Shown: piece by piece, positions 1 through 64,000 of the stretch
How the letters are laid out: every line of letters starts with the position of its first letter
How positions within the stretch are numbered: position 1 is the stretch's first letter
NCBI GenBank assembly: GCA_010405405.1
Contig: MU004235.1
Location: 1,192,538-1,256,537, forward strand
Reading direction: 5' to 3'
Length of the DNA stretch: 64,000 bases
DNA from: Microthyrium microscopicum
Lineage: Eukaryota
Notes under the pieces: generated by a model
The model's database searches: none
What the model was told of the DNA's origin: nothing
What the model saw: the letters and a program-made list of their open reading frames with translations, nothing else
Translations under genes and position numbers: made by a program

Positions 1-3000
1 ATCTGTTTTCATAGTGTAAGGGATTCCAGAAATTGACCTTGAAAATGGAATAAGAAATGATAGCCTGATGAAGTCCCTAAGATAGGAGGTTGTGATACGA
101 CGAAACTATCACAGAGTACTTTCTATAAATCTGGTCAATAATAACGGGGTTGTTATACGAAAACTTGGTACTGTCTTGGGTATTGATGATATCCCGAATT
201 CCTACCTATTATCTACTGCCGGGAAAGCGTTGCATGTTCCCCGGTACAACTAATGGTGAACGGTTTCAACTTGGTGTGCACCTCGTAAGTCGTATCCCAA
301 TGATAGACAGTAGATTAAAATAGTGTAATTAGCAGCGACAATGAACGATTGGAGGGCACAGTTGCCCATGACTTGCACCGTGAAAGGGGTTGAGAAATTA
401 ATGCTTGACTCGTGAACATGGAACTGTCAGAATTGCACTTTGTAAGGAGTACCCGGGGTCGGAATATGCCGAGGGGCTTGGAAATTCAGCCACCGTTGGA
501 GACTCTTCCGCAGCCTCCAGAATCCAGATTATCATTCTTTAGATAATCTATGAGCTCGTGCCCCCAGCTAAAGACGACTGAAACCGAAAGCGATGGCTCA
601 CGATAACCAGATTAGGTACCTAGCTTGCTAGCTTGATAAGGCCCTTGGTCAACCAGAAAACCCTACAAGAAAGAACACTCAAAATCATGATCTGAGTCTG
701 GCTCCTACTTTAGAACTGACCCGGAGCATGCCTTCCATCTTGACGAGCCGGAGAAGTGTCATTCAAAATTGCATTTGTAGAATAACCTGAAGTACGCGAA
801 CAGGGGCTAGAAGAAACGAAGATTAATGTCCATGTTGTAGATTGGAGGTTGGCGCATCCTGGCCGACCACGTTGTGATCGATTTAGCAAAAGCAATGAAC
901 TCACCAAAGTGTTACAGGTACGGGGTACGATACTTTGAAACTCAAACCTTGGACTTGAAACATTATCATTGATATCAGTAGCCTGATATCAATGTACTCC
1001 TTTTCCCAGGTCTGGAATCGCCCTTTACAAACATAATTGACAGCACTATAGTCTGTTCACCTGCACTTGCAGACAGTGACTATCATACCAATGCAAGTCA
1101 GATTCGCATAGGGCACGCCTTGTGATTGAATTGCAAAGGGCTGGAGATGCACACATCACATCACATGAAACGAAAAACCTCGACAACGGCCAATTGCAGG
1201 GCTATCGCTGAGGTTCTGCTTGACCTACACAGGCTTCTTGCATCTGGCTACATGCACATTCTACGGATAGCCAGGAGCGTTTCGCGTTTGGCTAATCATC
1301 AAGTTGCTGGTGAAAATCAGCATGAACAGCAACAATAATTGATGCAAACAATCTACACACGAACTGCAGGCCCCAGACCACGGCACGGATGTTGGCAATT
1401 TGGGACTCTGATCGACATCCTCTGCAACTGTGCAGTCTAGCTCCAATCGTAAGGCAACAACTTGGAAGATATCGGCAAGCTGTAGCTTTAGGTATCTGGA
1501 ATGTTGACTGGATTGCCAGGTTGAGGCTCCTGTGAGAATGAATGGACATCACAGAGGCTCAAGCTGAACAGACTCGATCGACTTGAGGTCGGTGCCATTG
1601 TGTATGATCCACTGCTTCTCCCTTGACCATGTCATGGCTCGCATGGTAAAAGACAACCTTCTCGTAGGCCAGTTCAAGGAACAAGAATCAAGAGTGATGC
1701 TCAAAGCAGGCCTCAGACAGGAGCTTGAAAGTGGACACTGCTGCAAGCGGGATCAGTAAGTGGACGGAGCGGGCTACAATGCGCGCTCCAGTATAAGGAA
1801 GGGATCCCTTGAGAAAACAGAAGTGCGAACTGTGTCAGAGTCTTAGAGACATAATGATAACCACTCACAGGCAGCCAATCTTCAGAAAAGTTGACGGGAG
1901 GCGGGGGCCCTGGCCCGGATGGTAGAGTGGGCCGTGATCGTTGCTGAACTGACTGCATTCTCACAACGGTCTTTCGTGCACCAAGTCGGAGATTTTTATG
2001 CTACAAAACAGTGTCAATTGGCAGCGCGGGATGCGGGCGATGATTCCGTCGTGAGCACCGCGCATGATGTTTTGAACTTACCGTACACGTGCACAATGTA
2101 TGCTTGAGTGGCAGTCTGACAATGACATCTTGACAATTTTGTCACTTCGAGATGGTCTAATTGGGACCCACCAAGAGTTGCAAGAGGGTGCTTTGGACAC
2201 TTGGGCTGATGTCTTGGCCTTCCTAGATGTCACCTGCCTTGATCTTCGAAGTAGTACGGAGCAGTAGCGGCATGGTTGCAGTCTCCTGGTGTCCTCGCTG
2301 CTTAGATGGACTCATACAAACTACTTCACAATTGTCCTAGAGTGATCTTGGGGCCAATGATAGAGCATGGAACGTTCCGCGCGGACTTTCTCGGCGGACA
2401 TTTTGAGAGGCGGACGAGAGGCAAGCTGCAGATTGTCGCTGAATGATGCTAGTTGTGATACATGGTCTTTGCTCAAAGTTGACGGTAAGATACCGCGATG
2501 TGCCTTGAATGCTTAAACCTGCCAATTCGACTGCCAATTCTGCCAGCTGAAGTTAGTAGGAGAAGGGCATGGGGGTGTGATGGGGTTTGGCATTTCTGTT
2601 CTAACCTTGTACCGTGTACTTTGCAGATGTGGAGAACGGTTGGCACCCTGCGTGCTTAGCCTTGCCAGTTGTCTCTTGTCTGTGATGTTAATCATGTTAT
2701 GCACGTTCATAGTCGGATTAGTCGCGGTAGTGTTGGCAAATATCGTGATGGTTGACTGCCGATGGCGGCGTGGAGGAGGTTGATACCACCTTTTCCGGAC
2801 TCGCTCTCGCGGACCCTGGTGCTTCCTTCTGATTAATCATTCTTGTCCGCTCCACCGAGCCTGCAGGTACCGTCTTGCTGTTTGAATCCGACGTTTATAC
2901 CAACGGCCGTTTGGGTATGGGCTGGTTTGCTAGCATCTATGATCTGGATCTTGATGGGCCCTTTGTCTTGCCAGCACGGCTGCACGTTCAACATCAGCAT

Positions 3001-4287
3001 TTGCTAGCCTCAATCTGCTCATTGCTCATTGCTCAACAGCCTCACAGCCTCATCTACTCCACATCTTTTGGGCCCAATTTCCCAATTTCCAGACGTGTCA
3101 CGTCTTTGCAGTTTCCAACGGTAAATTCCGCATCCATGATTGCACTCAGACCTCAGTAGGCTCGAGTGCTGAACTAAAATCTAACTAATCCGGCCACTGA
3201 CGCCAGGCGCATCACTGCCCACCGCCAAATGTGCCCTGTGTCCTGTGTCTGTCCAGTGTCCAGTGTCTTGTCCCAAAGTGCGTCGGTCACATTTTCAAAC
3301 AGAAACAATCGAGCTCCTCTTGGCTTCCGGTTGCAATTGCTGTTGAATCTAGAGTCTGCCAGTCTGCCATCTGCAAGTCGCAACAACTGCCATCCGCAAG
3401 CCGCTCAATCTGCCAGGCCCAAGGCCGCCGATCATCTTAGTTTCCTCAACCCCATCCCAACAACTGACCGTCCACTTGGCCCTATTCTAGCGCCAATACC
3501 TCTCCCTCTCTCCAGCGTCCGAACTGTCTGGTGTATGGTACTGGTACTTCGTCTCTTTGCCAGCTTCATTCATAACCTACCAACTCTCTCACCCTTCTCT
3601 CGTCCGTTCCATCCTCTTACCCTCTTGTACGTGCGCAATCACTCTGCCCTTGCATTGTGCGCCTAAGTACTACTTCAACCATTTCTCCAACATACATTGC
3701 CACCATCGAGAATTCAACCCTCTTCTCTATCAATTGGGACTTGTCGCATATTTAACTGGACTGATGACACAGCACTCTACCTTCGGATCCACGCTGGCAA
3801 ACTTACGATCGAGGCTGGCCAAATAAACCTACTTGGTTCCGCACAACATTCAGATCATTACTCAGAGAGCGCGTACTATCTACTAGAAAGTAGATTACCG
3901 AGAAAATCCTCCAACCGGCACCATCAAGTACGACCTGCCCGCGTAAATTAAAGGATCACAATTAACGGAATTGGTAGATTTTCACAAGTGCTTTATAGCC
4001 CCTCAGCCTCAAAACCGTGTGAAAAGGCGAAGAAAACTGTATCCCGACGTGGCTGACAGTGGTGGTTGAGGCTTCGATCAGTTCAGCCTCCAAGATATCG
4101 GGCTACCACAACGACTGCAGAAATATTTCCCATCTAGGTCCAGAAGACTTTGGCTGTTGAGGGATTGTGTCTTCAAAATACGTTCTTTTGCCATCGCCAG
4201 TTGTGACTGACTCGCGTGCCATTCGCGACCAGGTGCAACATCAAAACTCGCCACTTTCGCGCGACAATTCACACTCATCATACAACA

Positions 4288-5796
4288 ATGACAATGATGG
4301 CATCTCATCGATCACTCTCAATGGGCAATTCATCATGGAACACGGATCTGCCCGATACAACAGTAAATACTGCACACCACAATTTGCATCTTATAACGGA
4401 TCACCAACTTCAGCAGTCCATGAGCTATACTTCCCCAGTCACTACATCAAACGACCAGTCGCACCAGAATCATGCAAATATGAGCAGTAATCACTACTCC
4501 CAGTCTCCTGTTTCGGCAGCTTCTCGCCAGTTGCCCTCGCCTATTACCTCTAATCTCAGCGGCGCATGCATGAGTCCAACCTGGAAAGGTTTCATTCATA
4601 CTACAAGAGACGGACTGATCATCCTAGAATCATGCCTTCAAGGTCAACTCAGCCACATCCCACGCAGACCCCACGATAGGGAACGACAAAGTATCATCTC
4701 TTCAGGAAACATCTTTGTCTACGAGGAAAACGCCTCGGGCATCCGGAGATGGACTGACGGCATCACGTGGAGTCCTTCACGCATCATGGGCAATTTCCTA
4801 GTCTATCGGGAATTATTGGATGGACATCCTCCTGGTGAAAAGAAGAGAGCAGCGAAAAAGCGCAAAAGAGGAAGCGAAGACCTTACCGCTATACAGGACA
4901 CGAACCCTAAGACTGAAGAAGATCGTTCATTAATTGGTTCCTTGTCTCTTGAATCCTACAACTTCAAACCAGGCGGACTGGCCAAGAAGACCCTGAGCGT
5001 GGACGTGAGAGGCATACGGCATCATATAATTTCATATTACCGAATAGAAGATGTCAAGGACGGGCTATACCATCGGCCAACCGAGGATGAAATTCTTAGC
5101 AAATGTATACCCAGACAGGAGCTTGTCGACAATCCGAGCTTCAAATCGCCTGTGGAAGATCAGGATGATAAGGTCAACGCGATACTTCCTGCAATATCGC
5201 AAGCTCCGCCGCAGAATCACCTACATAATGTCCACTCAGGCGTTCCTGTTGTTCTCAACGTTGCCGGTAACTCCCCGACGGCCCAATACAGCAGTAATCT
5301 TCCGCGGGGACTACCACAACATTCGAGTCCTGCTATGATGTATCAGCAACGAAGTCATATTCCTACATACCAACTCCCTGTTGGACCACTAGATCCCTTC
5401 GACATGGACCACATGTCTCACTATCAACCAGCTCCAATGAGCGAACCGTCCCGACATCGCCATCATTCAATTTCACATTCACATCACCCACCTGATCGCA
5501 AGACTCAACCAGTGCCCAAAACCATTATTCTACCACCTGATGTCGGTCTACGGGAAGAGAAGCGTCTGCGGCACGACAGCCACACCCACATCCCAGTGAC
5601 TTCGGCGCACCAGCAACAGCAACTGATGTATTTTGACTCACCACTTACGACGGGAGTTGATCTAGGGATATCAAACCTGCAACCCGTTGCTCCACCGAAA
5701 TATGTTGAGGATTCATATCACCACAACCTACAACAACAAGTGGACTTTCCACATGGAGCTATATACATGCTTCCTCAAGGCCAAAGCTACAGATAG
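4288..5796 (+). CDS. Gti1/Pac2-family (WOPR) transcription factor, Wor1/Ryp1/Sge1-type
   Basis: Single long ORF with WOPR motifs TWKGFIHTTRDGLIILESC, RRPHDRER, SGNIFVYEE, GIRRWTDGITWSPSR, FLVYREL..PPGEKKRA and GLAKKT..HHIISYY, followed by a Q/H/P-rich tail. Start codon uncertain (first in-frame ATG at 4288). Confidence 0.93.
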   Translation: MTMMASHRSLSMGNSSWNTDLPDTTVNTAHHNLHLITDHQLQQSMSYTSPVTTSNDQSHQNHANMSSNHYSQSPVSAASRQLPSPITSNLSGACMSPTWKGFIHTTRDGLIILESCLQGQLSHIPRRPHDRERQSIISSGNIFVYEENASGIRRWTDGITWSPSRIMGNFLVYRELLDGHPPGEKKRAAKKRKRGSEDLTAIQDTNPKTEEDRSLIGSLSLESYNFKPGGLAKKTLSVDVRGIRHHIISYYRIEDVKDGLYHRPTEDEILSKCIPRQELVDNPSFKSPVEDQDDKVNAILPAISQAPPQNHLHNVHSGVPVVLNVAGNSPTAQYSSNLPRGLPQHSSPAMMYQQRSHIPTYQLPVGPLDPFDMDHMSHYQPAPMSEPSRHRHHSISHSHHPPDRKTQPVPKTIILPPDVGLREEKRLRHDSHTHIPVTSAHQQQQLMYFDSPLTTGVDLGISNLQPVAPPKYVEDSYHHNLQQQVDFPHGAIYMLPQGQSYR

Positions 5797-6419
5797 TTAT
5801 CTGATGTCAGACCAAGGAAATCAAAACCTCGGTGTTTGCTGTGGGATCGCCTGAAGGCACATGATATGGAACTCTTTTCTCCTATAATTGCACACATGTA
5901 TAATTACTACCCGATCGCGAATTTATGACCAATAATATGATTGACGAAACGTATCTTATGATAGATGGTTTCAGCACATGTTGAAAGGACGGAGCGTCCA
6001 TTGGAATCATACGATACCCATCAGGATAATAAATATTTCTAGAATCAGATTACGACATCGAAGTTTATACTGTCAAATAAGCTTCCGAATCATCATAAAT
6101 TACGACGTAGTGAAAAAGGTGCTCTTGGTGATCTTCTCCCCTGCCCTGTGGGCTACTACTTGACAATAATTACTGAGACTACTACTCTAAACAAACTGTT
6201 CATATTGGGCTTAAGAAATATTGAAGATACATGATAACGCTTATATGCTTCACACAGAAAAACACTCAGTTCCAACAACTACCACGGTCCATAACCATCT
6301 CAAATGAAATTCCATCAAAAAAACACCAAGCGCTTTCCACAGTTGCTTCATAACAACCTTATGCTCCTCTCACCAACCCTTTCACTAAATACACCAGACA
6401 AGGTATACTCTAATCTACC

Positions 6420-8815
6420 CTACCAACCAAAACACTCATCAACCAACCTAACAACCCCCTTCCTGCCCCTCCCAACCTCACAAACCACCTCCCTCACATC
6501 ATCTGCCATTGCCTTCGGTCCACTAACCACAACCGCCACTCGCCACCCCTCTGGCACGCCGCTCACCTCCCTCCTCACAATCGCCTTGACATCCAACCTC
6601 TCCTTAGTGACTGCAATCCCATCATACCGACTCACCTCCTCCGCCAACGCGTCCACTAAGGCATCAGATCGACTTCCCCAGTACAGCTTTGCGGCACCCG
6701 GTCCGTTGGTGCGCGCGTGTTCCCGTAGGTAGGAGATCACGGCGGTGATACCGACTCCGCCGGCGATACAGATTAGCCGGTGGTAGTGAGAAAGGTCGAG
6801 AGGAAGACCGTAGGAGCCTTCGATCAGGACGGGGAGACGGCTGCGGAGACGCAGGAGGGATGTTGTGCCGGTGTGCGTGCGCATGAAGAAGGAGAGAGTT
6901 GTGGATGCCGGTTCGGCGCCTGGGGTCGGTGTGTGTGGGGCGAAGGAGATGGTTCTGTATGGGGATTTAAGGCCTGTCGTCGATGTTGGTGAGTTTGGCC
7001 AGGCTGGTGTTGAGGGGAATGTGGGCGAGGTTGGCGATAGGGGGAGCATTGGTACGGATTGCGAGATTGATGTGCGCATGTTTATCCTCATGGGTGTTAG
7101 AGTTGCTGGTGGAGGAGAGGCGTGGGCGGAGGATATTATGACGGTTTTGGGCGAGTCGAGGGGTGATATGGGGACGAAGGACTCGGCGGATAGACGGCTG
7201 GCGAGGCTGGAGGTGTGTTTGTGTTTGCGTAGTGAGTAGGTTGAGCTCCAGCCGCGTTTGTGCGTGCGTGCGAGGCTTAGATGCTCAGATGCTACGGAAA
7301 AGGGGTGGTTTTCCCAGAAACGCCAAGTTAGAGTTGGGAAGTAGAGGTAGACGTGGCCACGGGCTGCGCAGCCACGGATATCGACGCGAATATAGTCATC
7401 GTCAATTGGCATGATGGTCGCTGAGTGCAGCCCGTAGGTAAACAGTCTGATTAGCCGGCAGAGTCGCTCCGTGACCCATAGGAGAACTACAATCCAGCCG
7501 TAGAGTATGTATCCGGCTAGCTTGGTATCGAAGAGGTGATATATGTGGAATATGGTGCCTACGATGACTATTATACTCAAGACAATGTGTGTTACTAGGA
7601 ATAGTTCATATCGCCTTTGTCGAAACCATGACATTGCGAAAGGTAGCATGATCACTACGCATATGGTTGCGACAGAGCCGCACATCCAGGCGGGCGCGCT
7701 GGACCATAGAGCAAATCTATGTTCTTGGACTGCAAGAATCAGGAACAGTAGGGAATGCAGGATGGCCTGCAGGGCTGCAATGAAGCCGACCCATCGATGG
7801 AGCATGAGATATGTTGAATGTGACCAATCTATTACGGAGTTAGTGATGAGATAGATTGGATTGACTAGAGCCACTTACTCGTCAATGCTAATAGAAAGTT
7901 ATTTCTTCCACTATACAAAATAGTCAAAGGAAAGTTCGCCAGTGCAAGTGCCCCAAGCCGATTTGCAAGCGCAGTGACGAATTTGCCATTTCGGTCATCC
8001 CAAGACCAGGTCTCGTGGATATCAGTGTGCAAATCTACGATCGAGAGGACGATATTGAAAAGGACATGGAATGAGATGATGAATGCCTGTCCCATAGTTG
8101 GCCTGACATTACCTGTTTCTCGAAAGTTTACATTCCAGCTATAACGCCATGCCGGATATATCGCGCGTGCGTATAGGAATGATTTTAGTGAATTGGGTAG
8201 AATGTGCTTGAGCAAAGTAAGTAATATGGGCAGTAACAGCCCAACTGCAAATACTACGATACTAAGACCCAAAGTTAGCAAAGGTGACGGTAAAATATGA
8301 AAGGATACATACGCATATATAGCGTGGGATTTTTCAGCAGAATTCCACCTTTGTATGTGGCCATATGCCAATTGATAGCTGGAAGATGAAACTACCGACG
8401 TGCTAAGAAGTAAGCCTCCTGCTTGCAAAGGATTACTTGCAGCCGTGCCATTGAGCAATGCCATTTCGAATGAATAGAATGGCTCAGGCTGCTTCATTTC
8501 CCATCCAACCGCGTAATTCTTCCAGAAGACATTGATGGTCTCCAAGGGAAGATCCAGACAGTATTGGTGTATGCAGAGCCCTAGAGTTGACAGGAATGGT
8601 ACATTCGATGCGTAACAAGTCGGCGTCGTCCGATCGGGAATGGTTGAAGAACAGCTCAATCTGACATCCACCAACGCCGCTCGACAGGCATGAGCACATG
8701 GTGGATAAAACTGCACCTTCTTTAGCTGGAATACATCGTGGTTATTGTTTGCACCTAAGACATATGCTGGAAATTGAAGAAGAAAAGCCCACGAGGCAAG
8801 ATTCGGCCCATACAT
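6420..8815 (-). CDS. Ferric/cupric reductase-like transmembrane protein (FRE family), multi-exon
   Basis: Signal peptide and Cys-rich N-terminus; LYSGRNNFL; heme-ligand His motifs HRWVG..H and HIVLS..H; FAD motif HPFS; NADPH motifs EGSYG and IAGGVGIT; C-terminal VVVSGP..ECFGW. GTAAGT donor at 7878. Confidence 0.9.
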
Positions 8816-9277
8816 TGGGTATGAATTTGTACATGAGGATCCAACAAGCTCGAAGTAGATTCATGTTGATGGTAAAAGCCAATCAAGTATACTCCCAATA
8901 CAACATCATCTGTAGAACAATGAAAATCGGCATCCCGGCAAATCCGTATCTTCCGGATTCGTAAATGCCATGCTCTTGACAAAGAAACTCTCGATAGAAT
9001 TCCTTAAACAAAGGACAAAGAACTATGGGCTAAAAGCTCCACTTTCGTGTACAATAGACCGAAGGGACAATGTGGCATGAAGTTATATCGTCATTATAAG
9101 TGTAGTGGCGAGGCTAATATACAATGGGCAGGATCTTGGGTACGATTTCGCGAAAAGGGGTCGTCTCTCTTCTAGGCTTAGATGGTTAGCACACTGTTGA
9201 CAGCAGAATAATGATAAGCCAACCTTGGGACGACTCATAAATTACAACAAGCCAACGTCTGAAAACGAACATCCAGC

Positions 9278-9602
9278 TTATGATTTTGTAGCCTTTTCCA
9301 ACACCGCATTTTGGACTTCCATAAATCGATTGACGCAGTCGCGCATGCAGGTTTCTTCGGTCCTGCTAATGGCCGACGAAGATACGGGGCCAGGGGCGAC
9401 ACACTTCTTGAAGCATATACCCGTGAGTTTGGAGATGACTGTAACAATAGCGGTTAATAGATGCTGGATCTGAACAGTGAAAATTAAGCTTGCCTCCTTG
9501 TATCATGGCCTTTTGTGATTCAGCATTGTGGAATTGTTCTAGCTCTTGTCGATCGCGAGCATCAAGGCCCAAGCCACCGAGAACTGAATCTATGTTGCTC
9601 AT
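9278..9602 (-). CDS. TIM8: Mitochondrial intermembrane-space small Tim chaperone (Tim8-like), 89 aa, two exons
   Basis: Exon 1 (9602-9494) MSNIDS..ELEQFHNAESQKAMIQG joined to exon 2 (9438-9278) VISKLTGICFKKC..EETCMRDCVNRF gives the twin CX3C motif. Requires a GC-AG intron. Confidence 0.85.
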
Positions 9603-10126
9603 TGTGCTGAGGATGGTAATATGTACAGTTTCGAATTGTCAATGGTAAGGTCTTCGCTGAAGTGATGATATGATGTAGAAAAGTGATGATGCTTCTCAAA
9701 AATTTGAAGTCAGAAAGCTTCGTCTTAACTCCGTTGAGATCCATTCTTATGTCCGGTCTCCTTTTCCAGGGCCCACACGTAAACAAACCTCTCAAATTTC
9801 ACAACCGTTGCTGAGGAAAGTCCGCGATGACAAAGTAGAGCTGAGTTATGGACCAAAGTTCATTCAGTATTAAGGGACTTATTCTGGTAAATGGCAGGAC
9901 TATATCACTACGAATCAGTAGCTAGAGGCTAGGGGCAATGCTCTATGATTTACCGTAACCCGTACCAAGCAAACATATTTCAGTTGATCTTCATTCAACC
10001 TCGCCAACAACCACCGATACCGCTCTCAACTTATTGCGAGTCTGGCATACAACAATCCTTTTCATCAACATCTTCTCCCCTACGCTCACTTACAACAGAA
10101 TCGCATAGATTCAGATATTCATCAAT

Positions 10127-10855
10127 ATGGTGTCCGAAATCTCAGAGCAATTAGTGGGGTATTTAGGACCAGAAGGATCGTTCACACAACAGGCTGCGCT
10201 TCAATTATTCCCAGCTCATCAACAAGGAGTGAGGCTCGTGCCTATTTCAGATATCCCATTACTCTTCGACCAAGTAGCCACCAACGCAGTACAGATAAGC
10301 ATCGTGCCCATCAGAAACTCAACGAATGGCTACGTCCAACCAACCATTGACCAACTCAACAAACAATCTGGCTCAAACAAACTAATCATATGCGGCGAGA
10401 CTTCCGTCAAAGTATCGCACTGTCTAGCCGGGAAACGCAAAGAAGAGACCCAACAAAATCCTCCAACCTCAAAAGAATACAACTTCCAACATATCAAAAC
10501 GCTAAAAACGCATCCACAGGCCTGGACACAGTGCCAACGCTTCCTCGAGCAAGCACTACCACACACGGAGCGTCAGCAAGCAGACAGCACCTCTCAAGCC
10601 GCTTTTGAAGTCTCTCAAGATTCGCTCGGTATCAGCGCAGCCATCTGCTCCGAATTGGCAGCCAAAAGATGGGGACTCGACATTCTTGCGAACAACATCC
10701 AAGACGATCCTGACAATGAAACATACTTTGTCGTCATTCGACAGCGCCATGGGAAAGTGCTGGTTGAGCCTGTTGGGGCCGTGCCACTCACCGAGTCGAC
10801 TTCTTTGCTCCCTGTAGACCTCCTTACACCTAATAAACTTCTTGATTCCTCATAG
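10127..10855 (+). CDS. Prephenate dehydratase-like protein (catalytic domain only, no ACT domain)
   Basis: YLGPEGSFT, VPIRNSTNG, THPQAWTQC, STSQAA, NIQDDPDNETYF. The ORF ends ~40 aa after the (normally TRF) motif. Confidence 0.85.
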   Translation: MVSEISEQLVGYLGPEGSFTQQAALQLFPAHQQGVRLVPISDIPLLFDQVATNAVQISIVPIRNSTNGYVQPTIDQLNKQSGSNKLIICGETSVKVSHCLAGKRKEETQQNPPTSKEYNFQHIKTLKTHPQAWTQCQRFLEQALPHTERQQADSTSQAAFEVSQDSLGISAAICSELAAKRWGLDILANNIQDDPDNETYFVVIRQRHGKVLVEPVGAVPLTESTSLLPVDLLTPNKLLDSS

Positions 10856-11240
10856 ACTACTTTTTTTCTCATGGAAGTGCTAATTATGCTGGAAACTTAT
10901 GTCGATCCGAGGTACCTCACCCATTGCCCAACGGCGGGCCGAAAAGGTTGTAGTTTGTCGAGGCACATTCATGTCAAGGTAGCAACAATTGGCCATTCTT
11001 GACTGCATTTAAGTCATCCAGCAGTACAGAAGCAAGTAAAAAGCAGGTCAGATTAACATAACGACAACTGCTTGCATGAGCCAACTTCATCGCCAATGGA
11101 GAAACACAGAATGCGCTTTCAAAAAATAAATCTAGTTTTGTACGATTTGCAATCCCTTTATTTACAGCAATTATTAAACCGCCTCTCACGTCTCTCCATA
11201 CGAAAGCTCATTACCATAGACAACAGAATCCCTCCAAGCG

Positions 11241-12801
11241 CTAATGGCTTGCCTTGGCCTCTTCAACTGCTACTTTTCGTCGCTGAATCATGACATCAGT
11301 GATCACCAGGAGTATGCTTCCTAGTAGCATCGCGATGCCAGCAAATATCATTAAACCCAGGAGATCATTTCCTTTTGAGATCGAAGCCTGAATGGGGAGT
11401 CCAGTGAGCGACGAGACGGCAATGATCGCGAAGAATGTTCCCATCATCGCACCAAAGTCGCTAGAGTGACCACCAGCTACGTCCAAAAGACACGGAGTCA
11501 TCAAACCAACAAAAGCACCTGAAAAGAAGCCAACCATGAGCGCGAGGAACACAAGTCCCCCAAGAGATGGATGGGAATTGAGTGGCACCCAGATGACTAG
11601 AACGCTGATGGCGGTGAGTACGCCGGAGAAGGCGAGGACTTTCAAGTGACCTATTTTGCCGGAAAAGAGGGATGGTAGAATTCTTCCAGGAAGAGATGCG
11701 GCACTGGGTGATGATCAGTACGCTCTTCTACATCTCGCTACAATATTGACTTACTTCAAAATTGACACCATGTACAAGCTCACTCCTTTCGTAGAGGCAT
11801 CCTGGTCTGCAAAGAGCGGTAGAAAGTCGAATGGCGCAAACAGTCCCCAGCTGTTAAGATTAGCGGATGCTAGTATCTCGTCCTGGCGAAATACTCACAA
11901 GTACAGAAATACTCCAATGACAAAGAGCAGGTACGGGGTTTGCTTGAACAAGGAGAACCGGATCAAAGTGCGACGCCCAGCAAGGCCTTTCGGTTTCATT
12001 GCCGGGAACATCAACACATTCGCGAGCAATAGAGCTATTCCGATGATGAGAGCCGTGTAGAGAATCGTCTTCTCAAAGCCAATTTGTGCATAGAGCTGGG
12101 CGAGGAATATGGGGAATATTACTCCACCCAGTGAAGAGCCAGCTGCGACAACACCCAGAGCGATTACTCTCTTCTTGGAGAACCACTGAGCAGCAACTAC
12201 CATTCCTGCAATATTCTGTTAGTCGACCTTCGAATAGCAACCAACGAGAAGACAAGCGTGGTTGGAAGTCTTACCAACTGTGAATACCCCAGCAGCGCCG
12301 AGTCCAAAGCAAATACTTTGAGCCAGAAAGACCTGCCCGTAGCTTCGAGCAAAGGCGAGTCCAATAAGACCAGCAACCGAGAGCAGAGACGAAACGGCCA
12401 GAATGATACGGTGGCCAAACAAGTCGACCAGCAATCCCACCGGCTGGGAGAAAAAGAACATGAGGAACAGTTGCATTGTAAGAATCCATGTGATGGAGGC
12501 CGGTGAAGTGGTTTTGAGAATATTTGTCTCGTAAATGTACTGGAAGGTGCCAAGTCTACAGATGTAAGCTATTTGTTTTCTCTGGAGTCGAAGGTCCTTA
12601 CGCATTGATGAAGCCAAATGATGCGAACTGGCAGAAGAACCCTCCAGCAACCGTTGACCAGGCCTTCCATCCTCCGTCAGGAGCAACGTATGGCACTGAC
12701 ACTGGTGCTGGTGTTGGCGAATTGATATTGTTGGATGGTTCCTCCATATTGACACGAGGAGGGAGGTTAGAAGATGCCATTGGGGTAGCAGCGGATGCCA
12801 T
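11241..12801 (-). CDS. MFS monocarboxylate-porter (MCT/Mch-like) transporter, multi-exon
   Basis: APDGGWKAWSTVAGGF, QWFSKKRVIALGVVAAGSSLGG, multiple hydrophobic exons with canonical introns. Confidence 0.92.
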
Positions 12802-13392
12802 TGGGTCGTGTAGGACCGAGTGTTTTGCAGATATCAAAATGTTTGCTGTCAGTGTTGAGAGAGGTTGTGGGCAAAGTCCAATGTAGATGGAATGGCGCGT
12901 GTTTGGATGGTACGTAAAGAGAATGGATAAGTCTTGGTGGTGTTTAGCTGATCGACGGAGGTTATCGGGTTGCAGTGAGGTGAAATTTTCGGAGCCTTGG
13001 TTGTTGCTGCCTATAACGTCCATTCTGGGTCGATGTTGCCGGATTCTTCAGCGTTCCTTCCATAGTCGTTTGTTGTGTTACTGTGCACCACCTTGGAAGG
13101 CATCGTGCAACCTCCGTGTACAACCACTGCCTTATCGCATAATATTTCCAAAATGAGACACTCTATAACGGTCGGAGCAACTTGTGCCATGGCCAGCCAA
13201 TTCATTTCGGTTATCAGTCCCCGTTCGGGTCACCAACATCAAGATTCAATCGCAGCTTATAAACGACAGCACGAAGTTAGTTGAACCAAAGGCAAGGGAA
13301 ATGCGAAGTACCAGATCAGCAAATGTACCCTCAATCACTTCATATCAGGCTAGAGTTTTGTTTGCTACTTCTTCAAAATAGCCTATGCCAAT

Positions 13393-15069
13393 CTACACTA
13401 AGTACAATTTCTGACTGATCTTGCTAAGCTTGACCGTCTTCTTTGGGGTCACAGTGAATCGATCTCTTCGTGTTTCCACCTGCTCTCCATCGTTGACCGA
13501 CAGTTCAAACTGTTGAAGAAGCTCAATCAGGAACACTTTCATCATGACTGGTGAGAAGTTCTTCCCAATACATTTTCGACTCCCAATACCAAAACGTAAG
13601 AAACTCCACCGATGATCCTTCGAGGCCAAGTTTGCAAATCGTCGCGGGTAGAACTGCGCTCCTGTAATCTTCGAATCTGGAGGATTCCAAACTGGCGATT
13701 GTGTGTTCAAGCGTGCCCAGTCGACGATGAATGGCACTCCCGCTGGGATCTTGTATCCACTGATGGTCAACTCGTTGGTTGCATATTCAGGTAGACTGAA
13801 CCAAGCAGCTGGAGCAAGTCTGACGGATTCAGTGCAGGTGTAGTCCAGTAAGGTATCGCTTTGCTTGAAATACCTGTCAATCGATTCTTTACCATCCAAA
13901 GCTCGTGAAAGAATTTCTTCTCTCAACTCCGTCTGTGTTTCGCTATTGATTGCCAGGTTGATCATAAGAAATGCGAGGACTCCAGCAGTGACATCAATAT
14001 TTGCAAACAGAATCTCATCAATCGTATGCAGGAACTACAAAGCTCGTCAGCTTCAGAAACAACAGGTTTTTGGCAGATATACCTCCAAAAGTGGTACCGT
14101 TCCATCATCGACTGATCGATACATCGTTGCTACTGGGCAATTCTTGCCCTCTATATTGGCCGCCTCGATTATCTTCGAGTTCCAGTCTCGCCACTGAACT
14201 TCGAAGCTATCCATCTCTGTTTTCGAATTCGTGGGCAAGCTACAATACCATTTGCTACGCTCTAAGCTTCCAAAGAAAGTAGTGCTGACGACTTTTTCAT
14301 GCATGGAGTTCAATCTGAGGAGTTCCACCCAAGCTTCATTGGTCAAAGACTCTCCGTACAAAGCCAAAGCAATGAGTTTGAAAGGAAGGGTCCGTACTGC
14401 TGTTGCCGCATCGACTTGGATAGAGAAGTTTGTTTGTGGATGTTGCTCTGAAGAGTCTGAGCTCGCTTCCAGATCTCGCACCCAATCTTTCACAATCTGG
14501 GAGAGATCTTTCTGCGATGCAATTGCTTTTGCCCAAGAAAGATGTGGGTCGAAAACTCGGCGTGTAGTTTTCCAAGCTTGACCATTCAGAACGCCTACTG
14601 CTTTACCCATAATCCTAATTCTGTTAGCTAGGCGCGTGCGGGCTTCGAATCTCTACTTACCTGCCGAAATAGTGCCCCATATTCATATTTTGAGCCTTTC
14701 CATGCTCTCCAGCTTCTCGGCAATAGAGGCCTTTCATGTGTTCAGGAGTGTGAAGAACAATCTCCGCGTTCCCAGAGTTCCATAAGATATAGGGGTCTTC
14801 CCCAGCCATCATTTTGCCTTCATTGGATATCTCCCGGCCATGAGTAAAGCGCAGGAAACGAGACTCTTTCGGAACTGCCTTCATAACTACACCATTTTGG
14901 TTTCGAAAGTTGCCTCCGTGAGCGATGTAAAGCCGGAACTTGGACCACGCCTAACTGCTTGTTAGTTTAATTAGCTGAAAGAAAGGCACGTGCTGCGTAC
15001 TAGGCGGAGGAACACTTCAATTGTGATAATACAAGCAGCAGCGACATGCAGGAGCTGTGAGAGAGCCAT
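13393..15069 (-). CDS. Cytochrome P450 (GliC-like I-helix), multi-exon
   Basis: Hydrophobic N-terminal anchor from ATG 15069; I-helix DEILFANIDVT; ExxR (ESVR); heme motif FGIGSRKCIG. Confidence 0.92.
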
Positions 15070-15839
15070 TTTGGGTGGACCTTAGTGGAGTATATTCGAG
15101 ATTGAGATCAAATAGACTGAAGAGTGGTTGGAGAAGTCTGAAGAAGGGTCTATAGATGAGTTGAGAGCACCTGGAGGTCTTCAATGTTATTTGAAAAAAG
15201 CGATTACGTCGTTTTGTTTGGATTATGTCTCCGAGAACATGGCAGTCATGATCCATGGACTACCAAGATAAGTGCAATTACAAACTCCGTCAAAACGATT
15301 CGTGGAGATTGATGACAGCTATTTCTGGAATATTCGAGCTGAGCGAGCCATACCTCTTAGTCTGATCGAGACCTCCTGAAAACGGTATGCGGATCCAAGT
15401 CGTAGGAAAGCTCTCCTATCACAGCCTGTACGGGGAGTCTTCAGCGGTGAACTTGGTGGTACAGAAACCAGCAATTATACAGCGTTGCTTTCGACACCGT
15501 AAAGTGTATTGCTCTCTGTGTTACCAAACCTCGCTTCAGCCTGATAGATTCATATCAATGAGCAGAGCTACCATTAATACATAGGCTGTTGACGACTGTT
15601 GAAGCATCATGGCGCTGACAAGAGTCACTCAGCCCCCAATGTCCGACTTGGCTGGATACGGTGAAAGCCGGAAAATCAGAATTCTGTTCAAATGACACGG
15701 GTCTATGAAAGGCTGCAATGAAGTCATCGAGATGTGTTCGTGTTGGAAGCCTTGGGTTTAAAAGGTCCATAGATGCGAAAGTCAGCATTCGAGTCAAAAC
15801 GATTAACCAAACACTGCCGAAAACATTCAAACTCATACA

Positions 15840-17533
15840 ATGTCAACTTTTCTTTTCCCTCCAGACGGTGCCAAGAATGGGGCACGAAGACGTGTGAATT
15901 ATCCAGTTGTACTCAGTGATCTTCTTCGAGGCGCAACCGATGCCATCGACGCACTGAAGCTATTTCTGAACCTCATTGGTGGCGATGACAATGATTCTTT
16001 AAGCTATGGGTTCGGTGCTTTCGATGCTCATGGAGGAGACACTAATTGCCATGTTCGTACGGGGATGTTGCTAGAAACTTATACGATTTACTCGTCGATT
16101 GTCAAGAGAAACTCAAATCAAAGCAAGAAGCTTCGGATTTGGATCGAACGAATCATCAAGAATCTGGAAAGAGTCCAAGCCAAGAGTATAGTCGTCTGTG
16201 TCAAACTCACCTGGGAAGACATGTTGCCCACTGAAGTCAACCTTGGCCTGAAAGAAGACCTCCCAGAACAGATCTTGAGAAAACTTGGATGGACTGAAGC
16301 TCTGGAGTCCCTCATGCCACCCAAAGACGCCAGCGAATGTCCACCGCAAAACCCCTTCCTGCCGCAAGCTGACGGTATCTCTGACCTTGATGTCTCTTGG
16401 AACATCTTCGACTCGACAGTTTTGGTCCGCTTCGTCGTCTACTCTTTCATTCTCGCAAAGTACATGCGGCTCGTCAACACGAACGGATCCACGATTGCTC
16501 GGATCGTCTTTGAAGATGTCGAGACATACACCAATGCACTCATCAAACCTTACTGGAATGGAAAGAACATCAAGTACAAACACGCCAAGATACAGAGAAT
16601 TTTCACCGAGTTTACTCGGATGCAAGCCTGGCTATCAGACATCTCTTGTGCCTGGCTGCACGCTCTTTCTTGTCGGTCTGCTGTGAATGCAGACATGAGA
16701 CTGTAAGTGTCCTAATCACTGTGAGATAAACAAAGCTAATAGAAACCAGACTGGTGACAGACACTATACAGAAAAGCCCAAAGGGAGGTAAATCAGTCGC
16801 CTCCTATCCCGGCTGGCTACTCATACGAGAGTCCTTGGGGATTCTTCAGGCAGATGTCCTCCTCGTTAACCGTCACTTCTGCGGCAACGGATACCACTAT
16901 AACATCTTCACGGGCAAGATTGGTGAAGCCGTCTCATGCCAAACTCGCCCACTTGGTCAAAAGCTCCCCTGGTCGATCACTCAGTCTTCAATCGCCGAAC
17001 TACTCTCCTCGACCGACCAAACCAATCCACACGTCGTAATCGTTGGCAATAGCTTCAGCGGCCCAGACTTTCGCAACATCACTCGCACCAGCCACAAATC
17101 ACGTAGCTGTCCACTGCAGCAATCAGGAACTGAGCTCTGCACAAGTCCCCAGTGTTACGAAAACGATGTCCATCTACGCTCATTCAAGTCCGCCGACCAC
17201 GACGCTATAGGTCTCGCTCTCTTCGCTACCCACAAGCCCTACGCCTTCGATTTGGCCGAAGGCGAAGACGAAATCGAGTACGTTACGAAGCAGATGAGTA
17301 CCTGGGAACAGACAAACCCAGCCTGCGCCAACGTCCAAGGCTTGACGGATGGATGGCTGAGAATTAGACAGATCGAAGACTCACCAGGGGCCTCTGACGC
17401 TGTGCTGCAAATCTTCTCGTGGCAGCATATGTTCGTTGAGACAAAGGGTAGATTGGGAGCGGAGGTGAATGGCTGGATGAAGAATGGAGATCCATATTGT
17501 ACTTCTGTACCCAATGTTTCTACAAAGCATTAA
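15840..17533 (+). CDS. Hypothetical 548-aa protein (exons 15840-16702 and 16750-17533), divergent from the P450
   Basis: Two long ORFs joined in frame by a GTAAGT...GCTAAT...CAG intron; globular composition; no family recognised by eye. Confidence 0.75.
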
Positions 17534-17766
17534 CTTGCAGTAGAATCGGTTAGTTTTGGTTGGCTTTGAAATATATAGAATCTATTAGTATCGCGGGTGG
17601 TTTAATGTATACGATAGTATACTGCTCACAAGATTCACCTATCTACATTCATAGCTCGCCTTGCTTTTACTTTCGCCTCACTATATCGTCCACGCCTCAC
17701 TCTCATATTTACAACTATATAAGCATGATCCCCTCCATAAAATGGCTCATCCCTTCATCCCAACCA

Positions 17767-18143
17767 TGACTCTCATGAAAGTCATTCAGACAACAATGCC
17801 AACGACTGAAGCTTCGAATGTGCGTCTTGAGCTGGATGCTACTTCCGTTGTTTCTCCAAAGTTGACAACAGGCTCTTCCCGTACTCAATCCAATACTATT
17901 AAGGCGCCTTTAACACACTGCTGGTTCATGACAAGATGGGGCACATGCTCTCAAAGATATCAAGATTTCGTCCAAAGACTGGACGGTGGCGCCGGAGAGC
18001 AGCTCTCTCACTGCGAGAACTCCTTCCAATCTTACCGCAGCTGGCTGACCCCAGCACAAATGGATATGGCAGACAAATCGCATATCATCTGTGGCGGTGT
18101 GAACATTGTTGGCGATTCCGACGATGTAATGATTGATGAGTAA
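17767..18143 (+). CDS. Small hypothetical protein
   Basis: ~125-aa ORF between two genes; no recognisable motif. Confidence 0.3.
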
Positions 18144-18205
18144 GGCCAGATGCGTATCATGCGTATCATTATCTTCCTCATCTGGCTCTCACATGCCTCA
18201 CCACA

Positions 18206-20245
18206 TCACCCATCAACATCCATTCTCTCCTCTGCACCGCCAACCATTTGCTCCTCCTCCTGGACCCTGCGATTCTGCACCGTAACGAATCGATCTAACG
18301 CACCACGATCCGCTACCTCCGCGCGAATCCACACCTTTGACGGCGCTGGTTCCGTCCTAACCGCATTCCGTAGCCGCTTCTCCAACCTTTCAGCAGCCTG
18401 ATGCGCATGCATACGCGTCATATGCGACGCGCCGCCCGGAATTGAGGTATGGAATAACTGGACCGTCTCTGCCAGTGTGTCAACTGCCTGATTGAATTCT
18501 CGATGCTCTTGTATGAGCTGTGCAGACACAGGTGACCCACGCCGCGGTGGCGGGACGTCGAAGCCTGCGTCAATGGCCACGTCAAGGGTCTTTAGCTGTG
18601 CAGTGAGCGCCGCGTAGTTGGTAGTTGGTTTGAGTGCGAAGCGCTGCTGAATGAGCAGGACGCAGTGACCAAAGAGAGCGCGATTGGCGAGCGACGCGCC
18701 GAGAATGGTAGACTTGTCGAGGGAGAAGGCGAGGGCTAGTTGACGGCGGAAGTGGTGGGCGCGCGCTGGGGTGATAGGGAGGGCGGAAATGATGCGCTGG
18801 CGGAGAAGGTCGTTTTTGACCATGTCGAAGAGGGAGTATGATATGCGGTTCAGTACGTCCTGAGAGGATTCGGGGAGGGCGGATATTAGTGCTGAGATCG
18901 CTGGGGCGACTTGAATTTGGGGATTGCGGATAATAGTGTCGTCAATGGATAGGCGGATAAGGATATTTATGGTGACTTCGATGGTATTCAGAGGCATAGC
19001 CATAGCTAGTCGCTTGAGTAGGTCTACGATGAAGCGGACACGGAATGATATGTCCCGTTCTGGTGTTTCTGGTGCCTCGTATTCTGCCGTGATGGGTACT
19101 GTATCAGTGGATGATGTTTTGGCGCCTAGTTTTGTGAAAAGGCTGCGGATTGTTTCTGGCTTGAGAACCCCTAGCATGGAAGTTGATGAGGCTGCGCCAA
19201 AAGTGTCCAGATATGAATGCATCAATTCTCCGTCTTCCTCACTGCATAGATCGTCTAACATCCATTGAAGGATCTCAGTCGGGAGCGGGTGGGATTTGGC
19301 AATTCGCTTGACAAAGCCATTTTTGAATGCAGCCTCGCGAGGAAGAGTCGCTACTTGTCGTAAGCTTTGATATCATCAGTTTAGGGTCGAAAACTTACAG
19401 CGTAATGGTTTTGACCAATTGGCTGCCGGTAATGCAAATTTTGGAAATGATGGTGACGGTAAGTCTGGAATCTTCTCATCAAAGAAATGCCAAACGACAG
19501 CCTTTTCCGCAGTCTCAAGACGAGCCATAGCTTCAGTCTTTCTCCTTGCAACAGCCTCCAAGTCCTCATCCTGCTCCCCAGAAGCTCCAAGAACTTTCTT
19601 AGCAAGCTCAAGCGAGGCACTTTCTGACACCTTGACGGGTGTTTGTCCTTCTAGCTCCTTAGTCAAACGTTGAAGTTTAGCTTCAGCTTCCTTGTCCGCG
19701 TTCGCCGACTTTAACAAATCTCCCATCGTCATACGTTTCTTGGGCAGAGAATTCTTCTTATTGATCGCAGCCCTGCTCTTCGTTGGCGGTGCCATTTTCC
19801 GCGCCTTGTCTGCTTTTGCTTGTGCAAGCAGTACTCTGATAACCTCTGGGCCTGGCTCAGATTCATCACCCGAGTCGTCAGAGTCCATGACACCCTTGAG
19901 TTCGCCAACCTGAAATCTTTTACTGTGTGCACTGGACGCATTGCTAGAACGCGGTGCACTAGACAAGGGCGATGTCCGTTGTGGAGGAGGTTTATGAGGG
20001 GATGGGCGCATCGGTAGTGAAGACATTGGCGGAGGTGAGAGCGGCCGTTGAGGGCGTTGTGATACTGGTAAGGGATCTTCTGAAGATGATGAGCAGTCGG
20101 CGAGAAGTGTTTCCATATCAACTCTACTATCAGACTTCTTGGCCGCCAATTGTGCTGGCTTGCTATCTTGAGTTGTTGGCTGAGGGGCTGAGGAAGACGC
20201 AAAAAAGTCCATGATGGATCTGTTATTTGCTAGTTTGGGTGGCAT
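18206..20245 (-). CDS. Uncharacterised protein with disordered basic N-terminus and helical C-terminus; possibly Nse6/SLF2-like Smc5/6 cofactor
   Basis: Two long ORFs (289 and 351 aa) linked by an intron near 19398; PIP-like SIMDFF at the N-terminus; MCB-like ACGCGAAA at 20351 upstream. The gene is well supported, the family guess is weak. Confidence 0.65.
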
Positions 20246-23200
20246 TCTGAGTCGGAAGTGTGGTTTCCCACAGCATTTAGGCTCCTGATTTCAAATCGGT
20301 AAGTTGCGTCAACTTTTCATGTTCAAAGGTGGCAGGTGGTAGGCCAATGGACGCGAAACAGGAAAGCGCGCCAGTGAGGCGCGCTGTCACGTGATTCTAT
20401 CACGACTTCCCTTTTCGGAACATACATGTGGATTCTTTTCGAACTTCAATCATTGCCCAAATGAGCCTCGCGCTCAACCTCAGCTTCAGATCTCGATATG
20501 AACCAGATCGAGACTCATCGCTAGTGGCAAAAGTGATGAGCGATGGACAAACTTGCCTGCCCTCAATAATGTCCTATTCCCAGCCAATACCATCTATCTG
20601 ACGTTTCGAAACGGACCGATAATGCGACCTGTACCGCTGGACTACATAGATACCCTACCTATATTTACCCAATATTTTGCCGCCAGAGGGCACATCGGGG
20701 CACATCGATTTTTGAAAATGACCAGTTCAGGGTCAGGTATTTCGTTCTCAAAAGATGCAAGTGGGTTAACGTTATGGGGGGGCTAAAAGTCAATCTAGAT
20801 CTAGATACAACTCTGATACCAATTTAGATTCGTCACTTGCTGACGCACTGTGCAAGGCGTGCAGTATTCTTAGCTTGTGGTAGTTTGGTGCTTTGTTAGT
20901 GCTATGGAAGTTTACCTAATTTCATAGCATGATCCATGAATTAGTTGTAGGTTTATAGTATTCAGCCATTCATCAATGAAATATGGAAGATTACGACCAT
21001 AGTTAAGTTGAGGCTGAATATGATGACTTAGTCAGGTACCATAACTTTCTAGCCCGACGGCATCATATTTCGAGACACAAAAGGAAAGCTTGATGTGGGA
21101 TTGTTGGAAGATGAATTGTAAACGGAACATTGGCAGTGGGTGGTAAACAGATTCCGAATGACTCTCTATCCAAGTAGGATCAAATGGAACTCTTTCAGAT
21201 ACCATCAGCCAATGTCAGCCAAGTTTAGCTGCGCGGTTGACGGATTGTTCAGAAACTTGTGATGATAGCTGGTTTCTCACGAGCATGAAGTAAGGTTTTC
21301 CTTGGGACACAACAGGACATTGTCAAGGATCAATCTTGTGAAACGGTTTGGTACCTTGCTGCTTGCCGGACACACCCAATCCTCACTGCTGCTCCTGATA
21401 CACTCGAAGATGTTTCGACGGAATACTGTGCAACCGGGGCAGGCGAAACGGTTAGCCTTGGGTTGGGCAACTCATCCTCCTGATCCACGGTCTTGAAGCC
21501 AAGCTATGGATTGCGGTGTGAGATATCACGTTCTCAAAGAGACTCAAAAATAGGCCTGACAGGTCTCTGAGATCGCGTGGAGAGGCGTCGAAGGGGTAAT
21601 CGGAGCTGCGGAGTTTGGAGTTAAAAAAGCGCCATAACATTGGTCAGCGACCCTGGGCGTAGAAGGCTGAAGAACAACTCCTTGGGATGAGGTAAGGCTG
21701 GGTTCAAATACAGGGTAAAATATGGTCAGCCACTGGGTAAACGGTCGAGCATTCTAAGCTCGGGTTTTATGTTCGATGTGGACACAACATATGGTCAGTT
21801 TTCGCCAATGACTTTTGGAAAAACAGAATGGTCACTTGCCTATAGGAGTTGGAGTAGGATCAAATATCGAGGGATATTTGAGTCAGTTAAGACCATATAG
21901 ACAAGGCTGGGGGCTTTGACAGGCATGAAGTCACAAATTGATGGTGCACGCAGCACTCATGGGCATGACAATATTGTGGACAGATGACAATTGGTGTAGG
22001 GGATGCTCTAACAGCATCCTACACACCTGGGGATTTGTTATATCAAAGTCAATTGGGTCAAGCTTAATCTAGGATAGGATCGAGAACTGCTCAGTAAATT
22101 GCGGTGGTTCTCATGTTCAGTTCCTGGCAATTGGTATGCTGAGCACTACGGAGTACCGCGAACTGAGATGGAAGCATACCTCGAAAAAGCTGTATAAACT
22201 AAATTGACACGGGAATGGCGTCTACAATTTGTTCAGCAGACTCTGAACTAGGGGTTTAGACGCGGGTTGTTGAGGGAGTGGGGCGACATGTTTGGTACAT
22301 TGGGAAATGTAGGGAGTCTGCGAGGGTTCAGAGAATCAGAAGTGCAGACTTGTAACTCGCAACATGACACTGAACTCCAAACATTCAGAGGCCAGACGGT
22401 AAATCCTGTGGTGGTCTGGCTGGCCTAGATGAGAGACAGTGCGGAGGCGCTGTAACACTTGCATCTTGCATCTTTGTCAGTCGTTCTCGATTGAAGATCC
22501 AAGTGATTTACCAACAACTCAGTCGTTCATCGTGAAAAAACAGAGACAGAGGCACGGCAAGGACCAGGCTGGCGGAATCTTCACTTTTTTGGAGATTTGA
22601 ACCCGTTTTCGCCATAGTCAGCCGTAAGCCGCTGTTCAATCTTGTAGCCGAGAGCGCGCCAGGAGCCAGGTGGACAGTTTAGTGGGCAGGAAATCGCTTT
22701 TCATTTCAATTACTTGCCCCGAGCACGCCCAAGCCTAGCACCTAAGCACTCGTACCAACAAGATACATCCTTGGCAGAAGATTGCAGTTGTGATATTCTT
22801 TTTTCCTTTTCCACTGCCTACGAAGAAGAAGAGTGGTTTTCGGCACGCTGAGAAGAGGGATAATATTGAGCAACCAGTGGACCAGGGACACGGCGATTGT
22901 TATAGAGAACAAGGTGTGTGCTTATCTGTCCCCAGTTTCCTACCCAGCCCAAAATCAAAGACAGAGCGCAAGCAACGGCAGACAGACAGAAGACTCGTAG
23001 ACTCAAACCTGCCGTTGGTTTGCGAATTGCGGCTCTTGTAACCATTCCTTTTTACGGATACGGAGCATTGTGTTGCAAAATTACCTACTCCTGCCTGTCA
23101 ATTACAGAGTACTTCGCCACTTGTCTATTCTTGTTGGCTCCTTCTTCCAGATCTTCTCCGCTCCTTCCTCCTACACTCGTTGGGTCGTTATTGGCAGTTG

Positions 23201-23464
23201 CTTGTCAGCATTTGTTGAGCAGGCGCGATCGACCAATCTTCAGGCTTTCAAGTCTTTTTAGTTGCTGAACTTGCTGCAGCACAACACCCAAGGCAGGAAG
23301 CACTAACCTTCTCGAGCAGTCGTCTCCCCCCAACCAACTTACCAAGCCACCCGCACCTTCCAAAGCGTCCAAGACCCCGTAGCTCTTTCCTCCCGCTCCG
23401 GTCCATCCGGTACCAGTAATTCTAGCTTGCTTTGCTTACCAAATCTTTCTCTCTCTCCCTCTGC

Positions 23465-23635
23465 AATCCAATCCAATCCTATCCAATCCTATCCTACAGT
23501 ATCCAATCTTCGAACCCGCTTGGACTCCTTGAATCAACGCTACCGGTACATCCATCATACCTGTTGCTGCGAGCAACCTCCTCTTCACATCTCCACCATC
23601 TGCATCTGCATCTCCATCTCCATCTCCATCTCCAC
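23465..23635 (+). repeat. Short simple repeats (ATCCA/ATCCT)n and (CATCTC)n upstream of the flippase
   Basis: aatccaatccaatcctatccaatcctatcc and catctgcatctgcatctccatctccatctccatctcc. Confidence 0.7.
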
Positions 23636-23950
23636 CCTCGCTCCTCATTGTCGCCTCGAGCCTGTCTGCCCTTGCCTCCGCCAGGGCTGCAACTTCACCC
23701 ACCTCCTCGACTCTCTTCACGCCCTGCAAAGTCTATGACCTCCTTGGCTCATTCGCCTACCGCCATCTATCCTCCATTCCCGAGTCCGCGCCATTCTTTA
23801 TCTTGACATTTTCCACCTCTGCTTCTTCAAATCGCCTTTCATCTGATTCTGAACTGTCAATCTCGCAGCCAGGGCGTCATTGAGACGACCCTCCTGCGCT
23901 CGCGACGCCGCTCCCCTTTCATCGCCAGTCCATGAAGCAGGCCTGCCGTC

Positions 23951-26900
23951 ATGGCTCCCCTGGAACGCAAAGATAGTGAGATCTCGACACCAGTCAACCG
24001 GATACGGTGGGCTACTCGTCGAGAGAATGAAGATGGTGGTGTGCGGAAAAGACAGAGTCTAATTCGAAGGCTTGGCCATCGTAGACACAATGCTGAAAAG
24101 AAGACCGTCGTGGCCGACTCAAATCGGACGAGTACTGTGGAAACCGACAAGCCCAACGATGACACGGCAAGGAACTCAGAGTCAAACGAAACCACGCAAT
24201 CGGAACAAGTGGACAACAAAAGAAGAGTCTTTTTCAACATACCTCTGCCCGATGATGCACGAGACGAAGATGGCAAGCCTATAGAAGAATTTGCTCGAAA
24301 CAAGATACGAACCGCAAAATACACCCCCATCAGTTTCATTCCGAAGAACCTTTACTACCAATTTCACAATGTAGCCAATCTTTATTTCCTTTTTATTATC
24401 GTGCTCGGCGTAAGTTCTTCCAGCTCTCGAGAAAGCAATGTCCTAACATATGATGCAGGCGTTTAGTGTTTTTGGCGCGGCCAATCCTGGTCTTAATGCT
24501 GCTCCGCTTCTTTTTATTCTTGCCGTCACTGCAGTCAAAGATGGCATTGAAGATTGGAGGCGAACCACCCTTGATGCAGAACTAAATAATTCACCCGTAC
24601 ACCGACTGTGCGGATACAACAATGTTAATACAGCAGAAGAAACCATATCATTATGGAGAAAAATAAAGAAAGGTACCTCGAAGGGCATCAGAACGGTGTG
24701 GCTCAGGTGGAAGCACAGGAAAACGCCAAAAGGAGAAAAGAGAAAGAGTTTTGCAGAAATGGCCTTGGATGAGTCAAGACCGTCCATAGATACTCGGAGG
24801 CCTTCGCATGCGACCGAACGTGCGCCATCTGCCGCTACTCAACGTGCTTCTTTTGTGTCTGCACGATCGAGGCGAAGTCAAACTGGCGACGACATCCAGA
24901 TGACTCCAGTCCCATCTCCACGCCCTGATCAACAAGGACCTGATGAAGAAAAGGCCTTTACACCTCGCGATGCGGCGCCCTCCGTCCCGTCGGGGCTTCA
25001 CCTTCGCCCTAAACCTGGTGACCTCAAAACCAGCCTGCTCAACCCCCACCGTGAGGTCACTGGTAATGCCAGATTCAAGAAGGATTTTTGGAAAAATGTG
25101 CAAGTGGGCGACTACGTGAGACTCTATGACGGAGAAGAAGTTCCTTCTGATGTTATCGTACTATCAACAGCCGACGTTGATGGTGCGTGCTACATTGAGA
25201 CAAAGAATCTGGACGGTGAGACAAATCTTAAAGTTCGTCAAGCGCTCCGTTGTGGCCGCAGCATAAGACATGCTCGAGATACCGAACAAGCAGAGTTCAG
25301 CATTGAGAGTGAAGGACCGCAAGCCAACCTCTATAGCTTCAATGGCTTGATCAAATGGAAGCAATACAACTCGTCGAACTTCGACGCTCCTCCAGTCGAA
25401 AAGGCTGAACCTATTTCCATTGCTAATCTACTACCCAGAGGCAGCACAGTCCGGAATACGGAATGGATTCTGGGAGTTGTCCTTTTTACTGGAAGGGAAA
25501 CGAAGATCATGTTGAATTCTGGAATTACCCCAAGTAAGCGAGCACGAATTTCCAAGGAGTTGAACTGGAACGTCGTCTATAACTTCATCATCCTTTTCTT
25601 CATGTGTCTCATTGCAGGCATTGTTCAGGGTACAAATTACGGCAAAGGCAACAATTCGCTGGATTACTTTGAATATGGCGGTTTCTCGAGATCTGCCGCT
25701 GTCAATGGCATAATAACCTTTTGGGCGGCTATCATTCTTGTCCAGAATTTGGTGCCAATTTCTCTCTACATAACACTGGAGATTATCAGAACCCTTCAAG
25801 CCGTGTTCATCTATTCAGATATCGGAATGTACTACGCGCCCATCGATTATCCATGCACTCCCAAATCATGGAACATCTCAGATGATCTTGGTCAAGTTGA
25901 ATACATCTTCTCCGACAAAACGGGAACGCTAACTCAAAATGTCATGGAGTTCAAAAAGGCCACGATCAACGGCACGCCATATGGCGAAGCATATACCGAG
26001 GCTCTGGCTGGCATGCAAAGACGACAAGGAGTCGATGTTGAAACAGAAGGAGCCGCAGCAAGAGCTCAAATTGCCGAAGACAAGATCACCATGTTGGAGC
26101 GTCTACGGCATCTCTACAAAAATCCATATTTGCACGATGATAACCTCACCTTTGTTGCACCTGATTTTGTGTCAGACTTGGGAGGTGAAAGCGGTGATGC
26201 GCAAAAAGATGCCAACATCGAGTTCATGACAGCTCTCGCTCTTTGCCACACAGTCATATCCGAGAGAACACCTGGCGATCCTCCGTCCATGGATTTTAAA
26301 GCGCAATCACCAGATGAAGCTGCTCTGGTTGCTACGGCAAGAGATTGTGGCTTCACTGTCCTTGGTCGAAGCGATGACAAGATCACTGTCAACATTCTTG
26401 GAGAGGACCGACAATACACCGTGCTCAGCACTTTGGAATTCAATTCTTCGAGAAAGCGAATGAGTGCTATCGTCAGAATGCCCAATGGCAGCATCAGACT
26501 TTTCTGCAAGGGTGCCGACAGCATGATCTACTCCCGTTTGAAACCAGGATTACAGACTGACCTGCGAAAATCGACCGCCGAACACCTCGAAATGTTTGCG
26601 CGAGAAGGTCTTCGAACCCTTTGCATAGCCTATAAAGATGTCACAGAAAAGGAATTCCAAAATTGGTTCCTCGAGCATGAAGTAGCCGCAGCCGCGCTGA
26701 CTGACCGTGACGACAAGCTCGATGTTGTAGCTGACAAGATTGAGCGCGATTTGCTTCTGATTGGTGGCACTGCCATTGAAGACAGACTGCAAGATGGCGT
26801 TCCTGCTGCGATTCAGCTTCTCGGTGACGCCGGTATCAAACTATGGGTCTTAACAGGCGACAAGGTTGAGACGGCTATCAACATTGGATTCTCCTGCAAC

Positions 26901-28656
26901 TTGTTGAACAATGACATGGATCTGATTGTTCTCAAGGAAGAGAACGAAAACCTCGAGAATGTTGGAGCAGACTTAGACAAGTGGCTGAAGGTCTTCAACA
27001 TGACCGGTAGTGATGAAGAGCTGGCAGCAGCGCAGACCGACCATATCCCACCTCCTCCAACACACGCCATCGTTATTGATGGTGAAACTCTGAAGCTTGC
27101 GCTGCATGAATCAGTCAAGCAAAGGTTCTTGCTTCTCTGCAAGCAATGCAGAGCTGTTCTTTGCTGTCGTGTTAGCCCAAGTCAAAAAGCTGCCGTGGTC
27201 GAAATGGTCAAGAAGGGTCTTGATTGTTTGACGCTTGCCATTGGAGATGGTGCCAACGATGTTGCCATGATTCAAGAAGCCCATGTTGGTGTTGGTATCG
27301 CCGGTGTTGAAGGAAGACAGGCTGTGATGTCCTCTGATTATGCCATTGGGCAATTTCGTTTCTTGACCCGTCTGGTGCTTGTCCATGGCCGGTGGAGTTA
27401 TAGAAGGTTGGCAGAGACTATTGCCAATTTCTTCTACAAGGTAAGAGAATGCTCCCTACACAAACTTGTGCAAGGTTACTAATGCACTCTAGAATCTTGT
27501 CTGGACATTTGCTCTCTTTTGGTATCAGATTTACGCCAATTTTGACTGTTCCTATCTGTACGATTACACCTACATCGTCATGTACAACCTGGCCTTCACT
27601 TCACTCCCCATTATTCTGATGGGCGTCTTGGACCAGGATGTTGACGACAAGGTTTCTCTCGCCGTGCCACAACTCTATATGCGAGGTATCGAACGTAAAG
27701 AATGGACGCAGCCAAAATTCTGGGCATATATGGGAGATGCTCTTTACCAGTCCGTTCTTATCTTCTGGTCTGCATATTTTTTGTTTGCTCCCGCCAATTT
27801 CATCACAACTAATGGTCGGGGTATCGAAGATGTCAAGCGCATGGGTGTCTTTGTTGCGGCCGTGGCAGTTTTCGTCGTCAATCTTTACATCCTATTCAAC
27901 ACGTATCGATGGGATTGGCTCACACTGCTCATACAATTCATCAGTGTTATGCTTTTTTTCCTTTGGACCGGCGCCTGGACTTCATCAACTGGCTCTCAGT
28001 ATTTCTACAAGGCTGCGGCAGAAGTTTTAGGGACACTAAACTTCTGGGCACTGCTTCTGGTCGTTTCTGTCATCTGTCTGCTACCCCGTTTCACTGTCAA
28101 ATCAGCACAAAAGATTTTCTATCCCCAGGATGTTGATATTATTCGCGAACAAGTCAAGCTAGGACGCTTCGACTACCTCAAGGATCAGAATGATGACTTT
28201 GGACAGCCCAAGGAGGACAAGGATCTGGACAATGCTTCAGATAGCTCGAACGCCCTTGTATCTAAGCGTGTACAGCCACCACATCTTCGTCAACAGTCTA
28301 TGACCGAGACCGGGTCAGCCAGACCACTTTACCCACCATCCACCGCCGCCACACACACGGTTAATGGATCTGATGCCACTGACTATAGTAGTCCTATCGG
28401 TCGGACGCCCACTCCCAGTGCAGCCAACCGTCTCTCTGCTGATATCAATCGAAACTCGATGGGCAACTCTCCACGGCCAAGCATCGAACGGAACCGTCAT
28501 AGTTATGATCGGGCTCGACGAAGCATGGACCGAATGCGTCCTTCGTTTGAGGCAAGCGATCACCTAACTTCCGCAGCCATGTTGACCCGACTGGAAAGCT
28601 CCGGATCATATAGACATGCGCGAGAGCGTGGCAGTACGATAGGAGAAGAAACATAG
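23951..28656 (+). CDS. P4-type phospholipid-translocating ATPase (Dnf1/Dnf2-like flippase), three exons
   Basis: NKIRTAKYT, DGETNLK, PISLY, phosphorylation site DKTGTLT, KGADS, TGDK, AIGDGAND. Introns at ~24410-24458 and ~27441-27492. Confidence 0.97.
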
Positions 28657-29967
28657 GACGGGATCTCCCTATCGTCGCAGTCATCAAGGGCGGAATTGCG
28701 AAGCACATGCCAGCCACTCCAAAAGTTGGAGAATGGGCGCACAACTTCTAGAGGCAGCCGCTGGAAGTGGCCACGAAGATTTCAGTTACATGATACCCCT
28801 GGGACGGCAAAACCATCTTGAGCATTGGGCACAGCTTTATGTGGCTGTGCCATCACTAGTACACACTCATCTCACTTTTTTTCTTACACTATATTCAGCA
28901 CTTAGCGCACGCCAGCCATAGCGACCGCTTTTGTCAACTATTTCTACAAACACTACCTGGTCTCTTTTTGTCTTTGCTGCGTGTTTTCTAAATCGAATGT
29001 CTGCATACCCCGTTTGCTATCTACTTGTTCTTGCACAAAGGCGTTTTGATTTGTTTTTGAAGCGCCAACTCTGCCCTTCTACTTACTCATCGGCGATCAA
29101 AGCCTTATTGGACATGACTGGTGGGAAAACACAGTACCTACAAGTGACTTTTTCGTCACCTTTTTCTTTCAGCCGTACGCATTGGATGTACTGTGATGGG
29201 ATTTTGCAGTAGCGGAGGACACTTAGCATTTACATGTCCTGGGTACATAGTTGGTGCTATTGGGAAAAAAGGCAAAAGATTGTTTGATACTGGTGCTACG
29301 TGTGTGTTGTTATTTCCGTCTGTGGAATATTGCTTGGAAGTTGGAAGTGAAGTCTTGGCATAGCGTTTGCTTGGAGATGCGGGTACCTTAGCTTTTGGGT
29401 TGCATCTCTTTGAGGAAGTGGAAATATTAAACCTTTCATAATATTTCGTTGATTGCTGGTTCTTGTGATTTCACACTGAGTTGCTGACATTGTGGGATAG
29501 GTAGCGAGCGATATTCATCATTGAATTTTGATACTGGTAGGGGAAAGGCATCTCATTCAAGGTCAGTGGGCAAGTCCTCGCATCAAATATTATGTATGAT
29601 TTCTTGATCTGACAATACGCTAGGTCGTTGCTGCTAATGCTACATTTAATGTGCAGATGAATATCGAACGAGTCGCCCTTGCTTAAAAGCTCAAAAGCTG
29701 TGAAGATGTTTCAAAGTCTCTGGTCGCGACTTCCTCTTTAGGCAATCTCCATCCAGCCAGGCTGCTCTTTCCTCGCTGACAGCCATGTAACTTCCTGAAC
29801 AAGAAGGGAGTGACTATCAAATATTAAACCGTAGAGCCCGACAACGTATCCATTGACAACACCAACCGACTCAATACTTCAAACCAACCCCATTGACCAT
29901 CTCACCGCATTTATACCTCACATCACACAAGACAACAAACCCAACAACACTGAAGACATACACCATC

Positions 29968-32156
29968 ATGCGTCCACGCACACTCTCCCTCCTTGCCATC
30001 TGGCCCACTCTCACCCTCACCAAGCGCCTAATCGAATCCCACTCTCTCAACCCTTGCATGCCCCATTCTCAAATCGCCGCCTCCTTCTTCCACGCCGTGC
30101 TATCCCCCGACAACCAAACCCTGAGCATCACTACCGAATTCCACTCTCAAATCGCCCTCCCCAACACCACCATCCAATTCGTCGCCACCGCCTATGGCTA
30201 CCCCGTCTTCACCCAGACCATGAACCCGTGCCTCGTCAAAGGCATGGAAGGTGCTTGCCCCTTACACGCTGGCGCAATTCCGAGGATCGACATGAATATA
30301 CCCGTCCCCAAGGACGGATTGGCCAAAGTTCCGGGCGTGGTATATACGATCCCGGATCTGCAGGCGAGTATACGAGTGTGGGTTAATGATACGAATGATG
30401 GGAGACCGGTGGCATGTGTCGAGGCGGATTTGAGTAACGGGGAGACGGTGCATCAAGATGGAGTTGGGTGGGTGGTAGCACTGTTGGTGGGCGGTGGGTT
30501 TGTGGTTGCTGCGGTCTTGTTTGAGAGGGGCTTTGTGCTTGCGGCGTCGAGAACTTCGGCACATGTTATGCTTTTGCTGGGCTACTATCAGGCCATGGCG
30601 CTGGTTGGGCTGTCGGCGGTGAGAATGCCGCCGATTGTGCAGTCTTGGACGCAGAACTTTGTGTGGAGTATGGGGATTGTGAAGGTTGGGTTTTTGCAGG
30701 CACTCGGGTTGTGGTAAGTTATGGTTGTGGATAGGGGAGTTTGGAAATGGGGAAGTGCTAATGGTGAATAGGTACCTGAGAGCTACGGGTGGAAAGCCAT
30801 CGACTCTGTTGTCGAAGTTGGACCATACTTCTGTACGGATTATGAAGCGAACGAACGCGAATGCCTACTTCAAATCGGAGTCAGAGGTTGTATCGGGGAT
30901 GAAGAGAGTGAGCTTCATTGCGTCCATTGAGATTACGAACTTGTTTATGACTACGTACATTTGGTTTGTCATTGTCGTCATGTTCGTCCTTGGGTTCATG
31001 CTATTACTCAACGTCACCTGCAAGAGATTGTCAAAGAAACGAGGAACTAGGCCGCTTCAAGTCTGCGGCGTCCTCTGGAAAACATATCTGAAGGGGATCC
31101 TCTTTCGTGTGGTAAGCAATGAAGCCTATGTTGATTCGCATAACACTGACCTCGACTATAGGGACTCATCTTTTTCGTGCCTCTGAACACCATGTGTTAC
31201 TGGGAGCTTACGCAGCGCAACTCATCCGCTGAAGGAGCCTTAGCCGCTTTGACCGCTGTCAACATATTTGGCTTGTTCTGCTATGCCATGTGGAGGATCA
31301 TTCGTATTTCGAAACAGTCAGCGATGGTGCATGGCAGCAGTATTGTCCAACTATATGGCGATGAGAGAACGCTAAGTCGATGGGGGTTCCTCTTCGCTCA
31401 CTTCAAGGCTACATGTTCTCCATTTGCTGTGGCTATATTGTTGCATCAGTTGGTCAAGAGCATGATCATAGGACTGGGTCAGAATAGCCCGACTGCTCAA
31501 GCTGTTGCTTTCTTTATCCTAGATTTGCTCGCTTTCGTCTTGATTGTGGTATGTTTTCTGGTTCTGAAAGGTGAACGTAGTTCTTGAACTGACGAGACGC
31601 AGCTTTTCCAACCTTATCTGGACTCTGGAACCAATTTCTTCGCAGCTACCACTAGCGGTATCAATCTGGTCAACTCTATTCTTTTGTTCCTTTTCTCGGA
31701 CGCCTTTACTCTTCCTGTACGTTTCTTCTAAACCAAGCGAGATTGGTTCAATCAGAGCTCCAAGCTAACATAACACACACACAGCCGATCGCTAATGGCG
31801 TATCCGGAATTATCTTCTTCTTCATTAACCTCGTGTTCCTGGCTATTGTGCTATTCTTGACTGTATACAGCTGCATTGTATCACTCTGGAAGGCCAATCC
31901 AGATGTAGCTGGACGGAAACTCCTGGATGACCGTGCTTCCTTCATCAAGCCTCATACACCATGGAGCCATGGCGATTTATCAGCACTTGGACTAACCGCG
32001 CGAGGAGAGTCGCAGCAGTCTCTTCATCGACTGGCTTCTTTGAAGACGAATTCTTCGACTCGAATGGAGCAGATGTCCTCAATGGCCACTCTTACAGATG
32101 GTACCCGACATCGACCAGCTCAGTACGCTGCCGATTGGGTTCCTGGCTCTCGTTGA
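29968..32156 (+). CDS. FLC/TRP-like (Pkd2/Flc) membrane protein with N-terminal ML-like domain, multi-exon
   Basis: Signal peptide, ATAYG..NPC..CP, YTIPDL, ACVEADLSNG, MPPIVQSWTQNFVWSMG, GMKRVSF, WGFLF motifs. Confidence 0.88.
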
Positions 32157-32365
32157 TCATAGCAAGCAAAATCTGGAATGGAATGTCAAGAGAGATATGT
32201 ATACCGAAAGGCATCACTGTACAAAGATGTATAAATGGAGCACCATACCATGTCTTCATTAGCTAAATATCATTATTCTCTATCCTTTCTTTGGAGACCG
32301 CTCTATAGTGACAGACAAATCGAACCTCGTTCATATCCATCAAAGTTCAAATTGGTATATCTTAC

Positions 32366-35251
32366 CTACATCGCATCTGACAACCCAGCCAGCCGACTTT
32401 CGAATCGTCCTGGCGTGGTCGGAAATCCAGACGCAAACGCGCCATTATTCCCAAAGCCATCCAGCTCTCCCCCTGCCTCTACACCATTCGATCCAGTTGC
32501 TCCCCATTCTCGCCACTCATCCCCCGGATTCCCAAAACTCAGAAAATCCAAGTTCGGCACCGTCGCGGGCTCTCCATTCTCACCTATCGTCGGCAGATCA
32601 CGAAGTTCCGGAAAATGAACAGAAGCTAAAGCGCTAATGTCATGGCTGTCCGCAGCATCAGCACCCATCCACGTTGCGCCGCCCGCAGACGCCGAGCTCT
32701 CTAGGATACTGCCCGTCCCACCAGCAGGCCAGCTCCCAAGCTCACTCCTCGGCGTAACAAGCACATAACTATCCGGCCTCTCCAACTCACCCCCCGCATC
32801 ACTCGCCTTCCTACCCCTCCCCACACTCGCCAGCAACGGATCAATCTGCAGATCCAAATGCGCCGGCCTCACCGCATCATTAAAACTGTGCCGCATTCCG
32901 CGGTTCAGCTGCCGTCTCTTGTTAGAGAAACTTGGCAACTCTGCGTCCATGCTGGAGCTATCTCGCCGCGCGGGTATGGCGTGTGGGATGTGGTTGTGGT
33001 GGGAGGGTGCGTGGATCTTGTGCAGCAGGTTGTCGGATGCGGGCAGACCGCGCAGTTCGGCGAGCACGGCTTGCAGGACGATGAACATGCGCTCGGCGGG
33101 CTGGTAGGTGTAGGACATGTCGTGTAGGGCGGCGGAGAGACATTCGAGGTATTGCATGTTGTTGTTGCGGTCGTTGCCGTCTTTTAGAAAGGCGAGGGCT
33201 GCTACTAGCGCGGTGGCGGCTGTGCCCTGGAGAGTTGGGTGTTAGTATTTGTTTATGCAGAAAAAGGGGGTTGGAAAAGGGGTATGGACTTACGGCGTGT
33301 TGCATGCCAGTGACGGGGATTTGTCGTCCGTTGAAACGTTGGCGGTGGTGCCAGAAGATTTTGGCGACTTTGAGAGCTTGTTTGGTGCAGACTGCGCGGG
33401 ATAGGGCGGAGAAGTGGTGTTCTGTGGAGTTTGCGTTTTCTTCGTCGGTGGCGGGTGCTTCTTCGTACATGGCGAAGGGCCGGTGGAGGAGGATTAAACA
33501 GGTGTGGTATTGTTGGTGGAGGAGGAAGAATGAAAGAGGCGCCGTTTCGACGTTCTTGTTGTTGTATTTCAGCTGTTCGGGCAGTCGAGAGTGCCACCGC
33601 CCAAATTCGCGGTCCAGCGAAGCCATGCGTAGATAGGCTTCTTGGTCGATCGCGGCGGAGTCGGACATGGAGCGGCCTTCCATGTTTTCGGTGATGCCGC
33701 CGGCGAGCTCCATGAGGTCGAGAAGAGCTTCGTAGATTTGCGTTTCGAGAGCTTTTTCTTCGCCGGCGGGCTTGCATGTTCCGAGGCGTTCGAATTGTTT
33801 GGCGAGGTGGTAGACTTCTAGATCCGCGCTCTTCATGCTTGTGGGCCGTCCAAGGAAGAGAGCCCAGTATTTGTCGTAGACTACACAGGCCCAGAGTGTC
33901 ATGCGACGGATATCAAGCTCGCGTTGACATAGGCCGGTGGAACGGGCGTCAAGATGGAGGCCAATATCAAAGGCAATTCTGTTTGCCATGCCTGCATATA
34001 GCCAGCCGACGTTATCTCGGCCTACACTGCATTCCATGTCTCCGAGGAGGAGGAGAGCGGCGACACTGGGGATGCTGCCTGGACGCTCTAATTCAAAGTC
34101 GAGCATATACTTTGCTTCTCGGTGCAAAGAGCTCTCTCTTGGGCCCACAGTGATGCGTTGCATGTCCGGACGACTGCGGTCCGCAAACCGATATCCCATG
34201 GCCAATACACAGATGTGCAGAAACGGAGAGAAGAACTGCCCACCGCCTCTCTCCTTGTCCTCTTGGAAAGCGTCATAGTGCAATACGTGGAGATATGTGT
34301 TATAGTGCTGCCAGAATAGGCCCATGAGATAATCATAGGTCTCTACTGACAATTGTCGAATGGCTTTATCGGCTCGCCGTGATTGTTCCATGGCTTCTCG
34401 CGACTCAGCAGCCGGCATGCCAAATTCAGAATGAACATGACAATTGGTTGTAGGGCCAAAATATCTCAACCTCCCATTTAGTTGATCGAAGCTAAGATGA
34501 CCTCGGGTTGAAAGCAGACGACTAACAATACCATCTTTCTTGGGAGGTGGTATCATGGAAGGGGAAGGCGCGGAGTGAGCTGAATGCGAGTCGTCCCCCT
34601 GATGAGATGGGCTATTCTCGCGGTCGAACATCAACTCATCACCTTGACTGTCTGGACTCGAATGTTGGTTTTCTGAGTGTGAACCGCCAGACGCCTTTGT
34701 TGCCACCTGCCGAGTCTTGCTGTCTTTTCGATATGTTGATGGATCCGATTCTTCAGAGCGAGCGCCATGACGTGTCATTGGAGGGTGTTGTGCTGGAGGT
34801 AGATCCTGTCCAGTGTCTTTGAGCATCGACTCGAGGACAGTGATTCGATCTGTAAGAGAGCACATGTAAGCTCGTGAGATGGGTCTATACAAGGTCAGTG
34901 TCTGCCCCGTAAGGCTTCAAAAGTTTCACTAGCCGTCGTCTTTCGTCATCGTTCTTGATAACGCATTCCACACCAGATCGTTTGCACTGGGTGCATTCTG
35001 ATTCTCCTTGTGGTACTACACACTGAGGAATATAAGCTCACGTGTCGCGTCATCATGGACTGTAAACTTACTCGGATCCTCCGGTCTCTGCATGTAGCAC
35101 AAGCAACGGAAGCCCGATGTCTTGCCTTTGTTTTTTTGCCGTTGGTAGTCGCTTGAGATTCATGTTCGTTTTGTTCTTTTGAATCAGTGTCGACTTCAGA
35201 ATTCGCGGCATTTTGCTGGGCCGCTTTTGTCGATGCGTCATCTGCCGCCAT
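32366..35251 (-). CDS. Zn(II)2Cys6 transcription factor with fungal-specific TF middle domain, multi-exon
   Basis: ACATCRDRRIR|CVVPQGESECTQCKRSGVEC split by an intron; GRLRYFGPT; AFDIGLHLD; RRMTLWACVVYDKYWALFLGRP. Confidence 0.95.
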
Positions 35252-36075
35252 GTTGCTCTGGCGTTGAGAGAATCAGGGGTATCAAAGGCAATTCAGGTCA
35301 TACAATAACAAAACTACAGTTACAATTATTACTGTTGTATTTGCTAAAGTTCAAAGGATATCGAAAGAAAAATGGAGGGGCAGAACGTGTAAAGATCCAC
35401 AGAATTGCCGTCTATCCAGAAGCAAGCAGCACTTTTCTAAAGAGTTTACGGAAGCAACCCAAATGCCCGGCCTACGCCCTGCTCCACGAAAGAAACCACG
35501 ATTGAAGATTTGCGGGGCCCCGCACAAACCGCTATGGCAAAACGAGCAGGCCAAGCGACCCTCGCATTGGCTAGCATGAGCATCATGGGATGGGGAAGCC
35601 TGAGCAGGTAATTTTCTAGGCGTGTCCAGCCATGTCTGGGCTGTTGTTCGTGGCATCGCCACGCGTACTAGAGTACCGTTCAGCGATGTTTAGAAGCACT
35701 ACCCCGGTTTGCGGAAGGTGGTTAGCAGCTAGCATTGAAGAAATGGTCAGGGTAGATGACCTGCAGTAGGGCCAATGATAGACCATAATGATGGAATGAT
35801 GGATTATTAGATCGAGGAGAAAAAGCAGCCAGAGTTGCTCGATGCTGTCGACGGACCGAATCAGCATCCACTGTGATTCTGCGAGGTCGGATATTGCCTG
35901 GTGAGGAGAAAGAAAGTGCAGCTGTAGTTGGAGATATCGCGAAAAAAGGGGGTGGTGATTGGCTGCGTGGCAGGGCACGCATGGCGTTCTTGACTCGATT
36001 GAGTTGCTCCACTCGTAGGAACCAGCATCCACATGATTCAAGCCTCTTTGGGACTGGGCAAGTCCAGGCTAGTTG

Positions 36076-36370
36076 TTATCTCAGTTCTCAGACCCTAACC
36101 CTGCCCGTCCGCGGGCTCCCTCCGCAGGAGGGTCTGAGGACAACTCGGATCTTTTTAGCGTGACGCGCTTNNNNNNNNNNGGTGCTGCTCCTCTTCCCTG
36201 CTCTCCGCTTTGCAAAAGCCCAGACAGATCGCCACCATCATCGTGGCCGATGAGCTGCGTTGGGCGTGTGCTCCTTTATCTCAGTTCTCAGACCCTAACC
36301 CTGCCCGTCCGCGGGCTCCCTCCGCAGGAGGGTCTGAGGACAACTCGGATCTTTTTAGCGTGACGCGCTT
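36076..36370 (+). repeat. Exact 95-bp duplication (36076-36170 and 36276-36370) either side of an N gap; putative element terminus/TIR
   Basis: ttatctcagttctcagaccctaaccc...gtgacgcgctt occurs twice with different left flanks; internal inverted repeat ctcagaccct/agggtctgag. Confidence 0.85.
36171..36180. other. Scaffold gap (10 N)
   Basis: nnnnnnnnnn in the sequence. Confidence 1.
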
Positions 36371-36491
36371 CGTGGTTGTTAGTAAATGCCTATATTATTG
36401 CAACCGTGTCCTCGCCACCAATATATATATATTTTTAATAATTCTACCATCATTGCAATCACCGTTTTTTCCTCTATCGATTCTATAAATT

Positions 36492-39400
36492 ATGCCTCCC
36501 ATTAGAAGTACGCGTCGTGGAGGAGGGTCTCATAGAGATAACCCAATTTCTACACAGACCAGGCGTACCTCTCTTCGGCAACAACAGCAGCAAAGGTAGA
36601 TTTATCTCTATAATAATAAAGAGTCTATATTTATGTATCTATAGCAATACCACAACCACGACAGATCCCGCGAATACCTCAAGTAGGATTCAACATGAGC
36701 CTAACAATGCCGAACCATCAGGTCCTTCACAACCAGCGGCGACGACAACACCACGGCAGAGCCCAAACTCGGCCAAAAAAAAGCTCACTGTGATACTTAA
36801 ATGTATTCGAGATCAGAAGATGTCAATGAGATCGTTTCTTCTATCGTGGGCTGGCCAAAAGGATAGTCATAGCAAGATTGTCCTTGATAACGACAAGTAT
36901 GCCAACGTTATCGGTCGCCGTACGCTCTTGAAGGATGTTATAGAACAGTTATCAAGTGATGGGATTATGCCAGAGTATCACACTGATTCTAGACTATGGA
37001 CAGAGTTTCGCGCCCTCGCAAAACTTACAGGTTTCAACCGCTTCAGTAGTAGAGTAGACGGTACGAACATCGACTTCAAGAAAGCCATTAAGAAGATGAG
37101 GAACACTGCACCTATTTGGACAGCCTTCCTTCATAAACTTATGCGCAATCGGGACCACAAGACATACAAACGGAGTGACAAGCCGGGATGGAAGCTCATG
37201 TATATGATCACAGCAATCATTCTTCATCGGCGGAGTAGAGAGACAAATAACTATCTGGCAGCGACGCTTGGTGTCTATTTGCTCGGGTCGGGTGTGAAGA
37301 GACGGGTTATGGACTTGCTAGCAGCTCTTGGAGTATGTACTGGTTATAAGACTGCACTAAGGCATATGAAGAAGGTTTCGAGACGGGCCTTGGTATGTAA
37401 CGGTACTATGCTTAGTATTGAACATGAGATCTTGCAAGATCTTTGAACATGTTGCAAGATCTTTGCACATCTTATAACATCTTCGCACATGTTGCAAGAT
37501 CTTTGCACATCTTATAAGATCTTTGAAAATCTTAAGTTCATAACCTTGAAAGACCTTATGCATTGCTAACGCCCAATATATAGAGAAACATTAGACGACG
37601 CGCACTAAACCGTCGGGCTGTCCTATGTTACGACAACATGAACTTTGCATCTCGCAAGCGCAACGAGATAGTAGGCAATACTGCAAGTATGGCGGCCGTT
37701 ACTACTGCTATTATCGCGATCTGTCCATCCTTACCTCCAGGAGGACTAACACAAGATATGCACGATCCAACAAAGGAGTTCGACTGGAAATCAATACAGG
37801 AAGGCCCATTAGTAAAGGCCGATGGCCAAGGAGGTGAACATGTCAAAACCATTAGCCGGTGCCTTATCGTGGACGCTTTGAAACGCGGCATTCCGGATAT
37901 CATCAAACCTTGGATTGCAAAGCATAAAAAGGATAAACACTGGCCTGGCATGCCAGACATTGATATACTTGCACCACACAAGACAGAGTTTGATCAGCTC
38001 GGCGCTATCATGGAGAACGAGGGAACAACAGATGGTACTTACCGAGTACACGATGAAATCTTCTTACGACATTTCGGCTTCCCAAAACCTCCAATCAATG
38101 ATGCAGGAGACGTGGCCTCATCATCCGATATCACAGCGTCTGTTCCATCCTCTCCACCTAATTCTGGACCAGACGCCTCTTCATCTAGTGTGGCCTATTC
38201 GTCTTCTGGCCGAACGTGCAGCGGGAGTTCATCCGTCCATCATATCTCTAGCCAGGACGGATCTGACGTAGATATGTCTGAGAATGCATCCCCGTCTAGC
38301 AGCGGCCCTGAAGACAATAACCACAACAATAACCACAACAACGAGTGGATTGATGTTGAAGACGATAACGCAAGCGAGTTTGATGATAGTGAAATAGGAG
38401 AGGCGTCTGACAAAGAAGGCAGCACAGACATTGAGTCTATTAGCGACACAAGTGCGTCTCCTAATCCTGGACGCGGTATTCCTCCAGTAGATTCCGTACC
38501 AGCATCGTCATCCAGCATCTTGGGTACAGTTAGCGATGAAAACTCTACTGATGGTTCACAAGCGTTGGATCCAAGTGCCAGGATCTTCGGAAAGAGGCTG
38601 TTTCTTACCCATGGTGATCAGTTAAGCACAAAGATCAACCGCTCTATCAAGGCCGAGGCATTCAATGAAACACAACCGTACGATTCGAGGAAGTTCCTTC
38701 ATCCGGTTCCTGGGTGGTTCCATATATACATGAACTACTTCTTCCACATTGTTCGAACCCATTGGGATTCCTCCGAGGTCGATACACCGGCTCCACATTC
38801 TATTATGCACGACGTTAGTGTATGGGGACGAAGCTGCAGAAAGCGCGACAATGCCCAAACCCATCAGGTTATTCCTGTCTTGATACAAGGATTTAGTAGT
38901 AGAGTCCTGGCGTTGTTTTTGCGGAGTCTGGACCGGAAAGGTCACTGCCCTGGGCGTGTTGATGATTCATTCTTTGCCGTCCCAGAACTACTCAAATCCT
39001 GTATCAATAGGTTATCCATGGAACAGTTCGACGAGATCATTGAAGATGTCCGTCAAACAGCCTTCACGAGAGAAGCATGGGACGGGCGCCCAGATGGGAG
39101 TGATGATATCGAGTTCCGAACCATGTGCCGGTACTTGCAAGAGATTGAGTTGCTCTTAACTATGCGATATGCCCTTCGATATGGCGATATTGGACTTTTG
39201 CGCCTCCTGGTTGATCCCCTAACCATTCACTTTTATGGCACTGGTCAGAACAACTATGGGGATGAGATGCTATGGCTCAGGTGGAACTTATCTGATGTGA
39301 ATACTCCTGAACTTCAAAGGTCTATCCTGGCCTCGAGCTTAGTCAACTGGGAAGGCCGTAAGAACTCCTTTAAGCCTATGGATCTAGGACTGGAGCATTT

Positions 39401-39920
39401 GAATGGCAACTGCAGTAGAGACATGAAGTCGTTTGGTAACTCGACTCACGACGTTGAGGCAACATTCAACAGAGTCTGCCTCTGTAATACGTACATGCGT
39501 CATTTACAAGACGCATTTGCGCGTGCGTTCGTGCGCAAGGCCAGTAACAAGCATACCAACGCTAGTGCGGAGCATGATATATTCTTGTTATGCCAGAATC
39601 TGATCAAAGATGGCCTTGCGGAGTCTCGACCCCAGTCCGCAATCGAGAACTACGGCCCATATTATGACTCGCCAGATGTAAAGAGGATAGGACTTGACAA
39701 GCTTGACATCAAAGCCGAGTCTTTCAATCGCAAAACCACTATCAGGCAAGATCATATGGGAAACAACATCACAACCAGGCCTATTGACATTCTTGACCAA
39801 GACGTTGATAGTAACGACTTGGATGTACGAGAAGAGGTTGCGATGGAGGAGACCATGGGCGATGTATTGTTTGACGGAGATGATCCTGGCGCATTCGAAG
39901 CCATGGAAGTTGATTTGTAA
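36492..39920 (+). CDS. Academ/DUF6589-like DDE transposase, ~1062 aa (exons 36492-36595, 36645-37392, 37584-39920)
   Basis: In-frame splicing at GT-AG sites; motifs G.YL..SG.KRRV.D.LA.LG.C..Y, YDNMNF, ENEGTTDG, HGDQLS, PVPGWFHIYMN, GDIG, NY..E, LVN..G....P.DLGLEHLN. These match the D-D-E pattern I recognise from DUF6589/Academ proteins. Confidence 0.8.
37421..37533. repeat. Perfectly 10-bp-periodic array (~11 units, core A(G/C)AT(C/G)TT) inside transposase intron 2
   Basis: gatcttgcaa gatctttgaa catgttgcaa gatctttgca catcttataa catcttcgca catgttgcaa gatctttgca catcttataa gatctttgaa aatctt. Confidence 0.92.
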
Positions 39921-39983
39921 ATATGCATTTATTTAAGGTTTCTGCTTCGGTCGTGATTCGTGCAAGGTCAAAATTATGGCAGG

Positions 39984-40066
39984 ATGTGATAGGATCTTAT
40001 CTGTTGTGATATAATCTGATTAATGTTAGAAAATGTTAGATGATGTGAGATGATGTTAGCCAATAG
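39984..40066 (+). promoter_or_regulatory. Phased WT(C/G)T array + CCAAT cassette (copy 1)
   Basis: About eight ~10-bp-spaced atgt/atct/ttgt motifs ending in gatgttagCCAATag. Confidence 0.65.
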
Positions 40067-41084
40067 GATTGCGCCATTCGATTCAGCCTTGCCGACGAAT
40101 ACTTTCTTGTTTCCGCAACATCGATTTGACAGACAACTCTGAGCGCGTCCCGGATATGGGACAGTATATTGACCTTCGTTATACGTTGAATGTGGAGGAG
40201 TTCGGAGTCGCTGCAATTTCCTATTTAAGCGTTAGTTATGTCTGTTCGTCGGTTTGGGCTCATTCTAGGTTAGCTTGAAGTATGGAGATGAGGGTAATTT
40301 TACGCCGCCAGGCAAACTAATGTTGTCCATATCGATGGTTCGAATTGACGTCTCAGCCTTGCTTGTTGTAACACAGGATTCTCCGCAAGGTGATATATGG
40401 AACGACAGATAATCGTATTCCATCTCGTGTTGGTTCCATGATCTTTTAAGTTTTGTCTAAGGATGGTTGGTGATCGGGGTTCTCCTGCCGTGGATAGAGT
40501 AGCGGCCTCCTTCAGCTTCAATATAGCCTTATCTTAGGAAGAAGTTGGTGTATTGTCCAACGGGGTTGCAGTATGGTAAGATATGCCGCGTATGCGTCTA
40601 AGGTAGCGAGGAAATCGATAGAGGCGTAGGCTGGTTCCAAGGAGGTAGTTCCTCACTTTCTGCTCCAGTGTTAGCCATGGCATTCAAGGCAATGAGGATG
40701 TCGATGTCGGTGCAGGTTGGTAGGGTGTGGTGGGAGGTTTATCGACCATTTAGTCCAGTAGTAGTCGCGACTACTACTGGGCGGTGGTGAACGTCTTAGA
40801 GAGTTTTCGAAGGAAAAAGAAGGGGAAGAAGAAGTGGTACATGTCTACAAATAGTGATGATATGTTATGCTCTCGACAGTCCAGTGAGCTTTCAGACTTT
40901 AGTAATCCTGTTGAGAAGTATATGCCTGTTACCGCATTTGGGACCTCTAGGACTTATAACGGGTGGATTTGCTTCATTTGCTCTGGTGATATTGTGAGCG
41001 TGGTCGAATCGCTCTCTCTGTTTGTCGGATCATTTCGAAGTGCTTCTGTTGCTCCTTCCGCATAATCCACTGGGTAATTGCGCA

Positions 41085-41362
41085 GTGGGTATCAACGGCG
41101 CTGTATATTGCGTCTTACGCTGGCCATTAACGCCAACTCGGTGGGATCGATTGCTCGGGTATCGAAGTCGTCGATTTGTAGACAGCGTAGCTGGCGCGCT
41201 GCGCTAGTCAGCAATGCTAGTTCTGTCGGGTCGATCGGCTGTATATTGGCTTCATCGCAGGGCGGGTGAACAGCGCGGCTGGCGCGCTGCAGTAACCATC
41301 AATGCCAGTTCTGTGGGGTCGATTGGCTGTATCTTGACTCCATCGTAGGGCAGGTGAAGAGC
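41085..41362. repeat. Diverged tandem array, ~88-bp unit, ~3 copies
   Basis: acagcg(t/c)(a/g)gctggcgcgctgc...aatgc(t/c)agttctgt(c/g)gggtcgat(c/t)ggctgtat at 41182 and 41270, with a weaker copy upstream. Confidence 0.75.
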
Positions 41363-41869
41363 ACAATTGGGTGTCTTTGGTTCTGTTGATTGTCGAAGTT
41401 GTTTTGCTAGCCTCTGTGTTAATTCTTTTAACTTCTTGCTGTATAAACATTCAGCGGGAAGCTATGGCAGCCGGAAGTAGCAAGAAGAGTGCTATTGGAG
41501 AAGTAAACATGGTGAAGTTTGAGAGTGTTCTGAGCATTGTCTGAGAAGGAAAGAGGATAGGCGAGAAGAGTAATGTGAGTGAAGCAAATGGAAAGTTATA
41601 ACCAAATAACGCACTTGCTAGCTTGCTCATCCTTTTCTTTTAGCAAGATCTTCACCTTCCTAATGTTTAGGTACTACGTATCGGTGTAACCTAGACCGCG
41701 ACCACCAATTGCCCTACGCATTGCTCCCGACTCGGTGGCAGTTCTCTCTAATTACCGAATAGTCGTTGGTGACGTTTATATATATATGTTGCCGAGGGAG
41801 GGAGCCGCGGTGGCATGTAGGCGGATGGCGGAGTAGATCCGGTGGGCCTGTTAGACGTTGGACGTTCAC

Positions 41870-43480
41870 TTCTTGCCAAGGTCGTTGTTAAAGCGAGATG
41901 CTAGCTGGCTCTCTTGGGTATTACTCTCTCTGAACAACCGACGGGTAGTTTCGAGGTTCGTTGTTTCTTGTGATAGATAGACCTGGAAGGCACATGTACC
42001 GTTCGAGGCACCCGTTCGAAGACCGCCTACGTAGCAAGGTAATGACTCCAGAACCTTACTGAAGTAAAGGTCGATGAGCATGCTGTTTATGTACATTTGC
42101 GTCGATCGGCAAGAAAGACTGCACCTGGGTCTAATCATGAGTGTTGATATGAATGATCATGACAGGAGATAGAGAGAACCTTACTAAAGTAGAGTTCGAT
42201 GAGCATGCTGTTCATGTGTTTGCGATTGATCGGCAAGAAAGAGCGTACGTAGGTCTAAATCTGGGCTGTTAACATGACTATTCATGTCAATCGATAAACA
42301 GGGAAGGAAACTGACCGGTAAATGTCCGTGTGGATTTGAACTCTGGTGATGCTAGATCCAGTGGCCGTAGCTCATATGCCGCTTCGTAGTGTGATATAAG
42401 CAAGGAATCAGGGAGGGTTTGATAACTGTGGTTTCCTCTACATCTAACAGGATATTCGCGAGTCATAAGGTCATAGCATTGCCAGCTGCTTTGGTTGCTG
42501 CAATTACTGGGGAATCGGGCAGTGCATGCCTACCGTGGAAAGGAAGAGGTAATCGTAGCGGTTCGCGTGTTCTCTCGCACCGCCGTTTATGAAGAATGTT
42601 CTTTGCCGCTTGCTCCTCATAGCGGTCACGGTTCGGACGAGGTTGAGGAAGGATAGGGCCGCAGTAAGGATCTGTACTTGAGACATGTATGTAATCCTCC
42701 CAACGTAGATGCATCATCTACCTCTATGGGTCTCTTTGGGAGGGTTAGTCTGTGCAAGAGTACCTTCAGCCTTGGATGCGTCTTCTACCTCGTCTTGGCC
42801 TATTTGGAAGTACTTCCTGGAGAAGAGATAGAGGTAGAAGATGCATCTACGAGCTTAGAGGCGACGTATCCGGTACGAGCATTGATAATAGAACTGCTAA
42901 GCACTTTGGCTTGCCCTACACAGGAAGAAGTACGGCAGTGGCCCACCTGGATGGGACGTTGATCTGCCCCCTACGGAACCATGATTAGTACGGATTGTCT
43001 GAAGTGGTAGGCATAATCCCATCGTTTTTTCATACTTATTCTACATGCCTCTCGACACCGCTTATATTTCACTTCTTCTATCACTCTGGTATCTGCCACC
43101 GCTTCCCACCCACGTGTATTGCCGTTGTCCTCCAGTCGGATTACGTTGATTGAAGCCAAAGTCCTAGTTCAAGTGTGTCCCGTGCTCTACTTCTGTATTG
43201 TTGCATAACGTGTGTTCCACGTTGGGCGAAAAGATGATAGAGCCAATGTTGGATAGTGACTGTCTTCCTCGTAGATGGTTTCGATATATCGTGCGAGATG
43301 TGGACAGGGAAAGGACCGATGCCAGAGCGATAGAGGTTGTGGGGAAGTATAGAACGAATATAGGTTATGATGTGAATGCGCGACAGGTACCTAGGATTTT
43401 AGCAAGTGCTTAGCAAGATTATATAATGGAGACTTCGCGCGTAATTTGGGTTTGTCTTACCTGGCAGGAAATATGCTCTT
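41870..43480 (-). pseudogene. Probable degenerate multi-exon cargo gene
   Basis: Minus-strand intron-like signals (e.g. gtatga...tactaat...tag at 43035-42971) flanking protein-like frames interrupted by TAG/TGA stops; bounds approximate. Confidence 0.3.
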
Positions 43481-43610
43481 TGAGGAGCTGTTTCCTAGCG
43501 TCCAGAACGAATGGGAATTGTGATTGTGGGTTGTTGGTAATTGTGGATTGTTGTTATCGGTAGACTGCCGGTCAGTTGGGTTGGTAGTAAGGTCGGTTTT
43601 ATTTTCGTCT

Positions 43611-43660
43611 GATATGATGCGATCTGATGTTGGAACTTGTTAGAAGATCTTAGCCAATAG
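43611..43660 (+). promoter_or_regulatory. Phased array + CCAAT cassette (copy 2)
   Basis: gatgttggaa cttgttagaa gatcttagCCAATag. Confidence 0.6.
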
Positions 43661-44199
43661 AATGCCAGGAATGGTTCTTTACCTTGGTAGTACGCAATAC
43701 AGAGATTTTGACTTACTCTCTTGCGGAGTTTACTATAGAATATCGACTTGACTGAGGCAGGACTACCTAACAATAACTAGAATGAGTGTGAGTAGGTATA
43801 AGCTAGCGGATAATTCGGTACGTATGACATTGGAGATTCCATCATAATTATTTTGTATATAGCTGTCTAAGGCTTGGAGTTAGTAGAGAACAATAAAGCG
43901 ACGAGAGAGATCCCGACTTACAGTCAAAGCGTTAGAGCTATTCCTTGATTTATGCCCAACTTGTCGTTATGCCGGAAAAGAATATGTTATTGAGCCAGTG
44001 CTGGATGCGGTTGTATGTCTTGTGGCCGCATGTTCTTCCTTGGGTTTTGGTTTCGGGCTCATTCGCGTAAGCTGAACGAGTTGCAAATGCTTGTATATTA
44101 CTTAGTCGTTGCAATGTTCAGGTCTGCTGCACTTCCGGCCCGTCGATCTCATCCTGGCGATCGATTGTTATGCAACCGGCGTAGCTTGTTGGGACAATC

Positions 44200-45190
44200 A
44201 AGGCCAATGTTCGACTCACTAGCTCTAGCAGTCGAACGTTGCGTAGCTTGCGAAGTTGGTGTACTTGGCTAGGCCAGAATGGTTTGCCCCAAGCCCGTCA
44301 TTCTCGCTCTGGTGGTAGAAGGTTGCGAGCTTACGAAGTTGGTGTACTTGGCTAGGCCACAATGGTTTGCCCCAAGCCCGTCATTCTCGCTCTGGTGGTG
44401 GAAGGTTGCGAGCTTGCGAAGTTGGTGTACTTGGCTGAGCCAGGAATGGTTTGCCCCAAGCCCGTCATTCTCGCTCTGGTGGTGGAAGGTTGCGAGCTTG
44501 CGAAGTTGGTGTACTTGGCTGAGCCAGGAATGGTTTGCCCCAAGCCCGTCATTCTCGCTCTGGTGGTGGAAGGTTGCGAGCTTGCGAAGTTGGTGTACTT
44601 GGCTGAGCCAGGAATGGTTTGCCCCAAGCCCGTCATTCTCGCTCTGGTGGTGGAAGGTTGCGTAGCTAGCGAAGCCGCTACAGTTGGGTGGGTGGCTAGC
44701 ATGACAGCGCTGGTTTGTTCCAAGCCTGTCACCCTCCTTCCAGTGGTTGATTCGCTATGTCGCTGGCGAAGCCGTTGTAGCTGGGTAGGCGGCTAGCATG
44801 ACAGCAATGGTTTGTTCCAAGCCTGTCACTCTCGCTCTAGTGGTCGAACGTTGCGTCGCTGGCGAAGCCTTGACAGACGGCTGTCGCGTCGAAGCACCAC
44901 AGCCATGGTTTGTTCCAAGCCTGTCACTCTCGCTCTAGTGGTCGAACGTTGCGTTGCTGGCGAAGCCTTGACAGACGGCTGTCGCGTCGAAGCACCATAG
45001 CCATGGTTGTTTTAGGTCTGTCTGTCAAGGCTCTAGTGGTCGAACGTTGCGTTGCTGGCGAAGCCTTGACAGACGGCTGTCGCGTCGAAGCACCACAGCC
45101 ATGGTTGTTCCAGGTCTGTCTGTCAAGGCTCTAGTGGTCGAACGTTGCGTTGCTGGCGAAGCCTTGACAGACGGCTGTCGCGTCGAAGCG
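44200..45190. repeat. Tandem array of ~10-11 related units (spacings 83, 84, 84, 84, 96, 97, 98, 98, 98 bp)
   Basis: Anchor (a)tggtt(t)g at 44279, 44362, 44446, 44530, 44614, 44710, 44807, 44905, 45003, 45101. Confidence 0.95.
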
Positions 45191-45489
45191 CGTCGCGAAG
45201 CCATTGGAAGGGGTGAATGTGGCGAGTTTGTACTGGTTGCCAGTTGGTGAGAATATATTGGCCGTTGCCGTACTACCAGGAATAAAGGCCTGGTATGTTG
45301 TTAGTCGTAAACCAAGATGGTCAGCCAAGGAGGTACTGCTTACATCAAGACTTCCAACTGCTCAAAGCCTACAGTCAGATAAGTTGTAGTGGAGCTAGAG
45401 GTGACATAGAATTGGTGTCTTTCTCTCATAGAGAGAGGTTGGAACTTCAATGTTGGAAGTGACGTCTGGAGCGTTCTACGAGGGTTGTC

Positions 45490-45580
45490 TTATATAGTAA
45501 CCCTTAAGTTTGAAGGCATCCTATTGGTCCACATCTTCGAATATCTTCTAATATCTCGTCAGAATATGAAAGATCTATAA
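45490..45580 (-). promoter_or_regulatory. Phased array + CCAAT + TATA cassette (copy 3)
   Basis: Minus strand: agatct..attct..agatat..agatat..agatgtggaCCAATag, then ctatataa ~25 bp downstream. Confidence 0.65.
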
Positions 45581-47544
45581 TTAAATAGCAATAACTTCCC
45601 TAGACTGTGCCTTTCTAACTTCTCAACGCAAGTGAGATGTACTAATCTCTACTACTCTGACCGTCAGCGCCTTGTTTAAATGTAGCATACTATATCCAAG
45701 CAGCTCCGAGTCTCTTGCTTGGACCTAGGTTGTTGTAGTGGATTAAGGCGTTGGGACTAGAGTCTGCTAGATCATATCGAGTAGATGCGACTTTGATTGG
45801 TCTACATGCTGTTGTTGCTTTCGGTGGAGGTATGGCCACGTCTGAGTAGAGATGTTTCTCGATAGAGCAGTAGATGACACATTCGAACTTTTGAGGTTTC
45901 AAAGTCTGAACGATTAGAAGCGATATTAAAGCCCGGAGTAACTCTGTATCCGATGGAAGGAAGCCAACAAATCGTGTAAATTTAACCGCTTGAGCTTTTC
46001 AATGTTTTACTTCTTCTACTTCTTCTTCTTTAACACACGTCTATACAGAATATTAGCAGAAGAGTCAACAAACAACCAATATACTTTACTAAATACTCCC
46101 ATATCACAAGACAAGTCGTCCTCGCATCTTTTGGCCTTGACATCAAGCTTTACACCCTCTTCAACCTATTATGATGAGTTCAAAGACGTGCCGAATGGTG
46201 GCATATCGACCCGTCATGATAATCTAGCACAGAGCACGCGTGTTTACCAAGCAAGTCGTTGAAGTGGCATTCATGCTTCAGTACCTCCTTTGAGTGCTGC
46301 GGGAAACCCTTTAGAACTCAATCATGGTGCAGTCCTCCCGTAAAAGCTCCCGCCAGGTCTTGGAACAACATCTGTTGACGAGCTCGAAAAGTCGTCAACA
46401 GAGGCTGCGAGCTCGTTAGGGATTTGACCAGGTATCAGTGTAGCGATTGGATTTGACAAGCTCGCAAGAATATTGCCGCGAGCCATCTATCATTTTGTCT
46501 CGCGAATACTAGGGGCGGTCTCCATTAGTTACATCATTTCAATATCAGAACTAAGGACTTACAGGCATCCTGAGCATATCTCCACACCTCGATCTACTCG
46601 CAGGCACCGTGAATAGCATCACGTTCTGGACGCTATGATCCAAAGACTCCGTCTGCGTGTGAAGCACTTGCTACGTCGCAACACCGTTAGCCACAGTTTT
46701 GAGAACGGCTGCGCCAAAAGGGCCAGCGTCCAAAAACCAATTCCATGATAGATTGCAGAACTTCTTCCCGTGAACTAATGACAACAAATGTATCTTCAAT
46801 CATTGTCAGCGAGTTAAGGGATGCGCCATAGTGCACATGCTTCACTTTGCTATATCTGGGATTGTCAAGGGGGAAAGGATAAGCGTACCGTCAGCTATTG
46901 CTTAGTTCATGGCGTACAAGATTGAACGGGGCTTAGATAGGCATGCTATAGCGATTGAATTCGACCACAAAGATCTTGTCTTCAGCCATTAAGCTACAAG
47001 TAGTACTGGTTTAGTATGGAGACTCAATGTTTCTAAGTCTCTAGATTGTAACAGAGTTAGTATACAGAAAGACTGCGTTTAACATATTAGAAGGATGATA
47101 CTTACCTTAAACTCTAAACCTTAAATATTGCAACATCGATATCCATTCCTAGAGAACTAGAGCTTGCTAGTTTATAAGATAGTGCTATGATCTCGCGTTA
47201 AAGAATACTTAAATAAGAAGATGTAGCTTTCAAGAAGTTCTGTACTACAGTTCAACATAAAGAAAAGATAGAGACGGATTTGGTATACAAGTGTTTAACC
47301 ACGTAAGTGATTCAGAATATAAGTTTTCAGAATAGAAAGAAACATAGCCAACGAAGGGGCTAGCAAACGGCAATATAATTGACTGCGTAATCTGCTATCA
47401 TAACTCTAGGGGATAAGGATGTTTGGGAAGAAATAAACGATACGCGCTGCTGGGCTGCTTACCGCATTACTTAGACTTTAATGAAGATGTACCTTTGAAT
47501 ACAGCGCCAAAGAAAAAGGTAGTCCTATTGTCGTTGGGTACTCC

Positions 47545-48065
47545 GCCGCATTTCTTGATGGACCATGACAAGGAAGTATTTGGCAGCGGTACTGTGAAAA
47601 ACGAGCGCGAGTAAGGATGGGCGGTGTGCCGTGTCTCTTGATGGTCTATAACAAGGAAGTATTTGGCAGCGGTACTGAGAAAAACGAGCGCGAGTAAGGA
47701 TGGGCGGTGTGCCGTATCTCTTGATGGTCTATGACGAGGAAATATTCGGCGGCGGTACTAAGAAAAACAAGCGCGAGTAAGGATGGATGATATGCCGTGT
47801 CTCTTGATGTTTAAGAACAGGAAGATATTTGGTAGCGGTCTGAAGGAAAAACGAGTGCGAGTTGTAGTATGCGATATGCGGTGTCTCTTAATGTTTAAGA
47901 GCAGGAAGATATTTGGTAGCGGTCTGAAGGAAAAACGAGTGCGAGTTGTAGTATGCGATATGCGGTGTCTCTTAATGTTTAAGAGCAGGAAGATATTTGG
48001 TAGCGGTCTGAAGGAAAAACGAGTACGAGTTGTAGTATGCGATATGCGGTGTTTCTTAATGGTTG
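47545..48065. repeat. Tandem array, 83-84-bp unit, 6 copies in two subtypes
   Basis: Anchor (a/g)gcggt at 47585, 47668, 47751, 47834, 47918, 48002. Confidence 0.95.
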
Positions 48066-48239
48066 ATAAGTTAGCAACAACTTGCAGTGGGTACTAAGAC
48101 ATAGGAAATATACGTATCATTGGCTACTGAAATGCCAGTTAATGGCCCATAATAAGAGCTTCGTTTAAGGTGATCTTTACTACGCTAAGGAGTATATATC
48201 CGTAGTTGACATGTTGGTTTACTGTTAGGCATTGAGGAG

Positions 48240-49205
48240 GTTTTGGCGGCGGTGTTTGGGAGGAAGATGTGGTCTTGTATTGTGTAAATGATACTGTTAG
48301 AAGAACGCTGGCGAGCGGACTTTTGGCGGCAATCTTTGGGGAGCAAGATGTGTTCTTGTATTATGTAAATGATGCTGTTAGAAGAAGGCTGGCGAGCGGA
48401 CTTTTGGCGGCAGTCTTTGGGGAGCAAGATGTGGTCTTGTATTGTGTAAATGATACTGTTAGAAGAACGCTGGCGAGCGGACTTTTGGCGGCAATCTTTG
48501 GGGAGCAAGATGTGTTCTTATATTGTGTAAATGATGCTGTTGGAAGAAGGCTAGCGAGCGGATATTTGGCGACAGTCTTTGGGGAGGGATATGATAGTGT
48601 TCAGCGTAGCGAATCGTGTTCTTGGAATGAAGCTGGCGAGCGGATTTTGGCGACAGTCTTTGGGGAGGGATATGATAGTGTTCAGCGTAGCGAATCGTGT
48701 TCTTGGAATGAAGCTGGCGAGCGGATTTTGGCGACAGTCTTTGGGGAGGGATATGACAGTGTTCAGCGTAGCGAATCGTGTTCTTGGAATGAAGCTGGCG
48801 AGCGGATTTTGGCGACAGTCTTTGGGGAGGGATATGATAGTGTTCAGCGTAGCGAATCGTGTTCTTGGAATGAAGCTGGCGAGCAGATTTTTGGCGATAG
48901 TCTTTGGGGAGGGATGTATGGTATTCAGCGCGCGAATCGTGTTCTTGGAATGAAGCTGGCGAGCGGATTTTTGGCGATAGTCTTTGGGGAGGGATGTATG
49001 GTATTCAGCGCGCGAATCGTGTTCTTGGAATGAAGCTGGCGAGCGGATTTTTGGCGATAGTCTTTGGGGAGGGATGTATGGTATTCAGCGCGCGAATCGT
49101 GTTCTTGGAATGAAGCTGGCAAGCGGATTTTTGGCGGTAGTCTTTGGGGAGGGATATATGGTATTCAGCGTGCGAATCGTGCTCTTGGAATGAAGCTGGC
49201 GAGTA
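48240..49205. repeat. Tandem array, 80-82-bp unit, 12 copies in three blocks
   Basis: Anchor gcgag at 48311, 48392, 48473, 48554, 48636, 48717, 48798, 48879, 48959, 49039, 49119 (gcaag), 49199. Confidence 0.97.
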
Positions 49206-49693
49206 GACTTTGAGAAAGAGAATGCTTGTACCAAGTTGAGGATGCCGCTTAATAGCTGATGTTGCGATAAGACTTTTGAGTGCGTGTAAGGCTTTGGAAA
49301 GGATTATGCTGTGTGCTCGAATCTAGTGTACTGGTATGTGATGAAATCGGCTTTGCGACTTTGCCTTTGGCTTTTGAGGAAACATCGGTGCCATCTTGTG
49401 ATGGGCGGGAATATGCGTTGCGATATGAATTGGTTGTTGCTTTGGACGTAGAAGATATCAACATTGGCCAGCTTTGTAAGATAAAGAATGTGGGGATGCC
49501 AATGGCCAGAGAGATCGCGGCATAGACGATGAGGAAGTTATGTGTAAGCCGTAGGTGTGAGCGACGCTGATTATGCCTAGTCTTAAACCGTGGTTGTTGA
49601 GGTGAATTGTATCGTGATGGAAGGTATGAATGTTGAAGTTAGATGCATCAGCATGAAGTTGAAAAGACTTTGAAGTTACGATGCGATGTTAGG

Positions 49694-49790
49694 TATTATA
49701 CGCTAATGATTAAGTCTCGCTAAGAGCTGTTTGATTGGACTAACATCTTTGCACAACTTGAAACATTATTTAAGAACGTCCCATATTATC
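49694..49790 (-). promoter_or_regulatory. Phased array + CCAAT + TATA-like cassette (copy 4)
   Basis: Minus strand: gttctta aataatgttt caagttgtgc aaagatgttagtCCAATca, then tataat ~35 bp downstream. Confidence 0.65.
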
Positions 49791-50782
49791 TAAAAGTAGT
49801 TAAGCGTATCTTGGTCTGCCCGTTCGGAGTAGAACCTTAAATCTAGCTTTGCTCAAATACTACTGGCTTCGTAACTTATTGCTACACCTTTCGCCTTTAT
49901 GATCTGGTTTCATTCTACAGACAATATACGGGTACTTAGAATCATCTTCTCTTTCGTCACAGACATAATGATTATAAGGTGAGGTTAATGACAAGCTCTA
50001 GAGTATATCTTCAAATGTTGGGTTACCTGTCAAGCCAAAGCAAGCCATTGATGTGCCAACGAGAGTAATAGTACTGCTAGTTTCTAGTCCGGGGCTCTAA
50101 GCAATTATGATTGGAGCAGATCTACAAAACAGTTCGACTTGTGGACTGATGTGGACTAGCTAGTATTCAGATGTGCAACGCACTGTCATCCCATTCTGAA
50201 GGAAAGAGATTTTGGAAATCCCTTTTTGACTTTGCAACGTCGACTTCTGAAAGCATTGCTGCTTAGCAGCAGTTTAAGACATTCTGATCGCAAGCTAGCA
50301 AGGGACTTTACTATATCATTGGATGGCTCATGTCCATTACGTTATTTGAGACATGATCTACGGCTTAGCTCTATCGCTACTGGATGTAGTCAGCCGAAAC
50401 GAGGAATGTTCGACTAGGATATGATCCACTAACATGGCTTGCATGCCGCTATGCCGATCAGGCTCCATAGATAAAGACGAGATGAGCTAAAAACAGGGAT
50501 TACCTGATCTGAATTCATGAGCGCGGCATGGTTAGTCGTAGATCGCCTATCCCGTTTATGGTTAAGAAGCACATTATCACTCGTACTCTGAGAGTACTTG
50601 TAGAGTCGTAGAATTTGGCAACGGCTCACAGGCATGTAAGCCTACCAGCGAGCGGCGACGTAGTGTCAAAGACGATGGAAATTCTCTAAGTCTGGTCTCA
50701 AAAGATTGAACAAGAATCATTATTTATCTATCTTTGGGCAAACAATACATATCCTGTAGGAAATCATTGTCAGGGTCGTTGG

Positions 50783-52447
50783 TCAAACCAAACCCTTTCG
50801 AATAGCTGCATCTCGAGTTTCCACTCCTTTGATTGCCATCTCGTGTTGTTCGGTCTTCCATGACTTCCATTTTTCCTCACCAGCAACAAGGCAAGCAATT
50901 TGCCGAGATGTGAATTCGCTGAAGTCCTCCTTGGCCTTTCTGGTCTTCGCGACATTGGGACGTGGCTTAGGCGCCGATTGCTTGTTGTCCTCATGAAACG
51001 AGCAAGTCTCATGACATCCTTCCATAACACAATTTGTACAGGCTCCCTTGAACAGAACGCTTCCGTCCTCGACTTTCATAATTATGCAGGTAGTGCATGC
51101 CAATGTTGGTTCTTCACTATTCTTTGTTTGGGATGGACCAAGACTTCGAATTTCAGAGCAACGCTGACAAGAGTATTCAACCCGACCCGTGGCAAGGCAA
51201 TATGCCATCGCGGCATATAGTGAAGGTAGTGTCTTTAGAATATTTGCAAGCTGAGGAGTGGAACGTTTATGCCATTGTAGACCTCGTACCGGTTGGTATT
51301 TGAGGAGTGCTTGAAGCATTGTCAGATCAGTGTCATTGGGGATCCATTTTCGGAGCAGGTGGAAGAGTAGTTGCACAACTCGGACATCGGTAGTTTTGGC
51401 GCGGTCATTAAAGATAGACACTTTCATGTCACCGAACATATATTGCTTCTCCAAGAACCGTAGAACCGGGACCCGAAGGTCCGCTTTCGGCGTCGACTTC
51501 TCGCTCGTGGATGATTTAGAGGATGGTGATGGCTTCTTGACCATGACTTGAGTTGGAGAAGTTGTTGGACTTTTAGGTGATGCCGTAGTCTTTGTGTTAT
51601 TTCGCGACGGAGTTATGGAGCCTGTATTGGTTGTGTCACCTTGGGTACTTCGACGCACGCGTGCTTGACTATGAGCAGCCTCCTCTGCGATAGGTTCCAA
51701 GTTGCTCGCTCGGCGTTTTTGGCGTGCCTCTTTCTGCTGTTTTGCTGTTTCTACTTCGCTACTAGCTATGCGGTACCTTTCCTGCCAAATCCGCGAATTT
51801 CCTTCATGGGCGCTATGTAGAAGCATTGCATTATCACGGCGGCGAGTTGCTGCAGTTACTGGTGATTCTTCGCGATCTGGGGTTGGCCGCACTTCTTCTC
51901 CTTTTAGAGGAGGAATAAATCCATATTTGAAACCTCTTTCTATCGCAGCAGCATCCTCTTTACTACGAACTGGCATCAATGGATGATCATAATCATAATG
52001 GCTCTCGTCCTTTTCGACTGATTGTTTGATGGAAGTGGAAGCCTGGTTTCTGTCGCTTTGCATGGATAACGCGGCGAGTTGATTCGCCGTTTTGCTGGTA
52101 GGAGTGACTGCGGCTAGCTGGGCCTGGTTAGGCTTTTGAGGAGTTTGTGGCGATCGTGCCGACATTTCTTGACGAGGATGTTTTTCGCCGCGAAATTGGG
52201 AATTGGTAGAAGGTAGAGATGTCTGCGGTGATCGGATTGGAGTGGTTTGACGGCTCACTGAACGTGCTTGGTTTGGATTCGTAGACTGCTTAATTGGAGT
52301 GGCTTGTCGGGTAGATTCTGGTGACGAGGATTTGTCTGAGTTCAGGGTGATTGGGTCTTTAGCAGAGCTTCCAGGTGTTTTCGGTGTGCTTGAAGCAGTT
52401 GTAGCATGCTTGATGTCAGAGCTTGTAGATGCACGCTTTGGAGCCAT
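50783..52447 (-). CDS. 554-aa protein: long S/T/P/K/Q-rich disordered region plus C-terminal Cys cluster (DUF3716-like putative Zn-binding domain)
   Basis: Intact ORF; TGRVEYSCQRC...CTTC...FKGACTNC....CHETCSF. Confidence 0.75.
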   Translation of the reverse strand: MAPKRASTSSDIKHATTASSTPKTPGSSAKDPITLNSDKSSSPESTRQATPIKQSTNPNQARSVSRQTTPIRSPQTSLPSTNSQFRGEKHPRQEMSARSPQTPQKPNQAQLAAVTPTSKTANQLAALSMQSDRNQASTSIKQSVEKDESHYDYDHPLMPVRSKEDAAAIERGFKYGFIPPLKGEEVRPTPDREESPVTAATRRRDNAMLLHSAHEGNSRIWQERYRIASSEVETAKQQKEARQKRRASNLEPIAEEAAHSQARVRRSTQGDTTNTGSITPSRNNTKTTASPKSPTTSPTQVMVKKPSPSSKSSTSEKSTPKADLRVPVLRFLEKQYMFGDMKVSIFNDRAKTTDVRVVQLLFHLLRKWIPNDTDLTMLQALLKYQPVRGLQWHKRSTPQLANILKTLPSLYAAMAYCLATGRVEYSCQRCSEIRSLGPSQTKNSEEPTLACTTCIIMKVEDGSVLFKGACTNCVMEGCHETCSFHEDNKQSAPKPRPNVAKTRKAKEDFSEFTSRQIACLVAGEEKWKSWKTEQHEMAIKGVETRDAAIRKGLV

Positions 52448-52904
52448 TGTTATGAGTTTCAGTAGAAGAAATTGTGTCTTGTAGTTATTTGAAGTATTCT
52501 TTAGATGTAGGAGTACAAAGAAGAAGAAGAAGTGGAGAAGTTGATGGATCGAGAGATTAAATAGACCACAAACGCAGGCTCCTACTGTCGAGCCTAAAAT
52601 TGCTCTATCGTGAGAGGTTACTGCTTCGCTTGATTACTGAAGCTTCAGCCTTCAAGGCTTCAGAGCTTCAAAGCGCTCAGCCAGTCCGGTCCTCCCTTGC
52701 TACATGTAGACGCATCTCACGATTATTACCATCTTACCTACTCCATCAGTGAATTGCTGACTGCCATGTTGTAATGGGCACATCCCGAAGGAATAAAGAC
52801 GCCTAACTATGTGGTTGATATCCGATAGCATTCTGGGCAGCCGGCGCCAACAACGTCCGAGCCCTTCCGGATTGCGTAGTTTTGGTTTTGTGAGTGCTAT
52901 GACT

Positions 52905-53250
52905 GTTGGCGCAAAGAACACTGTTTCATCGTCGGAATGGGCGATGAGGAGGATGATGCGCTTATTGCGGAGGATAGGAGGTACGGTGGATGTTTCATGG
53001 GCGCAAAGAACATTGCTTCATTGGCGGGACGGGCGATGAGTAGCACGATGCGCTTCTTTCGGAGGGCGGGACATGTAATGGATGTTTTCATAACGCAAAG
53101 AGCATTGCTTCATTGGCGGGACGGGCGATGAGGAGCACGATGCGCTTGTTTCGGAGGGTGGGACATCTGATGGATGTTTCCATAACGCGAAGAGCATTGC
53201 GTTGTTGGCGGGATAGGCGATGAGGAGCACGATGCGCTTGTTTCGGAGGG
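52905..53250. repeat. Tandem array, 92-bp unit, ~4 copies
   Basis: Anchor (g/a)ggcgatgag at 52939, 53031, 53123, 53215. Confidence 0.92.
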
Positions 53251-53639
53251 TAGGAGACGCCCCATGATTCTTCCCAAAGCCGTGCAGAGTCTGTGTTTTT
53301 GTAACGATATACTGTTGTAGTTGTTGGCTCGCCGGATACACTTGCGGTGGTTATTGCGGGCTGGTTGGTGGTTCCTATCGGCCGAGGAAAAGATGGTATA
53401 GAGGGTAGTGGTACTCGGATCAGATAGATGTTTCAAGGGCGCGAAGAGAACAGTAGAAGTACTGGCAAGGGTATAGAATTCGAATATCAGCGCAAGAAAT
53501 AAGAGAGGCAGTTTATAAGATAGAGGACAGGAGATGTGGGGGCAAAGACTGGTAAGGATTAGAAGTTGATGCGGTATTAAAAATTAATGGGTTGGGAACT
53601 AGATAAGATATGGACTATATGATCAGAACTAAGGTAAAT

Positions 53640-53692
53640 GATTGGCTCAGAAGTAATAACATCATCTAAGATCTTGAAAGATTGTTACATAA
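53640..53692 (-). promoter_or_regulatory. Phased array + CCAAT cassette (copy 5)
   Basis: Minus strand: atgtaacaat ctttcaagat cttagatgat gttattactt ctgagCCAATca. Confidence 0.6.
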
Positions 53693-54344
53693 CTCCGTTC
53701 ATCTAACCAGATTCAGTAAGATCAATATTAGCGTATGGATCTCTTACTACAACCTTCTGAATTCAAGTAACCGCTACTCCTTAATTCTCACACCAGCATT
53801 TATACAATATAAAATGTCTATACTTGTTTCACACACTATGTCCCTATTAGCCATCACACTACAACAGACAAGCCTACCAGACGGAACCACCATCTCATAG
53901 AAACACCTTCAATCACAAATAACTCCTCATCTGATTCACTATCAGTATAATCACGACGTAGAATATCCTTGCTATAAAAGGACTGGATCGCTCTGCTAAC
54001 TCCTTTTACAGATCAATCAAATAGAAACGAACCGTCTCCTCTCTCCAGCCTACTATACATCCCTCCGACCTACCACATATCCAATCTAGGAATACCTTGC
54101 ACCCTAAAACAAGAGCTTTATCATCTAGACAATCGGTATCACTACGTTACACGCAAGAAGCCTATCACGGCATCGATTTGCATATCTCTATCAGCAAAAC
54201 AACGAATCCATAATAGGTGCCGCCCTCAACCACCAGCCGGCCACCAGCCGTACATGAGATCAACCATCAAGTCGACTATCATCTCTTACATCAATGCCAA
54301 CCGCGTTCAATCACCAGCCGGCTCATTGCCCCTTCCGGACCGCT

Positions 54345-54590
54345 TGCCAAATATTCCGTCAATTTCCAGAAGTTGGTAACGATTACACAAAATACATATC
54401 TGGCAGTACTTCCATGCAAAGTCCCTTCACTAAATATCTTGTCAATGTCTCGATGCTAGCGGTGATTTTACAAAATACGCCACTGGCAATGTGCCCATCA
54501 AAAGCCCAATCGTCAAATTCTTCATCAGTCACTGAATATTAGAGGCGACAACGCGAAATACAAAAGCGGCAACACCTCCCATTGGAAGCC
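54345..54590. repeat. Highly diverged tandem array, ~84-bp unit, ~3 copies
   Basis: Recurrent aaat..tca..aaatac..ggca..cca skeleton at ~84-bp spacing. Confidence 0.45.
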
Positions 54591-55329
54591 ATGGTTTGCA
54601 CACTATGTCAACCTTTGAATATTAAGGACAATGACACAGAATCTACACCTGGCATTACTTGCTATCCGGAACCGCTGCCATGGAGGGTGTCTCATCCAAC
54701 CAATATTGGCGGTAATTGTACAGAATCTCTTTTCAAGTGGCACTTCTCAGCAAAAGAGCCATATCAGTTGAAATTACTTTTAGTAATTGTTCGCAATAAC
54801 TGGACAGCAGAATCAAAGAGTATAATTTGTAAGGCCCGTTCTCCACTCCAGTTAATGCATTGTTTATCTCCATCAAGTCAATAATATCTCTTGTAGTTTG
54901 GTAGCCGTGGATTACAGAAATCTTAGCTTTCTTCAGACGAAGACATCCCATGGCATGTTCTTACGTACAAACTATACATGGTCTTGTTACCATCTGCTTC
55001 ATATTATCATGTAAGATGTAGCGCTTCGTCAAAGTCCAAAACTACATAATCACATTGGACGATAATACGGAGATTTGATATATTCGACGATGTCACGATC
55101 ATAAAGAACAATGTTAGAAAGATTCAAGTTCATAAGCCAGTGTTATCTTCCTTGGCTACAACCGACAAGTAAGCAAAGCCTTCAAAGTACTACTATACAG
55201 GATCTCGTTGGTTATCACCTCCCACTCGCATTACCCTCAGCGACCAAACTGAAGCTGAATCCAGAGCCACCAGACATTAACGGCAGCCAGAGCTAGCGGA
55301 TATCATCCGACTGTAATCACGTCCAACAA

Positions 55330-56420
55330 TCACGACCATGTGCTTCCTCGTGGGTTGAGTACAGCTGGAAGATCGGCCATATCAAGGAAAGGAGCGTGAA
55401 ATGTTGGCGGCGGGAGGCTAGTATCGATCATTGGAACTGATCCAGGTGGCGCGGTACCGTAAACCCATTCTCCGTCTCCTGAGGCGGGCAGATGAGGAAC
55501 GACGTCTTCGAAACTGCAGTGTACGCCATCCCACATACAGCACGCACATTGACCATTTCGATGTCCAGGGAGATTAACGCACCCCATCATCGCTGGCCAG
55601 TCGATTTGGGACCGAGAATGAGGAACTGCCGCCGGGCAATGGGACAGGCATCGGGTGCATTTTCGATCAGCTGTGTGGTATTTCCCGCGACTGTATAAGA
55701 CCATGGCTTCGATAAAGACACCAGCGATCTCAGCACCAGACTGCTGAAAGATTTGAGAGAACAAGTCTGCCATTGGGTGCGGGATGCCGGACTTTCTAAT
55801 CGCACATACACGAAACGGGTTACCGCTTCCTGCGAGAAAACCATTTGGACGGGGAGGAACCGCCCAGAGTCGCCATAAGCCTGGGTCCTGACTAAAGGTT
55901 AGTGAAATGATTCGCAATTGGAAGAATATATACTTACGTTCACGATCTGGACTAAGACCTGGAAGATATAACAGGTCAAAGGGTGGTGGAAATCGATTTG
56001 AGCATACTGGCTATTGTTTGGTCCCCAGCGAACTAACTGTCCACCCGGATTTCGCACCGTCACCTGTCGCCAAGTAGGGAGTGAGCTGTTATCCTTCAAT
56101 CCGAGCGCAACACAAATGGCCGTCATGGTAGAGAGCTGAAAGGGCAGGCCAATCCGACCGAAAGGACGTCGCGCGTTGACGTCGGCTTGATGTCGCACAC
56201 GCGCAAGTGTCTCCTGATGCTTTCTCTCCTGGCCCAATACGAAGACAGCATAATGGTATGACATGAGTGCCACAGGAATGAAACTACGCCAATCGAAATT
56301 GGCTTTGGTCTGAGACTCAGACCATACTGCGCGGGGGGAGAAGTTCTGCTCATAGAACTGCCAAATGCTCCAAACGATGAGGGGCGCGTGGAAGTGAACC
56401 CAGAAGCGGAGGCCAGGCAT
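55330..56420 (-). CDS. ~346-aa two-exon protein with C-terminal DUF3716-like Cys cluster
   Basis: Exon 56420-55938, intron GTAAGT..ACTAAC..CAG, exon 55887-55330; SRG..RKCTRC...GCVNLPGHRNGQCACCMWDGVHCSF. Confidence 0.7.
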
Positions 56421-57949
56421 GGTGCTGACAATGGACGTGGTTTGAATTATGGGTTGGTTATTGGGGGTGTAGTGCTCGAAGTTGTTGTTATGGTTTGGAG
56501 TTGTGTTGGGATTTAAAGGTCGAGAGGTTCTTAGTGGGTCCCACGCCGTCGCCTAGGCAGCGTGATTGGACAACAACCACGAACCGATGATGTCAATAGC
56601 TTCCCTTCCAAAATTATGAAGACTGAAGACTGATTCATTGGGCAGTTTGGGTAGCTGGAAAAGCACGAATACGCGCGAGTGTACATCCATGGAGCTGAAT
56701 GGAAGTGTAAGTCGTTGGAACGTGATTGCAGGATGGAACTTACAGCTTTCTCGTTACCAAGCTGACAGACAGCTGAAGACTGAAATAGAATTGCCTCTCC
56801 CAGCGCGAGTAGTAGGAGGAAGCGCCAGGCAACAGCAAATTATGAAAGACAAGAGATCCTCACTTCAAAGGTTGGCGGACGAGAGTCTGCGTTGATAGCA
56901 CTGGGTGAATGAGGTCAGTTCTTGAATAGACACGGCACAGTAGAACTTACAGTCTTTCGATATGAGGCTGAACACGAGACACCATCGCAGCATATAGTAG
57001 GCAGCGCAAGTAATCAAAGCAAATGAAGATGAAGAAGTCCTCACTCTCAAAGGGAGTGAGGAACTCTAATGGAGAGTCAAAGAGTGGTGTGAAGAAGTGA
57101 TGGAGGTGTAGACAAGTGGAAGGGTTTTATAGACAACAACCTGATCAAACGGCTGCCTGCTCAGCAAGGGATGAGTAAGAGCGATCAGCGCGGCTGCGGA
57201 TTACAATGTGACCCAAGCTGAAGTGGTGAATAACTGTATGACCATCGTTGTGTGACGTGATAGCCTTTACCAGCGTGATGTTCTGAAGAAACCTTACGAT
57301 TGATGCACCATAAACGGCAACGATGTCTACGAAAATAGTCATCTTTCCGTAGCAATAGCAGTAAGTGCAGGCATCAGTGACATTGAAAGAGTACATGGAA
57401 GCTAGGAACTCGCAGTGTTGATAGAAGGACGCAGACCAGAACGGCCAAGAGCAACGACAGTTGGTAATTACGGCCAGAGCATTGATATCAGCTATTACAG
57501 CGACTGAATATATAGAAAAAGGCAAGGAAATTATAGTTCTAATAGACAGTGATCTCTACAAGAAGAAGTTGCCTTCTGCCAACATAAAGTAAGGTATGGC
57601 GAGAGCAAGGGTTTCAGGGAAGGCAAGATGATGAACACAAGTATCCAACACAAGTAACAACTTGACGGGTATCAAGGAACTTACTTATCTGATTCCATAA
57701 TTTGATATTGACACACAGCGAGTGCGCAGAGCCCGTCCAGTAGTCTCCCAGTCGACGGTAACAAGCAGCCAGTAACGGATAGACCAAATCAGTGTTGGAA
57801 GTGCTGTCTCTACGACAGAAAGACTTGGCCAAAGTCTAGCAAATAAGAATGGCGGTATTAGCATCACGGGGGATGCGTAGCAGATATAACAGTAGCTCTT
57901 CCAAAGCTGAACTATTGAGAGTGGGGGCTGCATAATCGAAGCCAAGGAT

Positions 57950-57995
57950 GCTAGGTTGATTTTCTTAGGACATGTTGGAAGATGTTAACCAATAG
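57950..57995 (+). promoter_or_regulatory. Phased array + CCAAT cassette (copy 6)
   Basis: tttcttagga catgttggaa gatgttaaCCAATag. Confidence 0.6.
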
Positions 57996-58575
57996 AAAAG
58001 CGTGTATCTAATTAATCAGCATTCATAGCCCCTTTCCCTAACTTCATCTCATCAAATTCATATTAACTTCATTGAATCTTCATGTTAGCACTTTAATCGC
58101 ATCATATCCCTCAACTTCGAGTATACAATGACTTTCCCGACTACAACGAAGTACGGCTGCTTTGCCTCCCGAATCGATCCATACACAGTGTTGAATGCCA
58201 ACGGTCACAGTCAAACGATCACGATGAGAACAAGAACCAAGTTCATACAATTACAACAGTTTCATTTGTTACAATTATGTGGGATGCGGAGTCTTGCGAT
58301 TGGGGCCGCCCTGAAACCTACGGCCGTTTGGAAGAAGCCGGACTAAGCTCGTAGGGCCAGGTTGAACCTTACCTCGCGAAGACGAAGCGCATCGAGACGT
58401 GTCTTGCGATATCAAGCCGCACTGGACATCCGCGGTCGTTCGGTAGAGTCCTATAAACCCGCGGAGCCAGATTGAACCATCAATCGCGAAGAACAAAATG
58501 CGCTCAGGTAGTTACCGTCATCACGCATAAAGTGCGTCGAAACGCCACCCTCCACCACACCACACCCATCACCAC

Positions 58576-60084
58576 TTAAGTCGACGCACTGGCCGAACCT
58601 CCACCAACGGGCAAAATCGCCACGAACTCCCCACGTTCCTTCGGCAATCTTCCCAACGCCCCCTTCTTCCCAGTCGGTGTATTCACAGGTCCGACTATAC
58701 TGCAACCACCCTTTAGCGGCCCTGCCGCACGGCACCGCGAACACCGGAACCCAGGTTTTTTGAGAACATTTCTCGCCTCCGAAATGTATGCTCGGCACAC
58801 ATAACCCCTAAGCTGGCAACGCTTACAAGCGTCATCACCAGTCAGAGTCTCACCAGCATCCGTCTCTTCTATACGACCGATATGAGTCGCCTTACGCTTC
58901 TGGTCGGGCGACATGGCCTCCCACTGGTCAACGGTCACTGACCAGAAATAATCTGGTACGAGAGGGCGACTCAAAACATCGCTGCTCTCGTGAAAATGCC
59001 AAGGGATTTTCTTGACCAAACCGCAGGCCTTGGCAACGGCCATGGCCTTTGAGTTAAAAGACCCAACCGGGCCTAAAGAGGAGGCCTCTGCGATAGCGGC
59101 TGCTGCGCGAGCTGCAAGTGAGGCTTTTGCAGCTTCAACTTCCTCGTCGAAGTCTGCATAGGTGGTGCTATCGTGAGCACCGGCGGGAGAAATTGGGGCG
59201 GCAGGAGATGGTAGGTCGAGAGGAGACGGTGTGGCAGCACGCGCGGCAAAGAAGTTCGCAGCGCGAGAAAAAACTCCGCCAAAATACGGCACGCCGGCCA
59301 ACCAAGGAGAAGGGGGAGAGGGAGGAGGAGAGCCCCAAGGCGTCCCAGTGGAAGGAGCAGCAGAGCTCTCTCGAGAGCGGAGAGGAGAAGGAGACCGAGA
59401 AGGCACAAACAAATCGCGACCATCATCTTCGTCGTGATTGTCGTCGTAGACCAGCGTATCATCCCCATCCCCATCCCACATATACGAATCCTCCTTTTCT
59501 GCAGCAGGAGGAGCCTTTTTAAAGGCGAGCGAATCCTCCTCTTGCAAGGCAGGCAAATCGCTATCAAAATCGGCGGACAACGCCAAGGACTCTCGCCCAG
59601 AAGAACGCGAGAAAGCGGGCGAAGCAAGGTATCCGCGCTCATCCGAGAGCTCGGGCTCAGACGACGACGGTTGTTGAATTGCGCCTAGAGGCGCAACCGC
59701 GCGAGAAGACCGCTGTGGTGGTGGTGGCGGTGGTGGAGGAGAGGAGGGAGGAGTAGGTGGATTTGAGGGTGGCGAGCCCCAGACTACCGCCCATTCTTCT
59801 CGATCATCATCACTATGATATTGTCAACATCATTATTTGCGATTCAAAAGCAAAGGAACATACTCATCAGCGTCGGGAAGAACGTCCAGGAGGTCTACGC
59901 GCTTATCGTAGCGCGAACGTGTCTCTCGTCGACGGACCGTTCTAGATTCCCTGACGACCGCCGCGTAGGCTTTCAGGCCATATATCTTTTTTTTACCCTC
60001 AAAATTATGTTCGAACGGGTTGGTGCGAATATACGGCGCATCACGGCGCACTAAATGTGCTGGAGGCTGGTGATATCGAGGCAT
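58576..60084 (-). CDS. ~485-aa two-exon Pro/Ser/acidic protein with C-terminal CxxC-x6-C...CxxC...C zinc-cluster-like motif
   Basis: Exon 60084-59864 splices (GTATGT..TTGAC..TAG, 59863-59813) in frame into the 336-aa ORF; ACKRCQLRGYVC...FRCSRC...GGCS. Confidence 0.7.
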
Positions 60085-60300
60085 CTTCAAAAGTCCAATG
60101 GAAAGCTGACGTTTGTAAAGGGTGTATGAAGCTGATGTGTGTGTCGTTGAAGAGCTTCAAAATGTGGGGCAAGGGGAGGTTTTATCATGGCAACACTCCT
60201 ATCCAACCCGCACTCTTACGGAAACGAAGCCCAGTCAGTTTGGGCTATTGTTCCCTATTGAAGCCATCCCCAAGGACAACATCTTATTGTTCTTTCCTGA

Positions 60301-60352
60301 AGTGTGAAGTTCTGGCAAATTGTGCAAAGTTCTGCAAAGATGTTAGCCAATC
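60301..60352 (+). promoter_or_regulatory. Phased array + CCAAT cassette (copy 7)
   Basis: gttctggcaa attgtgcaaa gttctgcaaa gatgttagCCAATca. Confidence 0.65.
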
Positions 60353-62040
60353 ATATGCCAGAATGTCTTCGTGGGAGCCCATTTACTGTGGGAGCGTCAA
60401 TGACGCAAGATAGCGGATATCATGAGGCGGCCCAATTGCGACGGCCTCATAATGGGACAGATCTCTTGAAGACACGGGAGGTCCACGGGTCTGTTCTTCA
60501 AGTGCTGGAGGCGTTATGAAAATCTGGAGTGCTCGCCGTTAATCTTGGAATCAGATATTGTGGAACGAGATCAACTCACCGAAAGCCACGACGATGCCGC
60601 CACCACAAGGTGTAGGACAAATGGCTACTGCGCAGTCTACTTCCAGGCCTTGGAATGGGAGAAGTCTGACCCAGTCCGATGGCACGCGACATGAATTTCG
60701 GAAGATGGTCTCCACTATACAAACTGAAGTCATCCAGATTTGGCAACCAAAATCTCGCGCCGTAAGACTAGGATTGAACCCACGAGATTGGCGACCATGT
60801 CGTCGCCCGTCTGCAAGCAAGTCAGCGGGATTCACGTAGTGTTGTCTGTTGAATGTCGACCACTTACTGGCTACTCATGAGCCCATGAAGATAAGCCATA
60901 ACAGGCTCAGAATGGGCAGTGTTCAAGATGACAGTCCGCTCGGGGCTCGTCAGGCGAATACAGATCAACCTAAGGAACTCTCTCAGCATGAGGCTTGACA
61001 AATAAGTTAGGGATATCAGACCGAATACGCACAAATGAGGACCTGATTTCCCGGGCTGCTGAGCTGCTGAGAAGTAGTGAATGCGATTTTGAATCCAGCG
61101 CCGTGAACTCAGAGGCAGTGACCGGAGATTTGATGTCAGCACCACGAAGATGATGATCAGGCCTAGAGAAGTGTGAGAATCAGTCTAAGAGTTGAACTTG
61201 GAAACAGACCTGAATAGCCTTGTACGCGCGCTGACTAGAGGTTGCTGAGCGAGTGAAGGAACTCAAAACTACGCATAGAAAGGCGTGTAAGCAATGTGGC
61301 ATACAACGTCAACATCAACGTCAAACTTACTGAATATCTCTACAAGGCAAAGCTTTGTGAAGCTCGGATGTGGAGTGAAGGTATGATGAAGAGATGTGGA
61401 GGATCTGGAGCGGCAGATGTGGTTAAATACCCATCAGGCTCCAGTCTCAACCGGTTCGAGCAGGCACTATGGTAGGCTGCATTCACTTCTCACCTTTCAG
61501 CTCACCGACTCCCTTTCTGCAGGCACTGATGTTGACGATGTCGCTGCGTGGTGGTTAGTTCCTCCCGCGTGCCGTAAGGATCAAGTTGAGCCGGTGGTGA
61601 CTGCGCTTAGCCTGCTATCTCAAGCCGTTACCTTGTATGGAAATCCAATCTTTACCCGGACGCAGCGAGATACAACACCAAAAGCAACATACCATAATAG
61701 ACAGGAGGCCACCGATATTACGGCAAGACCTTTCGAGGGAGAAGTGAACGTATCTTCTCACGCGCTTTAAACGCTGTGGGGTGATGGCGTTACACCAAGG
61801 GACGGCCATGCTGGCGGACAGTGCATCAACCAAAAGCTTTGACGAGAGAAGCACACAACATAACTCATTGTACAATTGTGCTTTTGCTGAAAATGCGGCA
61901 AGGGTCGTTGGCATGCATGGCTTCCATTGACGGCACAATGATAGAATATGGTCCTGTTGTCAGTAAGCCTATGGCTGCATGCTACCCTGTCTAACTCTGC
62001 TGGAAACAATACACCTGGGTAGCGGAAGTTCAGTGTTGTT

Positions 62041-62110
62041 ATGATATATTTGAATTTGTGGGATTATCTGATTTGATCTTAAATGATCTTGGTTGATGTT
62101 AACCAATCAG
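62041..62110 (+). promoter_or_regulatory. Phased array + CCAAT cassette (copy 8)
   Basis: atgatatatt tgaatttgtg ggattatctg atttgatctt aaatgatctt ggttgatgtt aaCCAATcag. Confidence 0.65.
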
Positions 62111-62211
62111 AGGGCAGCATTTTACCAATATCAGATACAGAGTAGGCAGCCCGCCAGGAGCACGGAACTCTGCGTACCAGTATCAAAAGACACACCAAGC
62201 CAAAGCAACGA

Positions 62212-64000
62212 TCAGTCAGGAAAGGCGGTGTTATGCCTCCCCTTTTCCGTAAGAATTAATGAACGCCCGATACGCGTTTTCTGGATGTGGCTCAACCCAA
62301 CAGTTCCCTGTCGAGCTCTCTTCTCTACTTGTTTAATACTAGCGACACTCGGCGACCGGGCAGCTCTTTTACGACCAGGTGGTGTGCTTGAAGTGTCTCT
62401 TGCTTGCCCGCTGGCTCTAGCCTGGGTTGAGCCGACGGGCAACTCTGCGAGAGCACTACGACGTGTAGTTCTGCTGGTAAGCGGAGATATGGGACTGCTT
62501 GGCTCAGAATCCTCAAGAATTGTGGTATCGACCATAGCCTGCGACGCACGGCGACGAGAAGGCTTGGGAGCCAGAGAAGAGGCCAACAGTCCTGGAGCTG
62601 AACTAGACATTGGCGCAGTACTAGATGTGCCCATCGCCTGAGATGGCAAGCCGCTCTGGCGACGCCGTTTTTCGTCCCGTTCGCGCGCTGTAGCTTTGAA
62701 ACGAGCCTCGATGTCAGTCTGGTCGGCTTCTCGCCGCTGTCCAATGGCCTCATCGGTGTCCTCGGCCGAGTCAATCTCAATTACTTGTCGATTGGCAGAT
62801 TGAGATGCGCTCTGGCCTCTCGTCGCCTCTTTTTGTTTCCTGCGTTCCTGCCTCTGTTGCTCGAGTTCAGTAAACCTTGTGGGTACCAGAACGGCCAACG
62901 CCTCAAGCTTTTTAAGCAGGTCTATGCTATGGTCATCATATTCATCCCAGTCATGAGGAAGAGTTGCTTGACCCTTTAACCAATCCCATTCTATTGGGGA
63001 TGGCAGGTTGCTGAGCTTAGTAGCACTAGAGAAGATATGGGCCAACTGCCATTGAGTATGACGGCTTAGCACTGTAAAAGACGATACACCATACTTAGAC
63101 ATAGCAGAGGGTGGATGTAATCTCCGTGCCCAGTCTTGCGCCCAAGCTGTAATCTCTTCTAAAGCAAACCAGCCACGACTATTGAGAGCTGGAGGTTTCA
63201 GTTCGGCCAATTTGTCTTTGCGAGGAGCAATCTCCGGAAGTAACAGGGCTGGGTTACATCTATTACAGCAAAGTAGCGGATCTCGAGCTGGTAAAGATGG
63301 CATCTGATCTTCACCAAGAAACTTCCAGATTACGACGCGGATACAATCAGCGTTTGCCAAATCATGGAACTCCTGGGGAGTTTTCGCTCGTTGCTTAGTC
63401 TCGGGTTTGGAAAAGAACTCTATCTTCTTTGACTTCTTTTGCTTCCCTACTGTATTCTGGGTTGAAGGTCCGGCCCAAGACGAACTAGCCACGGGAGATT
63501 CTGGTTCAGTAGATTCTCGTTCTACATCAGCGAGGCTATTTTCGCTAATGTCTGATACATCGCCTGGTGTCCATACTTGCGATAGAGGATGCGATGAAGC
63601 TTGCTGGGAAAGAGCCTGCTGAGACTGATGTTGTCGTTGCATAGCGCGATGCGATGAAAGCATATGACGCGTAGCAGTTTTCCGCTGGCGCGTTATAGCC
63701 GTACTGGGCTCAGGTGCATCCTGAACAGGTCGTTCTTTTGCATATTCATTATGCAAGTAATATGGGAGCCAAATTTCGACCGTACCATGGTCACCTTCAC
63801 CTCGCGCGCCACGACCAGCGCGCTGCCAGAGATCCAGCATATCGTAACCAATCGGTATTTTCCAAATGATGATAAGCATGACACCAGGAATGTGGCAGCC
63901 AAGCCCAAGACAAGTGGTCGCTACCATAATTCGAATCTCGGAGTCGGGTTTGCAGAAAGTGGTATAGCGGCGATTTTGATCATACTTGGATGACCGAGAC
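62212..64000 (-). CDS. RecQ-like superfamily 2 helicase, C-terminal part (5' end beyond the window)
   Basis: Frame open to the window edge; IRIMVATTCLGLG (motif V), WQRAGRGAR (motif VI), then CIR...CCNRC (RecQ Zn-binding-like), a helical HRDC-like region and a disordered tail. Confidence 0.88.
   Translation of the reverse strand, partial: SRSSKYDQNRRYTTFCKPDSEIRIMVATTCLGLGCHIPGVMLIIIWKIPIGYDMLDLWQRAGRGARGEGDHGTVEIWLPYYLHNEYAKERPVQDAPEPSTAITRQRKTATRHMLSSHRAMQRQHQSQQALSQQASSHPLSQVWTPGDVSDISENSLADVERESTEPESPVASSSWAGPSTQNTVGKQKKSKKIEFFSKPETKQRAKTPQEFHDLANADCIRVVIWKFLGEDQMPSLPARDPLLCCNRCNPALLLPEIAPRKDKLAELKPPALNSRGWFALEEITAWAQDWARRLHPPSAMSKYGVSSFTVLSRHTQWQLAHIFSSATKLSNLPSPIEWDWLKGQATLPHDWDEYDDHSIDLLKKLEALAVLVPTRFTELEQQRQERRKQKEATRGQSASQSANRQVIEIDSAEDTDEAIGQRREADQTDIEARFKATARERDEKRRRQSGLPSQAMGTSSTAPMSSSAPGLLASSLAPKPSRRRASQAMVDTTILEDSEPSSPISPLTSRTTRRSALAELPVGSTQARASGQARDTSSTPPGRKRAARSPSVASIKQVEKRARQGTVGLSHIQKTRIGRSLILTEKGRHNTAFPD

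Follow-up and report, generated by a model that had tools for sequence, protein, structure and literature searches.

The window analysed here is a 64,000-nucleotide stretch of DNA from the leaf-litter fungus Microthyrium microscopicum. From position 36076 (or 36276) to past 64000 it holds a transposase gene and a helicase gene arranged tail to tail, with 22.3 kb from stop to stop. The features that frame this segment are as follows.

36076..36170, plus strand: left terminus, copy at flank X, opening with TTATCTCAG, followed by CTCAGACCC, a loop of 32 nt and GGGTCTGAG as inverted partner; these 95 nt are the last of the contig
36171..36180: scaffold gap of 10 N, directly after the first terminus copy
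36181..36275, plus strand: flank Y, 95 nt, which differs from X and precedes the same terminus
36276..36370, plus strand: left terminus, copy continuous with the element body
36492..39920, plus strand: DUF6589 DDE-type transposase gene, 1062 aa, exons 36492-36595, 36645-37392 and 37584-39920
58579..59823, minus strand: ORF3, the family's third conserved gene, with homologues between helicase and transposase in relatives
62212..64000, minus strand: RecQ-like SF2 helicase gene, last 595 codons and stop, with codons 1-488 and the presumed right terminus further on, outside the window

The three conserved genes

The spliced transposase product is 100% identical to a deposited 1062-aa protein, which matches Pfam DUF6589 with an E value of 8e-62. 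An earlier note, made from the letters of this DNA, had described an intact DDE-like gene of three exons about 200 bp inside a repeat and had pointed to DUF6589 as the family to compare. This is borne out, with the ATG 216 nt in from the start of the second repeat copy. Named homologues come from Histoplasma, Rhinocladiella, Sclerophora and Modicella (Ascomycota and Mucoromycota). In the alignments D301 is conserved in 40 of 42 sequences, D629 in 63 of 66 and E888 in 64 of 65. Their placement in the structure model, on strand 1, after strand 4 and on a helix, makes D301/D629/E888 a candidate catalytic triad.

The model has a mean pLDDT of 75.4, with a core above 90. Among the best 50 rows returned by VIA-align almost all are transposases, integrases and Argonaute/RNase H-fold nucleases (Z 8.0-4.7), headed by Hermes (Z 8.0, 307 residues), Tn5 (Z 7.9) and the P element (Z 7.5, 359 residues), where Z 7-8 is a range that the tool describes as common. 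At the sequence level, a profile search of the PDB gave 0 matches, and Foldseek gave none at E <=0.001. The model shows an RNase H-like transposase fold, and the DDE assignment combines this fold with the conserved acidic residues and with TIRs and target duplications, the last two as seen in relatives.

The helicase ORF, with its stop codon at 62212-62214, is cut by the end of the window and covers residues 489-1083 of a protein of 1083 aa. DEAD (E 1.9e-12) and Helicase_C (E 1.3e-7) domains are present, together with a VAIDECH motif, and the relatives of this helicase carry RecQ-type names from their sources. Thus, a RecQ-like helicase does face the transposase at the distance first noticed. 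ORF3 has the motif HIGRI-ET and six cysteines spaced C-x2-C-x6-C-x17-C-x2-C-x9-C. In five related loci (L005, L006, L009, L039 and L043) a homologue is found at this position and on this strand, and such a small Cys-rich protein between helicase and transposase is a feature of one subfamily.

Termini, relatives and the probable unity of the element

The two 95-nt terminus copies are 100% identical, and it is immediately ahead of TTATCTCAG, where the family terminus starts, that flanks X and Y diverge. Logan flank contigs end at 36102/36103, and further flanks join at 36076. Because the 10 N follow directly after the first copy, the repeat pair straddles a scaffold join, and the terminus appears twice because the gap joins two different flanks to it. 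Flank Y probably borders a second copy, or else is a short spacer behind a solo terminus. We rejected the repeat as a tandem feature of the element, since it is one terminus written twice around the gap, with two flanks. What the earlier note said of a terminal repeat therefore stands as to two identical copies of a family terminus; the pair itself is a scaffold-gap duplicate, the 10 N having been overlooked. The right terminus and the own target duplication of the window copy lie beyond base 64000, and about 28 kb of it is visible.

The relatives are 80 metagenome loci found with the helicase as query. A convergent DUF6589 gene stands beside the helicase in 18 of the 80, at a spacing of 0.06-6.8 kb. 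It is present in 11 of the 16 loci that reach at least 3 kb past the helicase match, the other five having no detectable transposase. Five relatives are complete (L009, L012, L054, L039 and L043). They measure 7.7-9.6 kb and pair transposase and helicase within shared TIRs, both ends reading 5'-TTATCTCA(G/T), then CTCAGAC and, 30-140 nt later, GTCTGAG. The terminus at 36076..36170 has this same layout, and judged by sequence the window's 95-bp repeat is the terminus of this transposon family. L039 and L043 represent two copies whose ends are identical and whose flanks differ. Target duplications of 8 bp abut both ends in L039, L043 and L054, with seven of eight bases matching and one transition mismatch in each. 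None was seen at the intact-looking L009 and L012, for which we assume chimeric metagenome assembly. The end of a host gene of the tryptophan pathway lies some 130 nt beyond the L006 terminus.

The two genes can be assigned to a single element family because the convergent pair recurs, the 95-bp repeat is the family terminus, and ORF3 and the CCAAT cassettes described below lie in the interval. The terminus motif was not found between 36.4 and 64 kb, nor was a helicase or transposase fragment found between the two genes. We suggest that the segment from 36076 (or 36276) to past 64000 is probably a single copy of a TIR-bounded, cut-and-paste DNA transposon whose family encodes both the transposase and the RecQ-like helicase. 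That the two enzymes share one element, rather than each having its own termini, had been proposed from the window alone. The transposase would cut at the TTATCTCA ends and insert with staggered 8-bp cuts, and the helicase may help DNA unwinding or repair in transposition.

The enlarged interior

Compared with the complete relatives, the window copy is supported as one giant element of about 30 kb, 3-4 times their size, in line with the earlier expectation that it is far larger than described AcademH elements. Its bloat of about 18.6 kb lies between the transposase 3' end and the ORF3 3' end, a slot that is also variable in relatives, where it carries minisatellites of 71-109 bp. The interior and its surroundings contain the following.

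37429..37534, plus strand: 10-bp-phased array of the ATCTTGCAAG type in transposase intron 2, with CCAAT next at 37573-37577
37984..38608, minus strand: two introns (37984-38042 and 38519-38608) removed in an RNA contig within transposase exon 3
40021..40064, plus strand: cassette 1, phased 10-mers and TTAGCCAAT, about 100 nt past the transposase stop
41182..49203: minisatellite zone with 80-125-bp units (41182-41362, 42050-42286, 44234-45189, 47545-48063 and 48241-49203)
42131..47462, minus strand: spliced RNA with thirteen introns of 49-278 nt
43624..43658, plus strand: cassette 2, within the minus-strand intron 43624-43682
45515..45570, minus strand: cassette with GACCAAT at 45527
49728..49783, minus strand: weaker cassette, 10-mers and GTTAGTCCAATCAA, with TATAAT about 35 nt downstream
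50783..52447, minus strand: 554-aa ORF with a Cys-rich C-terminus, covered whole by one unspliced RNA contig; weak DUF3716-like signal (E 1.4e-3, below cut-off)
52910..53255: 92-bp minisatellite, 3.8 copies
55333..56552, minus strand: two adjoining ORFs, the lower with a weak DUF3716-like Cys-rich motif
57959..57993, plus strand: cassette 3, TTAACCAAT, past the ORF3 3' end
60307..60351, plus strand: cassette 4
62073..62107, plus strand: cassette 5, about 105 nt past the helicase stop and directed into the helicase gene; counterpart at L005 3441/3564

The extra 18.6 kb consists of minisatellites, CCAAT cassettes, the spliced minus-strand RNA and the two weak DUF3716-like ORFs. A Pfam scan of its ORFs found no recognisable host cargo or captured gene, so the description "cargo-carrying" is not sustained. 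Among the 148 ORFs of at least 60 aa between 39.9 and 62.2 kb none has a credible Pfam domain. The sole matches are repeat-peptide artefacts of translated minisatellites, in which no single stretch passes alone, and the interval is indeed free of recognisable housekeeping genes, as had been noted. The two interior ORFs reach 19.0 and 17.0 bits against PF12511 (DUF3716), for a cut-off of 22. ORF3 has no match to this model, and its L005 homologue gives E 0.078. Aligned by hhalign, the ORF3 profile and both interior ORFs give E 0.06-0.08, and the nearest ESM-Atlas clusters, which serve as leads only, are DUF3716 (0.88 and 0.89).

In the RNA at 42131..47462, eleven or twelve of the 13 introns have GT..AG and CTAAC-type branch sites. 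After splicing no ORF above 185 aa was found in it, and it is apparently non-coding. The intron at 38519-38608 has minus-strand GTAAGA...CTAAC...AG signals, so that transcript is antisense to the transposase; the long spliced minus-strand RNA continues antisense through the transposase gene.

The motif TTARCCAAT occurs six times in the window, always on the plus strand and within 40056-62976, against an expectation of 0.98; none of 100 shuffles reaches six. Phased 10-bp units of the GATNTT type precede five of the six. The sixth, at 62976 within the helicase ORF, is unphased and probably due to chance. The phased-CCAAT run reported from the transposase intron to the helicase 3' end thus holds for these five and for the intron 2 array, and fails at 62976. 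The array has a counterpart at L009 8492-8521, and the position of cassette 1 matches L009 6455 and L005 5663. Cassettes were found in exactly the five ORF3-bearing loci and in none of four loci checked that are without ORF3. We hypothesize that they serve as promoters or regulatory modules and that the host CCAAT-binding complex reads them together with an element-encoded factor, most likely ORF3. This conserved cassette of phased 10-mers and CCAAT, which co-occurs with a Cys-rich protein of the element, is open to bench tests. At the nucleotide level the interior is not similar to relatives; what ties it to the element is these short cassettes and its position. The filling of the bloated copy would be the element's own kind of sequence.

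Contig depth at the left flank is 1023.7 in run X3 and 112.6 in run X1. The interior contigs, one of which is an 8075-nt contig beginning at 53222, have depths of 1767-2003 and 207-236 among the eight matches listed per run, about twice the left flank. These are contigs of two runs from one sample, possibly the assembly's own source, and depth is not itself a copy number. The ratio suggests two near-identical copies of the unit in the genome, which bears on the earlier call to look for other copies. The whole unit of some 30 kb would be present about twice, in almost identical form and at separate sites, and would have moved recently as one piece.

A broader reading, which we regard as speculative and rather doubtful, is that of an undescribed, distinct lineage with a DUF6589 transposase, a RecQ-like helicase, a Zn-cluster-like ORF3, TTATCTCA ends, 8-bp duplications and a regulatory system of its own. 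Here the cassettes, with element-specific 10-mers phased along one face of the helix beside a host CCAAT box, would be portable promoters read by ORF3, convergent antisense and long non-coding transcripts starting from them would throttle the transposase, and a modular promoter-plus-minisatellite system would have let one copy inflate to about 30 kb yet transpose.

It is unlikely that the locus is instead an ordinary element of about 9-10 kb, swollen by nested insertions and minisatellite growth and now dead and immobile, with the doubled depth due to segmental duplication or assembly collapse. The size of the relatives and the dissimilar interior would fit this, as would L006, the one larger relative (>13.2 kb), with a retroelement-type SH3_Tf2-1 fragment in the same slot. 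Depth, which covers the left flank and the interior, cannot separate transposition from duplication. However, all three core genes are open, flanks X and Y part at the very start of the family terminus, element-specific cassettes lie deep inside (43654, 45527 and 49735), and neither a transposon protein domain nor long bounding repeats were found in the interior.

It is very improbable that two unrelated insertions are involved, with repeat-rich host DNA separating an element that has only the transposase (36-40 kb) from one that has the helicase and ORF3 (58-66 kb). Though the genes are 22 kb apart, the right end is outside the window and some long helicase loci have no transposase, the convergent order of helicase, ORF3 and transposase is the family norm. 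The lack of a terminus motif between them also speaks against this, as do the uniform contig depth from 36.6 to about 61 kb and the presence of the same element-specific 10-mer cassette on both sides but nowhere in 1-36 kb, its periodicity score being reached by only one of 230 CCAAT sites in window positions 1-36000. Least probable of all is an assembly artefact in which pieces of several copies and repeats were chained into one scaffold: there is the gap with duplicated sequence at the left end, other parts of the genome hold numerous variant contigs that are 90-99% alike and show C>T and G>A changes, and every minisatellite breaks the short-word Logan contigs, so that continuity there rests on the original assembly, but the window has no N besides the one gap, RNA contigs splice over 42.1-47.5 kb colinear with the assembly, and in two runs independent Logan contigs agree exactly with the assembly over long stretches and overlap at their ends (37488-42790, 42762-44306, 45177-47625, 49091-51239 and 53222 onward).

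Comparison with known transposon systems

Among the systems closest to the single giant transposon that we favour is AcademH, which was reportedly defined by Kojima in 2020 in Mobile DNA 11:15. Passages in PMC10045372 and PMC10799480 describe AcademH as TIR DNA transposons with a DDE-type transposase and a RecQ-like SF2 helicase, and PMC10799480 names Ascomycota and Mucoromycota as fungal phyla. Our element likewise has a RecQ-like SF2 helicase (DEAD and Helicase_C) and a DDE transposase inside one element, is of low copy number (about two by depth ratio) and has homologues in these two phyla. The target duplications differ, being 9-10 bp in PMC10045372 and 8 bp here, as measured on L039, L043 and L054. 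The AcademH passages of these two papers mention neither ORF3 nor the CCAAT cassettes, and the size of about 30 kb compares with a mean of 5.6 kb for curated bivalve Academ elements given in PMC10294476. Academ had no Pfam model in 2017, according to a passage in PMC5751038, and the one paper found to mention DUF6589 makes no link to Academ. Thus, membership in AcademH is unproven. DUF6589, a domain of unknown function, gains a context of transposase fold, ends, target duplication and partner genes.

Helitrons have an HUH nuclease fused to a Pif1-type helicase and are without TIRs and target duplications, and Kolobok duplicates TTAA. The present element shares with Helitron and KolobokH, the other helicase-bearing DNA transposons named in a passage of PMC10799480, that a helicase travels with the transposition enzyme, but here the helicase is RecQ-like and has its own gene, facing that of a DDE transposase.

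In structure, Hermes (8edg) and the P element (6p5a) are the best and longest matches of the window transposase, whose model also has an RNase H fold interrupted by a large helical insertion. Target duplications in hAT and P are 8 bp, as in the relatives here. In contrast, no sequence similarity to the window transposase was found, and to our knowledge hAT and P families encode no helicase.

Starships are giant elements of Pezizomycotina that are moved by a tyrosine recombinase, with a DUF3435 captain as the first gene. In the present element the first gene is a DUF6589 transposase, and no DUF3435 was found in the ORFs scanned over the 28 kb from 36 to 64 kb, so that for the part seen the earlier view that this is not a Starship holds. 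DDE transposase, short TIRs and 8-bp duplications set it apart further, as does the lack of recognisable host-benefit cargo. What they share is great size as a mobile unit of an ascomycete genome, inserted as a discrete piece with sharp ends. Giant fungal mobile elements are, as far as we know, currently almost synonymous with Starships. If our reading is true, helicase-bearing cut-and-paste elements can also become very large, and this locus is a natural case for how much DNA such a transposase moves. This significance is based on a unit of about 30 kb with intact transposase, helicase and ORF3 genes, on its likely presence at two sites, and on a junction that falls exactly at the family terminus.

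The transposase and its partner helicase

We suggest that the best reading of this stretch is one giant element, and we consider this reading fairly probable. Its main features are listed below.

Main features of the element in the window
36076-36170: first copy of the 95-nt terminal repeat
36276-36370: second copy of the repeat
36492-36595, 36645-37392 and 37584-39920, plus strand: three exons of the transposase gene
58579-59823, minus strand (the helicase strand): ORF3, the third gene of the family
ending at 62212, minus strand: helicase ORF

The earlier note had proposed an intact three-exon DDE-like gene with a helicase facing it, and this proposal is borne out. The 760-aa product of exon 3 is 100% identical to a deposited 1062-aa protein of Microthyrium microscopicum (BT63DRAFT_440007), and the transposase matches DUF6589 of Pfam (E 8e-62), which is treated as a domain of unknown function in the literature searched. 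The helicase ORF encodes the last 595 residues of a protein of 1083 aa in which DEAD and Helicase_C domains are present, and the two stops lie 22.3 kb apart, tail-to-tail. About 50 closest relatives of the helicase are fungal or metagenomic and several sources call them RecQ-type; the RQC and HRDC domains of cellular RecQ are missing from them.

The AlphaFold model of the transposase, made with 66 sequences as input, has a mean pLDDT of 75.4, with a core above 90. A Foldseek search of the PDB gave no match at E 0.001 or better, and a profile search of PDB sequences gave 0 matches at E 10 or better. When the model was compared with 48,161 chains by VIA-align, the matches were mainly RNase H-fold enzymes, including Hermes (Z 8.0, 307 aligned, rmsd 7.1), Tn5 (Z 7.9), the P element (Z 7.5, 359 aligned), integrases (near Z 7) and RAG1 (Z 5.7). 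Because a Z of 7-8 is a common best score in VIA-align, the weight rests on the consistency of this list. Conserved acidic residues are D301 on strand 1 (40 of 42 sequences), D629 after strand 4 (63 of 66) and E888 on a helix (64 of 65).

The alignment of 24 helicase relatives was used to retrieve 80 metagenome loci, in which a transposase was sought by tblastn with five DUF6589 proteins. A convergent transposase is present in 11 of the 16 loci that reach at least 3 kb past the helicase match (in the other five this search found no transposase) and in seven shorter loci, giving a total of 18 of the 80. Three loci (L030, L045 and L064) have other layouts. The two matches are separated by 64 to 6788 nt in the relatives, and they overlap slightly in three degenerate copies. 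None of 99 helicase relatives is fused to DUF6589 (PF20231), and no protein among the best 150 DUF6589 representatives exceeds the query transposase in length. Since these convergent pairs have the same tail-to-tail layout as the window, they uphold the assignment of transposase and helicase to one element.

Termini, target duplications and copy number

The flanks of five of the retrieved loci have in common an outer inverted repeat, which opens with TTATCTCA(G/T). CTCAGAC comes about 10 nt after it, and the inverted partner of CTCAGAC, GTCTGAG(R)(R)C..TGGTG, lies 30-140 nt further in. GTCTGAG itself was ruled out as the outermost terminus, since homology and the second inverted repeat, TTATCTCA, extend further out.

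Element length and, where a duplication was seen, bases directly abutting the two ends
L009: 9560 nt
L012: 7662 nt
L054: 8224 nt, GCACTAAC/GCACCAAC
L043: 8661 nt, CCTGTTTC/CCTATTTC
L039: 8599 nt, GGTATTGC/GGCATTGC

One metagenome supplied L039 and L043 as two copies with identical ends and unrelated flanks, thus homology begins exactly at TTATCTCA. The target duplications of L039, L043 and L054 are 8 bp in length with one transition mismatch each. These three loci, which have lost their reading frames and have no long ORFs left, are old copies, probably degraded by repeat-induced point mutation (RIP), and they are useful because they were assembled with their true flanks. At the ends of L009 and L012, the genes of which are open, no target duplication was seen; we suspect that several near-identical copies have been merged into these contigs. 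Outside the terminus of L006, at a distance of about 130 nt, lies the end of a host gene that encodes an indole-3-glycerol-phosphate synthase and includes a glutamine amidotransferase domain. Beside the compact relative in L003 there is an ORF (8040-8570) in which a FAR1 DNA-binding domain scores below the cut-off (E 2.8e-4); this ORF may belong to a Mutator-like element.

In the window the 95-nt repeat starts TTATCTCAGTTCTCAGACCC, with GGGTCTGAGGAC 32 nt later, and this is the architecture of the relatives' termini. The terminal repeat that had been described from the sequence stands as two exact copies, with the qualification that a gap of 10 N directly follows the first. The 12-nt pattern G[AG]GTCTGAG[AG]AC is confined to this repeat within the window. 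A second combination of TTATCTCA and CTCAGAC was not found between 36.4 and 64 kb, and none of the 33 HSPs from a self-blastn of the window is a dispersed repeat more than 1.5 kb apart, so that the partner of the terminal inverted repeat is not visible in the window. The sequence beyond base 64000 was inferred from relatives and public sequencing runs. The stem loop of the terminus (36094-36103 and 36294-36303) includes CCCTAACCCT, equal to 1.5 units of the usual fungal telomere repeat, probably by chance.

Flank X, which precedes the first copy, and flank Y, the 95 nt between the gap and the second copy (36181-36275), have nothing in common as far as the last base ahead of TTATCTCAG. Logan contigs compared with 35001-55000 came from two DNA runs (X1 and X3), one RNA-like run (X5) and one run labelled as another organism (X6); X1 and X3 come from a single sample, which may also have been used for the assembly, and are not independent. 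The flank contig stops at 36102/36103, 27-28 nt inside the terminus, while in two further contigs per DNA run other sequence joins at 36076, and variant copies part from the window after 36349-36355. The depth of the flank contig is 1023.7 in X3 and 112.6 in X1; among the contigs listed, those of the interior have depths of 1767-2003 and 207-236, respectively, where contig depth is not the same as copy number. One interior contig of 8075 nt starts at 53222 and reaches about 61.3 kb. From these depths in two dependent runs, we read the whole interior as being present in about two near-identical copies on different flanks that the assembler did not separate. The doubled interior may instead reflect a duplication larger than the element, or, as an alternative, there may be a solo terminus in place of a second copy at the duplicated 95 nt. 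The loose-end consensus strings from the Logan contigs do not occur in the window, so the alternative continuations sit elsewhere in the genome.

The gene to the left of the element (32958-34892, minus strand) encodes a fungal-specific transcription factor (Fungal_trans, E 2.2e-20), and flank X from this gene to the terminus is single-depth DNA. Minor contigs of the DNA runs differ from the interior at 41628, 45609-45624, 47137-47189, 48878-48926, 49818-49826 and 52481-52507, almost solely by C>T and G>A changes. They show that further diverged copies or fragments of the interior exist, and the pattern fits RIP of older copies. In X6, 28 short element contigs of depth 2-4 fall in 37225-51377, 25 of which are at least 99% alike; X6 also has a variant of the 5' region of the transposase that is rich in C-to-T changes, and the 1.1 kb of left flank compared is not covered in this run. 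These contigs could come from carry-over, a mixed sample or the element in another host.

ORF3, filler and CCAAT cassettes of the interval

In tblastn with 252 proteins as queries, similarity to helicase and transposase is limited to 36.4-39.9 and 62.2-64.0 kb. ORF3 homologues lie between helicase and transposase in L005, L006, L009, L039 and L043. Since ORF3 has the same place in these relatives, the core order of transposase, ORF3 and helicase is conserved and the excess DNA of the window is 39.9-58.5 kb. The homologues have in common a HIGRI-ET motif and six cysteines (C-x2-C-x6-C-x16/17-C-x2-C-x8/9-C), the spacing of which resembles the fungal Zn2Cys6 pattern without agreeing with it. ORF3 has no match in Pfam.

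The excess stretch holds minisatellites with units of 80-125 bp. Minisatellites of 71-109 bp occupy the same slot in relatives, some of them made of the CCAAT cassette; in L006 the slot contains 7.8 copies of a 93-bp unit and a retroelement-type fragment. No nucleotide similarity of the interval to the relatives was found. The DUF3716-like signals of two interior minus-strand ORFs are weak, at 19.0 and 17.0 bits where the cut-off is 22, and the clusters nearest to these ORFs in ESM-Atlas, DUF3716 at 0.88, serve as a lead only. ORF3 as a paralogue of these two ORFs is unsupported by BLASTP or hhalign. None of the 148 ORFs of at least 60 aa in the interval has a credible Pfam domain. The earlier note was thus right that housekeeping genes are missing here, and its description of the element as cargo-carrying is not supported: what makes the element large is non-coding filler of the element's own type, not cargo from the host.

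X5, which shows spliced joints, is presumed to be RNA; among the listed runs that contain the element, none is on record as RNA. The joints, which remove 49-278 nt, are located at 42.1-47.5 kb, with two more inside exon 3 of the transposase, and 13 of the 15 among those listed are minus-strand GT..AG (shifts of up to 3 nt fit equally), most with CTAAC-type branch sites. Given the two joints in exon 3, an RNA of the minus strand runs antisense to the transposase. The reading of the spliced RNA as a hidden multi-exon gene was dropped, as the longest ORF is 185 aa and of low complexity after removal of the 13 interval introns, with 7 further joints left out. A 554-aa ORF (50783-52447) is covered by one unspliced X5 contig. 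Near-zero X5 cover at 49675-50341, just upstream of a minus-strand cassette, was discarded as a transcript start, being an absence of cover in one study's contigs.

The recurring phased-CCAAT motif noticed at the outset is confirmed: TTARCCAAT has six sites between 40056 and 62976, all on the plus strand, against 0.98 expected, and 10-bp-phased units precede five of them. Cassettes, i.e., 10-bp-phased 10-mers with CCAAT, were identified by scoring the 40 nt that precede every CCAAT/CCAAC for a 10-bp period.

Cassettes in the window
40060, 43654, 60347 and 62103, plus strand: strong
45527, minus strand: strong
57989, plus strand: weaker
49735 (49728-49783), minus strand: weaker

In the control region 1-36000, one of 230 sites reaches the cassette score, and this is a CAATC microsatellite (23464-23494) unrelated to the element. 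The window 10-mers are of the GATGTTAG type. L005, L006, L009, L039 and L043 have 4-8 cassettes each with a different 10-mer of the GAACTCCTGN type (GAACTCCTG in L009), and this score found no cassette inside L003, L012, L023 and L054. In these nine loci the presence or absence of cassettes is exactly that of ORF3, where the five positive loci are related and do not represent independent events. The cassettes of L009 and L005 are placed in sense upstream of all three genes and just past the 3' ends, pointing back; those at 40060 and 62103, after the transposase and helicase stops, are placed like the latter. We suggest that the cassettes could be promoter or regulatory modules, bound by a host CCAAT-box factor and an element-specific factor, for which ORF3 would be the obvious candidate. 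Two cassettes fall inside introns of the minus-strand RNA (43624-43682 and 45548-45599), and GATGTTAG read on the minus strand is CTAACATC and includes CTAAC, the branch-site consensus of fungi.

Relation to known transposons

We conclude that the element belongs to the helicase-plus-DDE kind of transposon, as a new and unusually large form whose right end is not yet seen. It is not a Starship. As described in the relevant passages of two papers (PMC10799480, PMC10045372), AcademH is the helicase-encoding Academ lineage of animals and fungi, is low-copy in Basidiomycota, Ascomycota and Mucoromycota, and generates duplications of 9-10 bp. The earlier suggestion of an AcademH-like element agrees with these passages in gene content and distribution, whereas the relatives' target duplications of 8 bp depart from the length given there. 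Because content and distribution fit and the duplication does not, we call the element AcademH-like in architecture alone.

Follow-up and report, generated by a model that had tools for sequence, protein, structure and literature searches.

Arrays of 10-bp-phased units abutting CCAAT boxes in an AcademH-like fungal element, a possible private cis-regulatory module

Several described systems combine repeated protein-binding sites, transposons or CCAAT boxes. En/Spm (CACTA) elements carry 12-bp subterminal repeats bound by TnpA, and MuDR has terminal promoters and convergent core genes. HapX is a host bZIP protein with one site, downstream of CCAAT, and the repeat units of ERV9/LTR12 are ~40 bp long. 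AcademH elements, low-copy in Ascomycota, are described as having a DDE-type transposase gene and a DEAD/Helicase_C helicase gene (PMC10045372, PMC10799480), together with terminal inverted repeats and 9-10-bp target-site duplications (PMC10045372). In the available account of Zymoseptoria tritici, REP9 is a class II transposon with two DUF3716 passenger proteins of unknown function (PMC8232023), and synergetic DNA recognition has been described for the CCAAT-binding complex and HapX (PMC7144946).

The window, as we call the whole 64,000-nt stretch of Microthyrium microscopicum DNA analysed here, contains an element whose left end adjoins an assembly gap (36171-36180) and whose right end lies beyond the window. 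The element is a DNA transposon and, set against published descriptions, looks AcademH-like: beside a DUF6589 protein of predicted DDE/RNase-H fold it encodes Cys-cluster proteins of DUF3716-like type and, convergently, a DEAD/Helicase_C helicase. Its genes and RNA region are:

36492..39920, plus strand: DUF6589 gene, predicted DDE transposase (exons 36492-36595, 36645-37392 and 37584-39920)
40841..47463, minus strand: multiply spliced RNA region lacking a long reading frame (rich in tandem arrays, 84-166 bp period)
50769..52913, minus strand: first DUF3716 Cys-cluster gene (ORF 50786-52633; DUF3716 E = 0.0014, below the Pfam cut-off)
54012..56591, minus strand: second DUF3716 Cys-cluster gene (DUF3716 E = 0.0058, below the Pfam cut-off)
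58579..59823, minus strand: conserved 'middle' gene, six-cysteine protein with a DUF3716-like C-terminal domain
62215..63999, minus strand: C-terminal part of an SF2 helicase gene (Helicase_C E = 4e-7), continuing past the window end

The DUF6589 protein (1062 aa, identical to P0001; Pfam DUF6589 E = 3e-62) contains the invariant acidic residues and is predicted to have a DDE transposase RNase-H fold. Its AF2 model (mean pLDDT 66, with a helical N-terminal region) had its best VIA matches in the ISCth4 (Z 9.2), Hermes (9.0), P element (8.8) and Tn5 (8.7) transposases. The helicase is syntenic with related metagenome loci, and DEAD and Helicase_C ORFs converge on DUF6589 in five of these (L003, L004, L009, L011 and L015), an arrangement shared with the convergent core genes of MuDR. 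As in AcademH, DDE-type transposase and DEAD/Helicase_C helicase genes occur together in a low-copy element of Ascomycota; the available text of the AcademH descriptions (PMC10045372, PMC10799480) makes no mention of phased 10-bp arrays, CCAAT composites or Cys-cluster passengers. REP9 is likewise a Dothideomycete class II transposon with DUF3716 passengers, but differs, in the account available, in having an IS3EU-like integrase and no helicase, and no phased arrays are reported there (PMC8232023).

Contigs of one run (X1), which cannot reveal transcription starts, cover the element with canonical minus-strand splice joints; the spliced contigs indicate that the minus strand is heavily transcribed, in part antisense to the transposase gene. 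One contig spans the whole of the first DUF3716 gene (50769..52913), and a single contig covers the second, joining across 55887-55936. The initial annotation had spoken of cargo units; between 40 and 50 kb, much of this cargo is multiply spliced RNA, rich in tandem repeats and lacking a long reading frame.

The same annotation had described eight cassettes across the element, in which 10-bp-phased motifs precede a CCAAT box. All eight are present where it placed them, apart from an offset of 2-3 bp in the minus-strand positions; a ninth array, the largest, had been missed. The first C of CCAAT lies at 40060, 43654, 57989, 60347 and 62103 on the plus strand and at 45527, 49738 and 53645 on the minus strand. 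The cassettes and associated features are:

36418..36435, plus strand: CCAAT followed by a ATATATATAT run, 70 nt upstream of the DUF6589 start codon
37427..37532, no strand assigned: the largest array (10-11 units, 10 bp each), partly palindromic (AAGATCTT), in DUF6589 intron 2
39984..40064, plus strand: cassette 1, ~8 units forming two runs offset by a 1-bp phase slip; CCAAT 40060-40064
43615..43658, plus strand: cassette 2, 4 units; CCAAT 43654-43658
45523..45557, minus strand: cassette 3, 3 units, 2/3 of them GATATT variants; CCAAT 45527-45523; TATATAA from +26 nt
49734..49779, minus strand: cassette 4, 4 units and an extra T; CCAAT 49738-49734; TATAATA from +33 nt
53641..53685, minus strand: cassette 5, 4 units; CCAAT 53645-53641
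57959..57993, plus strand: cassette 6, 3 units and CCAAT, pointing at the 3' end of the six-cysteine protein gene
60297..60351, plus strand: cassette 7, 5 units and CCAAT, between the helicase and six-cysteine protein genes
62053..62107, plus strand: cassette 8, 5 units and CCAAT, 108 nt past the stop codon of the helicase gene, into which it points

The 32 in-phase units of the eight cassettes yield the consensus A-W-G-A-T-S-T-K-A-G: positions 5 and 7 are each T in 31/32 units, and position 6 is G or C in 30/32. Every cassette ends in an exact CCAAT pentamer (8/8), and the onset of CCAAT coincides with position 1 of the next unit in seven of the eight; in the 49738 cassette it falls one base past that register. 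Cassette 7 includes AAGTTCTGCA-type units that resemble those of locus L003. CCAAT boxes generally sit some 60-100 bp 5' of the point where transcription starts. TATA-like boxes, already reported for the minus-strand copies, were found 19-33 nt 3' of CCAAT in all three, and also follow both the CCAAT before the DUF6589 start codon and an intronic CCAAT (37573-37577) that lies in intron 2 of DUF6589 (37393-37583) and is followed by ATATATAG, just before exon 3. No unit array was seen upstream of the CCAAT at 36418..36435.

The composite of phased units and CCAAT is far beyond chance and, within the window, is confined to the element. The pattern WTST-N6-WTST-N3-CCAAT gave 6 matches against 0.13 expected, all within 40-62 kb, and at most 1 match in any of 100 dinucleotide shuffles. 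The host half (1-36170), in which the initial annotation had noticed no such pattern, bears this out: of its 117 CCAAT sites, none is preceded by a WTST in phase at the fixed offset, the host control being 36 kb of host DNA. The right part of the window has one at 10 of 76 CCAAT sites, six of these with at least 3 phased units. Runs of at least 3 WTST at period 10 (n = 13) all lie right of 36180, where Markov simulations averaged 0.41 such runs and never exceeded 3; counts at other periods were 1 (8 bp), 4 (9 bp), 0 (11 bp) and 9 (12 bp). Self-BLASTN of the window (E ≤ 10) detected no dispersed repeat linking the cassettes other than the cassettes themselves; copying of some longer repeat thus does not account for them, in agreement with the earlier view that spacing is conserved rather than recently duplicated.

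Related elements extend the pattern. Nine metagenome loci with 43-48% identity in DUF6589 contain many 10-bp arrays built of lineage-specific units that differ from the unit of the window (AACTCCCACG, AACTCCTGCA and AACTTCTGCA); the AACTCCCACG unit recurs at 91-100% match within its lineage, and A-A at positions 1-2 is common to all lineages. An exact CCAAT lies within 30 nt of the start of the last core in 18 of the 38 arrays with at least 3 phased cores (~12/28 after near-duplicate contig pairs were collapsed by hand), starting exactly at position 1 of the next unit in 16/18 and one unit further in 2/18. In some of the remaining arrays the pentamer differs from CCAAT by one base (TCAAT or CTAAT, for example). 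The 30-bp repeat of L024 consists of 2 units and CCAATAGGAT, and L003 has three modules of 2 units and CCAAT directly upstream of the helicase ORF. The register between array and CCAAT is thus kept across diverged elements while the sequence of the unit drifts.

Array placement is varied. Sense-orientation arrays lie upstream of the helicase in L003 and L004, upstream of DUF6589 in L005 (713-751) and upstream of DUF6589 exon 3 in L003-L007 and the window, and cassette 5 lies in sense orientation upstream of the first DUF3716 gene. Other arrays lie between convergent genes or point at gene 3' ends (L002, L004, L006 and cassettes 6 and 8), and cassette 1 begins 64 nt 3' of the DUF6589 stop codon. 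The proposal that the cassettes occupy spacers of co-regulated cargo needs amending, as they are not simply sense promoters: several point into gene 3' ends and cassette 2 is largely intronic, being inside the minus-strand intron 43624-43682 from 43624 onward. Arrays where no sense promoter is needed, whether between convergent genes or at gene 3' ends, weigh against the regulatory reading favoured below. So does the orientation of cassettes 1 and 2, which point plus while all 15 listed splice joints between 37.9 and 47.5 kb are on the minus strand.

Arrays co-occur with the six-cysteine gene, in the same set of loci with the exception of L014, a 2.2-kb contig. The six-cysteine gene is present in the window, L001-L007, L014, L024 and L026, and in 0 of the remaining 24 loci; DUF6589 elements without it (L008, L009, L011, L013 and L015) showed no arrays. 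Since the loci with arrays make up what is essentially a single clade, the co-occurrence amounts to approximately one evolutionary event; L008, which has neither arrays nor the gene, sits in an unresolved fork.

The C-terminal domain of the window's six-cysteine protein has the invariant cysteine pattern C-x2-C-x6-C-x17-C-x2-C-x9-C, and the last loop is 6-9 residues long in the loci. The Zn(II)2Cys6 (Gal4-type) pattern is C-x2-C-x6-C-x5-12-C-x2-C-x6-8-C. Assignment to that family was rejected, as the pattern differs and Zn_clus reached E = 0.94 in 1/6 members, a resemblance only; the protein profile matched GAL4 at E = 1.9. Pfam DUF3716 (PF12511) scored E = 0.078 in 1/6 members, and hhalign against the second DUF3716 protein of the window gave E = 0.014 at a probability of 3%. 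An Atlas feature search returned a DUF3716-bearing cluster as its top match (score 0.91, 192 shared features), and 16 of the 30 matches listed were in the DUF3716-bearing set. The fold model of the domain is poor (pLDDT 51), and the domain is not a recognised DNA-binding domain.

Our favoured explanation, to which we give a probability of about 0.45, is that the cassettes are a private cis-regulatory module, in which phased sites for an element protein stand beside a site for the host CCAAT-binding complex. Each module would present a row of 10-bp-phased sites on one helix face to an element-encoded, sequence-specific protein, for which the six-cysteine DUF3716-like protein (58579-59823) is the best candidate. 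The host complex (HapB/C/E, the fungal NF-Y) would read the CCAAT abutting the last unit, and the two would cooperate as an orientation-independent upstream activating or control element that drives or tunes how the element's genes, and its abundant antisense and non-coding RNAs, are transcribed. The unit-binding protein, binding by the CCAAT complex, their cooperativity and the transcriptional output are what we infer. An element protein next to the host complex had been suggested in the initial annotation; this idea fits well with a drifting unit beside a fixed CCAAT, and is supported by the co-occurrence with the six-cysteine gene.

The arrays might instead be sites of the DUF6589 transposase, comparable to the subterminal repeats of En/Spm, Ac or Mutator elements, and serve autoregulation or the assembly of a transpososome; the CCAAT complex would then bend DNA as a host factor. 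The transposase's predicted DDE fold and helical N-terminal region are compatible with this, the densest arrays lie in the transposase gene's own intron (window and L003-L007), L005 and L004 have mutually inverted outermost arrays that point inward, and unit drift parallels transposase divergence. We nevertheless consider it unlikely, as the arrays recur every 2-4 kb over >22 kb of interior and do not appear to cluster at the ends, the five array-free loci would still need transposase sites, and an invariant CCAAT in register is the kind of grammar more typical of promoters. It is distinctly improbable that DNA shape and chromatin suffice, phased AA/T-rich steps and the histone-fold CCAAT complex positioning or excluding nucleosomes with no private protein; equally improbable is the outcome proposed for it, that parts of the element are thereby kept open or insulated. 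The strict 10-bp period, the A-A shared by all lineages and modules that occur in both orientations and at gene 3' ends all suit such a role, and NF-Y is described in available accounts as pioneer-type and as binding many mammalian transposable elements (PMC4889920, PMC12065363). However, almost the entire 10-bp unit is conserved in each lineage (for example AACTCCCACG), not merely a dinucleotide period, which argues for base-specific recognition, and the link to the six-cysteine gene would be left unexplained.

That the units are sites of a host transcription factor, the element having borrowed an existing host regulon, is very unlikely. CCAAT is itself a host site and the host check covered 36 kb, but no CCAAT site of the host half has a phased unit, and the units differ so strongly among relatives that each host would need a different factor in the same register. 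We give the lowest credence, a very slight one, to neutral, hitch-hiking 10-bp minisatellites or a function at the RNA level. Slippage can generate 10-bp arrays, the opposite strand of the window's unit reads CTAAC, the fungal branch-point consensus, and both the 11-unit array and cassette 2 (from 43624) are intronic, the branch point of intron 43624-43682 being a cassette unit. Yet the CCAAT register is retained at ~45% identity, units of other lineages lack CTAAC, arrays occur in either orientation relative to transcripts, and most cassettes are outside the listed introns.

The proposed private cis-regulatory module bears comparison with several known systems. En/Spm and MuDR similarly carry short repeated sites for element proteins over their own promoters, the sites here being putative, but the arrays of the window are strictly 10-bp, interior and intronic, each abutting a host CCAAT box. 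Bipartite sites of the CCAAT complex and HapX also place the DNA of a second protein at a fixed distance from CCAAT, as far as the available accounts go (PMC7144946, PMC4232046); the window differs in having 2-11 phased upstream sites of lineage-specific sequence and a proposed transposon-encoded partner. ERV9/LTR12 U3 regions are likewise described as mobile-element sequences with tandem CCAAT units read by host NF-Y (PMC11853044, PMC12065363), but these are mammalian retroviral LTRs whose longer units each carry their own CCAAT, with no element-encoded partner in those accounts. A unit that drifts beside an invariant CCAAT is what would be predicted of an element-encoded reader that co-evolves with its sites next to a conserved host reader.

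The window divides at a 10-N gap (36171-36180) into a host part, the left 36 kb, and an element part to its right. By Pfam search, the host part encodes a P-type flippase, a ferric reductase, a Gti1/Pac2 protein and a fungal-specific transcription factor; the element part holds a DUF6589 gene, two DUF3716-like genes and a Helicase_C ORF, together with a 415-aa ORF that had no match in the Pfam search. A 71-bp sequence is present on both sides of the gap (36100-36170 = 36300-36370), probably an unmerged assembly overlap beside the element's left side, which blurs the left boundary.

Features of the element part
37427-37532: largest array, within DUF6589 intron 2 (37393-37583)
37584-39917: 778-aa ORF of the DUF6589 gene
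40060 (+), 43654 (+), 45527 (-), 49738 (-), 53645 (-), 57989 (+), 60347 (+), 62103 (+): first C of CCAAT in cassettes 1 to 8
41182-41362, 42050-42286, 44234-45189, 47545-48063, 48241-49203, 52910-53255: long-period tandem arrays (81-166-bp units)
58579-59823 (-): 415-aa ORF, the six-cysteine gene
62215-63999 (-): helicase ORF, running off the window end

The initial annotation had picked out eight sites at which 10-bp-phased motifs run up to a CCAAT box, and reading all eight bore this out: each is a row of 10-bp units with CCAAT at its end. Across 32 phase-aligned units the consensus was A-W-G-A-T-S-T-K-A-G, with T5 and T7 each present in 31/32 units and G or C at position 6 in 30/32, and the CCAAT fell in register with the start of the would-be next unit in seven of the eight cassettes, the 49738 copy having one extra base. 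The string WTST-N6-WTST-N3-CCAAT, built on the unit core WTST, matched six times, always between 40 and 62 kb, against 0.13 matches expected and a maximum of one across 100 dinucleotide shuffles. Runs of at least three WTST at period 10 (n = 13) all lay in the right part, compared with 0.41 on average and at most 3 in Markov simulations; periods of 8, 9, 11 and 12 gave 1, 4, 0 and 9 such runs. The impression, formed by eye, that the pattern is missing from the host half also held, as WTST stood at the fixed offset beside 0/117 CCAAT sites in those 36 kb; 10/76 CCAAT sites in the right part had it, six of them with at least three phased units. The sole period-10 segment that a generic detector returned from the host half was a 5-bp and 10-bp repeat (CAATC/CAATCCTATC) at 23454-23510, which includes CCAAT strings and is unrelated to the element units.

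Self-BLASTN down to E = 10 found no longer repeat joining the cassettes, and only the cassettes themselves matched, in keeping with the earlier view that they are not recent duplicates; an origin of the cassettes from a dispersed transposable element or MITE was rejected on the same search (no longer surrounding repeat). The largest array, missed in the initial annotation, comprises 10-11 units and is partly palindromic (AAGATCTT), and CCAAT plus ATATATAG come after it, directly ahead of exon 3. Downstream of CCAAT, position +12 (counted from its first C) was C in 8/8 cassettes and ATGCC at +8 to +12 was common to three; neither was conserved in the related loci, and the +8 to +12 bases may be a further, weaker half-site.

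The 778-aa ORF matched, at 100% identity, a DUF6589 protein of 1062 aa from the Dothideomycete Microthyrium microscopicum; the DUF6589 family is large, with 1254 representatives at E≤0.001. The AlphaFold model of the protein had a mean pLDDT of 66, with a core mostly >85. Foldseek with the whole model against the PDB returned no match at E≤0.001; an exhaustive VIA-align search placed DDE transposases on top (ISCth4, Z 9.2; Hermes, 9.0; P element, 8.8; Tn5, 8.7), with retroviral integrases and RAG1 next (Z ~7). The helicase ORF of the window is homologous to ORFs of 900-1070 aa with DEAD plus Helicase_C domains, which lie convergent to DUF6589 in the related loci L003, L004, L009, L011 and L015. 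AcademH transposons are described as encoding a DDE transposase and a helicase (PMC10045372, PMC10799480); with its predicted DDE transposase and its helicase, the element appears AcademH-like in gene content. No description of the composite of unit array and CCAAT was found in the literature searched, the original AcademH description (Kojima 2020) and supplements aside.

Related loci (n = 35) came from a search of metagenome contigs with a DUF6589 alignment and were scanned with Tandem Repeats Finder. The closest relatives (L001-L007, L024 and L026; 43-48% transposase identity) contained many 10-bp-period arrays with units of their own.

Array units in the closest relatives and in the window
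L004-L007, L026: AACTCCCACG
L001, L002: AACTCCTG(C/G/T)A
L003: AACTTCTGCA
Window, cassette 7: AAGTTCTGCA, a bridge to the L003 unit

In these closest-relative loci, CCAAT came after 18 of 38 arrays with at least three phased cores, a count that includes overlapping near-duplicate contigs (L001/L002, L004/L005, L006/L007) and becomes ~12/28 when these are collapsed by hand. Where CCAAT followed, it took the next unit's first five positions in 16 arrays and lay one unit further in two. L024 has a 30-bp repeat made of two units plus CCAATAGGAT, and L003 has three modules (two units plus CCAAT) immediately upstream of its helicase ORF, as well as ~100-bp tandem repeats that each carry ATTGG plus two units. 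Array sites were conserved in the intron ahead of the transposase core exon, directly past the transposase stop codon, and near the six-cysteine and helicase genes. Tandem duplication of whole array-plus-CCAAT modules was seen at L003 6600-7060, L006 4216-4464 and L007 115-402.

In the window the six-cysteine gene stands between the two core genes, transposase and helicase, and it has homologues in L001-L007, L014, L024 and L026; every one of these proteins carries a domain of the invariant pattern C-x2-C-x6-C-x17-C-x2-C-x(6-9)-C, with a basic tail behind it. Pfam gave no more than faint matches of the protein to DUF3716 (E 0.078) and Zn_clus (E 0.94), its profile reached GAL4 at E 1.9 among PDB sequences, and hhalign of the profile against the two DUF3716 proteins of the window was weak. 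A word-based homologue search with the domain retrieved no protein at all, the window's own included; an Atlas feature search ranked DUF3716-bearing clusters first (score 0.91), and the fold model of the domain was poor (pLDDT 51). The protein is here called DUF3716-like and zinc-cluster-like, in the sense of a resemblance to both families. Across the 35 loci the arrays co-occurred with this gene, with the exception of L014 (a 2.2-kb contig with the gene and without arrays), and both were missing from the other 24 loci, including the compact DUF6589-helicase pairs L008, L009, L011, L013 and L015. On the transposase tree the array-bearing loci fell essentially into a single group, the fork that holds L008 being unresolved, so the co-occurrence counts as about one evolutionary event. 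Since no other gene of the element goes together with the arrays in this way, the six-cysteine protein is our candidate reader of the units.

Transcription was followed in X1, one public run whose kind was guessed and in which 80% of sampled words were present; we treated it as containing spliced RNA because its contigs show canonical splice joints. These contigs reveal neither transcript starts nor strand beyond splice signals. Over 37350-57349 they showed 23 joints; among the 15 listed, 13 were canonical minus-strand GT..AG introns of 49-278 nt (CTAAC- or CTAAT-type branch site in 10/13), the other two being GT..TG and GG..AG. Two listed joints, 37984-38042 and 38519-38608, fall within the DUF6589 coding exon and read as introns of the minus strand (GT..AG, with a branch site of CTAAC type, in one case and GT..TG in the other), so the transposase has a spliced antisense RNA. 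Thirteen listed joints lie at 42131-47462, twelve of them canonical short minus-strand introns, and translation of the minus strand over 40-49.8 kb with the known introns removed (15 listed of 23 joints) gave no convincing ORF; the 42131-47462 transcript is unusually intron-dense and apparently non-coding. The same 40-49.8 kb are crowded with tandem arrays of 81-166-bp periods, and each long-period array listed above lies 0.3-2.0 kb downstream of one of cassettes 1-5, in that cassette's own orientation. GC skew on the plus strand is strongly positive across 40001-50000 (peak 0.365 at 48-50 kb) and AT skew is negative over most of it, except 46-48 kb; this skewed stretch coincides with the repeat-rich region transcribed from the minus strand.

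Single X1 contigs spanned both DUF3716 genes, a contig at 39291-40659 crossed cassette 1 without a break, and most of cassette 2 (43624 onward) fell within the minus-strand intron 43624-43682. Another contig matched the window to 40050, within cassette 1, and went on with 255 letters foreign to the window, which could reflect a chimeric contig, or a second copy of the element in other surroundings. The other loose contig ends likewise have continuations that are absent from the window. Transcript ends at two depth dips, 50023-50689 (1.03), adjoining cassette 4, and 56693-57349 (53), adjoining the upstream side of the second DUF3716 gene, were considered and dropped, uncovered contig stretches not being evidence.

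Because modules of both orientations are located ahead of, behind and within element genes, we read them as putative orientation-independent upstream control elements, able to fire antisense too, and not as simple cargo promoters, at a probability of roughly 45%. The initial annotation had proposed a private regulon that would co-regulate cargo or shield it from silencing; the comparative evidence partly supports this, in that a putative element protein beside the CCAAT complex fits the related loci well. A CCAAT that is invariant in register, next to a unit that drifts between lineages, is the pattern to be expected if two proteins bind as neighbours, one a conserved protein of the host and the other a co-evolving protein of the element. 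The first would be the CCAAT-binding complex (CBC). The 10-bp period sets every unit on one helix face, and the element protein would oligomerise along the units up to the histone-fold CBC. Fungal CBC depends on extra subunits for transcriptional action (PMC8662346), and HapX is the known example of a partner reading DNA next to CBC (PMC7144946).

A binding role for the transposase itself, with the arrays as its target sites, would suit the array hot-spot in the intron and the inverted outermost arrays; yet arrays spread through the interior, and relatives that lack the six-cysteine gene lack arrays as well, and we consider it unlikely. A mainly structural or chromatin role is distinctly unlikely, given that the entire unit is conserved within lineages. 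It is very improbable that the arrays are a host regulon borrowed by the element, and less probable still that they are neutral minisatellites or a signal at the RNA level; a splicing or branch-point version of the latter, using CTAAC on the opposite strand, ranks low because the units of other lineages have no CTAAC.

The control-element reading can be extended, tentatively and with more doubt than belief, to an AcademH-like lineage that evolved its own transcription system from a DUF3716-type zinc-cluster protein, phased sites and host CBC. The transposon-encoded DUF3716-type protein would polymerise on the 10-bp-phased sites and dock onto CBC, to serve it as a HapX/Hap4-like subunit private to the element. 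Copied ahead of, behind and within every element gene, the portable switch would drive sense and antisense RNAs, and the element would grow from ~8 kb to >25 kb by added switch-plus-cargo units. DUF3716 would then function as a transposon-borne DNA-binding domain.

DUF3716 proteins travel with the REP9 transposon of another Dothideomycete and are recurrent transposon passengers in Ascomycota (PMC8232023), and our reading, if true, would give them a first functional hypothesis and place DUF6589 among DDE transposases. Specificity swaps would become directly testable with the units, which form a natural series of co-variation (AACTCCCACG to AACTCCTGCA to AACTTCTGCA to AAGATSTTAG), and fungal synthetic biology would gain a promoter module that is compact and orthogonal. 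The reading, if it holds, would also open a way into the self-regulation of large cargo-carrying transposons, antisense RNA over the transposase included, and would make this element a clear example of a DNA transposon of eukaryotes that brings both its own transcription factor and the matching cis-grammar and connects them to CBC/NF-Y, a universal factor of the host.

Follow-up and report, generated by a model that had tools for sequence, protein, structure and literature searches.

In a 64,000-nucleotide stretch of the genome of Microthyrium microscopicum (the window), several tandem arrays with units of similar length stand close together, and the locus raises the question of what these arrays are. 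An earlier note on this DNA had interpreted them as promoter-driven non-coding multimeric transcripts or as protein-binding platforms with a length constraint, an interpretation that our analysis partly supports. We consider it rather probable that the arrays are non-coding, fast-turnover spacer minisatellites in the much enlarged interior of a single large locus of mobile-element type.

Unrelated tandem arrays with units of similar length

Tandem Repeats Finder (TRF) gave 23 rows for the whole window. All rows with a period of at least 25 bp fall inside 37.4-53.3 kb, and the five rows outside this interval have periods of 6-23 bp. A crude control, from one genome, is given by the 45 kb of the window outside 36-55 kb, where TRF reports no period of 25 bp or more. 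The arrays, given without strand, are as follows.

41182..41362, array A41, 88 bp x 2.1 (TRF), spacing 88
42050..42286, array A42, 125 bp x 1.9 (TRF)
44234..45189, array A44, 84-bp units grading into related 96-98-bp units
47545..48063, array A47, 83- and 84-bp sub-types, about six units (TRF row 47553-48063)
48241..49203, array A48, 81-, 82- and 80-bp units, about twelve, in three sub-types
52910..53255, array A52, 92 bp x 3.8 (TRF), spacings 92, 92, 92
54290..54800, decayed array, 83-bp periodicity by autocorrelation

The arrays that the earlier note had listed near 44, 47.5, 48.2 and 52.9 kb are real and were recovered by TRF. Its array at 41.1 kb does have an 88-bp unit, but starts at 41182 rather than 41085 and contains two copies only; its list omits the 125-bp array at 42050-42286. 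The degenerate array that it had placed at 54.3 kb gives no TRF row, even at a score of 30, but is evident from autocorrelation, with a self-match of 40.4% at lag 83 (z 5.8) and of 36.5% at lag 166 (z 4.2).

Unit length shifts within single arrays. A44 consists of a first part at 44234-44674 (84 x 5.2, 96% matches by TRF) and a second at 44614-45189 (98 x 5.9), with measured spacings of 83, 84, 84 and 84 followed by 97, 96, 98, 98 and 98. Spacings in A47 are 83, 83, 83, 84 and 84; in A48, which TRF reports as two rows (48241-48586, 81 x 4.3, and 48540-49203, 80 x 8.2, 95%), they are 81, 81, 81, 82, 81, 81, 81, 80, 80 and 80 over 48.2-49.2 kb. When the units were compared with one another in circular, two-strand alignments (n=90), z exceeded 4 in five comparisons, each pairing sub-types from within a single array (44a/44b, 47a/47b and 48a/b/c). 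The best cross-family z was only 3.5 and no motif is common to the arrays, in agreement with the earlier statement that they share no sequence. The window thus holds six unrelated families of 80-98-bp units, one family of 125-bp units and a decayed 83-bp periodicity; unit length lies between 80 and 98 bp in six of the seven independent array families.

The arrays are non-coding and not generally RNA-structured

Most array spacings break the reading frame, as had been claimed, the exceptions being 81 and 84, which keep it. Across the window and its relatives, the unit length is divisible by 3 in seven of the 25 arrays with units of at least 60 bp, which is the chance level. A search of the protein collection with the longest array ORF, a 265-codon open frame on the + strand of A48, gave no match. 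Of the ten ATG ORFs in the array zone (41.2-54.9 kb), a single one is a recorded protein, a minus-strand ORF of 90 aa (41866-42138) that only clips the edge of A42; the other nine, among them all ORFs that fall inside arrays, have no record. On the frame breaks inside arrays, the chance level of divisible units and the unmatched longest ORF, we rejected protein-coding tandem repeats, and the earlier view that these are not protein repeats holds.

Folding of the units, a check proposed with the transcript reading, spoke against that reading: 17 of 18 unit folds were no better than shuffles (z -1.2 to +1.7). The sole fold with a z below -2 is a long + strand hairpin in one A48 sub-type (z -3.08, 0 of 200 shuffles). 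A search of Rfam gave no match at the gathering score. Known structured RNA families, including snoRNA- and miRNA-like units, were rejected on these two results. Together, these data establish that the arrays are non-coding and not generally RNA-structured.

The arrays lie between the convergent genes of a transposon-type locus

The genes of the locus are as follows.

36493..39920, + strand, DUF6589 gene (Pfam DUF6589, E 2.8e-62; ATG at 36493)
50783..52447, - strand, orphan gene P0001, 554 aa, with a C-terminal Cys cluster and no relatives found
58576..60084, - strand, third gene, small and conserved, with a Cys-cluster C-terminus (start codon at 60084 read by eye)
62212..64000, - strand, C-terminal part of a RecQ-like helicase gene (Pfam Helicase_C), continuing past the window end

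The DUF6589 gene has two main coding blocks (to ~37446 and 37638-39920), both joined in a database protein, P0003 (1062 aa), that is 100% identical to its product. The AlphaFold model of a homologue, P0049, has, like the Hermes and P-element transposases, a helical insertion in an RNase-H-type core. In a structure search with this model, these two transposases made up the top eight entries (Hermes, Z 8.6-10.1, 279-313 residues aligned, rmsd 6.6-7.6; P element, Z 8.3-8.4), and the next unrelated row had a Z of 4.5. The motifs that surround the presumed catalytic D, D and E show conservation. Given the modeled fold, the DUF6589 protein is read here as the putative DDE transposase of the element.

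The helicase is 33% identical (E 5e-39), including a region outside the helicase core, to a helicase that neighbors DUF6589 in a related locus, L014, and whose nearest solved structures are RecQ/WRN (E 2e-19). The third gene was found in eight non-redundant relatives (L004, L005, L007, L010, L012, L013, L021 and L024; tblastn/tblastx, E 5e-18 to 4e-6), and its Cys pattern is invariant in the alignment; two of the eight pieces scanned match DUF3716 weakly. P0001 also matches DUF3716 weakly (E 0.0016), failing Pfam's cut-off; its only match among 5.8 billion protein clusters was itself, and tblastn over the related loci gave none.

The DUF6589 and helicase genes are convergent, with the arrays between them, and the interval that separates them is 22 kb in the window as against 0.05-6 kb in relatives. 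The locus spans at least 27.5 kb (36.5 kb to beyond 64 kb). On its left side lies a gap of 10 N (36171-36180) that is flanked by a 93-bp duplication. No element ends, inverted repeats or target duplication came to light, the sequence stopping inside or near the element in the window and in the contigs alike; L005 does have a 43-bp inverted repeat, but this is internal and lacks a clean duplication. Judged from the protein collection only, the window copy appears to have no second copy beside it in the protein set of its genome. This architecture fits a helicase-encoding cut-and-paste DNA transposon, for which the locus is a candidate, and the earlier guess of a transposon was right in kind: the gene set recurs and the fold is transposase-like.

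Arrays recur in distant relatives of the element

Relatives of the DUF6589 gene were found in 32 metagenome loci at 28-50% identity, about 22 of them distinct once overlaps were removed. DUF6589 clusters in the protein atlas carry the labels Basidiomycota, Mollusca and Mucoromycota, on few members. A convergent DEAD/Helicase_C ORF is present in six of the ten ORF-scanned loci (L005, L010, L011, L014, L015 and L024), and the window helicase matched ten non-redundant related loci by tblastn.

Arrays with units of at least 60 bp occur in 10 of the 32 loci. The earlier note had suggested looking for arrays in homologous elements, and this check was positive: eight of the eleven non-redundant related loci of at least 6 kb carry them, with units of 60-197 bp, while L003, L011 and L014 do not. 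Similarity between the relatives' DNA and the window is confined to coding sequence, the array sequences being unrelated. A sensitive comparison of the ~4-kb modules gave nothing clearly above shuffles except one 190-bp low-complexity match. Among the 48 non-redundant arrays with a period of at least 25 bp, none has a period of 45-59 bp and 14 have a period of 78-98 bp, seven of these outside the window. The relatives' arrays start 175-461 bp past the DUF6589 match in L005, L007, L015 and L029, and 3.2 kb past it in L010. Recurrence at an equivalent position across lineages, like the 80-98-bp length of most families in the window, would also be expected under constraint. The tandem arrays thus lie inside the locus and recur in related loci; they are a trait of the element family, seen in distant relatives.

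ATTGG cassettes with phased 10-mers

A second kind of repeat in the locus is a cassette made of ATTGG followed by A[C/G]ATC-type words in 10-bp phase. The phased features are as follows.

37429..37533, + strand, phased-word cluster, ~11 copies in 10-bp phase, in the gap between the DUF6589 coding blocks
40020..40064, - strand, cassette 1, ATTGG with phased 10-mers, 100 bp past the DUF6589 stop codon
43610..43658, - strand, cassette 2
45523..45563, + strand, cassette 3, ATTGG with phased words, 334 bp from array edge 45189
49734..49790, + strand, cassette 4, ATTGG with phased words, 531 bp from array edge 49203
53641..53690, + strand, cassette 5, with a longer spacer from ATTGG to the phased words, 386 bp from array edge 53255
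57950..57993, - strand, cassette 6, ATTGG with phased 10-mers
60300..60351, - strand, cassette 7, 267 bp ahead of where the third gene is presumed to start
62060..62107, - strand, cassette 8, ATTGG with phased 10-mers

The cassette pattern has 11 hits in the whole window against 2.8 expected, a number reached by none of 100 shuffles, and eight of the 11 lie in 40.0-62.1 kb; all eight tight cassettes of one sequence type are inside this interval. The 37429..37533 cluster (TRF periods 10/20/40) contains nine phased 5-mer pairs, against 0.13 in shuffles. Relatives have equivalents made from other 10-mers, the core being AACTCCT-type in most loci, AACTTCT in L010 and AACCTAC in L013, as compared with A[C/G]ATCTT in the window. 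In L005 and L010 their phased clusters or arrays lie between the DUF6589 blocks; in L004, L012, L024 and L029 they immediately precede block 2. Similarly, a phased cluster stands at most 100 bp past the end of the DUF6589 ORF in L003, L005, L007, L021 and L024.

The cassettes that had been reported 300-550 bp from three arrays, and a plain CCAAT at ~48120, were confirmed, the latter as an ATTGG at 48119. For the accompanying rule, a minus-strand promoter followed by an array, there is a second and equally possible reading: with respect to known genes the cassettes take both orientations, in the window and in relatives alike, and the third-gene cassette of L005 is oriented opposite to those of L010 and the window.

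Weighing the explanations

One alternative is that the arrays and cassettes are putative protein-binding or cis-regulatory platforms of the element, bound by the small Cys-cluster protein or the transposase, which would co-evolve with its sites as reported for VANDAL/VANC in plants, and that binding geometry would constrain unit length. The cassettes are clearly non-random and family-wide, yet their 10-mers differ by lineage; the family encodes a conserved Cys-cluster protein; phased clusters lie inside 6 of the 22 array rows of relatives; for five window arrays the distance between the array start and a cassette, on its ATTGG side, is 0.33-1.1 kb; and A52 stands in the region upstream of P0001, 463-808 bp from its start codon. 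However, the cassette 10-mer is not enriched in the window arrays, with no hits in A41, A42 and A44 and four each, near background, in A47 and A48 at a lenient threshold. The arrays also lack a common motif, and the two results together count against the length-constrained platforms of the earlier note. Helical phasing of unit lengths is not significant (P 0.11 for 25 arrays, 0.056 for the 19 of at most 100 bp), and GC skew is uniform across the window arrays but mixed across those of relatives. We regard such platforms as unlikely. Quite unlikely, too, is that the arrays are transcribed from putative cassette promoters into multimeric non-coding RNA serving as small-RNA precursors, decoys or antisense to the convergent genes. 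On the minus strand a CCAAT and a TATA-like word do precede A44 and A48, a cassette directed from the DUF6589 stop towards the arrays and convergent genes is kept in the window, L005, L007, L021 and L024, and both the A48 hairpin and the genome annotators' 90-aa minus-strand model at 41866-42138 could be taken in its favor; against this, unit folds are otherwise ordinary, no family reaches the Rfam gathering score, and cassette orientation is inconsistent relative to known genes, so that the direction of any transcript cannot be inferred from it. It is very improbable that the arrays encode a repetitive protein or are assembly artefacts. Although 81- and 84-bp units are divisible by 3 and long open frames span A44 and A48, frames break within arrays (83/84, 81/82/80, 96-98, 92 and 88), open frames are found in more than one register and on either strand, as stop-poor repeats would give, and protein matches are absent. 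The duplication around the 10-N gap does indicate local assembly trouble, but the graded unit variants and sub-types are unlike collapsed or duplicated reads, and independent assemblies of relatives hold similar arrays.

The spacer-minisatellite explanation, which we prefer, would work on the following plan. A DUF6589 protein with a predicted DDE fold is encoded on the + strand, and the small Cys-cluster protein and RecQ-like helicase on the - strand; the 22-kb interior is filled by the arrays, the eight family-specific ATTGG and phased-10-mer cassettes and a few orphan genes. This interior may have grown in situ, because the eight tight cassettes of the same type are confined to 40.0-62.1 kb. 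Arrays would be born and renewed by slippage or unequal exchange in the spacer DNA of the element, for instance as it is replicated or as the gap left by excision is repaired. Indels would then move the unit length slightly within single arrays (84 to 97/98, 83 to 84, 81 to 82 to 80), and old arrays would decay where they stand, the 83-bp relic at 54.3 kb being a possible example. Similar unit length would stem from a common way of arising or from ancient common descent, rather than from a sequence-specific function.

Comparison with known systems

VANDAL21 of Arabidopsis is a DNA transposon in which non-coding, fast-evolving tandem motifs are combined with a small element-encoded anti-silencing protein, VANC. 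The locus described here likewise combines fast-evolving tandem motifs in non-coding DNA with a small element-encoded protein, but has no VANC homologue, and the candidate motif, the 10-bp phased words by CCAAT, sits in the cassettes and not in the 80-98-bp arrays. The VANDAL analogy drawn earlier is therefore better for the cassettes, with their lineage-specific 10-mers, and worse for the arrays, which we rejected as VANDAL/VANC-type targets for want of a common motif and of cassette 10-mer enrichment.

Internal tandem repeats that seed satellites are described for the transposon Tetris of Drosophila virilis (PMC4079207) and for the clam MITE DTC84 (PMC3879986). As here, short tandem arrays lie within a DNA transposon and vary among copies. 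In contrast, those elements are reported as high-copy with one array type, whereas the present element is apparently low-copy and of autonomous type, has six to seven unrelated families, and belongs to a family in which unrelated arrays recur among distant members.

KolobokH, as outlined in PMC9587614, is a fungal lineage of Kolobok with a RecQ helicase and a DDD/E transposase. The locus resembles it in its RecQ-like helicase and in a transposase model that is like P-element and hAT transposases, but some relatives are labeled molluscan. KolobokH was rejected: in the window, as in the six related loci named above, the helicase has its own gene, which is convergent with the DUF6589 gene and lies on the opposite strand.

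AcademH is the helicase-encoding lineage of Academ DNA transposons (Kojima 2020, Mob DNA 11:15, via portions of PMC10799480 and PMC10045372). These sources describe it as low-copy in Basidiomycota, Ascomycota and Mucoromycota, present in animals too, and flanked by a target duplication of 9-10 bp. The portions consulted mention no arrays, cassettes, third Cys-cluster gene or 22-kb interior, in which the present locus would differ. It shares with AcademH a transposase gene accompanied by a separate helicase gene, and may share a low copy number, the window copy appearing single by protein collection only; the atlas labels Basidiomycota, Mollusca and Mucoromycota would also fit, on few members. 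Placed by published description, the element is probably AcademH.

Tandem arrays in the window

Tandem Repeats Finder (TRF), run over the whole window, returned 23 rows, and every row with a period of at least 25 lay within 37.4-53.3 kb. The arrays reported in an earlier note are all there, although their coordinates needed correction in small part and one array, with 125-bp units, had been overlooked.

Tandem arrays detected by TRF, named by their position in kb
41182-41362: A41, 88 bp x 2.1
42050-42286: A42, 125 bp x 1.9; missing from the earlier list
44234-44674: A44, first part, 84 bp x 5.2, 96% matches
44614-45189: A44, second part, 98 bp x 5.9
47553-48063: A47, 83/84 bp x about 6
48241-48586: A48, first part, 81 bp x 4.3
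48540-49203: A48, second part, 80 bp x 8.2, 95% matches
52910-53255: A52, 92 bp x 3.8

Within the arrays, sub-types follow one another and small indels shift the unit length. The spacings between anchors are 83, 84, 84, 84 and then 97, 96, 98, 98, 98 in A44; 83, 83, 83, 84, 84 in A47; 81, 81, 81, 82, 81, 81, 81, 80, 80, 80 in A48; 92, 92, 92 in A52; and 88 in A41. A degenerate array of about 84 bp had also been proposed at 54.3 kb. It gave no TRF row; nevertheless, the periodicity, though below TRF detection, is real: shifted by 83 bp, the 54290-54800 interval matches itself at 40.4% of positions (z 5.8), and a shift of 166 bp gives 36.5% (z 4.2). This array has decayed in place.

Representative units were then compared pairwise (90 circular, two-strand comparisons). 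Only five pairs exceeded z 4, each consisting of sub-types of one array, and the best similarity across families reached z 3.5. There are therefore six unrelated array families and one relic, with units of 80-98 bp in six of these seven, which confirms the earlier claim of several arrays that resemble each other in unit length and share no sequence. Units differ by 87 transitions and 52 transversions; this is no RIP-like excess, and RIP-like mutation among units was rejected.

Coding and RNA potential of the arrays

The anchor spacings show that reading frames are interrupted inside the arrays, and the open frames that cover them fall on both strands and in several frames. Pfam returned only sub-threshold noise for these frames, and the longest, 48236-49030 (+), was matchless among the candidates scored in a collection of 5.8 billion protein clusters. 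Ten ATG ORFs from the array zone (41.2-54.9 kb) were looked up, and one is on record as protein, a 90-aa model at 41866-42138 (-) that overlaps merely the edge of A42. Furthermore, the unit length is divisible by 3 in 7 of the 25 arrays with units of at least 60 bp (window and relatives together), which is the chance level. The frame breaks, these unit lengths and the matchless longest frame bear out the view that the arrays are not protein repeats; judged from their sequence, they are non-coding.

Rfam gave no match at the gathering score, and no tRNA was found. When nine units were folded on both strands, z lay between -1.2 and +1.7 in 17 of the 18 folds. The sole outlier was unit 48307-48387 (+), an 81-bp sub-type with a hairpin of about 60 nt (z -3.08, reached by 0 of 200 shuffles), which is a lead for that A48 sub-type only. 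Folding thus revealed no general RNA structure, and the suggestion that the arrays are an RNA or guide system was not borne out by either the folds or Rfam. A promoter and terminator scan stayed at chance level; its models are bacterial and the host is a fungus.

Genes and layout of the element

An alignment-guided scan of metagenome contigs recovered 32 loci (L-numbers below) encoding relatives of the window's DUF6589 protein at 28-50% identity, about 22 of them distinct after overlap removal. The DUF6589 gene of these loci is split into two blocks. Six of the 10 loci scanned for ORFs (L005, L010, L011, L014, L015 and L024) carry a DEAD/Helicase_C gene convergent with it, and eight non-redundant loci have a small gene with an invariant pattern of Cys residues between the DUF6589 and helicase genes. 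All three genes are present in the window.

Genes of the element in the window
36493-39920, +: DUF6589 gene; a 100% identical protein is on record under a Dothideomycete source name; arrays lie downstream
58576-60084, -: small Cys-cluster gene
62212->64000, -: C-terminal part of the helicase gene, which runs past the window end

The gap between the flanking genes is 22 kb in the window versus 0.05-6 kb in the relatives. The window helicase shares 33% identity with that of L014 over 341 residues (E 5e-39), a match that extends past the generic helicase core, and the closest solved structures to the L014 helicase are RecQ and WRN (E 2e-19). Elsewhere in the window, which is fungal, Pfam identified Gti1/Pac2, Fungal_trans, flippase and ferric reductase.

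Self-blastn of the window gave neither long-range repeats nor terminal inverted repeats; short inverted matches there connect only the cassettes described below. A 43-bp inverted repeat in L005 was rejected as a terminus, being internal and without target duplication. Just upstream of the DUF6589 start codon, a near-identical 93-bp stretch (36078-36170 and 36279-36371) flanks a run of 10 N at 36171-36180; this duplication is probably a scaffolding artefact that masks the left border of the element.

Two lineage-specific genes inside the array zone, 50783-52447 (-) and 55330-56420 (-), contain weak, sub-threshold DUF3716-like Cys clusters. The first encodes an orphan protein of 554 aa (P0001) that matches only itself in the protein collection. 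P0001 and ORF 55330-55917 were rejected as paralogues of the small Cys-cluster gene, since BLASTP and profile comparison gave no significant match and sub-threshold DUF3716 matches are their sole link to it. By eye, canonical fungal intron signals (GTAAGT ... CTAAC-like ... AG) are visible at 60400-62050 (-) and 46100-46950 (-). These signals suggest further spliced genes inside the element; neither stretch has a match in the related loci.

DUF6589 resembles DDE transposases in a structural model

The AlphaFold model of P0049, a full-length DUF6589 homologue (core pLDDT 80-98), was compared with solved structures. The eight best entries were all Hermes transposase (Z 8.6-10.1 over 279-313 residues, rmsd 6.6-7.6) or P-element transposase (Z 8.3-8.4), and the row after them fell to Z 4.5. 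On this model, therefore, the preferred reading of DUF6589 is a DDE transposase carrying a helical insertion domain. It took the full-length homologue and VIA-align for the fold to surface; Foldseek alone listed the same entries with weak E-values and returned no match for a first model covering only the second coding block, and a profile search of PDB sequences likewise gave none. Taken as a whole, the locus best fits a helicase-encoding cut-and-paste transposon.

Low-complexity sequence rich in acidic residues and Ser, about 240 residues long, is inserted in the window's DUF6589 protein (residues 116-357 of the 37638-39920 ORF, at 38.1-38.6 kb); the relatives of 560-610 aa lack this insertion, which has pLDDT below 50 in the model.

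Arrays in related loci

TRF over the 32 related loci (174 kb) detected arrays with units of at least 60 bp in 10 of them. Among the 11 non-redundant loci that reach 6 kb, 8 have such arrays, and L003, L011 and L014 have none by TRF. Arrays lie 175-461 bp from the 3' side of the DUF6589 gene in L005, L007, L015 and L029 and 3.2 kb from it in L010, between the two DUF6589 blocks in L010, and upstream of the helicase gene in L005, L010 and L024. The relatives' arrays occupy places equivalent to those in the window. DNA-level similarity between the window and these loci is confined to coding sequence.

The pooled non-redundant arrays with a period of at least 25 (n=48) have periods of 25-44 (23 arrays) or 60-197 (25 arrays), with none at 45-59; periods of 78-98 account for 14, seven of which are outside the window. 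The remaining 45 kb of the window contains no row of period at least 25. Enrichment in the element is therefore clear, its size being roughly known at best from a background of 45 kb of one window. Together, these data identify the arrays as non-coding spacer DNA belonging to a single large element, and show that unrelated arrays of similar size recur at like positions in the spacers of distant relatives, a comparison that the earlier note had put forward as a check.

Phased cassettes

The earlier note had also described "phased-CCAAT cassettes". These are real, and are a sharper signal than the arrays: the pattern ATTGG (CCAAT on the opposite strand), 0-6 bases, A[C/G]ATC has 11 matches in the window versus 2.8 expected, a count reached by none of 100 shuffles, and 8 of the 11 fall within 40.0-62.1 kb. 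After each cassette ATTGG come three or four 10-bp phased words with the consensus A[C/G]ATCTTnnn.

Cassettes and pattern matches within 40.0-62.1 kb
40064, 43658, 57993, 60351, 62107, -: tight cassettes
45523, 49734, +: tight cassettes
50110, +: eighth pattern match, pattern alone
53641, +: cassette with longer spacer, found by a wider pattern only; completes the eight listed cassettes

The DUF6589 gene is interrupted between the conserved YDN and MNF, and the gap of about 190 bp holds 10-bp phased words, with a larger cluster of cassette-type words at 37429-37533. Similarly, a phased cluster or array lies between the two blocks in L005 and L010, and just upstream of the second block in L004, L012, L024 and L029. 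The 37429-37533 cluster could be an internal promoter for an N-terminally shortened protein lacking the first presumed catalytic Asp.

Relatives build an equivalent device from other words, beside CCAAT or ATTGG. Of 20 loci examined, 12 have 19-132 phased 6-mer pairs, where 1-5 would be expected. A phased cluster lies at most 100 bp past the DUF6589 ORF end in the window, L003, L005, L007, L021 and L024. In relatives, cassettes also stand upstream of the helicase and small genes in either orientation, that at the small gene of L005 differing from those in L010 and the window. In this placement, the cassettes behave like orientation-independent upstream elements. L029 (21.6 kb, GC 0.39) is AT-rich and without long ORFs around its DUF6589 match, as if degraded, and retains phased clusters and arrays of 80, 60 and 41-44 bp.

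Phased clusters occur inside 6 of the relatives' 22 array rows. In the window, a weight matrix of the 10-mers gave no match in A41, A42 or A44 and near-background numbers of matches in the other arrays, which rejects the window arrays as multimerised cassettes. Nor do the three cassettes on the + strand, taken with their arrays, qualify as diverged 4-kb segmental duplicates: the best matches are at shuffle level except for one low-complexity match of 190 bp. In an alignment of four cassette regions, homology was confined to the short motif.

Discussion

We consider it fairly probable that slippage or unequal exchange in the spacer DNA of the element creates and removes the arrays, their like unit length then reflecting a shared origin or mode of origin. 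The conserved position of the arrays and the tight clustering of unit lengths in the window locus would also suit a function, whether the arrays were protein-binding or regulatory platforms, which we regard as unlikely, or non-coding transcripts driven by the cassettes, which seems quite improbable. Against both stand the lack of a motif common to the arrays, the lack of general RNA structure and a helical phasing of unit lengths that was rejected as not significant (P 0.11). Highly improbable is that they are coding repeats or assembly artefacts, even with imperfect assembly nearby, as the 93-bp duplication at the N gap indicates.

Alongside an origin by slippage or unequal exchange, we raise an idea that we hold to be unlikely: cassettes and arrays might together be the cis-acting part of a regulatory system private to the family. 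A sequence-specific protein encoded by the element (Cys-cluster or transposase) would read the lineage-changing 10-mers, arrays beside cassettes would be bound or transcribed platforms with a constrained unit of about 80-95 bp, and the whole would amount to a fungal equivalent of the systems by which transposons counter silencing or regulate themselves. If the cassettes are indeed binding sites of an element protein, the family offers a natural series for the co-evolution of a mobile element and its cis sites. The locus deserves specialist attention chiefly for these cassettes.

Helicase-encoding fungal transposons are already known; to our knowledge, the cut-and-paste ones are barely characterised. 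The window locus and its 32 relatives provide a recognisable anatomy for them: DUF6589 transposase, small Cys-cluster protein, RecQ-like helicase, lineage-specific cassettes and spacer minisatellites. The transposase reading would assign a function to a Pfam "domain of unknown function"; in the literature searched, one paper mentions DUF6589, in passing. The features that appear to be new, as far as the literature was searched, are the resemblance of modelled DUF6589 to a transposase fold, the layout with three genes, the cassettes of phased 10-mers and CCAAT that differ between lineages, unrelated arrays of about 60-200 bp that recur across loci, and the 22-kb interior. Several unrelated arrays of like unit length can mark one large element rather than an RNA system. 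Internal tandem repeats in DNA transposons are themselves known (PMC4079207, PMC3879986).

Among known systems, KolobokH, a fungal lineage bearing RecQ according to PMC9587614, is an alternative assignment of the element. AcademH is described, in two papers, as having a transposase plus a helicase, being low-copy in fungi and animals and making 9-10-bp target duplications (PMC10799480, PMC10045372); the supplements of PMC10799480 mention neither DUF6589 nor Academ. The AcademH description matches the window element in its transposase plus helicase, and the element, whose ends lie beyond the sequence examined, probably belongs to that group.

Follow-up and report, generated by a model that had tools for sequence, protein, structure and literature searches.

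A mosaic minisatellite within an exon of an intron-rich, apparently non-coding RNA of Microthyrium microscopicum

What is a tandem array of related but unequal units doing in a fungal genome, and does it act as RNA, as DNA or not at all? The question is raised by a locus on contig MU004235.1 of Microthyrium microscopicum, which was analysed within a stretch of 64,000 nucleotides (hereafter the window; all positions are positions in it). The initial annotation of this DNA described units made of a constant core and a variable tail, bracketed by two CCAAT cassettes that point at the array. It proposed either convergent transcription into double-stranded RNA (dsRNA) or an array of scaffold-plus-variable RNAs.

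Tandem Repeats Finder (TRF) detects two overlapping arrays, a left one at 44234-44674 (period 84, 5.2 copies, 96% matches) and a right one at 44614-45189 (period 98, 5.9 copies, 85% matches). When the sequence is cut at the ATGG with which each unit starts, they resolve into a single series in the order U0, A1-A4, A5b, B1, B2c, C1, C2, C3 (Table 1). As in a minisatellite, these 11 units of 71-98 bp are contiguous, with no DNA between them. The 49-nt degenerate core given in the initial annotation matches seven of the 11 units at three or fewer mismatches (six with none and one with a single mismatch), and it finds no match in any of 100 shuffled sequences. The array is therefore genuine and well above chance. 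U0, B1, C2, and C3 are the units that diverge further from this core. Several neighbours are nearly or completely the same: A2, A3, and A4 have one and the same sequence (100% identity), B2c and C1 agree at all but two of 98 positions, and C2 and C3 differ only at two core positions and at the end of the array. Candidates for decayed units beyond the edges were rejected, since their scores were reached by 146, 210, and 258 of 300 shuffles on the left and by 39 of 300 in the best case on the right.

Table 1. Coordinates of the array, its units and hairpins, the surrounding exon and introns, the CCAAT cassettes, and the flanking ORFs.
Feature	Position	Strand	Description	Basis
Whole tandem array	44207-45198	- (transcribed strand)	11 head-to-tail units	TRF, unit dissection, identity matrix, core pattern
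Unit U0	44207-44277	-	71 bp	
A block, four units A1-A4	44278-44612	-	83, 84, 84, 84 bp	dissection
Units A5b and B1	44613-44806	-	B-type tails; 97 bp each	dissection
Unit A5b	44613-44709	-	97 bp; chimera, A-type core and B tail	
Unit B1	44710-44806	-	97 bp; core diverged	
Units B2c, C1, C2, C3	44807-45198	-	C-type tails; 98 bp each	dissection
Hairpin in C2	45020-45074	-	13-nt perfect inverted repeat GTCTGTCAAGGCT / AGCCTTGACAGAC, 29 nt apart	inverted-repeat search, RNA fold
Hairpin in C3	45118-45172	-	same as in C2	inverted-repeat search, RNA fold
Array exon	43922-45289	-	1368 nt, largest of 16 exon pieces	X5 joints 43866>43922, 45288>45343
Intron 3' (downstream) of array exon	43867-43921	-	GTAAGT..TAG, 55 nt	X5 joints
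Intron 5' (upstream) of array exon	45290-45343	-	GTAAGC..CAG, 54 nt	X5 joints
Stretch covered by X5 contigs	39500-47500	-	15 minus-strand introns; RNA ends outside	X5 contigs
Left CCAAT cassette	43640-43666	+	TTAGAAGATCTT plus CCAATAGAATGCC, wholly inside intron 43624-43682	motif and inverted-repeat search, X5 joints
Right CCAAT cassette	45515-45551	-	in exon 45344-45547, extending over the 3' splice site that ends intron 45548-45599	motif and inverted-repeat search, X5 joints
DUF6589 ORF	37584-39920	+	E 3e-62	
Helicase_C ORF	62212-63999	-	E 4e-7	

Each unit has three segments (5' core half, 3' core half, and tail), and each segment exists in three or four variants that occupy contiguous blocks. 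Along the array the 5' core half runs as u0 once, a five times, c three times, and c2 twice; the 3' core half as c once, a five times, b once, and c four times; and the tail as A five times, B twice, and C four times. The borders of these blocks are staggered and do not coincide. Two units therefore combine classes: U0 has an A-type tail behind a C-like 3' core half, and in A5b an A core is followed by a B tail. In C2 and C3 the 5' core half has been rewritten. The three tail classes in blocks are thus as initially described, while the constant core is not, because the core varies too (U0 and C2/C3). Both small inverted repeats reported for the tails are also found. GACAG-ACGG-CTGTC can fold; TGGCT-G-AGCCA leaves a loop of 1 nt and is unfoldable as written.

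All tails begin with a common prefix, GCTNGCGAAG(CC). When the tails are aligned with each other, the score is reached by 16 of 2000 shuffles for A and Ab, 41 of 2000 for A and B, 10 of 2000 for Ab and C, and 1 of 2000 for B and C. The similarity between the A and C tails is not significant (229 of 2000), while the A and C cores align strongly (0 of 2000). The tails thus appear to be weakly related, in a stepwise manner. Selection on the core could also be the cause of this uneven divergence, in which the cores are kept and the A and C tails are not. A comparison of the variable segments with other sequences had been proposed as a check. Tails and cores searched against the 64-kb window with the array masked give only matches of 9-14 nt (best E 0.008). 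Exact matching in viral contigs, a weak test, gives no match for one C-type and one A-type tail, and the degenerate core has no exact match in metagenome contigs.

Judged from its sequence, the array is an ordinary minisatellite mosaic and not a series of cores and spacers. Its arrangement, with U0 and A5b as chimeric units, is explicable by unequal exchange or conversion. Slippage or unequal exchange among neighbouring units would make the array grow and reshuffle it, and such exchange would produce contiguous blocks of near-identical units with chimeric units at the block borders. The "variable" tails would then be the most rearranged section of one ancestral unit and not acquired spacers. 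Human hypervariable minisatellites mapped by variant-repeat PCR reportedly contain interspersed variant repeats. The array resembles them in its head-to-tail units of tens of bases, contiguous variant blocks, chimeras at the borders, and identical neighbours. Unlike them, it sits in the exon of a spliced RNA, and one of its variant classes comes from a clustered, hairpin-forming change. It resembles CRISPR arrays in that a segment which is better kept alternates, with a regular period, with one that varies more. In contrast to CRISPR spacers, however, its tails recur in blocks and are related, and the "repeat" part itself varies. The genome is fungal (genes in the window include Gti1_Pac2, Fungal_trans, ferric reductase, and prephenate dehydratase), cas genes are absent, and spliceosomal introns flank the exon to which the array belongs. 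The initial annotation was right to set CRISPR aside.

The clustered change is found in C2 and C3. C1 and C2 differ at 11 positions, 10 of which fall within the first 28 alignment columns and only one within the other 71. The new core sequence of C2 and C3, GTCTGTCAAGGCT, matches the reverse complement of the tail sequence AGCCTTGACAGAC exactly; C1 has only CTGTCA at that place. The RNA of C2 and C3 is predicted to form a stem of about 14 bp, with a fold z of -5.45 (C2) and -3.15 (C3), while the remaining units range from +1.67 to -2.2. A single clustered change in the ancestor of C2 and C3 may have replaced part of the core by a complementary copy of the tail next to it. Such an event, of the template-switch type, would have converted a 6-bp quasi-palindrome into a 13-nt perfect hairpin.

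In the account of Monttinen and Loytynoja (2022, PMC8794818), template switching during replication makes reverse-complement copies and perfects existing stems. The cluster of changes in C2 and C3 fits this process. Like the hairpins in that account, it consists of many changes in a short run of columns, in which a piece of core has been replaced by the reverse complement of the nearby tail; unlike them, it is found in an array that comes without outgroup-based ancestral reconstruction. In these units a template switch could not be told apart from gene conversion by a paralogous locus that is out of view. The two hairpins were also considered as mir-76, which they match on the plus strand at chance level (21.3 bits, where the gathering score is 75; E 2.1). 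These are the only Rfam matches in 39500-55000 at E up to 5, and the whole window has none at gathering scores.

The array is part of a spliced RNA. Of seven public runs listed, none recorded as RNA, the contigs of four (X1, X5, X6, and X7) were placed on 39500-47500. X1 is DNA and probably the source of the assembly, X6 and X7 are DNA of low depth, and X5 carries the label "RNA?" as a guess. X5 is read here as cDNA because of its splice joints alone. In the listed pieces, its contigs have no letter that differs from the window. They contain 15 joints that skip 49-278 bp, none of which is among the joints listed for X1. On the minus strand, and after the shifts that the aligner allows, all 15 skipped pieces end in YAG; 14 of them have the form GT..AG, and one starts with GG. 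CTAAC-type branch sites are found in many of them. These signals indicate spliceosomal introns, and therefore X5 is cDNA of one or more minus-strand transcripts. The RNA is thus transcribed and processed, as a long non-coding RNA (lncRNA) would be.

A 3050-nt X5 contig with eight splices covers the first 100 nt of the array, up to 44306. A second contig begins 22 nt into the other end of the array (about 45177) and carries six further splices. X5 has depth in every bin of the array, as it has in all 30 bins of 39500-47500, and no X5 joint is reported inside the array, which makes up 992 nt of its exon. The idea that the array has to do with RNA holds to this extent, that spliced contigs do contain it. 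On the left, an X5 contig runs about 180 nt past 39500 and enters the 3' part of the DUF6589 ORF, which lies on the plus strand; this overlap may reflect a merged convergent transcript. On the right, the last joint extends to 47463 and further. Introns upstream of 47500 were also sought with a regex prediction, which was rejected: of the 15 verified introns it found only 4, and its candidates were more numerous on the plus strand (48) than on the minus strand (28). The word depth of the X5 contigs is 1392-1570. Depth is a value per contig, each contig being placed at a single site, and depth ratios inside the array were therefore set aside. Contig depth cannot rank expression, but a word depth this high means that the host RNA is not a trace by-product.

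When the 15 introns are taken out, 39500-47500 becomes 6634 nt of spliced sequence (A 29%, C 27%, U 23%, G 21%). From stop to stop, no ORF in it exceeds 184 aa, a length that 17 of 300 shuffles reach, and the longest Met-started ORF is 116 aa, which 63 of 300 shuffles reach. As a control, the region of the P-type ATPase gene in the same window gives an ORF of 1011 aa. The three minus frames of the array exon contain 18, 9, and 13 stops. The unit lengths of 97 and 98 bp cannot be divided by three, and none of the 16 minus-strand ORFs of the region reaches the Pfam cut-off. For the 8 kb seen (6634 nt spliced), the host RNA is apparently non-coding. A coding part upstream of 47500 in the same RNA is possible, for example the ORF at 50786-52447 (554 aa), which is on the same strand as the host RNA and has an identical entry in a protein atlas. 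This ORF is similar to DUF3716 below threshold only (18.8 bits vs a cut-off of 22), and none of its 136 pattern matches in metagenome contigs was confirmed. The host RNA is either a separate lncRNA or else an extraordinary, intron-rich 3' extension of the 50786-52447 gene.

Other arrays are found nearby. Six array groups with units of 80-125 bp exist within 13 kb (41-54 kb), and at least three of them (41182, 42050, and 44207) lie inside the same spliced RNA. We favour, with modest confidence, the reading that the array under study is a minisatellite that evolves neutrally in an exon, and that the RNA to which this exon belongs is unusual, rich in introns, and apparently non-coding. The array would be a passenger in that RNA, without a function of its own. 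Four points weigh against this reading: the uneven divergence of cores and tails, the unexplained concentration of six array groups in 13 kb, the deep contigs of the host RNA, and the possible coding part upstream of 47500.

The alternative that survives best is that the array is a working module of an lncRNA, whose repeated units would multiply a site to which a protein or another RNA binds. The array is exonic in a spliced, ORF-less RNA with deep contigs, several other arrays exist in the same RNA, and the core is better kept than the tail. The strong hairpin of C2 and C3 also speaks for a module, and so does the inverted pair CTGTCA / TGACAG, which is kept once in every B and C unit. The position of the partner differs between classes, and 11 of the 41 matches of CTGTCA / TGACAG in the window lie within 44702-45170. 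Against this, the A-type units fold no better than shuffles (z of -0.4 to -0.6), as is also the case for A5b (+1.67) and B1 (+0.44). A repeat module of an lncRNA is recognised by a conserved structure or motif, and here the consensus fold and the common k-mer are both absent. RNAalifold finds no consensus structure for eight units (-3.57 kcal/mol, with a covariation term of +0.49), and there is no compensatory support across unit classes. No k-mer of at least 7 is common to at least four of the six array groups; the null, from shuffling whole arrays, overstates chance, and the result is to be read only as no common motif being evident. The searches made (metagenome contigs and proteins of 80-256 aa) found no relatives. 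The identical adjacent units point to recent duplication and not to long-term constraint. The scaffold-plus-variable RNA of the initial annotation is not supported by the same folds, and its tails match nothing else in the window beyond 9-14 nt. We therefore consider a working module unlikely, though it is the alternative to be taken most seriously.

Xist (repeats A-F), Firre, NORAD, and fission-yeast meiRNA are lncRNAs that bear repeats. The host RNA is like them in being long (8 kb seen), spliced, and ORF-less, with blocks of tandem repeats in its exons. It is unlike them in that the units of the array have no conserved fold or common motif. A wider form of the same idea would make the host a true lncRNA of a filamentous ascomycete, at least 6.6 kb when spliced and with at least 15 introns, whose exons have gathered several unrelated tandem arrays of 80-125 nt that together form a multivalent platform for RNA-binding proteins. 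This wider form seems to us a little less probable again. If it were true, the present array would rank as the largest module of that RNA, the hairpins of C2 and C3 would be binding sites of recent origin, and the RNA would correspond, in a fungus, to the lncRNAs built from repeats that are known in animals.

It is more doubtful still that the array acts at the DNA level, its occurrence in RNA being incidental. It could do so as an array of binding sites or an enhancer, or as the repeat block of a large mobile element with DUF6589 and a helicase, for which the class of comparison is the AcademH-type DNA transposon (Kojima 2020, to the extent that it is cited in PMC10799480). The DUF6589 and Helicase_C ORFs do flank the region: they are 22 kb apart, convergent, and bracket it. 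There is an N gap at 36171-36180, and the right end of any mobile element would fall beyond the window. X1 contains diverged copies of short patches of the region that resemble the products of RIP (C>T or G>A changes account for 36 of 37 variant positions listed). Most bins of 39500-47500, however, have only the depth of the main contig in X1 (at a likeness of at least 88%), and several copies are thus not demonstrated for the entire region.

Array units also occur beside other flanks. A neutral minisatellite is usually marked by polymorphism in length; here the contigs of all four public runs break inside the array, and their loose ends represent other junctions into array units and not allele lengths. 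One loose-end sequence precedes equivalent positions of A units (44436 in X1 and 44604 in X5), another follows 45224 in both X5 and X6, and a third junction, before 44808, is seen in X1 only. Two of the three junctions thus appear in the cDNA run X5 too. Two of the flanking sequences were searched in the window, and both are absent from it. These ends indicate that part of the array is present in at least one further locus or allele, which speaks for the DNA-level reading; no binding protein is known for an action of this kind.

Convergent transcription from the two CCAAT cassettes, giving dsRNA and small RNAs from the array, is very unlikely. The array does occur in RNA, a plus-strand transcript is compatible with the contigs, and the cassettes are indeed inverted and face the array. 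The cassette CCAATAGRATGCC is exact at 43654-43666 (+) and 45515-45527 (-). At two or fewer mismatches this 13-mer occurs five times in the window, vs 2.6 expected, and 14 of 100 shuffles reach five. Beyond it, the only similarity is an inverted repeat of 12 nt (92%) at 43640-43651 / 45540-45551. What had been described as a shared cassette is thus an interrupted similarity of about 25 nt at most, near to chance. Furthermore, the TTAGAAG piece of the left cassette is the complement of the branch region of intron 43624-43682. Both cassettes lie within the spliced unit, one of them in an intron; they are therefore internal to one transcription unit and are not flanking promoters. All 15 joints in 39500-47500 have the polarity of the minus strand (strand being readable from splice sites only), which leaves convergent promoters without support. 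The longest intramolecular stem in the array is 13-14 bp. A stem of this length is too short for Dicer-type processing.

Finally, that the A block codes for a protein repeat of 28 residues can hardly be credited: its 84-bp period is divisible by three, four of six frames are open across it (minus-frame ORFs of 146 and 161 aa among them), and phmmer with the 146-aa minus frame gives 10 matches at E <= 1e-3, but the five of these that were examined are tandem-repeat proteins whose repeats are mutually unrelated (22-41% identity to the query) and which thus reflect the scoring of repeat on repeat and not homology, the frames close in the 97/98-bp units with 9-18 stops per minus frame of the exon, no family reaches the Pfam cut-off, and the plus-frame 146-aa ORF finds nothing at E <= 0.01 among 8000 scored candidates (proteins of 80-256 aa).

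We return to the neutrally evolving minisatellite as the preferred reading. To our knowledge, most fungal lncRNAs are short and have few introns. Taken by itself the array is ordinary, and what may matter is the RNA that contains it, which is unusual in having at least 15 canonical introns in 8 kb, no ORF, and several exonic arrays. Among the literature matches listed (titles and starts of abstracts), none on tandem repeats in spliced lncRNAs of filamentous fungi was evident. Within the array, C2 and C3 would show clearly how, in nature, one clustered mutation produces a perfect hairpin in RNA or DNA. If the host is a single non-coding molecule, it would offer a tractable case for asking why an untranslated RNA keeps its splicing, and it would test whether the repeat blocks of lncRNAs have a neutral or a selected origin.

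On its left side, the minus-strand spliced RNA, which has at least 15 introns and passes through the minisatellite, runs into a gene on the other strand. In run X5, which is treated as cDNA and whose contigs carry splice joints, the contig from this RNA covering 39500-40659 extends ~180 nt beyond 39500. It thereby reaches into the 3' portion of the DUF6589 ORF, which lies on the plus strand and has its stop at 39920. Either two convergent transcripts overlap here, or there is a single long antisense RNA. The DUF6589 gene has two long ORFs, and a 40-bp tandem repeat of 2.2 copies, which probably sits in an intron, lies between them. Directly upstream of the gene is an N gap (36171-36180) flanked on each side by the same 95 bp (36076-36170 and 36276-36370, 100% identical), which looks like a scaffold-join artefact.

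The 181-nt intron of the spliced RNA seems to be present in X5 in both spliced-out and retained forms: the word depth is 805 for the contig bearing the joint and 929 for a bin within the intron. Another part of the same RNA contains a 125-bp tandem duplication, each copy of which has one spliced intron of its own. The 3' halves of these two introns are similar, while their 5' splice sites differ (GTAAGG and GTCAGT).

Features in and around the minus-strand spliced RNA
Feature	Position	Strand	Size	Pfam DUF3716 score (cut-off 22 bits)
DUF6589 gene, first long ORF	36442-37446			
40-bp tandem repeat	37439-37527			
DUF6589 gene, second long ORF	37584-39920	+		
Intron with spliced and retained forms (apparent)	40660-40840	-	181 nt	
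125-bp tandem duplication	42050-42315			
Intron, first copy of duplication	42131-42184	-	54 nt	
Intron, second copy of duplication	42255-42315	-	61 nt	
Upstream array, nearer	47545-49203	-		
ORF with Cys-rich C-terminal part	50786-52447	-		18.8 bits
Upstream array, farther	52910-53255	-		
ORF with Cys-rich C-terminal part	55333-56010	-		17.0 bits
ORF, no match	58579-59823		415 aa	

Further arrays, with units of 80-92 bp, follow in the upstream direction of the same strand, at 47545-49203 and 52910-53255. Only ~80 nt separate the 47545 array from the start of the exon that precedes intron 47185-47462. Also upstream are two minus-strand ORFs scoring slightly under the Pfam cut-off for DUF3716. 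The longer of these has a letter-for-letter entry in the protein atlas, where its nearest clusters are Ascomycota DUF3716 proteins. Strand asymmetry is strong throughout 40001-54000: each of the seven 2-kb windows has a positive plus-strand GC skew (range 0.045 to 0.365) and T exceeds A in most of them, so the minus-strand RNA is rich in C and A.

The dinucleotide composition of 40000-47500 also stands apart, with TpA/ApT of 0.98 (vs. 0.64-0.78 in the rest of the window) and (CpA+TpG)/(ApC+GpT) of 1.09 (vs. 1.25-1.33). Either a mild RIP signature of some age or just the composition of non-coding DNA might account for these ratios. In the public DNA sequencing run X1, minor contigs at 39888-40256, 45598-45624, and 47130-47242 diverge from the window almost solely by C>T and G>A, which account for 36 of the 37 listed variant positions. 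Up to five variant contigs are found at 47189-47194. These minor contigs look like RIP-type diverged copies, located elsewhere in the genome, of short parts of this region.
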